From: Malacoraja senta
Lineage: Eukaryota
NCBI GenBank assembly: GCA_038087875.1
Contig: JAXLNO010004261.1
Coordinates: 1-64,000, forward strand
Reading direction: 5' to 3'
DNA: 64,000 bases
Every line of letters begins with the position of its first letter. Position 1 is the stretch's first letter. Below the pieces are notes generated by a model that did no database searches, was not told the DNA's origin, and saw nothing but the letters and a program-made list of their open reading frames with translations. The position numbers and the translations under genes were made by a program. Shown here piece after piece: positions 1 through 64,000 of the stretch.

Positions 1-1980
1 TATCCTCCCCTCCCATCCTCGTCCTCCCTTCCCCTCTTCTATCCTCTCTCCCCTCCTCCCCTTTCTGTGCCCTGCTCTCCTCTCCTTCCTCCCCTCGCCC
101 CCTCCTCTCCTCCCCCTACTCTCTCCACATCCCCCTCAATTCCAGCACCAAAGATAATTGTAATATAGTGGTGAGATTGTTCTCTCCTCTCCCCTCCTCT
201 CCCGCCCTCCCGCCCCTCGCCTCTCCCCTCATTCACTCATCTACTCCCCACATATCCTCTTTTCTTCCCCTCTCCTCCCCTCTTTGCTCCCTCTCCCTCT
301 CCCCTCACCTCACTCCTCTCCTCCTCTCTCCTCTTTCCCTGCCCCACCACTCTTCACTCCCCTCCCTCTTTTCTCCGCTCCTCTCACCTCCCCTCTCTGC
401 ACCTCCCCTCCTCATTTCTCCCTCTCCCTCTCCCCTCCCGTCTTCTCTCCCTCCTCTCTCCTCCACCCCTCCCCTCTCCTCTCCTCTCATCTTCCTCTCC
501 AGCTCTCCACCCCTTCTCACCTCTAAATGCCTCTCCTCCCCTCTCAACACCTCCCCTCCTCTCTCCTCCCCTACCCTCAAACCCAGCACCAAAAAAAATT
601 GCAAAATGGATAGGTGAGAGATTATCTCCTCTTCATTCCCCTCCCTCTCATCTTCACAACTCCCTATTCTCTCCTCTCCTCCCACCTCTCTGCTCCCCTC
701 AATCTCCCGCTCCCCTTCATAGAAACATAGAAAATAGGTGCACGAGTAGGCCATTCGGCCCTTCGCGCCTGCACCGCCATTCAATATGATCATGGCTGAT
801 CATCCAACTCAGTATCCTGTACCTGCCTTCTCTCCATACCCCCTGATCCCTTTAGCCACAAGGGCCACATCTAACTCCCTGATAAATATAGCCAATGAAC
901 TGGCCTCAACTACCTTCTGTGGCAGAGAATTCCACAGATTCACTCTCTGTGTAAAAAATGATGTTCTCATTTCCCCTCTCATCTCTCCTCCTCTTCCTCT
1001 CGCCACTACTCTCCTCCCCTCTCCCTCATTCTCTCTCCCCTCACAACTAGCACCAAAGATAATTGCAAAATGGACTAGGTGAGAGATTGTCTCCTCTCCT
1101 CTCCTCTCCTCTCTTCTCATCTCCTCCCCTCACATTTCCTCCACATACCCTCCTCTCTCCCCTCCTTTCCTCACCTCCCTTTCCTCTCCTCTCCTCTCCT
1201 CCCTGCTTCTCTTGTAAATCCTGGCCAAAATAGAGCCAAAATAAAGCAGAGGATTCATGCATTCAAAAGGCCTTTTAGCCATTTGTGTACAAGAAGCCAC
1301 AGGCTGCTAGCTGGTGCCGGGCAGTCCAGGTCCCAGATCGGTAGCTCAGATAAGGAAGGTCCAAGTGTCTTTGTAATTGTTAGTATGTATGAGAATCTTG
1401 CAGAGGAACTCCAAGGTATTGTAAATGTATGAATTTGATTGGATTGCTGCAAAGGGATTGTAAATAATGTAAATAATGTTACAAGACAGTTACTCTGCTG
1501 TTTGTTGATTGAGTGTTAAAACCTGGCAGAATTGTTTTGTGTTCCAGGGTAAATGTCCTCACCAAAGAAACTAGAGTAGTATCTTCACCAAAGATACTAG
1601 AGTAGTATCTTTGGTCCTCACTGCCCTGCATCTCTCCCCCTTCCGTTCAAATCCAGCACCAAAGATAACTAATATAGTGGAGGCGAGAGATTGTTCTCTC
1701 CTCTCCTCTCCCCCCTCCCTTCCCCTCGCCTCTCTCCTCATCCCCTCATCTATTCCCCACATCTCCTCTTTTCTTCCCCTCTCCTCCTCTCCTCTCCTCC
1801 CCTCCTCTGCTCCCTCTCCTCTCCCCATCACCTCTCCTCTCGTCTCTCCTCTCCCCTCACCTCACCTCCTCCCCTCCACTCTTCTCTCCCCTCCCCTCTT
1901 CTCTCCTCCTCTCTCTCCACCCCTCTCCACTGCCCTCCTTCCCGCTGTTCTCCACCCCATCTCTCTTCTCCTCGGCTCTC
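1..1980. repeat. CT-rich polypyrimidine low-complexity/complex satellite with recurring ~50-bp islands
   Basis: (CT/CCT)-rich tracts with the island cagcaccaaagataa...gagatt at about 143, 585, 1048 and 1653. The segment 139-580 resembles 1648-1975. Confidence 0.85.
717..962 (-). mobile_element. CR1 LINE 3' end fragment
   Basis: (catagaaa)n tail plus LWNSLPQ..VEA..L.IF coding remnant. Confidence 0.9.
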
Positions 1981-1982
1981 TT

Positions 1983-3060
1983 CTAAGGAAGTGGTTCTAG
2001 AAATTGTGGATGCATTGGTGATCATTTTCCAATGTTCTATAGATTCAGGATCAGTTCCTGTGGATTGGAGGGTAGCTGATGGTATCCCATTTTTTAAGAA
2101 AGGCGGGACAGAGAAAACAGGGAATAATAGACCAGTTAGTGGTGGGGAAGATGCTGGAGTCAATTATAAAGGATGAAATAGCGGCACATTTGGATAGCAG
2201 TAACAGGATTGGTCCGAGTCAGCATGGATTTACGAAGGGGAAATCATGCTTGACTAAACTTCTGCAATTTTTTGAGGATTTAACTACGAAGATCGACAAT
2301 GGAGAGTCAGTGGATGTAGTTTACCTGGACTTTAAGAAAACATTTGATAAGGTCCCAAATAGGAGATTATTGGGCAAAATTAGGGCACATGGTATTGAGG
2401 GTAGAGTGCTGACATGGATAGAAAATTGGCTGGCAGACAGGAAACAAAAAGTAGGGATTAACGGGTCCCTTTCAGAATGGCAGGCAGTGACTAGTGGGGT
2501 ACCACAAGGCTCGGTGCTGGGACCGCAGCTATTTACAATATACATCAATGATTTAGATGAAGGGATTCAAAGTAACATCAGCAAATTTACTGTGAGGAGG
2601 ATGCTGTGAGAATGCAGTGTGATGTGGACAGGTTGTGTGAGTGGGCATATGCTTGGCAGATGCAGTTTAATGTCGATAAATGTGAGGTTATCCACTTTGG
2701 TAACAAAAACAGGAAGGCAGATTACTATCTAAATGGCGTCACGTTGGGAAAAGGGGGAGTACAATGGGATCTGGGGGTCCTTGTTCATAGGTCAATGAAA
2801 GTAAGCATGCAGGTACAGCAGGCCATGAAGAAAGGGAATGGCATGTTGGTCTTTATAACAAGAGGAGCTGAGTATAGGAGCAAATAAGTCCTTCTGCAGT
2901 TGTACAGGGCCCTAGTGAGACCACACCTGGAGTATTGTGCGCAGTTTTGGTCCCCTAATTTGAGGAAGGACATTCTTGCTATTGAGGGAGTGCATCGTAG
3001 GTTTACAAGGTTTATTCCCGGGATGGCGGGACTGACATATGCTGAGAGAATGGACCGGCT
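1983..3060 (+). mobile_element. CR1 LINE ORF2 (RT) fragment with small deletions
   Basis: [33 protein letters not shown] and RPHLEYC.QFWSP motifs. Confidence 0.95.
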
Positions 3061-3062
3061 GA

Positions 3063-3363
3063 GTGATAAATGTCAACATCTAGAGGCTAACCTAGCACAT
3101 ACTTTTGTAAACTGTATAAAAATCAAAAATTTCTGCATTGATATTTTTAGAATAATTTCTGAAGTTATTAATACTAAATTAGATCCCGATTCAAAACTAA
3201 TAATACTTGGCATAACAGAACAAAGTCTAACACTCACAACAAACCAAAGAGACTTTCTTGACTACAGTATAATAACTGGGAAAAAATTAATACTGAAATT
3301 TTGGAAAGGCCCTATAACCCCCACAATTGAAATGTGGATTATGGAAATGTCGGAGACCCTATG
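3063..3363 (+). mobile_element. L1 ORF2 C-terminal fragment fused directly to the CR1
   Basis: CDKCQHLEANL.HTFVNC cysteine-rich motif; same family as 32400-34715. Confidence 0.85.
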
Positions 3364-4244
3364 TAGATCAGTGCATGCTCCTTTAACATAGTGACCTCAC
3401 CACTACTAACCACTCCCCATTATCTTCAGTATAATTGTAGCCTCCCCACCCCCAGCTCTCTCTCTAGCTCCGGTGACGGACCACGAACAGCTAGGGCACT
3501 ATGTGTGTGTATGATTACTATGTCTGCAATAAACTAGTAATGAAGACTTCTCCCAAGTCTTTACATGGTGTCACAAAGTCCAACCTTGCGTCTCCTGTCT
3601 ATCGTTTTTTGTTGTTGTTTTCTCCCAGTTTTTCTTTTCCAACCCTTTATTTACCATGGCCAACTCGTGTCGTAAGCCTGACATGCTGGTGTTTGACTCC
3701 GACTGAAGACCTCCTGGCGCCTGTACAATATTCTGTCGGCGTGGGGCGTTTTGGCATTTGCAATACTGAGGATCAGGACATATTTCCAAATCAGAATGGC
3801 GGTCAATTTGGATCTTGATCTGCAGGTGCTATTTTTACACGGTAGATTTCAAAGGGAGAATAGCACTAATTGCCCGCTTGGAAAGCGAAAGGGTGTTGAT
3901 TCCACCGTCCAGAGGAAAATGATTATAATTTCCCATTCAGTGGCCAAACGTAACACCAGTCCAAATGAGTCTTTTCTTCCCAGGACATAAACACTTACAG
4001 CTTCCAAGTTCGCGCGAGTCCCACTGTGTGGTCAAAAGGCTGGTGATTCAATTATTATTTGAACAGAGATTGATGGAGGAGGAGTTAGCTTGGTAAAGTT
4101 ATTGAGTGTTAAGGCAGTTTACATCTTGCTACAATACTACACCTGCAAACAACTTTGCTGACATTCACACATTTCCTAAACATGGAAGTCATATCTATAC
4201 CAAAATCCTTGATTTAAATCAGTTCATACAAACAAAAATTAAGG

Positions 4245-4500
4245 GCAGCTTCGCAGCAGCCGAACAGATGCCTCGCAGCATCTGAGACGCGGGTTTGATC
4301 CCGACTGCGGATGCTATCTGTGTGAACGTCGTAGGTTCACACTGACTGCGTGGGTTTTCTCCGGGCGCTGGTCTCCACCCACATTCCAAACTCGTGCAGG
4401 TTTATAGGTTAATTGCCCCTAGTAAGATGTGTAAGGTGCCAAGGTGGGATTAAGTCATCGAATCACACTTCGGTGAAACGGGCTTTTCGGCACAGCATGC
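4245..4500 (+). mobile_element. tRNA-derived V-SINE (HE1-like), degenerate
   Basis: B-box-like gggtttgatcc; central ggttttctccgg...cccacattccaaa...ggttaattg domain. Confidence 0.75.
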
Positions 4501-4509
4501 CCCATCTAC

Positions 4510-4950
4510 ATTATTCCCAACTCCCCACGCTTGGCTCATAACCCGCTAAACCTATCATATGCATGTACCTGTCCAATTGTCTGTTTATTGTTATGATAGT
4601 ACCTGTCTCAACCTCCTCCTCTGGCAGCCCGTTCCATATACCCACCACTCTTTGTGTAAAATATTTACCCCCCAGGTTCCTATTAAATCTCGCCACTCAC
4701 CCCCTCTCACCGTAAACCTATACCCTCTGGTTCTCGAGTCCCCTATTGTGAGCAAAAAACTCATGCGCATTTACCTGATTGATTGCTCTCATAATTTTGT
4801 AAACCTCTTTCAGATCACCCCATCCTCCTGCACTCTAAGGAATGAAATCAGAGCCTTCTCAACCTCACCCTCCCTGAACATAGACTCAGTGACTTGCAGA
4901 ACAGTTCAGCATAGGAACAGGCCCTTGGGCCCACACCTTCTGTTCTGAAC
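4510..4950 (-). mobile_element. CR1-clade 3' fragment (tail shared with the SINE)
   Basis: GKYFTQRVVGIWN.LP remnant. Confidence 0.8.
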
Positions 4951-6953
4951 GTGATGACAAGTTGAACTAATCTCCTCCACCAACACATGTTCCATATCCC
5001 TCCTTTCCCTGCATATCTATGCCTTTCAAAAGACTTCAAATGCCACTATCAAGTCTCCTTGTAAATCTTCTCTGGAGTCTTTCCAGCTGGTGTGTTAAAA
5101 ACAAAGTGCATGAAGAATTCAGTGTGTCAGGCAGCATCTGTGGTGGGAATCGACTGACAACGTTTTGAAGTCACCAGTCTGAACAAGAGTTCCAGCCTGA
5201 AATGTCGGTGGTTCATTCCATCCCACAGATGTTGCCTGACCCACTGTGTTCCTCCAACAGTTTTGCTCAACGATCCAATATCTGCAGTTTCTAGTATCCC
5301 CAGAGATCTGTTAACTGTTACCATTTAATTGCCCTATTTTATTACATTTTGTATTACATTTCTGTTAAATTATGTTGCAGTCTTGGAAATGTTTTCACCT
5401 CAGCTGCGAACCTGCATTCCTAGTGTACATTGCTACTTTAATCATGCTAAATTATGATCATTGCCATCAAAACACCTCATCACTACCACTACAATACTAC
5501 TCCATCTTGCAGCCAAGCAATACCCACCATTTTCTATACAGTCGCCTTAATACGATTTCTTAAATTAATTTGAGAACATCTGCACTCTGCTTCAGTGACA
5601 GATAATATTAAGTGTAAATTCACAACTATTTATTGTTCTGGGGTGGGTTATTTTGCACCATATAAACAGGCCAAATATTTATCCTTCCGTATCCCTAAGT
5701 TTATTTGATATACAATGATAAATACAAATCAATGGATCATTTAAATGTTTACTGTGCTGATGGAGACCATTCATCCTATCAGGCCAATGCCACCTCTCTA
5801 CTGGAGAAAATCACTTGTTCAACCCCAGCCCTTCGACTGTAGTTTTGCATGTTTTTGCTCACAATTAGTTTATCCAATTCTCTCTTTGTGATGAAACATA
5901 AATAGGATTCGGATCAATGAACGGAGAAAGAAAATTTCAGGGGTACAAATGACTATCTTTATTACATCAAAATACAAGATAAAGCGTTAAAAAAGAAATG
6001 AATCTCATGGCTTTCAGCTCAATGTGTTAAATGATAGAAGCCGTGGCAAATACCATCAAGTCTCACAGTCTTCTGCCCATTGGAGACTCCTATTTATGAT
6101 GGCTGGTATAGAGATCTGGCAGGCCCAGCCACTGTACTTCAAAAGTTCTGCATTAAATCAAGCACCGAGCTATTCTTGCATGTCTCGGAGAAAAGAAAGG
6201 TTTAACTTATCCTTTAGCTACACTGTAAATATCCTTGTAGGCTCCTCCATAATTTCCCAGTTATTCTAAGCGAGCCCTCAATCATCTAATTGTTTCCCAA
6301 AGCCAGCCTACTTGCTTACCATAAAGTGCAGTTAGCAGAAAATGTCATCATAGGTGAAAACCCTGTTTACCTTTTCCAATGCACTAAGGGCATAATGGAG
6401 CCAATTACACAACATCTACGTGCCGTACACTTGAAATTCCAAACGCACGTTGCATAGAATTCCTTGTCCACTCTCAAACCCTCCAGCAAAGCGAGCAGCC
6501 TCCCTATCCATTCTTCCCATCAAAGATTGATAATTTTCCAGAGCTCCAAGAACTTAATATGTGATTCACCACCCTCTGACTCTAGAGATTCCTCCTTATC
6601 CCTTTCTAAAGATACATCATGTTATTCTGAGAAATGTACTTGCCAAGACCATGGCATCTGCAGTTTTAGTCTCCTGATCTTAGGAAGAATGTTTTTGTTA
6701 TGCAGGGAGTGCTGTGAAGGTTCATCAGATTTCAGGGATGGGAGGACTAATGTATGAAGGGCGATTTGGGTGATTAGATTTACATTGTGATTAGGACCAT
6801 TCAAAATCAACTACAACATTCTTATGGGTCTGTACAGATTCAAGAGAGTTTTATTGTCATATGTCCCAGGTAGTACAATGAAATTCTTACTCACTGCAGC
6901 ACAATGGAATATGTAAACATAGTACATGGTAAACAATATGAAAAACGAGAAAG

Positions 6954-7108
6954 NNNNNNNNNNNNNNNNNNNNNNNNNNNNNNNNNNNNNNNNNNNNNNN
7001 NNNNNNNNNNNNNNNNNNNNNNNNNNNNNNNNNNNNNNNNNNNNNNNNNNNNNNNNNNNNNNNNNNNNNNNNNNNNNNNNNNNNNNNNNNNNNNNNNNNN
7101 NNNNNNNN
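6954..7108. other. Assembly gap (155 N)
   Basis: Run of N. Confidence 1.
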
Positions 7109-9660
7109 AAGAGGGAAATCCGGTCAGTTCAGGACCCAGTGGTCACAATCTGATGATCAGGCTTCAAGTTGAGATGAAGAGCGATTACTTCTCCCACAGA
7201 ATGATGAAGGTGTGCAATGTTATACCACTGGAAGCAGTTGAACACAGATCATTGAATTTATACAAAGAGTTATATGTTATTTGTATGGTCAAAGGATCAG
7301 AGTAATAAAAGGATCAAGGTATAAATTTTAGGTCACAATTGATCACATGGAATAATAGTTGAGGCTCAAATGCCTGAATTCCTATTACTTTTATATTCTG
7401 CATTTCAACATTTTTGTATTTATCGTGGCCACATTTCCTCTGCATCGAAGAACATGATAACTGGGATGCTTAAAAGGAACCGAGACCCTGGTGCCAATGC
7501 CTTTTTGCAGATGCATACATTGGTTTGGTGTACACAAAGCGAGGACAAATCAGAAATAATTTTCTGAACACGCCATCCATTTCTATTTCAATGTGCTTAC
7601 CCAAGATACAAAAAAACCCACTATATTAATCTATATTAAAAAATGTTTGGATAAAATAAACAAAACACGGTCATCAAATGTCCCTGGGTAAGTCATCCAC
7701 CCCTGCCCTCCACCCCTTTGAGAAGTGGCTGAAGGGAGATATTAAAATACATAAAGCTTTTAAATGAATCACTATGGTGAAAACATTTCCACCATAAAAT
7801 CCAGCAGGGAATTCGACAGAGAATGCTCCCTCTCCTCCCCTCCCACCCAATACAGGTGAGAATGAGGATCCAGATCAATGAATTGCATTCAGGGGAAGGC
7901 TGGGCAAACACAAAAGAGAAAAGAATAGTCGGTTCTACATTGGAGAATCCAGCATAGACTTGCCAACCATGTTGCAGATCGCATAAGGTGGGAAGAGGGT
8001 CATGTGGACTATATGCAGCAGTATTGGCAGGATCGGCAGAGTGGCCTGTTCCTTCACACTTGTCTCCACTACAACCTTGTATTACTTTGACTGCCAATTC
8101 ATTTTTGATCATTTTGTTCCCATTTATTCTTTAAAAAATGCAAAATCAACTTTGACGTAAGATAACTGTGATTGATGCTGTTGCAAATAAATGGAGGCCC
8201 TACATTTTCTTAACAACAATTTAATTTTGCGCCTTGCATATTATATCTTTCATATTGTATCTTGCACATTCCATATATCTTGCCTTTACTTCGCAACATG
8301 AAGCCACTATAACAACAGGGTGCAATCCAATGTGTTTACTTGGATTTCATGCCAATCTATTTCCAAAAATCTTATACGCAATGGTCTATTCATCAAGCAC
8401 ATTCTACAGGCAACTATTATTAGGTGAAATCTCAAGAGCAGAACTTGTACCAAATGAGCCACATAAAATGAACTTGATCACTGTACCACCAATCACCGTG
8501 GAAAATTTTATATTCTTATGGATGATAAATTCTCTGCATTAGATTAGAAATGTACAAAGTACAAACAATCAAGACTTTTGACATCATCAAATAACCAAGC
8601 GTTATGTAACAACATTTATTGGTGCTGTGTCTCAGACTAAATGCAGTGTTAAAACAAAATATATTCTATCCAATAATGACTGTAGCTAATGGAATCTGCA
8701 ACTAAAAACAGAAGACTGAAAGCATTCAATGGCTCAAGCAAAATTATTGGGACAAATGGTTGATGTCACAAATAGGGTCAAGAACCTGCACCAGGCCTGT
8801 GAGGGAAGAGGATGAGTTGCCAATATATAGCAATCAGGGAGGGATAGGACAGAGGCTGGTAGATCAAACATAGAACCAGATGGGGAGAGGATAATGGGTA
8901 GATGGAAACAGGTAGGAGAGGAGGAGGAAGATGCAAACAACAGGAGAATAAACTGTTCAAATGAGACAGAGGTTCACTTGCACCTCTTTCAACTTTCTCT
9001 ACTGCATTCATTACTCACACTGTGGAGAAACTAGCTTAGATGTCAACCATTTTGTAGAGCACATCCCTTTGAAGTAAAGATCATCCTGAGATCTGTTGTA
9101 TGGTATTTTAATACCCCTTCCCACTCTCACACTCACCCATCTGTCGTTAACCTTGGGCACAGAAAGTTTTAAGTAAAATATCTGATAATCCCCCTGGGTA
9201 ACTTACAAGCCGATGGTATGAATATAAAGTTTTCACATTTCAGCTTATCCATACCACTGGTGTTCATTTGTTCTCCCACAACCACCCATACACCAACTTT
9301 GCTCCATCTGCCCATCATCCCCTCCCCAGCTGATTCCACCTGCCACTTACCAGCCTCTGCCCCATTCCTCCTTCAAACTGTTAGAATCTTCCCATCCTCT
9401 CCTTCAATTCTAATGCAGTGCCTTGATTTGAAATGTTGGTATATGTCATTTGCCTCCACAGATGCTGTTTGACCAAGTACTTCCACTGGCCTTTCTTTAG
9501 TCTAAAATTCTTGTTGGAAATAACCACAAAGTCTTACTCTATCTATAATTGAAACCATTTAATTGGTGCTTGGAGAGCTTTCTAAAATCATGAGGGCGAT
9601 TGATCAGGATTTATTTTACCCAGGGTAGGGTAATCAAGAACCAGCAAAAACAGGTTTAAG

Positions 9661-10310
9661 CAGTGTTCAATGCTAATTTTTTAGGTGTCGGAGCTGTCAA
9701 ACAGGGGCATTTCAGATTTTGCTGGGCGGGGGGGGGGGCAAGCTAGTCTCCCTAGAGGGTCAAACAAGATTATAGCCTATTACTACATCCCAGTGTATAG
9801 CTAGTACATTAAAACATATAATACTTAATTTAATTATGACAAAATATTGCACGGTTGCACTCACTGATTATCATGAAATATAATTATGAAGCAAGTAAAG
9901 AAAAATACGGTTATCATGTATTTTTACAGAGGTGCCGGCAAGACACCGACTCGCCCTGACTATCCTGCAGCTCTGGGCCTTCACACACACACATACACAC
10001 ACTCACACACTCTCACCCTCACACCCATTCACCTACACACCCACCCACTCACCCACCCACCAGAGTTCCAGGCTCAGCTCCAGGCCCACAACCACAAACG
10101 ATGCACACATCACATGGTCTGTCTCTGCTGCATCATAGTGTTCCCCTCCTCCTACAGGGAACCTCAGTAGTGATGGATCTTCCCCTTACCCCTCTTTTAA
10201 TCAGGTTACCCCAACCACATCCGCTAGTTAAAATTCCACGCTGTTTATTTTTTCTTTAACAGAGGTGCCGGATCGGTGCTCAGGTGAGCTCCAGCAGCAC
10301 TGCACCCCTG
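9661..10310. mobile_element. Non-autonomous hAT-type element (MITE-like) inserted into a CR1 3' fragment (about 9560-10570)
   Basis: Ends cagtgttc...cacccctg; 8-bp flanks ggtttaag/ggtttatg (1 mismatch). Removing it restores the CR1 sequence ggtttaaggtgag. Internal (CA)n tract. Confidence 0.75.
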
Positions 10311-10589
10311 GGTTTATGGTGAGGAGGAAGATTTAGTAGGAACCTGAGAGGCAACCTTTTCTACTAAGAGGTTACTGGGTGTATGGAATGAGCTGCCAGC
10401 GAAGGCAGAATAACAACATTGAAAAGACACTTGGACAGGTACATGGATAGAACATGTTGAGAGGAAAGTGGGCCAAACGCTGGCAAATGTGACTAACCTA
10501 GATGTAGCATCTTGTTCAGCTTGGAGCATTAGGCTGAACTACCTGCTTCCATGCTATATGGCTCTATGACTCTTTGTTAGATGAACATA

Positions 10590-11130
10590 AACAGGGCAAA
10601 TGGAGTTTAATGATGGAAAATATGTGCTCACACACTCTGGTAAGAGCAATTAAAAGAAGCTATTATCTAAATGGAGTGAGATAGCAAATGAGTGGAGTAC
10701 AAGAGATTCAAGTGCTTAAAGTGCAAAACAAAAAGCCAGCAGGTAGATGCAGCACGCAACGCAGAAGGTGAGTAGCATATTGACGTTCAAAGTAGGTTAC
10801 TATTGTAATTATGGTACATGATGTTGCTAAGGACAAACCAGGAGCACTGTGCACAGCTTGGTCCTCAAATTTAAGAAAGGATATATTAATATTTGATATC
10901 AGCTAGAAGAGATTTCTGGAATAAGCAAGTGTTGCCTAACCATGAATGGCTGAAATCACTGGTTCTGTGTCCCTTGGAGATGACAAGAAACAGAGTTAAC
11001 CTTATGAATGTATTAAAGAGGCATGATGTGGTGGTGAATTGATGGATAATGCGTGGATATATTCTAAAAGAACAGGGAATTGTGTCTTATGTGGAATAAG
11101 CACAGTAAAGGAGTTGAGGCCTCAGTTATA
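10590..11130 (+). mobile_element. Old, degraded CR1 fragment
   Basis: Remnants of atggagtttaat..., tattatctaaatggag and ttggtcctcaaatttaagaaaggatat. Confidence 0.6.
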
Positions 11131-11237
11131 TCAGCTGTTATCAACATAAATTGCTAGATAGCTCTAATTTGTACAAATGCAGGGCAGACTATTGAGAATT
11201 TCTGTCATGTTTGATAAACTTAATTTAACTTTTTCCA

Positions 11238-11243
11238 TTTATT
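11238..11243 (-). promoter_or_regulatory. Candidate polyadenylation signal of the MHC-I-like gene
   Basis: tttatt on plus is AATAAA on minus, just 3' of the candidate stop. Valid only if the terminal exon call is right. Confidence 0.35.
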
Positions 11244-11294
11244 TCAGTTCCTGCATTTTAATCACATCCATGAAATCTTCTACTCAGCGATTGG

Positions 11295-11335
11295 TTAGCA
11301 GTGCACGTTCTGCTTTGGTTGAATATTTTGATAAT
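11295..11335 (-). CDS. Candidate terminal cytoplasmic exon (DYQNIQPKQNVHC*)
   Basis: Strong acceptor tctaatatttaatttccctcctcag|AT. Phase 1 is compatible with the TM exon; the frame gives a YxxI motif then TAA, with AATAAA about 52 nt downstream. Requires a 13.1-kb intron and has no transcript support. Confidence 0.5.
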
Positions 11336-11469
11336 CTGAGGAGGGAAATTAAATATTAGACAACAAAGAAATGGCATAGCAGAGAACAGAACTCAGAAAG
11401 ATGCAACTAGTTTATTCGCTTTAACTGTTGATTCATCCCACATAACATCTTCCTACCAGATATAAAGGC

Positions 11470-11715
11470 ACAGCGCCAGACACCTGGGTTTGATCCTGAC
11501 CACGGGTGATGTCTGTACGGAATTTGTACCTTCTCCCTGTGACTGCATAGGTTTTCTCCAGGTGCTCCAGTTTCCTCCCACATTCCAAAGACAGATGTGC
11601 AGGTTTGTAGGTTAATTGACTTGTGTTCCTAGCTTATGTGGGTGATCATTGGTTGGTGCGGACTCAGTGGGCCAAAGTGTCTGTTTCAATGCTCTCTCTC
11701 TGAACTAAACAAAAA
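11470..11715 (+). mobile_element. V-SINE (HE1-like)
   Basis: gggtttgatcctgac...ggtttcctcccaca...gtgggccaaag...ctaaac tail. Confidence 0.85.
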
Positions 11716-11759
11716 ACTCAATACTCCTTCAAATAGTTTCGTTCACACAAGTTCTATGT

Positions 11760-11965
11760 TATCTAACTTTCGCTTCCACACTAGGGTCAAATTACAGAGA
11801 CCAATTAACCCATAAACCTGGCATCTTTAGTATGTGTGTGAAAACTGGAGGACAGTGGAAACCCATGCGGTCATAGGGAATACATGCAAACTTCACACAG
11901 CCGACAACCGAGGTTATGATTGAACTGACGTCTATGACGCACTGAGGCAGCAGCTCTATCAGCAG
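11760..11965 (-). mobile_element. V-SINE (HE1-like)
   Basis: Reverse-complement match to the SINE head and central domain. Confidence 0.75.
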
Positions 11966-12699
11966 CACCACTCTGCCTCAGGTTGTGTCATGTTCAGCAC
12001 AAACGTTGTTGGACAAAGGACCTGTTCCTCTATTACAGGGGCATTCCCATTCATCGTAAAATTCAGCGAACTCAGCACCATTGGGTCACTGGAAATATTC
12101 CCTGCCTGACCATCAGATCCCTCCAGATGAGTCGGACAGACACCAGTTAGGCAGCATCTGCCTGCAAATGATTCATGTCCCTCAAACCCCTGCATCTCCA
12201 TGCACCCACGAAGGTGCACGCCAGACGCCACCATCCCTGGCAGTGCTTTCCAGGCACACACTGTCCTTCCTGTATATATTGTCCTTCGTACGATATTGTC
12301 TGTATTATTTATTATTTATTGTGGTGTATGTGGTGGATGTATTGTACTGAATTGTATTTGTCTGAGAGCGAACCAAGACACATTCCTATCAACTTGTTGA
12401 CATGGCAATAAACTTCTTGAACTTGAACTTGAACACACCACATAGTATGTAATAAAAACTTGCCCTTTTAAAAAACTGCAGCTTCTACCCTGCACTGAAT
12501 ATAATGCAATAAGTTAAATGCCATAGTAGGCATTTAGTTAATTGGGATAATTTTAGTTAATTGGGAGGTGTGATTGCAAATCTTGTACAATATCATAAAC
12601 CAAGTAAAATGTGACAAAGTCAAAATGGCCAGGCACAAAGAACAGAATAATCATGAACATCAATAACATGTCAATAACTAGACTCTCCTAGTGGCAGCA

Positions 12700-15600
12700 T
12701 GCTGTAAGGTTGCAAACTCGTTTGCTCCCTTAACTTTTAACTTCCACTGACCACTCTTTCAATGTTACTGGTGACTATTTGACTTCAAGACACCGTCTAA
12801 CTGTTCATAAAGTGTTGATAACACTTTTACACGCCTTAATCGTGAAAAGGATGGAGACAAGAAGGAAAGGAGGATCCCCAAAGAAGGAACTGGGGAAAAG
12901 CCATAACCACAGCTGCAGCTTCTGATTCCAGCATCATAGAAGCAATATCGAAAATGAACGATGAATTGAAAAATGAGCTGAAAAATGAAATGAAAACAAG
13001 ATTTGGCAGTTTGGAAGAAATGGTGAAAGGAGTTTCGACCAAATTAGAAACATAGAAACATAGAAAATAGGTGCAGGAGTAGGCTATTCGGCCCTTCGAG
13101 CCTGCACCGCCATTCAATATGATCATGGCTGATCATCCAACTCAGTATCCTGTACCTGCCTTCTCTCCATACCGCCTGATCCCTTTAGCCACAAGGGCCA
13201 CATCTAACTCCCTCTTAAATATAGCCAATGAACTGGCCTCAACTACCTTCTGTGGCAGAGAGTTCCAGAGATTCACCACTCTCTGTGTGAAAAAAAAATT
13301 CTCATCTCGGTCCTAAAGGATTTCCCCTTAATACTTAAACTGTGACCCCTTGTCCTGGACTTCCCCAACATTGGGAACAATCTTCCTGCATCTAGCCTGT
13401 CCAACCCCTTAAGAATTTTGTACGTTTCTATAAGATCCCCCCTCAATCTTCTAAATTCTAGCGAGTACAAACCGAGTCTATCCAGTCTTTCTTCATATGA
13501 AAGTCCTGACATCCCAGGAATCAGTCTGGTGAACCTTCTCTGTACTCCCTCTATGGCAAGAATGTATTTCCTCAGATTAGGAGACCAAAACTGTACGCAA
13601 TACTCCAGGTGTGGTCTCACCAAGACCCGGTACAACTGCAGTAGAACCTCCCTGCTCCTATACTCAAATCCTTTTGCTATGAATGCTAACATACCATTCG
13701 CCTTCTTCACTGCCTGCTGCACCTGTATGCCTACTTTTAATGACTGGTGTACCATGACACCCAGGTCTCGTTGCATCTCCCCTTTTCCTAATCAGCCACC
13801 ATTCTGATAATAGTCTACTTTCCTGTTTTTGCCGCCAAAGTGGACAACCTCACATTTATTCACATTATACTGCATCTGCCATGCATTTTCCCACTCAACC
13901 AGCCTATCCAAGTCACCTTGCAGCCTCCGAGCATCCTCCTCACAGCTAACACTGCCCCCCAGCGATGTGTCATCCGCAAACTTGGAGATGTTGCATTCAA
14001 TTCCCTCGTCCAAATCATTAATATATATCGTAAATAGCTGGGGTCCCAGCACTGAGCCATAGCGGTACCCCACTAGTCACTGCCTGCCATTGTGTAAAGG
14101 ACCCGTTTACTCCTACGCTTTGCTTCCTGTCTGCCAGCCAGTTCTCTATCCACATCAATACTGAACCCCCAATACCGTGTGCTTTAAGTTTGTATACTAA
14201 TCTCTTATGTGGGACCTTGTCGAAAGCCTTCTGAAAGTCCAGATATAACACATCAACTCGTTCTCCCTTATCCACTCTACTAGTTACATCATCGAAAAAT
14301 TCTATAAGATTCGTCAGACATGATTTACCTTTCATAAATCCATGCTGACTTTGTCCAATGATTTCACCACTTTCCAAATGTGCTGCTATCCCATCTTTAA
14401 TAACTGATTCTAGCAGTTTCCCCACTACCGACGTTAGACTAACTGGTCTGTAATTCCCCGTTTTCTCTCTCCCTCCCTTTTTAAAAAGTGGGGTTACATT
14501 AGCTACCCTCCAATCCTCAGGAACTACTCCAGAATCTAAAGAGTTTTGAAAAATTATCACTAATGCATCCACTATTTCTGGGGCTACTTCCTTAAGTAAT
14601 CTGGGATGCAGCCTATCTGGCCCTGGGGATTTATCGGCCTTTAATCCATTCAATTTACCTAACACCACTTCCCGGCTAACCTGGATTTCACTCAGTTCCT
14701 CCATCTCATTTGACCCCCGGTCCCCTGCTATTTCCGGCAGATTATTTATGTCTTCCTTATTGAAGACAGAACCAAAGTTGTTATTCAATTGGTCTGCCAT
14801 GTCCTTGTTCCCCATGATCAATTCACCTGTTTCTGACTGCAAGGGACCTACATTTGTTTTAACTAATCTTTTTCTCTTCACATATCTATAAAAGCTTTTG
14901 CAGTCACTTTTTATGTTCCCTGCCAGTTTTCTTTCATAATCTATTTTCGCTTTCCTAATTAAGCCCTTTGTCCTCCTCTGCCGGACTCTGAATTTCTCCC
15001 AGTCCTCTGGTAGGCTGCTTTTTCTGGCTAATTTGTACGCTTCATCTTTTGTTTTGATACTATCCCTGATTTCCCTTGTTATCCACGGATGCACTACCTT
15101 CCCTGATTTATTTTTTTGCCAAACTGGGATGAACAATTGTTGTAGTTCATCCATGCAGTCTTTAAATGCCTTCCATTGCATATCTACCGTCAACCCATTA
15201 ATAATCAATTGCCAGTCTATCTTGGCCAATTCACTTCTCATACCCTCAAAGTTACCTTTCTTTAAGTTCAGGACCTTTGTTTCTGAATTAACAATGTCAC
15301 TCTCCATCCTAATGAAGAACTCAACCATATTATGGTCACTCTTGCCCAAGGGGCCACGCACAACAAGACTGCTAATTATCCCTTCCTCATTACTCAATAC
15401 CCAATCTAGAATAGCCTGCTCTCTCGTTGGTTCCTCTACATGTTGTAGAAAACTATCCCGCATACATTCCAAGAAATCCTCTTCCTCAGCACCCCTGCCA
15501 ATTTGATTCACCCAATCTATATGTAGATTGAAGTCACCCATTATAACTGTTTTACCTTTGTTGCACGCATTTCTAATTTCCTGTTTGATGCCATCCCCAA

Positions 15601-18600
15601 CTCCACTACTTTGAAGGAAGTCCAAGGAAAACTCTTTGTTACAAGATGAACTTCGTGAACAAAAGGATCAAATTGATATCTTGCGCACCCTGGGACAGGA
15701 GAGAGATTTGAAGATTGAAAAATTGGAACGGAGAATGAATGAAAACACTTCAGCAATACAAGTATAAAAATATGGACTTAGAAAACAGAAGCCGTCATTT
15801 GAATTTACGAATTGTTGGTTTGCCTGAAGGCCAAGAAGGAAATAACGTTATAAAATATGCTTCTAAAATGATAAAGGAAACATTCAACATTGAGCACAAT
15901 GAAAACCTTCCGTTCATGGATAAGGCACACAGGATTGGGAAGAAATCCGGTAATAAACCGAGACACTTGATCATTCGGTTTCATTTTTTTCAAATGAAGA
16001 AGAATATTCTCCAGGCAACAAAAAAGTTGGGTGTGGTTGAATATGAAGGATATAAGTTTTGGGTTGTCCCTGATTATAGTTACGAGCTTTTGGAAATAAG
16101 AAAGACTTTTTATAATGTAATGTCTGATTTGTATAAGAAAAAACTGCGCCCAGCTCTATTATTTCCAGCTAGATTGCGTATTCGGCTTTTCAATGGTAAC
16201 TTTCGATTTTTTAACAGTCCTCAAGACGCCTCCAGCTGCGTCTGAAGAGCTACGACGAGGAAGGGGAGTAATTGATAGCTGATTAAGTTATAATTGGAGA
16301 TTTACTGTTCCTATTTTGACAACATTTCGTTTGGTAATGATTAAGAATTTAACTGGACGAGTTGTTTTTCTTTTATATATATTCTTTTAAGAATTTCTTT
16401 GTTAATTCGTGTTCCCCTGTCATTAGACAAACTAAGAGAACGCAGTTCTTGTTTTTCATATTTTGACCTTGGATAATAAAAAGCAGCATTCCATGCCAGT
16501 CTGTATTTTTTTTCCTTCTCTCTCAAAGAGATAATAACAAATGTGTTATGACGTAGTGGTTAAATGTTATTCATTTTATGCTGAGCGCTGTTACTGGGAG
16601 AGATGGGATTGGGGAGGGGATTAGGTAGTTTGCTGACTGTCTTTTGGTCAGTTTGGGGTTCTACAGGGCTGGGAGGGGGGAAGGGGGAGGGGTCCCTATT
16701 TTGTGAACTCCATTTGTGCAAATTCTGAACTACAAAATTGGCTGAAATATCGTCACTTCTGGCTCCGCCCTAGATTTTTCTTCTTCCAGTATTATGAACT
16801 TTTAGGCTTCAAGAAATTAACCCATTACATCCCACATGATTTTTTACAAGCAATATGGATAAAGTTACTCATTTCCTTTCATGGAATGTGAATGGCTTGA
16901 ACCATCCCATTAAGAGGACATTTATTTTTAAAGTTCTTCACGGACTAAATGCTCAGATTATCTTTGTTCAGGAAACTCATGTAAGGCAAGATGACAAGTC
17001 ACGATTTTTCAAGTTTTGGAGAGGACAGCAGTTTCATTCAAATTCACAGGCTAAGGTGAAAGGAGTCTCTATTTTTATTGACTCCTCAATTCCGTTTGTT
17101 CACCATGAAACAATTTCTGATCCATATGGCAGATTCTTGGTGATTACCAGTGTCCTTTATAGGCAAAAAGTCATATGGTGAATGTCTATGCACCAAATAT
17201 TGATCACCATGAGTTTTTTAAACAGTTAATTGCATCCTTTCCTAATTTAAATTAACCCCTTTTTAATAATGGGTGGAGACTTCAATTGCTGTTTGAATCC
17301 CTCGATTGATAGGTCTACATCTGATCATGCGCTTCCAAATAAATCAGCAAATTTTATTAATTCTTTTTTACTTGACTCGGGAATGTTAGAAATTTGGAGA
17401 TTCTTACACGCAAATGACAAAGAATTTTCATTTTTCTCTCATGTATATCATAGTTATTCTAGGATCGACTATTTTATACTAGATTCTCGGCTAGTTCCAT
17501 CCGTCATTGCATGTGAGTATGATACAATTGCTATTTCTGATCATGCACCAGTGAAACTATTGATCAAACTACCTGATTCCAAGTTTAGTGCTAAACAATG
17601 GCGATTTAATGCTACTTTGCTTCAAGACTTAAACTTTATTAAGTTTATGAAAGATCAGATTGCTTTTTACTTCTTGACAAACTCTAATGAAGAGATATCC
17701 AATGGTATAGTTTGGGATGCTTTTAAGGCATATATTCGTGGACAAATTATTTCATACTCCGCGGGATTAAAAAAACAAACACAAAAAGAAATACGCACAT
17801 TGGCTGACGAGATTAAAGAAATTGATAAAAAATATTCAAAAGCTCCTAGTTTAGAGCTCTATAAGAATAGAGTTGAACTTCAATTGAGATATGATTTGTT
17901 ATTAGAATCACCGATTGAGAACCAGTTACTTAAAACCAAAAGTCAATTTTATATAAATGGCGAAAAATCTGGTAAATTACTTGCTAATCAATTGAAGCAG
18001 TGTTGGCCAAGCGTCAGATTACAAAAGTGTGTAAACGGGATGGTACAGTAACTGTAGACCATGACGAACTTAATAAATCCTTTCAGGAATTTTATACCTC
18101 CCTATACCAATCACATTTTCCTACTGATTCCAATATAATGCATGAGTTTTTAAAGAAACTGAACTTACCAAATTTACCATACAATGAGTCTCTGTTGTTA
18201 GATGAACCCATCACGGAAGAAGAAATACAGAAAGCAATTTTTTCAATGAATTCTGGTAAAGCTCCCGGTTTAGATGGGTTTACAGTAGAATTTTTAAAGC
18301 ATTTCTCAAATTTATTGTCTCCATGGCTATGCAAGGTATTTAAAGAAGCCTTTTTAAGGAATAGATTACCACAATCCTTTTATGAAGCATCTATTTCTTT
18401 AATTTAAAAAAAAGATAAAGCCCCTACTGAAGTGACATCATATAGACCTATATCACTGTTAAAAGTAGATTTTAAAATTCTTTCCAAAATATTAGCTATG
18501 AGATTGGAAAAGATTTTACTGCAAATTATCTCTGAAGATCAGACAGGTTTTATTAAAAATCGTTACTCATTCTTTAATGTTAGGAGATTAATAAATATTG

Positions 18601-21083
18601 TATATACAGCGTCTAATAAAACCCCAGAAAGTGCCATCTCACTTGATGCCGAGAAGGCTATTGATAGAGTAGAATGGAATACTTATTCAATATACTTGAA
18701 AAAGTTAAGATTGGTCCAAAATTTATCTCTTGGATCAAACTGCTATATCTTATACCTCAGGCTTCTGTATTTACTGATAATCAGAGATCCCCCTTTTTCA
18801 GGCTCTTTCAAGGTACTAGACAGGGCTGTCCCTTAAGTCCTTTACTATTTGATATTGCTTTGGAAACTTTAGCCACTGCTATTAGGGAATCCCCTAATAT
18901 TTTTGGTATTGTCCGCGGGAATAAGACACATAAGCTATCTCTTTATGCAGATGATCTGTTATTATTTATTTCTAACCCTGAGAAATCTATTCCGGCAATA
19001 GTAGCATTACTTAATCAATTCAGTAGTTTTTCTGGTTATAAACTAAATCTTAGTAAGAGTGAGCTTTCCCATTATATAATTTTGTTTCGAGTTATGGACA
19101 GTTTCCATTTAGATTGACTACCGAAAGTTTTACTTATTTAGGTATTAAGATCACCAAGAAACACAAGGATTTATTTAAAGCTAATTTTATTCCTTTAATT
19201 GACCATATTAAACATCAGTTCACTAAATGGTCACCAATGTCCTTATCCTTAATTGGCCGAATCAATACTATTAAAATGTTCATTTTACCTAAATTTCTGT
19301 ATTTATTTCAGACGATACCAATTTTTATTGCCAAATCTTTCTTTGATATTATAGATCTAAAATTTCTTCATATATATGGCAGAATAAAAATGCCAGACTA
19401 GGTAAAAAATACCTACAGAAATCAAAAAAAGTTGGTGGTTTGGCATTGCCGAACCGTAGACTATACTATTGGGCAGTCAATGTTCGTTATTTAACATTTT
19501 GGACAAAAGATTTAGAAGATACCCAATGCCCTGGATGGATAAACCTAGAACGTGATTCCTTACAAGGGCTATAATTGGCTTCTATTCTAGGGACCTCGTT
19601 ACCTTTTACAATTACGAGATTGAATAAATATATGATGAACCCAATAATAAGACATACGTTCCGAATACGGTTTCAATTTCATAAGTTTTTTGGACTATCT
19701 GATGTTATCCAAATTTCTCTTCCAACCATCTAGTACTGATCAAGTTTTTTTGTTATGGAAGAGGAAGGGATTAGTAGCTTTTCGTGATTTGTTTTTGGAG
19801 GGTTGTTTTATGTCTTTCGAACAACTCTCCAATAAATATAACTTACCTAATTCACACTTTTTTAGATATTTACAAATTAGACAAAAGGAACTACCTCTTT
19901 TTCCGCTACCACATCAACCCGAAATTTTGGATTTTTTTTTACAGTTGAACCCTTATCAGAAAGGATTAATAACGACTATTCATGAGTTGATTTTAAAATT
20001 ACAAATAGATACATTTGATTAAATTAAGAATGACTGGGAAAGAGAACTCCAAATTTCTTTAGCTATAGAGAAATGGGAGAGGATCCTTCAATTAGTTAAT
20101 ACCTCTTCAATGTGTGCAAGACACACTTTGATACAATTGAAGGTGGTTCACAGAGCTCATATGTCAAAAGATAAGTTAGCTCGTTTTTATGGTCATATAA
20201 ATCCTACCTGTGACAGATGTAACTCTGAAGTGGCATCACTGACCCATATGTTTTGGTCCTGCCCTCTTTTGGAAAAATATTGGAAATAAATTTTTGATAC
20301 TATTTCGGTAGTCTTAGGTATAGATTTACAACCTCATCCTATTACTGCAATTTTTGGGTTACCAATGTTAGATTCTATTCATTTGTCCCACTCCGCCCAT
20401 CGGTTGATTGCTTTTACCACATTAATTGCCAGAAGATTTATTTTCATTAAATGGAAAGATTCCAACCCTCCGACCACACTCCAGTGGTATTCTGAAACGA
20501 TATCATGTTTAAATTTAGAAAAAATCAGGTGACATTGTTGAACCCTTGGTTAAATTTGATAAGACTTGGGGAAAATTTATTGAACACTTTCATACAACAT
20601 AAATTGATCCCTCTTTAACCGTTATAAAAATTATTTTACCTTCATAGAGTGGAACGGACTTGACGACAAACAGACTTAAATTGTTGAATTTCTCAGTTCA
20701 GATTCGGGTTTGCTCTGTTTTGTTTTTATTTATTTATTTTATTTTTATTCTTATTTTATTATTATCCAATTTTTTTAATTTTTTTTTAGTTTAGGCGGGT
20801 TTTGTTTTTTGTTTTTCTTTTTGACTTTTTATCTTTGCTTTTTTTTACATTTATGTTTCCTTTTAAAGATTTAACTATATTTACATAGAGACGGAGAGGT
20901 CTATATTCATTGGGTATTTTGACACTGGTCTCATATTAGTTTATACCTGTTATTAATGTAATCCTGATCCCTATGTATCAATACCATTGTTATGTTTATC
21001 ATTATTCTTTTTGCTCTGTTTTTTATGTTTTATTTTTGTTTTTGTTTTTTGGAAAAAAAACAATAAAAAGATTTTAAAAGAAA
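12700..21083 (+). mobile_element. Near full-length decayed L1 LINE: ORF1 about 12851-16245 (split by a CR1), ORF2 from 16855 with frameshifts and stops, T-rich 3' UTR, A-rich tail
   Basis: ORF1 DLENRSRHLNLRIVGLPEG...AHRIG (L1 ORF1 type); EN LSWNVNGLN, QETH, GGDFN, SRIDY, SDHAP; RT GKAPGLDGF, YRPISLL, GTRQGCPLSPLLF, YADD; C-terminal CDRC...H.FW.C. The 5' boundary is approximate. Confidence 0.93.
13045..15610 (-). mobile_element. Young 5'-truncated CR1 LINE inserted in L1 ORF1
   Basis: 535-aa open frame (EN C-half plus RT N-half) and further RT frames; (catagaaa)n tail. The L1 ORF1 reads through when it is removed (KLET|LKEVQG). Confidence 0.96.
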
Positions 21084-21084
21084 G

Positions 21085-21625
21085 GTACTGAATAAAAAAG
21101 TTGGGATGTTCTGCTACAGTTGTACAAGATGTTGGTGAGGTCACATTTGGAGTATTGTGTTAAGTTTTGGTCACTCCACTATCGGAAGGATGTCATTAAC
21201 AGGGCCTGTGATTCAGGGAGAGGATGAGAATGCTTGGACTTTAGTCCTTGGCACGCAAGAGGCTGAGGGGTGATCTTATAGAAATTTATAAAATCAAGGA
21301 GCATAGTTAGATTGAATGCACAGAATCTTTTAACCAGCCTTATGTAATCAAGAACCAGAGGACTTAGGTTTAAGGTGAGAAGGAAACGAGTTACTTGGAA
21401 CCAGAGGAAGTGGAAATTTGGAAGAACATTCCAGGGGAAGGAGTTGAGGCAGGTATTAAAAAAACATTTTAGAACACACTTGGACAGGTACATACTGTAG
21501 ATAGGAAAGGTTCAGTGAGATATGGGTCAATTGCAGGAAAGTAGTAGTTCAAACATGGCATCTTGGTTGACATGGCCAAGTTGAGGCAATGGGCCCATTT
21601 CCATGCCGTATGACTCTATGGCTCC
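21085..21625 (+). mobile_element. CR1-clade 3' fragment
   Basis: ttggtgaggtcacatttggagtattgtg...aggggtgatcttatagaa remnants. Confidence 0.85.
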
Positions 21626-22184
21626 GTGGGCTTGAAAAGCCAATTCTTTTCCGTTTCACTGCTAAATGACAGTTAATCACCCTCACTAATAGTGACCACA
21701 ATGGCAGACCCATGACCATGACTGGTTTACAGTGATAATAAGCTAACCATTGCCTCGGTTCAAATATGCATGTCGTTGATGTTCAATGACTAAATTGTTG
21801 CTGCATTCTTAGTTTTGGCAAGGTGGGAAATGGCTTGGTTCTGATCTGGGTGCTGAAGCTGTTAGGCATCTTGATACCATGAAAGCAGAACCTCCGTTTC
21901 AGGAAATATACTTGCTGAATGGTGTCTCAGACCAGCAATGCCAGGGAACATTGTATTTTGAAGAGGAAATATTACACAACCAAGGACAAGTGCTCGAGAA
22001 AGCAGCACGTCTGTTATTTCAATGAAAACTCTGCTCTTCATCCATCTTGACATTTTGATCACCCAGTTTAGTTTATAATATTGTATAACATTTGCAATCA
22101 ATTCTCAGTTTATGACATTTACAGCTGGCGTGAAGATGCATCACTCAATACCTTCTGTCTTCCAATATAGTTTATTTAATAGAA

Positions 22185-22355
22185 AGATAGAAACATAAAA
22201 AAATAGGTGCAGGAATAGGCTATTCGGCCCTTTGAGCCAGCACCGCCATTCAATACAATCATGGCTGATCATCTAAAATTAGTACTCCGATCTGGCTTTT
22301 CCCCCATATCCCTTGATTCGTTTAGCCCTAAGAGCTAAATCTAACTATCTCTTGA
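22185..22355 (-). mobile_element. CR1 3' tail fragment
   Basis: tagaaacat...aaataggtgcagga tail. Confidence 0.85.
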
Positions 22356-22359
22356 AATC

Positions 22360-22590
22360 AGTGATACAGTGTGTAAACAGGCCATTTGTGCCGCCAAATC
22401 CATACTAACCAGCAATCACCCATTCATAATAGATTTCCCATCCACCCCCTACACTGTCAGGGTGACTTACCGAGGATGATTACCTGCACACCTGTGCAAA
22501 CTCCACGTAGACAGTACCCGAGGTCCAGATTGAACCTGGGTCTCAGGCGTTGTGAGGCAGTTCTACCAGCTGCACTACCATGCTGCATTA
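22360..22590 (-). mobile_element. V-SINE (HE1-like)
   Basis: Reverse-complement SINE head and tail. Confidence 0.75.
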
Positions 22591-23069
22591 CATACAAACT
22601 CTAAATCCTACACTGACTTTCCCTTCCACTTGTTATATTCAACACAATAACTCCTTTACACAGGAGGAAAGTGAACTGCAATTCATCACCAGAATATATC
22701 TTACAACAGTGTGATCACAGGCAAGAAACCAGTGATATAGATGACTGAATTTACACTAAAACCCTGATCATCCAGCTCTCTTGGGATTTAGGAAATTGTA
22801 GATTTTAAGGACTGCTGCATGTTACTCCAAACATACTTTAATTCAACTCATTGGGGCACTTGTTGAGCACGTCAGTGGTCGAGGTGCATCTGTGCACTAC
22901 TTTCAGACTTAAGCGGAGGAATACCCATTGTAATTTGCCTGAAGAGTCTCGAACCAGAATGTCACCTATATGTTGCCTGACCTGCTGAGTTACTCTAGCA
23001 CCATCCCTCACAGTCTTTTCCAATCTTATAATTCAAAAATAGTCAGCATCTACATCATAAAGAGTCATG

Positions 23070-23300
23070 GAAATATATAAACATGGCCTTTGTCCCACTG
23101 ACCTGCACCAACCATTCATGTACACTAATCCTACATTTGTCCTACATTCTCATCAGCTCTCCCCACATTGTATCATGCACAATCCAGGGACAACTAACCT
23201 CCAAACCATGTTTTGGGGATGTGGGAGGAAACCAGAGCACCTGGGGAAACGCACATGGTCACAGGAACTACATGCAAACTCCACAGATGTCGGTATTTAA
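23070..23300 (-). mobile_element. V-SINE (HE1-like)
   Basis: tgtgggaggaaaccagagcacctgggg central domain. Confidence 0.75.
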
Positions 23301-23462
23301 TTAAGGTCTCTGACTCAGTGCTGCCCTGTTTCACATTGTAGTCCACCTGTCATGTTGTTGCTCATTCATTCGACTTTCCACTTTGAACCATTTCTCCCAC
23401 TACTCACATTCCCACTTAATTTTGAGTCATAGAAACATAGTCTTCCAGCAACAGCGGCCTTG

Positions 23463-23772
23463 GTGGCAGCTACTGTGTGCAGCAGTAGAGTTGCTGCCTT
23501 ACAGCGCTTGCAGCACCGGAGACCCGGGTTCGATCCCGACTACTGATGCTGTCTGTACAGAGTTTGTACGTTCTCCCCATGACCGCGTGTGTTTTCTCCG
23601 AGATCTAAGGTTTCCTCCCACACTCCAAAGACGTACAGGTATGTAGGTTAATTGGCATGGTGTGTGTGTGTGTGTAGGATAGTGTTAATGTGCGGGGATC
23701 ACTGGTCAGCGCAGACTCGATGGGCCGAAGGGCCTGTTTCGTCACTGTATCTCTAAATTAAACTAAACAAAA
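23463..23772 (+). mobile_element. V-SINE (HE1-like), full length
   Basis: gtagagttgctgccttacagc...gacccgggttcgatccc...gggccgaagggcctgttt...ctaaa tail. Confidence 0.9.
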
Positions 23773-23849
23773 CTAGTAAATGTTAAACTGCAACCAATCT
23801 GCCTCGTAACTGACTTGGATCATGAACAGTGCGAGCCCCCAACAGAGCA

Positions 23850-24150
23850 GCACAGTGTCACAACTGGTAGAGCTGCTGCCTCACTGCGACACAGACCCGG
23901 GTTCAATTTTGACCTTGAGTGCCATCTATGTGGAGTTTGCACGTTCTCCGTGTAACCGCATTGGATCCCTCCAGGGGCTCCGGTTTCCTCACACATCCTA
24001 AGATGTGTCAGTTTATAGTTTAATTGGCCACTGTAAATTGCCCCTAGTGGGTGGGTGACTGGATGAGAAGGTGCAATGAGATAGAATTCATGAGAACAGG
24101 TGGTTGGTGGTTGGCATGGACACGGTGGGCCGAAAGGACTGCTTCCATGC
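23850..24150 (+). mobile_element. V-SINE (HE1-like)
   Basis: Same motifs, more diverged. Confidence 0.8.
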
Positions 24151-24411
24151 TGTACTTTTTAATGACTCAATGATATCTCTAGGATTTGGTGCAGTGAATC
24201 CATAATGTTTAACTTTTTTTTTTACACTGAATTCACAATTTTCAAATATCTGATCATCAGAAACATTTAACAACAGCACAAAGGCTAGTTGACAGTGGTG
24301 ACTGTCAAAGCATTTGAAGTGTAGCTGCTGCCTTATCCTACTTGAGATCGATCATTTCTTCAAGCCCAATACCTTTACTAGCAACAGTTCATCACAATTT
24401 TTCCATCTTAC

Positions 24412-24519
24412 CTCTCCTCTTTTTTCTCCACCAAACAATTACTGCCAAGACAATAGCCAGCAATATCAGCACACACACGGCAATAAGGCCTATGTGCCTG
24501 TCTTTCTTCCCATTTCCTT
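24412..24519 (-). CDS. MHC class I-like connecting peptide/transmembrane exon (EGNGKKDRHIGLIAVCVLILLAIVLAVIVWWRKKRR)
   Basis: Not in the ORF track; read by hand. Acceptor cttatttttcag|AA and donor AGA G|gtaaga; 108 nt, in frame with alpha3. About 22 hydrophobic residues followed by a basic stop-transfer motif. Confidence 0.88.
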
Positions 24520-26279
24520 CTGAAAAATAAGAATGCATAATTTTACATATCATTTGTTAAGCTGTGCAGCTAAATAGATTGGCACTCTCTGAAGACTTCA
24601 GGGTGAAGAAGGGTCTCGACCCGAAATGCCTCCTATTTCTTTTCTCAAGAGATGCTACCTGACCACTGAGTTACTCCAGCATTTTGTGTCTATCTTTGGC
24701 ACTTTTCAACATATATAAATATGTTGTTTTGAATCATGGAGATCTGCAACATGGCAAAGGGACAATATCTGTTCTGTACAACTCTATGATCTATGGCACC
24801 ATCACAGCCACAACTTAATTCATGAAAGAAGGTGAATTGAAAGCAGAAAGCTTTAACCCTATATAAACTATCATCTGTTTTGGGGAAAATTTTGGATTCC
24901 TTTCAGTAATGGCAGAACATTTAAGTAATAACAAAACAATAAAGTGCATTAACAGGAAAATTGTAGAATGAAAGAGATGCAGATACTGATTTATACAAAA
25001 GCTTTAGTTTAGTTTATTGTCACGAGTACTGAGGTGCAGTGAAAAGCTTTTGTTTCATGCTAACCAGTCAGTGGAAAGAATATACATGATAGACACAAAA
25101 TGCTGGAGTAACTGAGCGGAATAGGCAACATCTCTGGCGAACATGGACTCAGTCAGAAGGATCGTGACCCGAAACATCACCTATTCCTTTTCTCCAGAAA
25201 TGCTGCCTGACCAGCTGAGTTATTCCAGCAATTTGTGTCCATCTTCAGTGTAAACCAGCATTTGCAATTTCTCCCTACACATGGACAGGTGACATTTCGT
25301 TTACGGACCCTTCTTCAAACTTTGTTTGAGAAATTGATTAGAATTCTTTGAAATGCAACAGGAACCCGTAGACAATGTATATTTGAGCAGCAGTAGTTTG
25401 CAGGTGTGCACAGCCTAAAATTCAAAAACAAAATGATGGAAAAGCAGAATAGGTAACAAAATTGGAATGAGAAACAAAAGAAATACAATATATTGTAGAG
25501 ATCCAAGCTTCGTGAACAAATCAATGTTTTTTTAAAGAAATACAGTTTTGGCACACTCGTGTTTAGTAAGGACTTGAGCAAAGTTCCTGCCGTTGTTATC
25601 GGGCACACCAGTTGACTGGCGATTAACTCATCACCAACTCCCACCAAAACCCTGTCACATGATAGTCCCAGCTCCCCTGATGAGGGTTCTAGCAATAAGT
25701 GGCCTGACCACCAGATGTCGCCACAATATCTGGATTTTCATAAGATATCTGATCAAGTGATGCAAAGGCACATGGCTTATGACATTGGGGGTAATAATTA
25801 GCATGAATGGAAAAACAATTAAGAGCAAGCAGAGAGTTGTCTTAAAGGAGTGTTCAGGTTGGGAAACTGCAACTGCAGGATGGGAATCAATGCAAGAAAG
25901 TGAACTACTTATCGTTAGTATTAAGAGCAGATGAAGGGACTGGTGGCGCTGTAGCCTAGATTGCTGATGATACATAGATAGGTTGAAAATTATGTTCTGG
26001 AGTATGTCAACAGTCTTCAGAGTGAAATATCAGATTCCTTAGTTGTGCATTGTTCGAGGGAATCTTCAAAAGTGAGCATTTGTGTAGGTTAGTGCAGCAT
26101 ACCTCGAATCAAACTACGATCGCTGTTTGTCAGGCAGTTGTTTTTCGTTGCAGAAGCTGTGACTTGCTTCAGGGAACTTACTTCATTAGGTTTAGTTTTA
26201 TTAATGTCAGATGTTTCAAGATACAGTGCAAAGGTTTGTTTTGTATGCTATCCAAACAAATTAGATAATACTATAGATA

Positions 26280-26900
26280 AATAAAAAACTCAAAAACAAT
26301 AGATAGAGCAAAGAGGAGGATACAGAGTACAGAATATAGTTCTCAGCATTGTAACACATCAGTTCCATCGACAATGTTCAATGTTCAATGAGGTTGAGGT
26401 GAATCGGGCATTAAACCTACATTATGGAAGGACCCTTCCGAAGCCTGTTAACAGGTGGAAAGGGGGTGTTCCTGAGTCTGGCAGTGCTTATTTTCAACTT
26501 TCAGTACCTATTGCCTGATGGGAGCAGGAAGGAGGAATGTGAGAAAGGTGTGATAAGTCTCGTTTTCCAAGGCAACCTGGTGTAGATTGGGTCAATAGTG
26601 GGAAGTCTGGGCTGTGTGATGATCTTTAACTCTTTGTATATTCTTGCAGTCTTGGGCAGTGCAGTTCCCAAATCAAGATGTGATGCAACCCAACAAAATG
26701 CTTTCTCTAGCAGCATCTATAGATGTTTGCTGGAGTCACCAGAGACATGATGAATATTCTCAGTCTCCTGAGGAAGTAGAGGTGTTGGTGTGCCTCCTTG
26801 GCTATGTGGCCAGTCCATGACAGAATATTGGATAAATTCATGCCAAGGAACACGAAGCTCTCAATCATTTCCACTTCAGACTATTGATTCAGATTGGGGC
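26280..26900 (-). mobile_element. Rex1/Babar-type LINE 3' fragment, degraded
   Basis: Reverse complement resembles the LLPSG.RY and QRLY.LR.LR segments of the other Rex1 copies. Confidence 0.7.
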
Positions 26901-27178
26901 ATGTACTCCCCCAGTGCCTTGCTGTTCATCACATCATGAGGAAAGATTCATTTTTTATTTAAACATACCTTTCATGGATATCAGTTCCACCACTGAGAAT
27001 CCCAAATACTCCTTCCTTGTATATTAGTTATTTATTTACTTACTTTTAATAAATTTTCTGTTGACAAAGTCTTCTGCTCATGTGGAGAGTGGGTGCTGAT
27101 TACGTGATTACTTAGAGCAACACCACTAAACAAAGAAAGTTTAAGCATCTTGGAATATGGGATGTACTACATGGGATG

Positions 27179-28222
27179 TAGCAATGTCACAAAATTTTGA
27201 GATTTTAAAAATCAAGTCTGCAATTTATCCCATCAGATAAAGCATAAAAAGAAGTTTAATTTGACACCTAATTCACTTTCATATCTTCTGTATTAAAAAA
27301 GTTTGGCAATTTTCATACTCGGAAATTAGCATCTTGTTCCCTATTGCTTTTCCATTGACTTAACACAAAAGCTGTGATCAAGGACAGTCAAAAGCCCATA
27401 ACTTTCTTAAAAATTAAGAGAACTTAATGAAATTTTCAGTTATTATAGATTGAAGCATTCTGAAACAAATATGAAACAATCTTACTTGGATGACCTGAAA
27501 TTAAAGCATATAATTAGTTAGTTACCTAATTGTAGCTAATTACAAAATTCAATTACTAGATCTAAATATCTATCCATTTCTTAAGAAAAAGTTAACATTT
27601 TTAAAAAGCCTAAGTGTCCAAATAACATTCACACAAGAATTCACAATAAAACATTATTTTTAAATCTCATTGTCATTAATTTATAGGCCAAATGGAAGGA
27701 ATTTAGTGTTTAATTCCTGTAAATTAATGGCCATTTAAATCATCTTGCAAGTGGGTTTTTGTGGAACGCGCTGGTTTGGAATGTTGCGGTTGCACTGAAT
27801 TAAACCCCAATATCGGCAGAAAAAATACAGCCGGTTGGTATATTTAAACAATCACATTTTCGCAACTTGAAATTTTTATTAAAGGCATCCTAAGAAGCAA
27901 GTTTATATGAAAAAATAAATGGTGTACCTTGCCTTGTCCCGTGCGTGGAATCCGTCCCCGTTGTCGGCGTTTACGGCATTTGAAGATGATTTTAATTTTA
28001 CTCCAACAATTAAATTATAAAGCGCTAATATTAATAAACTTAATAAAACGGCAGTCGAAGCGATTTTTCTTCATCAACTATTTAGCCTGTTCAAGATCAT
28101 TTAGAACAGGCTGCCGAAATATCGCATTTTAAACCCGCCCCCCTCTCAAAGGCGCCAAAGTTGCGCACACGGGCAGTGACAGAACTGCAGCGCCGCTGAA
28201 GGTAAGTTTTGTAACATACCTA
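27179..28222. mobile_element. Non-autonomous 1,044-bp DNA transposon with TIRs (copy 1)
   Basis: Termini TAGCAATGTCACAAAA...TTTTGTAACATACCTA; near-identical inverted copy at 59096-60140; no ORF. Confidence 0.85.
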
Positions 28223-28297
28223 GATGTAGTCACAATGATTAAAATGGAAACAACAGAAGATAATGATTATCTATGAAAGAATATTTAACGTTCTTAC

Positions 28298-28564
28298 CCC
28301 AGATGATGGTCTTCCCACCGGGCAGGCTGCTGTGATCGACATGACAGGAATACTGTTTCCCATCATACGGATCATACTCAAGGACAGACCTTAGATGATA
28401 TGTTCCATCGTTGTTGGGTATGACCCCAGAAGATTTGGTCTCAGAGACATGTTGACCATTCTGCAACCAGCTGACTTTGATGGCCGGTGGGTAAAATCCA
28501 AACACAGTGCAGTACAGGACTGAATGATCATCAGGGCGGGCAGCGAGAGTGACCTCAGGGGAAA
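28298..28564 (-). CDS. MHC class I-like heavy chain, alpha3 Ig-C1 exon (VSPEV...LYCTVFGFYPPAIKVSW...PNNDGTY...YSCHVDHSSL...IIW)
   Basis: C1-set motifs C-x3-GFYP, W, PNxDGTY and YSCHVxHSSL. Acceptor tcttgtag|TT and donor TGG G|gtaaga; 267 nt, phase 1/1. Confidence 0.95.
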
Positions 28565-29824
28565 CTACAAGACAGTAAGATGGTTATTTTCACCTTCAGT
28601 AAAACGGGCAGTCACCCATCACAAAATATTCTTCAGTCTACTACAACCACCAAGTTACTGTCCGCATCTGGCCCATTTTGCCTCTTTCGTCACCATCAAC
28701 CAAACACGTGGTTTAAAAGGGATCGTACCCTCCCTGTTAAGACAGTACACAAGAAAGTTTGGAAGTACGTACCATTAAATTCAGGAACAGCTTCTTCCCT
28801 GCTGTTATTGGACTACTGAATGATTCTCATGTAAGATAAGATGTTGCCCTGATCTTCCAACCAATCTCATTGTGATCCTTGCTACTCTTTTTGATCTGCA
28901 CTTTCTCTGTAACTGTAATGCTATGATATTGTAAACCGATATTATGCACTCTGAATATTTTACTCTTTGCACTGATCTACTTGTGGATGGCTTGATTGCA
29001 CATATGTAGTATGATATGATTGGATAACACACAGACAAACTTTTGACTATATCTCAGTTCACGTGACAATAATAAACTAATACCAACAGCAAATCTTTTC
29101 ACTAGGGCACATTATTGACAATAATAAATAATTGACAAGTTACGAAATGAGGGCCAATTGGGGAGGGGACAAGCTTAAAATTGGCAGTATTTTCACTCCT
29201 CTTCAATAAGAGATAAAAGAGACCAGTCATTTGTTTACAAAATCTCTTTTTGCAGAGTGTGGTCATTCTCTGGCGCCAGAGATTTGTGAAGACAAAATCA
29301 TTGGAAGCATTTAATATGGCGGTAGTTAAACTTTTGAAAGATTGGAGAATTGAGTGCAATGAGGAACTGGCACCGAACAGGAGTTGATGCCTGAGGAACG
29401 TCAGCCATGGTCATATTGAATGGTGGGCAGGTTGGAGGACCAAATGGCTTACTTGATAACTGAGGAGAAAATCAGGCTTCTGAATGATCGTTCCATAAGC
29501 TAGGGTACTGTCCAATTGACCACTACCCCATTACAGACAGTGGACTTTGTTTATGGAACTATGCAGGAAGGAACTGTAGATGCTGGTATAAACCGCAGAT
29601 AGACACAAAATGCTAGAGTAACTCAACGGGTCAGGCAGCATCTCTGGAGAGAAGGAATGTGTCATGTTTTGTGTCGAAACCCTTATCTAATGGAACTGGT
29701 GTGCTACATTGCTGAGAACTATATGCCACACTCTGTACCTTCCCCTTTGCTCTACCTACAGTACTTGAGTTGACTTGATCATATATATGTATGTTGTTAT
29801 CTCATCCAATTGGATAGCATGCAA

Positions 29825-30105
29825 CTACCTGGAAAGTTGCTGCCTTACAGTACCACAGACCAAAGTTCAATCCTGACAATGGGTGCTGTCTATATAGAGT
29901 TCATATATTCTCTCTGTGACCATGTAAGTTATCTCCGGGTGCTACAGTTCCGTCACATTCAAAGACGTGCAGGTTTGTAAGTTTTTTGGCTTCTGTAAAT
30001 TGTCCCTAGTGTGTAGGATAGAACTAATATTTGGGTGGTCGTTAGTCAGCACAGGTTCAGTGGGCCAAAAGGCCTATTTCAATGCTGTACCTCGAAACTA
30101 AACAT
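29825..30105 (+). mobile_element. V-SINE (HE1-like)
   Basis: gttgctgccttacag...gggtgctgtcta...gtgggccaaaaggcct...aaactaaac. Confidence 0.8.
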
Positions 30106-31199
30106 GACAATAATAAACCGAAACTTATCCCTGTGCCTATCTGTAGATTAGTGTCACTCATACTGTGGCTCCGCCTACAGGCTTATTAGACAGCTCTCTC
30201 TCTCTCTGGTAGACTGGTAGTAAGCATGCTGAGAAGAAAGCGCCTTGTGTTTCCTCTGCAAAGTTACTAATAACCACTATGTGTGAGTTTGATCATTCTT
30301 CCAACACTATCTCTTGTGTTGTTACGTCTCTGGAACTAAGTGGTAGCTGCGCTTAACTTTGTTGTAGCATAACTGTTTATGCTGAACAATTCATGAAAAA
30401 AGTCTAAAAAGGATAAAAAAACAAGTGATTCCAGCATGTTGAAAGATAATTGGGACTGATTCGTAATGGGTGGCACTGCGACACAGTTCCAGTGACGAGG
30501 GTTTGGTCACAATCTTGAAACAGAAAAACTTAAACTGAGGCAGGCGCCTCAACTTCATCAATCCAGTGCTGTTATGACACTGGGCCTTAACATGAGAAAA
30601 TTAGAAATTGGGTATTTCCTCAGGGCAAAATCAGACTTCTCAGAGATTTGAAAGCTGCAAGATAGTACTGGAATGTGGTGGATCTCTGCGTGCTGTTCCA
30701 GAAGAGGACGAATTGTACTTATGTACAGTATGACTTGACTGGAGAGAATGCAGAACAACCATTTCACTGCAGATAGACACAAAAAGCTGGAGTAACTCAG
30801 CGGGACAGGCAGCATCTCTGGAGAGAAGGGACGGGGTGTCCAGCATCTGCTGTTCCATCCAAACCATTTCACTGCATCTCTGCATGCATGAAACTAAACA
30901 GAGTTATATAAAATGCAGCACATACTGCAGTACTCAAGTAGGTCAGGCTGTCCTGATTTTGCAGGTGGATAACTTTACTGTAATTTAAAAACACACAAAA
31001 ACGTGCAGGTGTAACTCAGTGGTTCAGGCAGCATCGGGAAGACATGGTTACGTAATCTTTCAGCTTGGGATCCTGCTTCATACTTCTTGCATCTGTTCTT
31101 TCTGTCTTCAACTTAACAGTTGAAATGACCAGTTCTTTTATCGACAGGGAATGCAACTTGTTGAATGTGGAATTGAGTTTGAAAGGCTGCAACATGTCC

Positions 31200-31720
31200 A
31201 GACAGAAGCTGAGTTGTTGGTCCTCAAGGTTACTTTCACCCTTGTTATCCTAGTGTAAGAGAAACAGATGGATGGATCATGGTGGGTGTTGAATGGAGAA
31301 TTAGAGTGGCAGGAATTAGGAATCTTAGAAAGTCCCATGGATTGAATGCGGGTTCTCCAGAAAGCAGCCATTCTATTTGTTTCATTGATGCAATGTGGAA
31401 GATTACGTCATGAAAACCAAATGCAGTAGATTTGACTGGAAGTCCAAGTGTTTCATGCTGTTTCACTTTGAAGAACTGCCTGGGTCTATGGAAAGTGGTA
31501 AATGGATAGATGTTGCTTGCACCAAGACAGGAAAGTAGAGGAAAGTTGTGGGGATAGTAGACAGACCAGGGAGCGAAAAAGGGAATGACTACTTCAAAAT
31601 ATAGAATGGGGAGCAGGGCAGGAGCGGAGGGAGAAATGGATTGACTAATTGAATCAGATTTAAACTGGGAGGAAGTATTCAACATGGAGGCTGGAGGAGT
31701 GGAAAACATATCCCTGCCGT
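31200..31720 (-). mobile_element. Degraded Penelope-like fragment
   Basis: Weak similarity to the Penelope pieces at 36.6-37.2 and 62 kb. Confidence 0.5.
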
Positions 31721-31819
31721 GTCCAATGAGAATATATAGAACATAGAACAGTACAAGAACAGGACTTTCAGCCTGCAATATCCATGTGGAACAGGATACC
31801 AAGTTAAACTGAGGCAACA

Positions 31820-32105
31820 CAGAGGCACAGTGATAGAGTGGCTGTCTTACAGCATTAGACCCGGGTTCAATCCTGACTAGAGTGCTGTCTGGACGGAGTT
31901 TGTACGTTCTCTCTATCACCCTGTGGGTTTTCTCTGGGGGCTCCGGTTTCCTCCCAAATACAAAAGACATGCAGGTTAATTGGCTTCTGTAAATTGTCCC
32001 TAGCTTGTAGGACAGAAATAGTGAATGGGCAATTGCTGGTCAGTGCAGACTCAGTGGCCCAAAGGTGCTGTTTCCATACTCTATCTCTAAACTAAACCAA
32101 AACTA
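31820..32105 (+). mobile_element. V-SINE (HE1-like)
   Basis: gacccgggttcaatcctgac...ggtttcctccc...ctctaaactaaac. Confidence 0.85.
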
Positions 32106-32399
32106 ATCTCCACTGCCTGCATGTGATCCATATCCTTGTATTCCCTGCATACCCACGAGCCTGTCCAAAAATTTCTTAAGCACCATTATCATGTCCTCCT
32201 GTACCACCACTCCTGGTAGCGCATTCTAGGTATCAAGCTCTCTCTGTGCAAAAAAACACTTGACCTGCACATCTCGTGTAAATTTTGCCTTTCGAAGCTT
32301 AACGCTGTGCTCTTTTGAGATGTGTGATAGACATGCAATCCCATTAGGGGCTGTCAACTGTGGTCAAGAAAATCCATGGTTAACTAATATGAAAGACAT

Positions 32400-34715
32400 C
32401 AATTGAATCATACAAAATAGTGAAAGACTGTTTGCCTTTTGATATTGGTTCAATTATATTTGCTCCCACAAAATTGCATTAAAAAACCTATAGTGAAAAT
32501 TCTATAATATATAGTGGTATACGAATTTGGAAACAATTAAAAAAGACTTTAAAATTGGATAATTGTCACTGTCTCCCCATTATAAACAACCCTTTATTCA
32601 AACCTTCCATCTTGGATAAAGGCTTTACACAATGGAAAAATTATGGAATTAAAAAGATGGGACATCTTTCTAGGAAATGCACTTTTCTTTCATTTCAGGA
32701 GTTACAACAGATTTATGGACCACACTCAAATAACTTTTTCAGATATTTACAACTTAAAGATTACATTAAATCAAATACACAAGATTACAGAACTAGGGAA
32801 CCAGAAATCCTTGATGAATGTTTGAATAAACATCCTAATACAGAAAAATTAATATCTCATATTTATAATACCCTCTTAGATAGTGAGGTCCCGCTGACGG
32901 ATTTATATGGGAAAATGAATTAGGCCAACCCATAACGAAAGATATTTGGGACTAAAGTCTACAATATATACATCAATGCTCGTTAAATGCCAGACATGCC
33001 TTAATACAATTTAAAGTATTACATAGATTACATTATTCTTAAACAAAATTAAATAGAATCTTCCCACATATCTCTCCTATTTGTGATAAATGCCAGCATT
33101 TAGAGGCTAACTTAACTCATACCTTTGTAAATTGTATAAAAATCAAAAATTTCTGGAAGGACATTTTCCGAATAATTTATGAAGTAGTCAATAATAATAA
33201 TAATAATAATACATTTTATTTATGGGCGCCTTTCAAGAGTCTCAAGGACACCTTACAGTATTTAACAAGTAAAATAAAATAAATAGTAAAGACATCACCA
33301 ATAGACAAATTAAAGACAGAATTCAATCCAAAAACAAAAAAATCAGAAACACAATGTGACGAGAGAGCAGCGGCAGCTAAACCGCGCCAGCGTCCACTCT
33401 CCCTTCCAGCAGCCATCTTGGACACACACTAAAATAATCACTAACACACAGAAATCATCCCCCCACTGGATGGTTACCACTGTGGGGGAAGGCACAATGT
33501 CCAGTCCCCATCCCCAGTTCTCCCAAAAGTCAGGCCTATTGAGGCCTCAGCTATTGCCTCTACGGAGGCCCGATGTTCCTGGCCGTTCTCGCCGGGTGCT
33601 GTTGCCCTGGCGTCCGGAGAGTCCTCTCAGCGGCTGGGCCACCTGGAACGGCCGCTTCCCTACCGAAGTCCGCGGCTTCCGAAGCCGACAAGGCCGCGCC
33701 GGTTTGGAGCTCTCAGACTCCCGATGTTGAAGTCGGCACCGCCCGCTCCGCAGACCCGCAGCCCGGAGGTGTTGACCTCGGCAGTCACAGCTCACCGGAG
33801 CTCCAGCGCGTCGATCCAGCGTGGCGAACCAGGCAAGGCATCGCCCGCTCCAGCGCTATGCCGCCACCGAAGCCGAGGTGCTGGGCGGTCCCCTCCAGGA
33901 AAATGGCGCTCCACGCCCGCTGGTAGGCCACGAGGACGGGTCGACGGGGCAGCCTGGAGAAAAAGCTGCCTCACCGACCAGGTAGGGACCTAGAAATATA
34001 GTTACCCCCTTCCCCCTACATTAAAAAGTCTATTTCTCCCATAAACAGAACACAGGACTCACTAGAACTACAAAAAAAAGTGAATTAAACGGACAGCTGC
34101 TGACCTAACAGCCGTTCCACAAGATGGCCCCTCCCCTTCTGGATCCCGACTCAAAACTAATAATATTAGGATTATCAGAACAAAGCCTAAGACTTATAAT
34201 AAACCAAAGAAACTTTCTTGATTATAGTATAATAATTGGGAAAAAATTAATATTAACATTTTGGAAAGGTCCTATAAACCCCACAATTAAAATGTGGATT
34301 ATGGAAATATCAGAGACCTTACATTTGGAAAGAACTAGACTTGTCTTAATTGACAAACATGAATTATTTAATAGAATATGGTCTCCATTTATTGATTTTT
34401 TGAAAGGGTAAAATTGGTTCAGCATGGGAATCTGACTGAAATCCAAGCTTTATAACCTACGGACCTATCTCCAAAGTTGTATTATTGGTAAATTATTCCA
34501 TTCTTCTTTATCATGCCTTTTTTAAAAATTTCTCACTTTCTATCTATAAAAAAATAAAAAAAATAAATAGAAGCAGATTTAATATACAATTGATAAATGA
34601 GGACCACTATTATTTTGATAGCTGGACTCCCACCTATTAGCAAAGTAGGATTGATATATAAGAAATGTTTGTATTATGATATGCACATGCTTCTAATAAC
34701 AATATATTTTTTTAA
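32400..34715 (+). mobile_element. L1 3' fragment interrupted by the 33200-34130 insertion
   Basis: LPIINNPLFKP...WKNYGI, CDKCQHLEANL and DPDSKLIILG...KKLIL.FWK frames continue across the insertion. Confidence 0.88.
33200..34130 (-). mobile_element. GC-rich non-autonomous retroelement with an L2-like tail and (TAT)n end
   Basis: Head ggggccatcttgtggaacggc; tail tgtaaggtgtccttgag...gaaaggcgcccataaataaaatg(tat)n; no RT ORF. Confidence 0.65.
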
Positions 34716-34719
34716 ACAA

Positions 34720-35070
34720 ATAGTGAAAGGCTTGGATAGATGTGGATGTGGAGAGGATGTCTCCAATGGTGAAAGAGTCTACGACGAGAGGTCATAGTCT
34801 CAATATTAAAGGACATTCCTTTAGGAAAGAGATGAGGAGGAATTTATTTTGTCAGAGGGTGGTGATTCTGTGGAATTATTTGCCACAGAAGGCTGTGGAG
34901 TCCGTCAATGGATATTTTTAATTCTTGATTAGTATGCACGTCAGGGGTTATGGGGAGAAGGCAGGAGAATGGGGTTAGGAGGGAGAGATAGATCAGCCAT
35001 GATTGATGGCGAAGTCGACTTGATGGGCCGAATGTTCTAATGCTGCAGCCATCACTTATGACCTTATGAC
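34720..35070 (+). mobile_element. CR1 3' fragment
   Basis: FRKEMRRNLFCQRVVILWNYLPQKAVE remnant and tail. Confidence 0.85.
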
Positions 35071-35357
35071 TCAGTTGGCTTCCTCCATGTGCTCCAGTTT
35101 TGTCCCATATACCAAAGACGTGCCGGTGAGTTAGTTGGACATTGCAAATTATCCGTCGAGGAGCTGAATGCAAGGAGAATCCGAGGGAGCTGAGTGCAAG
35201 TTGTGAGAGAGAGCTGTGGAACAGTTTGTCGACATTGCATAGAAAACTAGCATAGAATCAATGGGCCGAATGACCTTTCCCTCTGTCATGATTGGGTCAG
35301 AGATAATATTACTCATTGCCTACCATCACAAAACAACATCCTTTGTTCTGAACTCAC

Positions 35358-35633
35358 CTTTTCTGGTCAGGTATGTCTTTCCAATTGCATAGTATGTAAG
35401 CCATAGATCCACACAGTCATGTTCTAACAAGCTCTTGAAATAACGGTTCATTTTTTCATTCTTGTCCCATTTCTCTTTGAAGGGCTCAGCTATTGGATCA
35501 TGCACCGTCCACTTTAGTTTGTCCTTATCAAAACTAAATGCATATCTTCCATCAAAAGCCAACTTCAATATCCCTACAGTGGGACTGTGATCGTCCACCT
35601 CACAACCAAACTGTCCTTGAACGTAGTGATAAT
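35358..35633 (-). CDS. MHC class I-like heavy chain, alpha2 exon (YHYVQGQFGCEV...AFDG...KEKW...LEHDCVDLWLTYY...LTRK)
   Basis: Canonical alpha2 Cys pair and H-x-x-Q, A-F-D-G and K-W motifs. Acceptor atttcag|AT and donor AAA G|gtgagt; 276 nt, phase 1/1. Confidence 0.95.
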
Positions 35634-35799
35634 CTGAAATAAAAATGAAAATCATTATTTGATTAATTGTTATGACTGGGTAATTTCTGAACACCAGGGT
35701 CCAAGTCATTTATATATGTCACAAGTAGCAAGGGTCACAGCACGGATCCCTGCAGAACTCTACTTGTCAGTGAACTACAGCCTGAATATTTGTCCTTCC

Positions 35800-36250
35800 G
35801 TACAACTGTAGAGACCATATTATTGTACGGGTGTGAGGCATGGACTCTCACTCCAGCACTGTCCTAGACTCTCGATGGTACCTACACCCGAATGCTCGGA
35901 AAAGTTCAAAATGTCAGATGGAGGGACCACATCACCAACGCCCAGCTCTATGGGGAGAATCCACCTCTGACCGAGAAGATCACGTTGAGAAGGATGAGGC
36001 TCGCAGGTCTCTGGCTCCGCCACCCAGAAATGCCAGCAAACAAGGTTGTGCTGTGGGAACCCACCCATGGAAGACTTGACCCAGGATGGCCAATCAAGAC
36101 GATGGTGAAGACGTTGATGGAAGACGCATGTGTAGAGATAAACGAGGCGCCTGCCAGCTGCATGGAGGACAGAGATGTGTGGTGCGTCCGTCACCGTGCC
36201 CATCGGAAACCAGCACGGCACTAATGTTTTCAACGCTTATTATTATCATC
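35800..36250 (+). mobile_element. RTE-clade LINE 3' fragment
   Basis: ETILLYGCEAWTL...RML...W.DHITN..LY...RRMRLAG..LRH; (tat) tail. Confidence 0.85.
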
Positions 36251-36359
36251 CACTACACCCCTCTGTCCTGGGGATTTATCCACATTTCTCTTCAAGTGAT
36301 CCAACATCTCCTTCTTGCTTAACTTCAAAGTGTCCCTGCATGTTAGCATTCTCCACATT

Positions 36360-37235
36360 GATTCTCCATGTGTAAGAAAGAACTGCAGATGCTGCAGATG
36401 TTAAAATCGAAGAGAGACACAAAATGCTGGCGTAACTCAGCGGGTCAGGCAGCTTCCCTGGAGAGCTGGAATGGGCATTGTTTTGGGTCGAGACCCTTCT
36501 TCAGACTGATGTCAGGGGAGGGACAAAGATAGAATGTCGGCGGAGACAGTAATACTGGTGGCAGAATTGGGAAGGGGGAGGGGATGGAGAGAGAAATCAA
36601 GGGCTATCGAAAGTATTAGAAGTCAATGCTCATACCGCTGGAATATAGACTATCCAAGCGAAATATGAGGTGCTGTTCCTCCAATTTGGGCTGGGCCTCA
36701 CTCTGACAATGGAGGAGGCCCAGGACAGAAAGGTCAGATTGGGAATGGGAGGGGGAGTTGAAGTGCTGAGCCACCGGGAGATCGGGTAGGGTAAGACGGA
36801 CTGAGCGGAAGTGTTCAGCAAAACGATCGCCGCGCCTGCGCTTGGTCTCACATGATGTAGAGAAGTTGACAACTGAAACAGCGGATACAGTAGATGAGGT
36901 TGGAAGAGGTGCAAGTGAACTTCTGCCTCACCTGGAAAGACTTTAGGTCCTTGGACGGAGTCGAGGGGGGACGTAAAGGGACAGGTGTTGCATCTCCTGC
37001 GGTTGCAGGGGAAAGTATCCGGGGAGCGGGTGGTTTGGGTGTGAAGGGACGAGTTGACCAGGGAGTTTCGGAGGGAAAGGTCTCTGCGGAAAGCAGAAAG
37101 GGGTGGAGATGGGAAGATGTGACCAGTAGAGGGATCCAGTTGGAGGTGGCAGAAATGTTGGAGGATTTTATGATGTACTTACTATTAATGGTCCTTACTA
37201 TTCTACATGTCTTCCTTGGTGAAACCAAACCTCGC
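36360..37235 (-). mobile_element. Penelope-like element 3' part (GIY-YIG region plus tail)
   Basis: FQVRQKFTCTSSNLIYCIRC and EQHLIFRL..L...GM.IDF remnants; hammerhead-like tail. Confidence 0.85.
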
Positions 37236-37289
37236 CTATATCCACAAACTCCAAGCACATATTCCCTTCTATATCCTTAAGCAATCCAC

Positions 37290-37650
37290 CTTTTGCTGCA
37301 ATGGTTGCCTCGCCAACGGTATGTCTGTCCCTTCCTTCTTTGTGTCCGTTTTGTACGTGTTAAATGTATATTCTTTAGTGTTCTTAAGCTTGTTTTTTGG
37401 GCGGGGGGGTGTTGGGGGAGTTGTGGGTAACTTTTCCTAATCTCTTACCTCGACGTTGATGCGATATTTTCTGTATCGTATCTCCGTCCACAATGCGGCC
37501 TAACATTGAGGAATGGCGGCCTTTGCTAGAGATCGACCGGGAGATCCATCGCAGGAGCCTGTGAACTTACCATCATGGAGCTCGCAATCCTTGTCAGGGA
37601 TCGACTTTAGGGCTCCAACTGTGAGAGCCTGCAAGACTTTAACATCGCGG
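37290..37650 (+). mobile_element. GC-rich non-autonomous element (head related to 33200 and 38862 elements), truncated
   Basis: T-tract, G-tract, then ggcctaac...ggcggcct core. Confidence 0.5.
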
Positions 37651-37654
37651 CCAA

Positions 37655-40060
<2,406 letters not shown>

Positions 40061-40559
40061 AATGCTTGTGAAGCCCAACTTGGGAAATGCCTCACGATAC
40101 ATGCGCATCTTGGAAGACATGGTTCACAACACACACTGTTTGTGCGTGTATACGCAGGGCCTCAGAGGAATTTTATCAGTGGGTACAAAGTATCTATTGG
40201 GCCCCCTTCCCTTCTCCAATAGTCATCCTGTTTTTATCCACTATGCTACAGTTTTATGCCATGAGCTGTAGCCTGCACGGCAAAAAGGGGTATGGAAGTT
40301 GAGAGAGGGGTGGAATGGGGCGCTCTGTTCATTTTCTGCATTTGAGGCCTTATGCCCCTATACTCCCGCCATGATAAATATAAATAAGTATAAATAAAAT
40401 AAAAGGATCAGAAAGCACATTTGTTTTCCTTCACTCTATAGATGCTGCCTCACCCGTTGAGTTTCTCCAGCATTTTATCTACCTTTGTTTTGAACATCTT
40501 TGTTTATACTACAATACAGATAAGGAGAAAGAATTCACATTGAAACATCCTTTAATATT

Positions 40560-40940
40560 TAACCGCAGAACTGCTGGCCTGTGGCCTATAACATCCTGAA
40601 GCTGCGGTCTCCAGTAGGAAAGTGCCGAGTCGGGACCTCCAAGCCGCACAGAGTGTGTTTGTCCGTCCCAACATCAGTTTGGATCATCCCATCGAGAGGG
40701 CCTTGTACATCGGGCCGTCCCTAGTTGCGACTGCGGAGGGGTTATGGCCCCGAACACGGGTGAACAAAGGAGGAGGACTGGCTGAAACGTGTTGCCTTCC
40801 ACCACAGTGAAAAATGCTGTAGTGGATGTTTGTGTTCAATTTTATTGTGTATTGTGTGTTCTTTTTACGTGTATCACTGCTGGCAAATTCACTGCACTGC
40901 ACCTTCGGGTGTATGTGATGAATAAAACTGACTTTGAATA
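40560..40940 (+). mobile_element. Related GC-rich element fragment with a Rex1-type tail
   Basis: ggcctgtggcctataacatc core; aaattcactgca...gtgatgaataaaac tail. Confidence 0.5.
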
Positions 40941-41569
40941 CTTAGCCTGGCCAAATCCACAAGACGTTCATGAGACATTGTCGACCTTAAATAATTCTTA
41001 ATCAGCTTGAGTTTGCTAAATGACCTCTGCAGAAGCTACTGTTGCTGGAATTGTTAATGGTATTCTGAAGCCAACACAAACATTTGGAAACAGGTTACCA
41101 AGTCAATAGTCTATTAACAAGTTCAACAGATCTAATGGTTTTAACTTCATTTATAGAATTCACCCTCCCACTAACACACACATACACTCAGACACACACT
41201 CACTCACCTACTCACATACACCCACACACACCCACACACATCCACACACACACACACACCCTCACTCACACCCACCCATCCACATACTGATCCAAACCCA
41301 GGTCCGGACCACTGAAACAGCCGCAGCTGTCGACTCTCACCACCTCCTCGGGCAGGGCCACCGCAGCCACTGTCGCCGACCTTCACTGTCTTCAGAAAGC
41401 CACCGATGCTGCTGCCCATATCTCTACTCCAGCTCCCCACCAGCAACTCTGCCGACCCTCGCCTCTCCAGCGGCCACCAGCGGGCCAGAGCCGTCACCTC
41501 ACCAGAGTTCCCGGCATAGCACCAGGCCCACAACCTAAACCATGCAGACAGCACATGGTCTGATTGCTG

Positions 41570-42370
41570 GCTCCTAGTGCTCCCCCCTCCTACATGGAAG
41601 ACCCTTCAGTAGTGATGACTCTGCTGGGTTCTAGTGCTCTCCCCCTCCTCCAACAAGGAAGATCCATCAGTAGTGATGACTCTGTGGGGTCCTCATGCTC
41701 TCCCCCTCCTTCTCCTACAGGGAAGACCCATCAGTAGTGATGACTCTGTTGGGTCCTCATGCTCTCCCCCTCCTCCTCCTGCAGGGAAGACCCATCAGTA
41801 GTGATGACTCTGTTGGGTCCTAATGCTACAACCCCCCCCCCCCCTCTTGCAGGGAAGATCCATCAGTGGTGATGACTCTGCTGGGTTCTAGTGCTCCCCC
41901 CTCCTACAGGGAAGACCCATCAGTAGTGATGACTCTGTTGGGTCCTAATGCTGCACCCCCCCCTCCTACAGGGAAGACCCATCAGTAGTGATGACTCTGT
42001 GGGGTCCTCATGCTCTCCCCCTCCTTCTACTGCAGGGAAGACCCATCAGTAGTGATGACTCTGTTGGGTCCTAATGCTACAACCCCCCCCCCCTCTTGCA
42101 GGGAAGATCCATCAGTAGTGATGACTCTGCTGGGTTCTAGTGCTCCCCCCTCCTACAGGGAAGACCCATCAGTAGTGATGACTCTGTTGGGTCCTAATGC
42201 TGCACCCCCCCTCCTCCTACAGGGAAGACCCATCAGTAGTGATGACTCTGTGGGGTCCTCATGTTCTCCCTCCTCCTACAGGGAAGATCCATCAGTAGTG
42301 ATGACTGTTGGGTCCTAATGCTGCACCCCCCCCCCCCTCCTGCAGGGAAGATCCATCAGTCGTGATGGGT
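41570..42370. repeat. Minisatellite of about 13 x ~60-bp units with higher-order ABCD-ABCD structure
   Basis: Core ccatcagtagtgatgactctg...gggt...atgct(c)n tcctacagggaaga repeated; the core occurs 13 times. Confidence 0.92.
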
Positions 42371-42699
42371 CTTCCCCTTCCCCCTCTTTTAATCAGGTTA
42401 CCCCGACCACACACTCGCCAGTTAAAATTCCCTGCTTTATTATGGATCACAATTTCTACGAATTACGATATATAAAACTCTGTCGGCTCACACAAAATGT
42501 GAATGCTAGTCTTCACAAAATATATGCAAACATTTTCTGAGATTTCAGGAAATTCCCGTCCCCCCTCCTTCAGCTCCCGGGTACGATGTACCCCCTGCAC
42601 CCCCTCTCATAGGCCCTGTTTATACGTACGCGCATTCGTGAACAAAATACTGTGTGTGGTCTGTACCTTTGTTAGGTTCCTAAAAATAGGCTCAACAAA

Positions 42700-42770
42700 T
42701 TGATGTTCTTTTCAACCCATTCATGACCCCCCAGAAAAACCACAAACGACCCCCAGGTTAAGAACCACTG
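42700..42770 (-). mobile_element. hAT/Buster-type terminus, possibly the 5' end of the fossil transposon
   Basis: Minus strand begins CAGTGGTTCTTAACCTGGGGGTCG, typical of Charlie/Buster ends. No partner TIR found. Confidence 0.55.
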
Positions 42771-42774
42771 CTTT

Positions 42775-42970
42775 GGAGATACAGTGCTGAAACAGGCCCT
42801 TCAGCCCACACTAGGGACAATTTACATTTACACCAAGCCAATTTACCTACATCTCAGAGAAAAGCCACACAGGTTACGGGGAGAATATGCAAACTCCGTA
42901 CAGTCACCACTCGTAGTCGGGTTCAAACCCGGGTCTCTGGTGCTGCAAGGCAGCAACTCGTGTAAGGCCA
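42775..42970 (-). mobile_element. V-SINE (HE1-like), partial
   Basis: gagatacag...aaacaggcccttcagccca...aaactccgtacag. Confidence 0.8.
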
Positions 42971-43324
42971 CGATCTCTTGGCTTTGCTTATAGTTATTAT
43001 CATGTTTTATCTTCTATTGTGTTCTTTTTGCTTTTGCATATAAACAAATGTAAAGCTGCACATAAGGTTGGATCTTTTCGAGGCCCAAGCTGCCCCATCT
43101 TTACCACAAAAGTGCTTCCTATATTTAGAGAAACATAGATATAATAAGGCTCACCCCTCATGGGCATTGAAGGCTTTCTCTAAAATATGGAGACCATTAA
43201 GCTGTTCACTGCCAAGTTTATTTTTCACTATTGGCCATGACCCCTAGTGTACTCGGCGGTGGCATTGAACAGGTTAAAGATATCCAGTGATGTGTAGCTG
43301 CGCTACCTTTCCTATGTATTTTTA

Positions 43325-44006
43325 AGGGCCTGTCCCACTTACGTGTCCTTGGTACACAAATTATGCGACCTTGTGGTCGCGTTGAGGCGCACGGGCATCG
43401 TATGGCCGCGCGGGGCCGGTCCCACTTGGAAGCGCGGAGGGGTATGGAGTTGTGCGCGACATCGCGCGGGGCTCCAATAATTTTGTAGTGAACGAAATCT
43501 TCGCGCGCCAACGGCCTGTCGCGGAACTGACGGCCAAAGTGGGACAGGCCCAAGACCCTGGCGCGACACAAAGTCTCACTTTCAACAGGAGCAGAAGCAG
43601 GCAAACGATCGCCGAACTCGGCCTGGGGCTCACAGCCGTTGCGGTCCAGATCCGCCCCCTCTTCTACTCCCAGAGCGGGGCCAAGAAAATTGAAGATAGA
43701 CACAAAATGCAGGAGTAACTCAGCGGGACCGGCAGCATCTCTGGAGAGAAGCAATGGGTGATGTTTCGGGTCAAGACCCTTCTTTTCAGACTGAAGAAGA
43801 GTCTCGACACGAAACATCACCCATTGCTTCTCTCCAGAGATGCTGCCGGTCCCGCTGAGTTACTCCAGCTTCGTGTCCATCTTCAAATAACGTCACGCGC
43901 TCCAGACGGCTGTGCGTACGCATGTAATCGCGCCCGACCTTCGCCGGACCATCGTGGCTCAACGCGTAATTTGCGTTCCAAGGACACGTAAGTGGGACAG
44001 GCCCCT
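43325..44006. mobile_element. PIF/Harbinger-type MITE containing an inverted pair of Penelope tails
   Basis: TIRs agggcctgtcccacttacgtgtccttgg / ccaaggacacgtaagtgggacaggcccct with TTA on both flanks. Confidence 0.8.
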
Positions 44007-44514
44007 TTACTTAGATGATTCATTCCCTCTGGCATTGATTGATGAATCAAAGTGGGGGGGGGGGGGGGGAGGTTGATGGAATTTGTAAGGATTTGCTGAA
44101 GTCAGTTTGCTTAAAACTGCTCACTCCTTGAAAAGGAGAGTCTGTGAACTTAAGCCCAGAGACAAAGAACAGTTTGTGAACTCAAGGTTATAATTGATAA
44201 AAACCTAGGCACAACTGTGAACAACAACTCTTTATTAGGATGAAGGTAATGAGCTAATGCCAACCATGCCCCTGGGACCAGGAGTAATAAGGAGGGGTCA
44301 AAACTTGGATGATGTTTTCTTTCCAATAAGAAACTCTACAAACAATGATAGCTGAATAAAAAATAATGATGTTGTATAGATGAAGAGCCTTCTTTTCAAG
44401 CTGCTTCCTGCAGTCTTTTAGTTGTTCTGCAGATCCTTTACATTCTCTCGTCTTCGTGTTTTCAAGAAACACCACAAATAGCTAATTTGTATACTAATTA
44501 GCTAATTATATACT

Positions 44515-45215
44515 AATTGTATACTAACCGCCTGTCCTTCTCCCAGCACACAGACTCTGTGTACAAGAAGGCACAGCAACGCCTGTTCCTGCTGAGGAAA
44601 CTCAGGAGCTTTGATGTCAGACAGGACATTTTAACAGCTGTCTATAAATCACTTATAGAATCTGTACTCACCTTTAACATCACATCCTGGTTCACCCTCA
44701 CCTCTGTCAAAGACAAATCAAAGCTTTCCCGGATCATCAATCAAGCAAGCAAAATAACTGGCAAAACTCAAAATCAATTCTCAGTACTCCACACCCAGGC
44801 AGTTAAAAGGAAAGCCAACCTCATTACACAGGATCCCACCCACCCCCTGCACAAGTCCTTCCAACTTCTGCCATCAGGCCGCAGATATAAAGTCCCCCTA
44901 TCTAAGAAAAACATCCACAAAAACTCATTCATACCCATTGCCATAAACAGCTTAAATAAAAAATGAACAATGGACAAATTAACCCTGACGCACTGTCACT
45001 TTACACGTATCCACAACTTTCATCTTGTCTATTTTTACAGTTTTTAATCTTTATACTTGCTTTTAAGATCTATACACACGGTGTGTGTTCGCAGAAATCT
45101 GTGTTGTACGACTGCTTATCAGTACATTGTCCTGTTTGTATGTTGAGCCACGTCAAAGAAGATTTTCTGTTACGACAGACAATAAAGTTTTCTGAATCTG
45201 AATCTGAATCTGAAT
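44515..45215 (+). mobile_element. Rex1/Babar-type LINE 3' fragment
   Basis: KKAQQRLFLLRKLRSF...HPLH..F.LLPSGRRY; (tctgaa)n tail. Confidence 0.9.
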
Positions 45216-45217
45216 TA

Positions 45218-47200
45218 TAGAAACATAGGCACAGGAGTAGGCCATTCGGCCATTCGAGCCAGCACCGCCATTCAATATGATCATGCCGGCATCTAGAATC
45301 AGTACCCCATTCCTGCTTTTAGAAACATAGAAACACAGAAAATAGGTGCAGGAGTAGGCCATTCGTCCCTTCGAGCCTGCACCGCCATTCAATATGATCA
45401 TGGCTGATCATCCAACTCAGTATCCTGTACCTGCCTTCTCTCCATACCCCCTGATCCCTTTAGCCACAAGGGCCACATCTAACTCCCTCTTAAATATAGC
45501 CAATGAATGGGCCTCAACTACATTCTGTGGCAGAGAATTCCAGAGATTCACCACTCTCTGTGTAAAAAATGTTTTTCTCATCTCAGTCCAAAAAGATTTC
45601 CCCTTTATCCTTAAACTGTGACCCCTTGTTCTGGACTTCCCCAACATCGGGAACAATCTTTCTGCATCTAGCCTGTCCAACCCCTTAAGAATTTTCTAAG
45701 TTTCTATAAGATCCCCCCTCAATCTTCTAAATTCTAGCGAGTACAAGCAGAGTCTATCCAGTCTTTCTTCATATGAAAGTCCTGACATCCCAGGAATCAG
45801 TCTGGTGAACCTTCTCTGTACTCCCTCTATGGCAAGAATGTCCTTCCTCAGAGTAGGAGACCAAAACTGTACGCAATACTCCAGGTGTGGTCTCACCAAG
45901 ACCCTGTACAACTGCAGTAGAACCTCCCTGCTCCTATACTCAAATCCTTTTGCTATGAATGCTAACATACCATTCGCTTTCTTCACTGCCTGCTGCACCT
46001 GCATGCCTACTTTCAATGACTGGTGTACCATGGCACCCAGGTCTCGTTGCATCTCCCCTTTCCTAATCGGCCACCATTCAGGTAATAGTCTACTTTCCTG
46101 TTTTTGCCACCAAAGTGGATAACCTCACATGTATCCACATTATACTGCATCTGCCATGCATTTGCCCACTCACCCAGCCTATCCAAGTCACCTTGCAGCC
46201 TCCTAGCACCCTCCTCACAGCTAACACTGCCCCCCAGCTTCGTGTCATCCGCAAACTTGGAGATGTTGCATTCAATTCCCTCGTCCAAATCATTAATATA
46301 TATTGTAAATAGCTGGTGTCCCAGCACTGAGCCTTGCGGTACCCCACTAGTCACTGCCTGCCATTCTGAAAAGGACCCGTTTACTCCTACTCTTTGCTTC
46401 CTGTCTGCCAGCCAGTTCTCTATCCACATCAATACTGAACCCCCAATACCATGTGCTTTAAGTTTGTATATTAATCTCTTATGTGGGACCTTGTCGAAAG
46501 CCTTCTGAAAGTCCAGATATAACACATCCGCTGGTTCTCCCTTATCCACTCTGCTAATTACATCCTCGAAAAATTCTATAAGATTCGTCAGACATGATTT
46601 ACCTTTCATAAATCCATGCTGACTTTGTCCAATGATTTCACCATTTTCCAAATGTACTGCTATCCCATCTTTAATAACTGACTAGCAGTTTCCCCACTAC
46701 TGATGTTAGACTAACTGGTCTGTAATTCCCCGTTTTCTCTCTCCCTCCCTTTTTAAAAAGTGGGGTTACATTTGCTACCCTCCAATACTCAGGAACTACT
46801 CCAAAATCTAAAGAGTTTTGAAAAATTATCACTAATGGATCCACTATTTCTGGGGCTACTTCCTTAAGTACTCTGGGATGCAGCCTATCTGGCCCTGGGG
46901 ATTTATCGGCCTTTAATCCATTCAATTTACTGAACACCACTTCCTGGCTAACCTGGATTTCACTCAGATCCTCCAACTCATTTGACCCACGGTCCCCTGC
47001 TATTTCCGGCAGATTAATTAAGTCTTCCTAAGTGAAGACAGAACCAAAGTAGTTATTCAATTGGTCTGCCATGTCCTTGTACCCCATGATCAATTCACCT
47101 GTTTCTGACGGCAAGGGACCTACATTTGTTTTAACTAATCTTTTCCTCCATATCCCTTGATTCCTTTAGCCTTAAGAGCTAAATCTAACTCTCTCTTGAA
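45218..47200 (-). mobile_element. Young 5'-truncated CR1 (45320-47150) with extra CR1 tail pieces on both sides
   Basis: RT ORFs of 212 and 118 aa, visibly almost identical to the 13045-15610 copy. Confidence 0.95.
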
Positions 47201-47749
47201 AGTACGTTGTTTAGATAAGAGCCTTCTTTTCAAGCTTCTTTCTGCGGTCTTTTAGTTGTGCTTTGCAGGTGCTTTAGTTTGTCTCGTCTTCTCTCTGCTG
47301 AATATGTAACAACTACAAGCTGTGAATAACAACAAAACCTTGAAAACTAACACTGTACTGCGAGTGCGAGTACAAAGCATGTTCTAACGTGACCCAACTT
47401 CAGTCTGAAGTAGGATCCTCACCCGAAATATCTGCCTTCCCATGTTCCCCAAAGATGCCGCTTGACCCGTTGAGTTCCTTAGCACTTTGTGTGCGGAGGA
47501 AAGCAGCCTCTGCTCTTCCTTTCATCTACAATTGTTAAATAGTTCAATCCAGACAATTAGTTCAATTTTACACTGTTGACTAAAATGAGAAAGAAGGCAA
47601 TTCAAGGATAAATAACTGCCCATAATTCCATGTGACAGAGAAAGAGGCCTTTCAGCCTCCTGAGCCCACTCTAGCCCAGAGAACAAAATTATTCCAACAC
47701 TAATTTTCCCCAAAACGGATCTTTCTCAATTCTATCAATGCCACAAATC

Positions 47750-47995
47750 CACCTATTTGCAGTGGTGGCTTAATCTACTAATTCAGCACATTTTGGTATG
47801 TGGGTGGAAACTGGAGAACAAACATTGTCACAGGGAGAATGCTTATACTCCACACAGACTGCACTGGAGATGATTGAACCCGGATCACTGGAGCTATGAG
47901 GCAGCAGCGCTCTTTGCTATAAAGCAGTCATAGAGTCACACAGCAGGGAAACAAGCCCTTTGGCCCAACTTGTCCATGCTAATCAAGATACCCCA
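47750..47995 (-). mobile_element. V-SINE/CR1-tail fragment
   Basis: gtgggtggaaactggag...gaggcagcagc. Confidence 0.65.
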
Positions 47996-48044
47996 TTTAA
48001 GCTAGTCCCATTTACCCTGCAATGGGTAGACATCATTCAAAACG

Positions 48045-48530
48045 TTTCTCTCTAGATGTCAACTGCTCTACATTAGTGAGACCAAGCGCAGGCTTGGCGA
48101 TCGTTTCGCCGAACGCCTCCCCTCGGTTCGCAACAACCAACCTGATCTCCCGGTGGATCAACACTTCAACTCCCCCCTCCCATTCCAAATCCGACCTTTC
48201 TGCCCTCGGTCTCCTCCATGGCCAGAGTGAGGACCACCGTAAATTGGAGGAGCAGCACCTCATATTTCGCTTGGGCAGTTTACACCCCAGCGGTATGAAC
48301 ATTAACTTCTCTAATTTCAGGTAGTCCCTACTTTCTCCTCCCCTTCTCAGCTCTCCCTCAGCCCACTGGCTCCACCTCTTCCTTTCTTCTTCCTGCGCCC
48401 CCCCCCCCCCACTCCCCCCCACCCTCACATCAGTCTGAAGAAGGGTTTTCGGCCCGAAACGTTGCCTATTTCCTTCGCTCCATAGATGCTGCCTCACCCG
48501 CTGAGTTTCTCCAGCACTTTTATCTACCTA
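48045..48530 (+). mobile_element. Penelope-like element 3' part
   Basis: ETKRRLGDRFAE...LEEQHLIFRLGSLHPSGMNINFSNFR. Confidence 0.9.
48431..48466 (+). ncRNA. Minimal type-I hammerhead-ribozyme-like motif in the Penelope tail
   Basis: CUGAAGA-(A)-GGG[uuuucgg]CCC-GAAAC-GUU; palindromic AACGUU helix III. Helix I is weak. Confidence 0.5.
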
Positions 48531-48559
48531 TGCATGTCCCTGTCCATGTGTCTATTAAA

Positions 48560-48860
48560 TATTGTTATTGTACCTGCCGCAACTCCATTCTCTGGCAGGT
48601 CATTCCATATGCTGACCACTCTCTGAGCACAAAGATTGTCCCAAGTTCCAATTAAATCTTTCCCCTCTCACATTCAACCCATGTCCTCTGGTTATTTTAT
48701 TCTCCTTCTCTGGGTAAAAGGCTCTGGGCATACACTCTATCAATTCCCCTCATGATTTTAAGCACCCCTATATGATCACCCCTCAGCCTCCTGTGCTCCA
48801 TGGAATAAAGCCCTGGCTTGCCCAATCTCTCCCTCTTGTTCACACCCTTGAGCCCCAACA
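48560..48860 (-). mobile_element. CR1-clade 3' fragment
   Basis: RERLGKPGLYSMEHRRLRGD.I.V.KIMRGIDRV. Confidence 0.85.
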
Positions 48861-49554
48861 ATATGCTCATAAATGTCATAAACACAACAATGTTGCAGAT
48901 AATAAGTGCACCATAAATAATGCAAATAAAAAAAATATTTTTGAAGGCAATCTGATTCAATAAACATGGTTCAATGAATCAGATGATAATGTAATAAACG
49001 TCATTCACATGTATTCATATATAATTTGAAAATAATAATAAATATTGCAAGATGTGGAAAATTGATAGAAATTATGCCCAGTGCATAATATTTGGATGTA
49101 TTGTTCCCTGTTTGTACCCTCACCCTGTTTTAGTCCAGTTAAAGATCAATAATATAATTTGTTTAATGTGTAACCGAAGAGGTAACAAAAAGCAATGTTT
49201 TCAGCAATAATTAATCATGAATGAATGATACTTTATTGTGACATGTGACAAGTCACAGTGAAAGTCTTTGTTTTGTAAACCCAACGTATGTCAAGATTCT
49301 TCACATAAAGGGCACCGACAAAGTTATAAAGTCTCCCACACCAGGTCCTCCTTTGTCCCCCACCTCACGATGGTCCCCTCATGCCTAGTCCTGCTTTGTT
49401 CAATGGTACACTACGAATGTCATTGAATTTACACAGTAATGGTGATAGGGCTTATTGATTTACAATATAAAACGTGTCCAAATGCAAATTATATGGATGT
49501 GCAAGTGTGGTGCAGAAGGATTTGGACAGCTTACTTTACAATTGGTGCCCAAGA

Positions 49555-49775
49555 TAATTTAGAGATATAGCACGAAAACAGCCCTTCGAGTCCACAGTGA
49601 CCAGTGATCCCCTTTGGCATACAGGCTTGGAGTGTGGGAGGAAACCGGAGCATCCGGGGAAAGCCCACGCAGGTCACGGGGAGTACGTACAAACTATGTA
49701 CAGACAGCACCTGAGGCCAGGATCAACCCTGGGTCTCTGGCACTACGGCAGCATCACTACGGCTGAACCACAATG
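49555..49775 (-). mobile_element. V-SINE (HE1-like)
   Basis: gagtgtgggaggaaaccggag...aaactatgtacagacagcacc. Confidence 0.8.
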
Positions 49776-50399
49776 CCATTTAGGTTATCCTTTAAATATT
49801 TCACACTACTTTTCTTTCAACATTTGTGAATAAAAGTAAAAACAATTGGTGAGGTACGCAAGGGATTTTAACCATTCAAAAAGCCACCAACATTTCAATG
49901 ATTTGTAAAATGCTGGAACACACAGCAAGTTCAACAGAACCTATGGAAAGAGAAACAAAATTAATGCTTCAGAATTGTGAGAATGTGTAAGTTACAGACA
50001 GGAGTGGGAGGCATGGTTGGACATAGCGGGTATCACTAATAAGGTAATGACAGGTTTCCATGGTGATAAACTGACAATGAAGCCATCAGACAATGGCATT
50101 TTTGGTTTTTATTTCACATTTGCAGCATCTGCAGTTCTTAGGTTAGTGACTCAGCATGGAAACGGGCCATTCGGCCCACCAATTCCAAGCCAACCATCGA
50201 TCATCTTTCACACTAGTTCTATGTTATCCCAAAATGGACACAAAATGCTGGAGTAAGTCAGGGGAAACACTCTGTCTGAGGAAGGGTCTTGACCTGAAAA
50301 GTCATCCATTCCTTGTATCCAGAGATGCTGCCTGTCCCGCTGAGTTACTCCAGCACATTGTGCCTATCTTTGCTGTAAACCAGCATCTTCAGTTCCTTC

Positions 50400-50580
50400 C
50401 TACACATCTATGTAATCCCACTTTCTCACCCATTCTCAGCACACAAGAGTAATTTACAGAGCCCAATTAACCTACAAACTCTCACGTTTTCAAGATATGG
50501 GACGAAACCGGAGCACCTGGAGGAAATATGTGTGTTCACAGGGAGAACGTGTAGTCAGGATCAAACCTGGGTCTCTGGCA
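50400..50580 (-). mobile_element. V-SINE (HE1-like), partial
   Basis: caattaacctacaaac...gaaaccggagcacctggagg. Confidence 0.75.
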
Positions 50581-50656
50581 CAGCGAGAAATTTCTTTGAG
50601 ATGTTTTTTTATGAACATTGATCACACTCCAAATGTATAGAAATGAATGAACTAAC

Positions 50657-50917
50657 TTGCTGTTTCGTTCTGCCTCCGCATCCATTCATCGACTTGCCCT
50701 TTGATGATTCCATGGAAACCAGTTTCAGAGACCGTATTTGTTACCCAGTAATTCCTGTCAAATGCAGCCGCCATCCATTTCTGTCTTGGAACTGTAATGA
50801 CCATGTTTTTGTCATAATACTGTATCTCACAACCATCCAGTTCACCCACGACACTATATTCTGGTAGATGAGTACTCCCGTGGTTCAGGGTGTAGTAATA
50901 GATCAGTGTGTGAGGCC
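50657..50917 (-). CDS. MHC class I-like heavy chain, alpha1 exon (GPHTLIYYYTLNHG...DRNYW...MRRQNETA)
   Basis: Translation matches class I alpha1 motifs (HTL-Y, VVG-LDG, PR--W, YW, N86 sequon NET). Acceptor tgtctag|GG and donor GCA A|gttagt; 261 nt, phase 1/1. Confidence 0.93.
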
Positions 50918-51284
50918 CTAGACACAAATAAAATAATACAATTATTGTCAAGTAATATAAATTTCTATGGATAGGAAAGGTTTGGAGGGAAATTGGCAAA
51001 ACACCAATTGGATTTACATTGCACTAAACATGATATCATTTACCCTGTATCTATAGATTGTGAACGGCTTCATTGTAATGTAGTCTTTTCACTGACTGGA
51101 TAGCACACAAGAAACATTTTCACTGTAAAACAGTACACGTGACATTAATAATAAATTAAACTAAGCTAAAATATAGATAGGTGGGTCAAGGGTAGATGAG
51201 GCATCTTGGCTGGCATAGATAAGCTGGGCTGAAGGGCCTGTTTCTATGCTGTACATGATTCTAAATGTCAAGCTTACTTAGATT

Positions 51285-51581
51285 ATTTTAGTTTAGTTTA
51301 GAGATACAGTGTGGAAACAGGCCCTTCAGCCCGAGTCCGCACAGATCCCCGCACATTAACACTATCCTACACACGAAGGACAATATACATTTATATCAAG
51401 CCTATTAACCTACAAACCTGTACGTCTTTGGAGTGTGGGAGGAAACCGAAGATCTTGTCGAAAACCCACTGGTCATGGGGAGAATGTACAAACTCCGTAC
51501 AGACAGCAGCCATAGTCAGGATCGGACCCGGGGCTCTGACACTTTAAGGCAGCAACTCTATCGCTGCCCCACCGTGTCGCC
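51285..51581 (-). mobile_element. V-SINE (HE1-like), full length
   Basis: (ttag)n tail through aggcagcaactcta...gtgtcgccc head. Confidence 0.9.
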
Positions 51582-52004
51582 CTTACTAATCAACATTTGG
51601 AAATATGATATTCAGCTACTCCACCCACAAAGGGAAGTCACGGCAGTTATTTGGTTCACAGGCCACCATTTATTGCTCCGTGTGTCGTTAAAGAGTAAAA
51701 TCTAGGGGTAGGTATTGGAAATATCAGGAAGATAAAAAGAGATCAGGTCCCAAAATAGTTAGTATGGACTTGATGGGTCAAAGGGCTTGTTTCTGTGCTG
51801 CACTCTCTACGCTGCACTCTCAATTTAGTTGATTAGTCTAACAAGGGTTCATTCGCTCGTGTGTCAGACGAGGTGTAGCTCACTGTTGGCTTCTGTCGTC
51901 GTCCAACATGTTGACAGAATTGGTCGCCCGACGTGTCTCAGAGTGCATCGTGTCGTCGGTTCCGTGGATCGCCACGAGGAGGCTTCTGCATGATCCCCCA
52001 CAAA

Positions 52005-52270
52005 AGGGTGACACGGTGGAACAGCGGTAGAGTTACTGCCTTACAGCTCAAGAGACCGCCAGGTTCAATCCTGACCATGGAGTTTTTACATTCTACCTGT
52101 GGGTTTTCCCTGGGTGCTCCAGCTTCCTCCCACACTCCAAAGGTGAGTTTGTAGTTTAATAGGGTTTGGTAAAGATTATAAATTGTTGCTAGTCTATAGG
52201 ATATTGCTACTGTACGGTGATCGCTGTTCAGCGTGGACTTGGTGGGCTGAAGAGCCTGTTCCAATGCTAT
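52005..52270 (+). mobile_element. V-SINE (HE1-like)
   Basis: gggtgacacggtgg...gttactgccttacag...gtgggctgaagagcctgtt. Confidence 0.85.
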
Positions 52271-52654
52271 ATATCTGTATCATCTTCAGCTGCAATATAC
52301 AGTAAGTTGTCCAAATCAGATTGCACCATGCCAGTACAACAAGAGCAGACTAAAAATATCAATGTAACATTTAACTTCTGCTTTGATATGACCTCCTGGT
52401 GACTTGTTCACCACATCCCCCTTTGTCAGCGAGTGCCCCTATCGTCTCACTGGAGAGGCCCCACATTCACACTTACTCAAATACCACACATTTCCTGCTA
52501 GACTAGTTTTTCAACTGTTTACTCTCACAGACTCTCTTTGGTACAAACCAGCATCTGCAGTTCGTTGTTTCTACATCATTATCTATCTCTTTGAGAAAGC
52601 GTTCCCATAGAATTTGCATCCTAACAAAATAAGATCATACAAAGTTACCAATAA

Positions 52655-52975
52655 GGGCGGCACAGTGGCACAGTGGTAGAGTTGCTGCCTTATAGTGTTT
52701 GCAGTGCCAGAGACCCGGTTTCAATCCTGACTATGGGTGCTGTCTGTATGGAGTTAGTACGTTCTCCCCGTGACCTGCGTGGATTTTCGCTGAGATCTTC
52801 GATTTCCTCCCACTCCAAAGACGTGCAGGAATGTAGGTTAATTGGCTTGATGCTTGTGTCAAATTGTCCCTTGTGTACATAGGATAGTGTTGGTGTGCGG
52901 GTTAGTCGCTGGTCGGTGCAGACTCGGTGGGCCGAAAGGCCTGTTTCCGCGCTGTGTATCTAAATTAAAAAACTA
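52655..52975 (+). mobile_element. V-SINE (HE1-like), full length
   Basis: gggcggcacagtggc...ggtgggccgaaaggcctgtttcc. Confidence 0.9.
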
Positions 52976-53426
52976 AAGAACCTATTTTACATATCTCACT
53001 TCCTTTGGTTCACGCAGTGTTCTCTCTGGTGTAGACTGATTGAGCCATTTTCAGTGCTTATTCTGGCTAATAGAGATAGCAACATGAAAACCACAGAAAG
53101 AATCTTAAAATTAACTGAATCATGCAGCATATAAACAGGCCCATTTGCCCAACCTTGTCTATGCTGACCGAGATGTTTATCTGCAATTACATGAATTACG
53201 CCCTTATCCCTCCCTGACTTTCCTACCAAAAGTCCAAATGCTTTATAGACATCGTGATTATGTCTGCCTCTACCATCTCCCCTGCAGCTCATTCCAGATA
53301 ACTACTGCGGTGAGAAACGTCTGCTCAGATCCCCTTGACATTCCTCTCCCATCACCTTAAACCTCCAGTTCTAGTCTCCACTGCCCTGGGAAAGAGACAG
53401 TTACTCTCTATCCTATCTATACCCCA

Positions 53427-53860
53427 AAGATAGACACAAAATACTGGAGTAACTCAGCAGGGCAGGCAGTATTTATGGAGAGAAGGAATGGATGATGTTT
53501 AGAAACGTCACTCATTCCTTCCCTCCAAAGATGCTGCCTGTCCTGCTGAGTTACTCCAGCATTTTATGTCTGTCTTCGGTGTAAACCAACATCTGTTAAT
53601 CCTTCCTGAAGAAGGATGTCGACCCGAAATGTCACCCATTCCTTCTCTCCAGAGATGCTGCCTGTCCAGCTGAGTTACTCCAGCATTTTACATCTGTCTT
53701 CGATGTAAACCAACATCTGTTAATCCTTCCTGAAGAAGGATGTTGACCTGAAATGTCACCCATTCCTTCTCTCCAGTGATGCTGCCTGTCCCACTGAGTT
53801 ACTCCAGCTTTTTGTGTCTTTCTTCGGTTTAAACCAGCATCTGCAGATCCTTCCGACACA
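53427..53860 (+). repeat. One inverted plus about three tandem (124-bp period) Penelope-tail units
   Basis: ctgaagaaggatgt.gacc.gaaatgtcacc at 53606 and 53730. Confidence 0.85.
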
Positions 53861-54169
53861 ATCTATAGCCCTCATTATTTCACTCCTGCATTCTAGTGAG
53901 AATAAATGCAGCCTATCCAATTTCTTCACATAACACCAGACCTCTATTCCAGGCAACAACCTGGCAAAACCCTTCTGCACTACTTTTGATGCAATCACAT
54001 CCTTTTTAGTTTAGAGATACATTGCAGAAACAGGCCCTTCGGCCCACGCCAACCAGTGATCCCCGCACAGTAATGTTAGTAGTGGAGCGACCAGAACTCT
54101 ACACAATACTCCATGTGCAGCCTAACCAATGTTTTGTTTGATTTCTCAACTCTTATACTTGATGCCAGA

Positions 54170-54760
54170 GTCTATTCAGTTATACAGGGCCCTGGTGAGA
54201 CTGCACCTGGAGTATTTTGTGCAGTCTTGGTCGCCTAGTTTGAGGAAGGACATTCTTGCTATTGAAGGAGTGCAGCAAAGTTCACCAGGTTAATTCCCAG
54301 GATGGCAGGACTGACATATAATAAAAGAATGAATCGACTGGGCTTATATTCACTGGAATTCAGAAGGATGAGAGGATATCAGATAGAAACCGAATACTAA
54401 TAAGGGATTTGACAGACTAGATGCAGGAAAAATATTCTCAATGTTGGGGGAGTCCAGAACCAGGGGTCACAGTTTACGAATAAGCGGTAGGCCATTTAGG
54501 ATTGAGATGGGGAAAACCTTTTCACCTAGAGTGTTGTGAATCTGTAGAATTCTCGGCCACAGAAGGCAGCGGAGACCAATTCACTGAATGTATTCAAGAG
54601 AGAGTTAGCTCTTAGGGTTAACGAAATCAAGGGATATGGGGAGAAAGCAGGAACAGGGTACTGATTCTGGTTGACCACCCATGACCATATTGAATGGTGG
54701 TGCTGGCTTGAAGGGCCAAATGGCCTACTCCTGCACCAATTTTTATATGTTTCTATGTCT
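54170..54760 (+). mobile_element. CR1 3' fragment
   Basis: tacagggccctggtgagac...ctatgtttcta-like tail. Confidence 0.9.
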
Positions 54761-55445
54761 AGGTGGACAAATATGCCAAAGTGCATTCTTTGCTTTCCTG
54801 TCTACCCTTGTAGGCATTTTCACGTATCAATGAACTTGCAACCCAAGGACACTCTGTATATTAACACCCCTCAGGTTCTTACCATTTATGTCCTACCAGA
54901 ACATGACATGCCGACACGCACAACTTCACACATGTCTGGATTACATTCCTTCTGCTATTGCTCCATCCAGCTCTCTAGCTAATCTGTATCCCACTGGATC
55001 CATAGACAACCTTCTTCAATGTACATGTCATCTGCAAACCTACTAATCAAACCACCAATATTCACATCCACATCATATATACTATTCACTGCAAAACACA
55101 AAGGGCTGCAGAGACTCAGCAGGTCAGGTAATATCTGGAGGGATTTTATCCCCGCCAAAAATAAACATTATTCAGAATAATGAAATATATACAAAACAAG
55201 AACAGGGCAAAAAACGTTTCTGCCATTCTCAGTGTCCACACATGGATTAATTACGGTTATTTTTGGTTGTGTTCACAAACTATCCTTATATCAAGCACCC
55301 TTGCCGCTCATATAGCCCTCCTGGGTTAATAGCCCTTCCCTTGTTTGAGGGGCGTCTTCACCAGTTGCAGCCCCCCAATGTATTACCACGAAGGACCCTA
55401 GACTGTAGACCTCCACTGAGCCTTGGTGTTGACTGCATCAAGCTT

Positions 55446-56136
55446 CAGTGAGTCCCTCAGCACGTACTCCTGCAGTCTGGAATGGACAGATGATGTTTTG
55501 GGTCAGACACTTCTTCAGACTGATTGTAATAGAAAGCTGAAAAGGAGATGTGGGGCTGGGACAAAGCCTGGCAAGTAATACAGGTGATAAGACATAAAAA
55601 GCTGGAGTAACTCAGTGGGACAGGCAGCATCTCTGGAGAGAAGGAATGGGTGACTTTTCAGGTCGAGATTCTTCTTCAGACTAGTTGGGGATAAGGGAAA
55701 CAAGAGATATAGAAAATGATGTAGAGAGATAAAGAACAATGAATGAAAGATATGCAAAAAAGTAACGATGATAAAGGAAACAGGCCATTGTAAGCTATTT
55801 GTTGGGTGAAAACGAGAAGCTGGTGCGACTAGAGAACGGATTTTGATAAATAGACGGGTGGAGTAAGTGGCAACGGCTAGAGGTGAAAAGGTGACAAAGG
55901 GTCTGAAGAAGGGTCTCGACCCGAAACATCACCCATTCCTTCTCTCCAGAGATGTTGCCTGTTCCGCTGAGTTACTCCAGCTTTTTGTGTCTTATCACCT
56001 GTATCACTTGCCAGGCTTTGTCCCAGCTCCACATCTCTTTTTCAGCTTTCTATTACAATCAGTCTGAAGAAGCGTCTGACCCAAACCATTATCTGTCCAT
56101 TCCAGACTGCAGGAGTACGTGCTGAGGGACTCACTG
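55446..56136. repeat. Inverted repeat with 236-bp arms (55446-55681 and 55901-56136)
   Basis: Arms are reverse complements by inspection and are themselves composite. Confidence 0.85.
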
Positions 56137-56550
56137 GAGAGTTTTAACCAGCATCAGCAGTTCCTTCCTGTACATCCTGCCTTGTATAGCATTGTTCTGT
56201 GTTTACAAATAGAGTGTAAATAAAACCTGGCATCCTGTGTGCCATTTAAATTAATTATGATTGATGTATATTTTTATTCCATGCAATCCTACAAAGTATC
56301 CCACAAATACACCACTCGGCAGCATTCAGTGGATGGTGGCTGAGGCAAGGCAGCTCTTTGAACTAGTTCATGGATCACATGTGTATTCTTTTTACGTTGT
56401 CTTTTACAATTTAGTTGACCAATTAGTTTAAATCTTTTTCCCCCAAGTTACTGAACTTTTTCCACAGGAAGTACTTTTTTATGGCCCATTCTAGTGAGAA
56501 TATTGATGACTGAAAAATAAGAAAACTGTTCTACTGTACTCACTCTAAAC

Positions 56551-57410
56551 TCATGACTGCGTAGCCAGACATAGTCCGAACTCCATCATCAAGTTCGTCG
56601 ACGACACCACTGTTGTGGGACGAATCACTGATGGTGATGAGTCAGAGTATATTAGTGAGATCGACCAGCACAATAACCTGGCCCTCAACACCAGTAAAAC
56701 CAAGGAACTGATTGTGGACTTTGGAAGAGGTAGGATAGGAACCCACAATCCCGTTTATATCCCGGGACGATGGTGGAAAGGGTCAAGAACTTCACATTCC
56801 TGGGCGTGCATATTTCAGAAGATCTTTCCAGGTCCCAGCACACTGATGCAATCATAAAAAAGGCACAGCAGCGCCTCTACTTCCTGAGAAGATTACGGAG
56901 AGTTGGTATGTCAAGGAGGTCTCTCTCGGACTTCTACACGTGCACAGTAGAGAGCATGCTGACTGGTTGCATCGTGGCTTGGTTCAGCAACTTGATCGTC
57001 CAGGAGCGGAAAAGAATGAAGAAAGTTGTAAACACTGCTCAGTCCATCTTCGGCTCTGACCTCCCTTCCATCGAAGGGATCCATCGCAGTCGCTGCCTCA
57101 AAATGGCTGTCAACATCATCAAAGACCCACACCATCCTGACCACACACTCATCTCTCCATTGCCATCGGGAAGAAGGTGCAGGAGCTTGAAATCTGGAAC
57201 ATCCAGGTTCAAGAACAGCTTCTTCCCCACAGCCATCAGGCTATTAAACACGATATCAAACAAACTCTGAACAACAGCCTATTGCACTTTATATGTTTAT
57301 TTATTGTGTATATATATGGTCTATGGTATATAGACACACTGAACTTTTATCTCTGTATTATGTTTACATATTCTGTTGTAATACATGACAATAAAACTCT
57401 CTTGACTTTT
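56551..57410 (+). mobile_element. Rex1/Babar-type LINE 3' part
   Basis: HDCVA....SIIKF.DDTTVVG; IKKAQQRLYFLRRLR; LPSGRR.RSLK..TSRFKNSFFP. Confidence 0.92.
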
Positions 57411-57425
57411 GGGCAGCACTATTAT

Positions 57426-57735
57426 GGGTGGCACGGTGCAGTAGAGGTAGAGCAACTGCCTCACAGTGCCAGAGACCCGGGTTCGATCCTAACTATAGGT
57501 GCTGTCTGTATGGAGTTTGTACGTTCTCCCTGTGACCTGCATGGGTTTTCTCCAAGACCATCGATTTCCTCCCACGTACAAAGACGTACATGTTTATAGG
57601 TTAATGGACTTGGTGTAAATATTAAATTGTCCCAAGTTTGTGTGTAGGGCAGCGTTAAGGTGTGGGAGTCGATGGCCAGCGCAGACTCGGTGGGCCAAAG
57701 TGCCTGTTTCTGCTCTATATCTCTAAACTAAACTA
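57426..57735 (+). mobile_element. V-SINE (HE1-like), full length
   Basis: gacccgggttcgatcc...ctctaaactaaact. Confidence 0.9.
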
Positions 57736-57779
57736 TTAACGTGTGTATCAAATCACTGAGGAGAATAAAGTCATCGAAC

Positions 57780-58095
57780 ACAGAAACTTGCGTCATAGTT
57801 TAAAAATAAGCAGTAGACCATTTAGGAGTGAGATAAGGAAAAACGTTTTCACCCAGAGAGTTGTATATCTGTGGTATTCTCTGCCACAGAAGGCAGTGGA
57901 GGCCAATTCACTGGATGTTTTCAAGATAGAGTTGGATTTAGCTCTTAGGGCTAATGGAATCAAGGGATATGGGTAAAAAGCAGGAACGGGGTACTGATTT
58001 TGGATGATCAGCTATGATCATATTGAATAGCGGTGCTTGCTCGAAGGGCCGAATGGCCTACTCCTGCACCTACAGTATTTTCTATGTTTCCATGT
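57780..58095 (+). mobile_element. CR1 3' end
   Basis: FRSEIRKNVFTQRVV.LW.SLPQKAVEA; tail. Confidence 0.9.
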
Positions 58096-58685
58096 AAATC
58101 TCACATTCCAATGAACTTCCCTCCTCTCTCAATTTTCCCACCACCCACATTCACTTGGGGAAAATTACCTTCCAGTCAAATAATCTGATCCTACCTCACA
58201 AATGTTTATAAACACTTTAAGTGTAACCTTGTTAAATGTGTTCTGAACAGAAGTGATTAATCTTCCCATTTTCTCTACCATCTCAAAAATGTACATACTT
58301 CAGCTGGCATAACTACACTTTTACACATCCTTACACTTCTCTCTGATAAATTCACAGCAGGTCAAGAGCACAATTGCTCAAGCCCTGAGGAATGTATTGC
58401 TGGACTCGACTCAATATTAATCAGCAAAAGACCCATGTTCTTGGCTATGATTACATTACAAATCTATCAAACAACCTTTCCATTTTCAGTGGAAAATAAG
58501 GTAAAATAATGACGTGGTGCTATAAACTTGACACAGAAATATAACATGTTGGAAATGATCCAACAGCATCTGTGGAGGTAAATAAAGTTGCAACAATTTA
58601 GTTGCCAAATTAAATGATGAAGGTCTAGAACGTGAATTCAGATTTCCTCTCCTTAAGCTTGAACTTTTCCTTGCTTTCTGGGTAT

Positions 58686-58979
58686 TTAGTTTAATTTAGA
58701 GATACAGTGCAGAAACCTGTCCTTCAGCCCACCGAATCCACGCCGACCAGCGATCCCCGCACACTATCACTATTTTATTCACGCTTGGGACAATTTAGAA
58801 TTTTACTGAGCAAATTGGTATGTCATTGGAGTGTGGGAGGAAACCGGAGCACCCGGAGGAAACCCGTGCCGGTCATGGGAAGTACGTACAAACTCCATGC
58901 AGACTGAAACCGTAGTCAGGATCAAACCCGGGTCCCTTGCGCTGTAAGGCAGCAGCTCTGCCGCTGCACCACCGTGCTG
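58686..58979 (-). mobile_element. V-SINE (HE1-like), full length
   Basis: Reverse-complement SINE motifs. Confidence 0.88.
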
Positions 58980-59095
58980 AACCATATTTTTTAGCATTTC
59001 CTGCCAAATCCTAAACTGTATCAGAAGATGACTTCTCATGCAATCTTGGTCTTATGTCATTTCAAATATTGTTTTGAAAATATTACTACACACTC

Positions 59096-60140
59096 TAGGT
59101 ATGTTACAAAACTTACCTTCAGCGGCGCTGCAGTTCTGTCACTGCCGGTGTGCACGACTTTGGCGCCTTTGAGAGGGGGCCGGGTTTTAAATGCGATATT
59201 TCGGCAGCCTGTTCTAAACGATCTTGAACAGGTTAAATAGTTCATGAAGAAAAATCACTTTGACTGCCGTTTTATTAAGTTTATTAAAATTAGCGCATTA
59301 TAATTTAATTGTTGGAGTAAAATTAAAATCATCTTCAAATGCCGTCAACGCCGACAACGGGGACGGATTTCACGCACGGGACAAGGCAAGGTACACTGTT
59401 TATTTTTTCATATAAACTTGCTTCTTAGGATGCCTTTAATAAAAATTTCAAGTTGCGAAAATGTGATTATTTAAATATACCAACCGGCAGTATTTGTCCT
59501 GCCGATATTGGGGTTTAATTCAGTGCAAACGTAGCGTTCCAAACCAGCGCGTTCCACAAAATCCCACTCGCAAGATGATTTAAATGGCCATTAATTTACA
59601 GGAATTAAACACTAAATTCCTTCCATTTGGCCTATAAATTAATGACAATGAGATTAAAAAATAATGTTATATTGTGAATTCTTGTGTGAATGTTATTTGG
59701 ACACTTAGGCTTTTTAAAAATGTTAACTTTTTCTTAAGAAATGGATAGATATTTAGATCTAGTAATTGAATTTTGTAATTAGCTATAATTGGGTAACTAA
59801 CTAATTATATGCTTTAATTTCAGGTCATCCAAGTAAGATTGTTTCATATTTGTTTCAGAATGCTTCAATCTATAATAACTGAACATTTCATTAAGTTCTC
59901 TTAATTTTTAAGAAAGTTATGGGCTTTTGACTGTCCTTGATCACAGCTTTTGTGTTAAGTCAATGGAAAAGCAATAGGGAACAAGAAGCTAATTTCCGAG
60001 TATGAAAATGGCCATAACTTTTTTAATACTGAAGATATGAAAGTGAATTAGGTGTCAAATTAAACTTCTTTTTATGCTTTATCTGATGGGATAAATTGCA
60101 GACTTGATTTTTAAAATCTCAAAATTTTGTAACATTGCTA
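59096..60140. mobile_element. Non-autonomous 1,045-bp TIR transposon (copy 2, inverted relative to copy 1)
   Basis: Termini TAGGTATGTTACAAAA...TTTTGTAACATTGCTA. Confidence 0.85.
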
Positions 60141-60334
60141 CATACTCCAGCAAATGGTTTATGAATAATAGAAGAAACTTACTGTACCAGTTAAAAATCA
60201 TTGTGAAAAATGTAATTCCCTCCAAATTTCAATCCCTTCTGTTTTGCAGCAAGTAAGAATTTCATTGTCCTATCTGGGACATATGACAATAAAACCAGCG
60301 CGTTCCACAAAATCCCACTCGCAAGATGATTTAA

Positions 60335-61080
60335 CTGGAGTCAAGGTGGTAAAAGGGGAAGTACAACGGGATCTGGGGGTCCTTGTACATCAGTCTATGA
60401 AAGTAAGCATGCAGGTACAGCAGGCAGTGAAGAGAGCGAATGGCATGTTGGCCTTTATAACAAGAGGAATCAAATATAGGAGCAAAGAGGTCCTTCTGCA
60501 GTTGTAGAGAGCCCTAGTGAGACCACACCTGGAATATTGTGTGCAGTTTTGGTCCCCTAATTTGAGGAAGGACATTCTTGCTATTGAGGGAGTGCAGCAT
60601 AGGTTTAGAAAGTTAATTCCCGGGATGGCGGGACTGTCATATGCTGAGAGAATGGAGCAGCTGGGCTTGTACACTCTGGAGTTTAGAAGGATGAATGGAA
60701 ATCTCATTGAAACATATAAGATTGTTAAGGGCTTGGACATGCTAGAGGCAGGAAACATGTTCCTGATGTTGGGGGAGTCAAGAACCAGGGGCCAAAGTTT
60801 AAGAATAAGGAGTAAGCCATTTAGAACGGAGACGAGGAAACACTTTTTCTCACAGAGAGTGGTGAGTCTGTGGAATTCTCTGCCTCAGAGGGCAGTGGAG
60901 GCAGGTTCTCTGGATGCTTTCAAGAGAGAGCTAGATAGGGCTCTTAAAAACAGCAGAGTCAGGCGATATGGGGAGAAGGCAGGAACGGGGTACTGATTGG
61001 GGACGATCAACCATGATCACATTGAATGGCGGTGCTGGCTCGAAGGGCCAAATGGCCTACTCCTGCACCTATTGTCTATA
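60335..61080 (+). mobile_element. 5'-truncated CR1
   Basis: RPHLEYCVQFWSP...RVVSLWNSLPQRAVEAGSL; tail. Confidence 0.93.
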
Positions 61081-61949
61081 ACACTCTTGTCTCTTGAAGA
61101 TGTGAGGAAGGGTCTCAACCTGAAATGTCACCTATTTCTTTTTGCCAGAAATGCTGCATGACCCACTGAGTTACTCCAGCATTTTGTGTCTATCTTCAGT
61201 GTAAACCAGCATCTGCAGTTTCTTCTTACAAAGGTGTTCCTCTACCACCTGAGTTCCTACAGTAGTTGTTTTTATGATACTAGGTTGACATGCAATTGAG
61301 ACATGCTGTGAGCTTTCCTTCAAAGCAGGAGGACAATTAAGCCCATATGCTCAATCCATGCACATTTTAACCAATGACGTATTGTAAAGCCTTAACAGTA
61401 CAATTTACATTCAGCTTTCAGATAATGCATTCGACCACAAACAGATGTCCATCTCATTAAATTCTACCAGATAAGGCTTGTAAAGTCTGAAAAGGGGTCT
61501 CGACCCGAAACATCACCCATTCCTTTTCTCCAGAGATGCTGCCTGTCCCGCTGAGTTACTCCAGCTTTCTGTGTCTATCATTGAAAGACATTCTCCCTCC
61601 CCCACACTTCCTGCAGCTTAATATGCTTCTTTTTTTCTCCTAGAAAAAGACACAAACTCGATGGTCAGGCAGTATCACTGGAAAACATGGATATGTGGTG
61701 TTGTGGAACAGGATCCTTCTTCAGACTAATTGTGGGAGGTTGGGGGGGGATGATATGGGCATTGTAGAGGGGGAGTGGGAGGGGGAGATGAAGGAAACTG
61801 GATGAAAGGTGGGGCAGGTAATATGTGAACATAGGTGAGGAGGCGGTAATGGGGGGAGTTGATGGGGAGATTATTGGACAAGGGCCAGAGATAAAAATAC
61901 AGGTGTGCAACAAAATAATTGAAAAGTTGCAAATGGCAAATTTAGAAGG

Positions 61950-62640
61950 AAGGGGGAGTGGAGGGAAATAGGTGCAAGTCCAGGTGGGCTACAGGGGAGC
62001 GGGTCAACGGTGGGGAGAAATATGGGTGTGGGGGAGAAATATGGGTGTGGGGGAGAAAGGGGAGGAGGAGAAGGAGGAGAGTAGGGCTTAGGTTTCCTAA
62101 AATTGGCGAGTTCAATGTTCACACCACCAGGTTGAAAGCTACCCAAGAAGAATATTAGGGGCTGTTTGCATGTGACCTCACACTGGCAATGGAGGAGACC
62201 CAAGACAGAAAGGTCAATATGGCAATGGGAAAGGAAGTTCAAGTGGTTAGCAACCAGGAGATCCAGAAGTCCATGGCAGATCCAGTGCATATTTTCGGCG
62301 AAATGGTCGTGGAGTCAATGCTTGGTCTCGTCGATATACAGGAGGCCACATTGGGAACACCGGATGCAATAGAGAAGGTGTACATGAACATCTTGTCTCA
62401 CCTAGAAGGGCTGCTATGGTCCCTCGAGGCAGACCACAGAGGAGGTACAGGATCAGATGTTACATCCGCAGTTGCAGGGGAGATTACCTGGGATGCAATG
62501 GTTTGTGTGGGAAGTGATGAGAATTTTAGGTAACCTACCCCCCCCCCCCATTTCTTGCCCTCCCCTGTGCCCCATCTGGACTTGCATCCATTTCTGCCCT
62601 CCCCCGTCCCCTTCATCCATTCCTCTATTTTCACAATTCA
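61950..62640 (-). mobile_element. Degraded Penelope-like 3' fragment
   Basis: Similar to 36600-37230 and 48045-48530. Confidence 0.75.
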
Positions 62641-63299
62641 CCATTCTTTAATTCCTTTTGTCTTTTCATCTCTGGCCTTTGTTGTCGGAAAATCCTCTCT
62701 GCAACATTTTTAGTTTAGTTTATTGTTACGTGTACAGAGGTACAGTGAAAAGCTTTTGTTGCCTGCTAACCAGTCAGCGTAAAGACAATACATGATTACA
62801 AACTAACCATTTATAGTGTAGAGATACATGATGAGGGAATAACATTTAGTGCAAGGTAAAGCCAGTAAAGTCCGATCAAAGAAAGTCCGAGGGTCACAAA
62901 TGAGGCAGAAGTAGTTCAGGACTGCTCTCTCATTTTGGTATCTATCACCTATCATCTGCCAAACTTTGTTCTGCCCCTCCTCTCTTCCAGCTCCCACAAT
63001 CAGTTTGAAGAATGGTCCTGACCCAAAACCTTAGCATCCCACGTTCTCCAGTAATGCTGCCCGTCCCACTGAGTTATTCCAACACTGTGTCTTTTTATGT
63101 TAACCAGCATCTTCAGTTCCTCCTTTCTTCTTTCTCCTCCTTCCCAGTCCTGAAGGGTCTCTGGCCTGAAACATTAGCTCTGCTTTCCTGCCTACAGATG
63201 AGGCCTGACCTACTGCATATTGCCAGTGTATTCGGTATTTTACTAAAGTCAATTTTAATAATACTATTCCTGCATGCATTAATGAATTACTATCCTTTT

Positions 63300-64000
63300 C
63301 TGGCGGAGGTATTCACGAGAATCTTCAATCTGTCTCTATCTCTGGCAACGGTCCACAAGTGCCTGAAAACAGCCACCATAGTGCCGGTGCCGAAAAAGTC
63401 CAAAGTCACCAACCTGAACGACTACCGCCCGGTTGCTCTAACTCCAATCCCAATGAAGTGCTTCGAAAGGCTGGTCCTCTCCCATATCAAATCCAGCATC
63501 CCTGTCTCACTGGACTCCCATCAATTTGCATACAGGGCAAATAGATCAACAGAGGATGCCATCTCTCTGGCTCTTCACACTGTCCTGACTCACCTGGACA
63601 GACAGGGCACGTATGTGAGGATGCTCTTCATTGACTATAGCTCTGCATTCAATACGGTCATCCCCACCAAGCTCACCACCAAACTCCACCAGCTAGGCCT
63701 CAGCTCGCCGATATGCGATTGGATCCTGAACTTTATGACGGAGCGACCGCAGGCAGTGAGACTGGGCCCGCACCTGTCCTCCACTATCACCCTGAGCACC
63801 GGCACACCACAGGGCTGTGTACTAAGCCCCATGCTCTACTCCCTCTTCACTCACGACTGTGTCCCTGCATTCGACACCAACACCATCGTGAAGTTTGCAG
63901 ATGACACAACAGTGATTGGGCTGATCACCAACGGTGATGAAACAAAATACAGAGCGGAGGTGCCGAACCTGGCGGACTGGTGCGCTCATAACAACTTGTC
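63300..64000 (+). mobile_element. Rex1/Babar-type LINE RT region, open to the window end
   Basis: Read by hand: [12 protein letters not shown]...[18 protein letters not shown]...[13 protein letters not shown]...[10 protein letters not shown]...[10 protein letters not shown]...KFADDT; no stops seen. Confidence 0.93.

Follow-up and report, generated by a model that had tools for sequence, protein, structure and literature searches.

A divergent MHC class I heavy-chain gene, spread over ~40 kb and interspersed with transposons in the window (the whole 64-kb stretch of skate DNA analysed here), raises three questions: which lineage it belongs to, whether it is a working gene, and what it displays. 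Our analysis indicates that it is very probably the UGA orthologue of a skate (Rajiformes). UGA is an ancient non-classical MHC class I lineage of sharks and rays, and a lipid-like ligand and a YQNI-directed endosomal route are proposed for the skate molecule.

The initial annotation had proposed four phase-1 exons in one frame and a candidate fifth. The four were found just where it had placed them, on the minus strand, and the fifth is real: the same exon provides the C-terminus of the orthologues from Rhinoraja, Pristis, Mobula and Hemitrygon, and colinearity with the Rhinoraja locus extends over it (Table 1). All five exons have an AG acceptor and the first four a GT donor, every junction is in phase 1, and the joined exons give 317 codons with zero stops. 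The alpha1 exon carries Y7, Y59, R84 and the N86-E-T glycan site; the alpha2 exon carries C101/C164, F143, K146, W147, L159 and Y171. The connecting-peptide/TM exon closes at its 3' end with the basic stop-transfer run WWRKKRR, and the tail exon, 13.1 kb further downstream, encodes YQNI, a Y-x-x-hydrophobic sorting motif. Both of these exons are missing from the ORF list, as had been noticed, because they are too short. Pfam recognizes MHC_I in alpha2 (2.9e-13) and C1-set in alpha3 (3.9e-20); alpha1 alone found no match in Pfam, yet class I chains match it in the PDB search. The encoded product is a type I membrane heavy chain with the order alpha1-alpha2-alpha3, TM segment and short tail. It is the single UGA copy in the window, which otherwise holds transposon ORFs and no other host gene.

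Table 1. Coordinates of the exons and of the candidate polyadenylation signal of the skate gene in the window.
Feature	Position	Strand	Length	Phase	Remarks
alpha1 exon	50917-50657	minus	261 nt	1 at both ends	first codon split with the leader exon
alpha2 exon	35633-35358	minus	276 nt	1	
alpha3 exon	28564-28298	minus	267 nt	1	Ig C1-set domain
Connecting-peptide/TM exon	24519-24412	minus	108 nt	1	located by hydrophobicity scan and tblastn with P0151/P0001
Last coding exon (tail)	11335-11295	minus	41 nt including TAA		13 codons, DYQNIQPKQNVHC
Candidate AATAAA polyadenylation signal	11238-11243	minus			~52 nt past the stop codon, read from sequence

The leader exon is unseen in the window. The 13 kb upstream of alpha1 (50918-64000) gave nothing credible, either in a BLOSUM-scored comparison with the signal peptides of Leucoraja and Rhinoraja or in a scan for an ATG, a hydrophobic stretch and a G/GT junction, and blastn of the Rhinoraja leader region against the window returned repeats only. 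This is as expected, because the leader of the Rhinoraja gene lies 15 kb upstream of alpha1 and colinearity with that locus puts the skate leader ~0.4 kb, or up to several kb, past the window end. The frame is intact over five exons; the leader and start codon are off the window, so what is seen here is the gene from alpha1 onward.

The lineage was determined by protein searches, which used single exons and orthologue identifiers rather than the joined protein, and by phylogeny. The best PDB match by far was 9CH4, deposited as "Crystal structure of shark nonclassical MHC CLASS I, UGA" and released 2026-03-18, with E-values of 6.4e-37 for alpha1, 6.8e-35 for alpha2 and 5.3e-34 for alpha3 and a gapless identity of about 65-70% in each domain. 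The next-best chains reached 1e-9 to 1e-12 in alpha1/alpha2, and the other alpha3 matches were of the generic C1-set Ig-domain kind. The orthologue of 9CH4 in the zebra shark Stegostoma (P0159) aligns end-to-end with it (E 7e-170, ~88% identity). In a maximum-likelihood tree in which this protein, as the 9CH4 orthologue, represented UGA in place of the depositors' own named lineage sequences, the skate gene falls together with it in a 15-member shark-and-ray clade with a support of 100/100, whose branching mirrors the species tree (skates 100/100, batoids 100/99), with the gene nested among the skates at 100/100. A UGA-lineage signature, which we derived from the family alignment rather than from a published definition, is likewise present: F143, L159, K146, W147 and the helices GFHGIIKGQ and MNRYFKSLLE.

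Residues at the peptide-terminus anchors were read from a MAFFT alignment to the classical Triakis scyllium UAA, which carries all eight canonical residues. Y7, Y59, R84, N86, K146, W147, Y171, C101 and C164 are kept and two positions are replaced, T143F and Y159L, in full agreement with the hand alignment of the initial annotation. Six of the eight classical anchors (Y7/Y59/R84/T143/K146/W147/Y159/Y171) are thus present in the skate gene, F143 and L159 being the exceptions, and it falls short of the complete set of a classical molecule. Both T143 and Y159 are replaced throughout the UGA lineage, and L159 is invariant among the relatives of the skate gene. Position 84, R in skates, is occupied by Q, K or E in the majority of the lineage, and it is therefore no conserved functional residue. 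The sequence evidence supports the earlier call of a non-classical class I gene, because two anchors are replaced, the gene lies outside the UAA clade and purifying selection acts on the domains that bind the ligand (dN/dS values below).

A role in the display of lipids can be proposed from these features. Skate UGA would pair with beta2-microglobulin, like the solved shark UGA molecule, and its groove, with two peptide-terminus anchors turned hydrophobic (T143F and Y159L, the latter fixed lineage-wide), is probably occupied by a lipid-like ligand and not by a conventional peptide. UGA and UFA have been described as CD1-like, single- or low-copy lineages of sharks and rays in a 2025 review (PMC12562908), which also states, citing a personal communication, that a crystal structure and mass spectrometry suggest binding of CD1d-type lipids by UFA/UGA. 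In the tail, the skate sequence RKKRR-DYQNIQ resembles RRRSYQNIP of human CD1b and RRRVYQNIQ of pig CD1d, and YXXZ motifs of this type drive recycling to endosomes (PMC5002277). By way of adaptor proteins, the YQNI tail would accordingly route UGA that has reached the cell surface through endosomes, as this motif does in CD1b, CD1c and CD1d, and endosomal lipids might thereby be sampled for display to T cells. Taken together, display of a lipid-type ligand after endosomal passage is likely. The groove shape is not described here from a model, because the AlphaFold prediction for the Rhinoraja orthologue, built on a 14-row alignment, was of too low confidence (pLDDT 63.6, poor in alpha1).

R84, K146 and W147 hold the C-terminus of a peptide, and all three are present in skates. 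This, with six of the eight anchors kept and with chicken YF1 structures carrying acylated amino acids or peptides among the fold matches, speaks for a non-classical presenter of peptides or lipopeptides whose groove is still classical in part, comparable to chicken YF1*7.1 or to CD1c loaded with lipopeptides. We consider such a presenter unlikely, since T143 and Y159 are lost across the lineage, position 84 mostly bears Q, K or E, and the sole functional report on the lineage concerns CD1d-type lipids (PMC12562908). The retention of six anchors including R84 sets skate UGA apart from the rest of its lineage, so its ligand could differ from that of shark UGA. One form of this, in which skate UGA has regained or kept the fuller anchors (R84, K146, W147, Y7, Y59 and Y171) and takes a hybrid ligand, e.g. 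an acylated peptide, appears quite improbable; were it true, a single orthologous gene would span peptide and lipid presentation, with skates as the natural intermediate.

Whether the skate gene is alive was judged from its conservation and its transcripts. NCBI-annotated orthologues exist in Rhinoraja longicauda (P0151), Leucoraja erinacea (P0001), Pristis, Mobula and Hemitrygon; Pristis and Pristiophorus have three copies each, compared with one in the skate window. The Rhinoraja protein is 91% identical overall and 92% in alpha1, the two genes have exon structure, phases and splice sites in common, and blastn shows the loci to be colinear, with exons about 93-97% identical and introns about 85%. 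Their C-termini read ...KRK-DYQTIQPNQNMRC in Rhinoraja and ...KRR-DYQNIQPKQNVHC in the window. Between these two skate genera dN/dS is 0.37 overall, 0.19 in alpha1 and 0.26 in alpha2; the value of 0.89 in alpha3 comes from eight changes only. The skate gene is under purifying selection.

The RNA evidence comes from one run (X1), kept as contigs and of low depth. Its coverage falls on the bins of the alpha3 and TM exons and spares the unique intron bins, with a depth of 16 in the TM-exon bin against 0 in the intron bin that follows, and the run contains a 0.12 share of the tail-exon words, a weak signal. One contig aligns to 28369-28566 with 99% identity, and its further 28 letters mismatch the intron exactly from the alpha3 acceptor. 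At least two exons (alpha3 and TM) are transcribed. As for the splice junctions that the initial annotation had named as a check, the contig leaves the genome at the alpha3 acceptor; the alpha3-to-TM joint is absent from the joint table (four runs, three of them genomic DNA), in which, as in the loose-end table, repeats swamped the signal.

The thin RNA evidence and the leader exon missing from the window would fit a dead or silent copy, with an open five-exon frame and no working leader or promoter, while another genomic copy is functional. We regard this as very unlikely, given 317 codons free of stops and frameshifts, intact splice sites common with Rhinoraja, a dN/dS of 0.37, exons clearly better kept than introns, a leader expected beyond the window, and an RNA contig spliced at the alpha3 acceptor.

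The initial annotation had left the lineage unassigned and possibly unnamed. A new cartilaginous-fish lineage of non-classical class I, still without a name, would agree with the NCBI automatic names of the relatives ('F10 alpha chain-like', 'MR1-like'), which give no lineage, with the lack of a Pfam match for alpha1 alone, and with our finding no primary paper on UGA or 9CH4 in the open-access literature. Such a lineage is nonetheless highly improbable: the identity of 65-70% over three domains is to a molecule deposited as UGA, and the 100/100 clade joins the skate gene to the zebra-shark orthologue of that molecule. The 9CH4 title, the P0159 match and the tree refute a new lineage unless the PDB title is wrong. 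The earlier interpretation therefore stands for the non-classical character of the gene and falls for the unnamed lineage, and the clear orthology to a described lineage removes the novelty, as had been foreseen.

The lineage, its structure and its resemblance to CD1 were all documented beforehand, so this skate orthologue introduces no new principle; it is an added UGA member with exact exon coordinates. The lineage itself is one of the two from cartilaginous fish that have been proposed as showing CD1-like lipid presentation to be as old as jawed vertebrates. The skate gene also illustrates why genes of this type are overlooked: the five exons are short and stand 4-15 kb from one another, surrounded by LINEs, and a 41-nt exon with a CD1-type YQNI motif, 13 kb off, is one that gene models can miss. 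The Leucoraja model P0001 is an example: where the tail should follow the TM segment, it has ~70 residues unrelated to it. The skate copy seems to be absent from protein collections, as none of the protein search matches came from the window's own genome. The 10-kb flanks of the Rhinoraja, Pristis and Stegostoma genes contained no informative neighbour.

Comparison with known systems places the skate gene closest to shark UGA. It has in common with 9CH4 the residues F143 and L159, GFHGIIKGQ in the alpha1 helix, MNRYFK(S/N)LLE in the alpha2 helix and an odd cysteine in LDGCEI, and differs from the zebra-shark orthologue of 9CH4 in having R84 where the shark has K and Y7 where the shark has F. 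The tail motif is Y(Q/E)xI in batoids and YNAV or YNVI in sharks; the batoid tail (DYQNIQPKQNVHC in the skate) is longer, whereas the shark orthologues end directly after the motif. The nearest other lineage, sister to the UGA clade (98/91), is represented by Leucoraja erinacea P0005 (XP_055486430.1, 'MR1-like'), which has L159, FHGI(I/V)KG and MN(R/K)YFK.LLE in common with the skate gene but differs in an alpha1 identity of only 44%, in lacking N86, and in having L143, R146 and a long, unlike cytoplasmic tail.

Classical UAA (Triakis scyllium P0070; nurse shark 6LUP) has the domain order, the disulfides, the N86 glycan site and six of the eight anchors in common with the skate gene, but a classical UAA gene or a recent derivative such as UBA is hardly conceivable, because T143F and Y159L set it apart, alpha1 is about 30-35% identical to the 6LUP class I chain, selection on alpha1/alpha2 is purifying and not diversifying, and the tree refutes UAA identity by placing the Triakis UAA clade separately (supports 99/98 and 100/100), instead of the nesting within UAA that the initial annotation had named as evidence against a non-classical gene. 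MR1, the NCBI pipeline name for several orthologues, is among the better non-UGA PDB matches in alpha2 (E about 5e-12) and a weak one in alpha1 (E 0.02-0.1), a similarity at the ordinary class I level. The likeness to CD1 would be one of kind: a non-polymorphic class I-like molecule with basic residues followed by YQNI in its tail. It extends to no specific sequence kinship, as CD1 chains match in the PDB search via the alpha3 Ig domain only and the CD1-type Pfam model MHC_I_3 scores 16.6 bits, below its cut-off of 35.

The minus-strand class I-like gene is made up of five short exons with transposon-rich introns of 4-15 kb between them; the introns contain LINE reverse-transcriptase fragments along with other repeat ORFs. 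AG precedes all five exons, GT follows exons 1-4, every junction is in phase 1, and the joined frame comprises 317 open codons; these splice sites, phases and open frame, together with the domain matches, show that the coordinates and exon model of the initial annotation are correct. The encoded protein is a class I heavy chain whose alpha3 domain is normal and is followed by a transmembrane (TM) anchor and a 13-residue tail, and an AATAAA is read about 52 nt past the tail-exon stop codon. Alpha1 alone is too divergent to be recognized by Pfam. No second class I copy was detected in the window by tblastn with two orthologues as queries.

Exons of the class I heavy-chain gene and the features identified in each
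Exon	Position	Strand	Feature
alpha1	50917-50657	minus	
alpha2	35633-35358	minus	Pfam MHC_I, 2.9e-13
alpha3	28564-28298	minus	Pfam C1-set, 3.9e-20
TM	24519-24412	minus	single outstanding segment in hydrophobicity scan downstream of alpha3
tail (candidate fifth exon of the initial annotation)	11335-11295	minus	encodes DYQNIQPKQNVHC and a stop codon

The best PDB match for each of the three ectodomain exons is chain A of 9CH4 (E values of 6e-37, 7e-35 and 5e-34), aligned without gaps at about 65-70% identity; this entry, released on 2026-03-18, is titled 'Crystal structure of shark nonclassical MHC CLASS I, UGA'. For alpha1 and alpha2, the runners-up (MR1 and class I chains of fish, birds and nurse shark) have E values no better than 1e-9 to 1e-12. 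An exhaustive HMMER search with alpha1 returned three strong representatives, after which there was a steep fall. The best of these, used as query in a word-based search, retrieved 15 close relatives (E of 1e-116 or better) from skates (Leucoraja and Rhinoraja), sawfish, manta, stingray and five shark orders; each bears an automatically assigned name, for example 'F10 alpha chain-like' or 'MR1-like'. The zebra-shark (Stegostoma) relative is about 88% identical to 9CH4 over its full length and is therefore the orthologue of the crystallized molecule. In a maximum likelihood (ML) tree of 43 class I proteins, from which the long-branch or gappy rows P0139, P0054, P0144 and P0121 were omitted, the gene and its relatives form a single clade with support of 100/100, within which the skates (100/100) and batoids (100/99) agree with the species tree; the alleles of UAA, the classical lineage, from Triakis scyllium sit in a separate clade. 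The 9CH4 matches and the fully supported clade with the zebra-shark orthologue identify the gene, at the level of sequence, as the skate orthologue of UGA. This clear orthology rules out a new or unnamed lineage, which the initial annotation had considered possible, and what is new here is a well-annotated skate member of a lineage already known. Salmonid U-lineage loci are also named UFA and UGA and are distinct from those of sharks and rays.

For the anchor residues, an alignment was made of the joined protein, its relatives and a classical Triakis scyllium UAA (P0070), which represents a 13-allele cluster and possesses all eight canonical anchors. The skate protein keeps Y7, Y59, R84, the N86 glycan site, K146, W147 and Y171, and replaces T143 with F and Y159 with L, exactly as had been called by hand in the initial annotation; it also keeps the C101-C164 pair. 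Its non-classical assignment was likewise right, given these two replacements and the position of the gene outside the UAA clade. Across the UGA lineage L159 never varies and F143 is almost as constant; position 84 varies, with R in skates only.

The locus of Rhinoraja longicauda is colinear with the window across the whole gene, with introns about 85% identical, exons 93.5-97% identical from alpha1 to TM and 90% in the tail, and acceptors and donors common to both. By the Nei-Gojobori method, dN/dS between the two is 0.37 overall (dN 0.042, dS 0.112). The values of 0.19 in alpha1 and 0.26 in alpha2 indicate that the ligand-binding domains are conserved, not diversified; that of alpha3, 0.89, rests on only eight changes. 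The leader exon was not found on the minus strand of 50918-64000; the Rhinoraja leader is located 15 kb upstream of alpha1, and this colinearity would place the leader of the skate gene about 0.4 kb beyond position 64000.

Four sequencing runs, three genomic and one RNA (X1), were aligned to 24000-28900. X1 reaches a depth of 10-16 in the alpha3 and TM exon bins and essentially nil in unique intron bins. A 226-nt X1 contig matches 28369-28566 with 2 mismatches in 198 and continues with 28 letters unlike the intron, which fits a candidate spliced alpha2-alpha3 transcript; that the match overruns the acceptor by two bases is as expected, since alpha2 also ends in AG. At position 28476 in the alpha3 exon, the window has T and all four runs (coded organisms A, D and F) have A, either a fixed difference or one allele of the individual used for the assembly.

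Elsewhere in the window, a GC-richer island (about 0.50 versus about 0.40) occupies 36000-44000 inside the alpha1-alpha2 intron; Pfam matches nothing in the adjacent minus-strand ORFs at 37662-40049, which may be parts of a gene derived from a transposase. Positions 1-2200 have a strong C skew (GC skew -0.59); the ORFs there are rich in Ser, Pro and Leu on the plus strand and in Gly, Glu and Arg on the minus strand, and the stretch looks like a low-complexity repeat rather than a gene. The sole N run covers 155 bases (6954-7108).

UGA orthologues are likewise giant genes, spanning 31 kb in Rhinoraja longicauda (L001), 36.5 kb in Pristis pectinata (L002) and 41 kb in Stegostoma tigrinum (L003), each of which encodes a protein of about 334 aa. 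In Pristis pectinata, three UGA copies share one 19.9-Mb scaffold. Two NCBI isoforms from Leucoraja erinacea look like gene-model artefacts from such huge introns: X4 (P0156) fuses the alpha1 and alpha2 exons of UGA to a 7TM receptor domain (PF00001), a hint that a GPCR gene adjoins UGA in this species, and X5 (P0001) carries about 70 unrelated residues past TM instead of the YxxI tail. Sister to the UGA clade in the ML tree, and nearest to it, is a second skate class I-like gene, P0005 of Leucoraja erinacea (XP_055486430.1; 98/91). It has L159 in common with UGA, as well as the helices FHGI.KG and MN.YFK.LLE, but its tail is long and different. The second outgroup (97/88) is the class I-like P0092 of the basking shark Cetorhinus maximus (XP_078392849.1), whose short hydrophobic end without a cytoplasmic tail has the layout of a GPI signal.

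We found no primary paper on UGA in the open-access literature. In the elasmobranch class Ib cluster, Verissimo et al. (2023) mention UFA as a new lineage of CD1-like character (PMC10751288). A 2025 review counts UFA and UGA as CD1-like lineages of sharks and rays that are present in one or few copies, and states, per personal communication, that a crystal structure and mass spectrometry suggest binding of human CD1d-type lipids by UFA/UGA (PMC12562908). Judging from its family, the skate protein would associate with beta2-microglobulin, and its groove, with L159, F143 and the variable position 84 of the lineage, would lack the classical clamping of peptide termini. The likeliest mechanism is a CD1-like one, in which lipid-type ligands would be loaded in endosomes and then shown to T cells. 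An AlphaFold model of an orthologue was too low in quality for describing the groove. The skate protein ends in RKKRR-DYQNIQ; batoid orthologues retain Y(Q/E)xI, and shark orthologues terminate in YNAV or YNVI. The tails of CD1b, CD1c and CD1d carry a YXXZ motif after basic residues (RRRSYQNIP in human CD1b, RRRVYQNIQ in pig CD1d), which binds adaptor proteins and directs recycling through endosomes (PMC5002277); the tail of skate UGA has the same kind of YXXZ motif downstream of basic residues.
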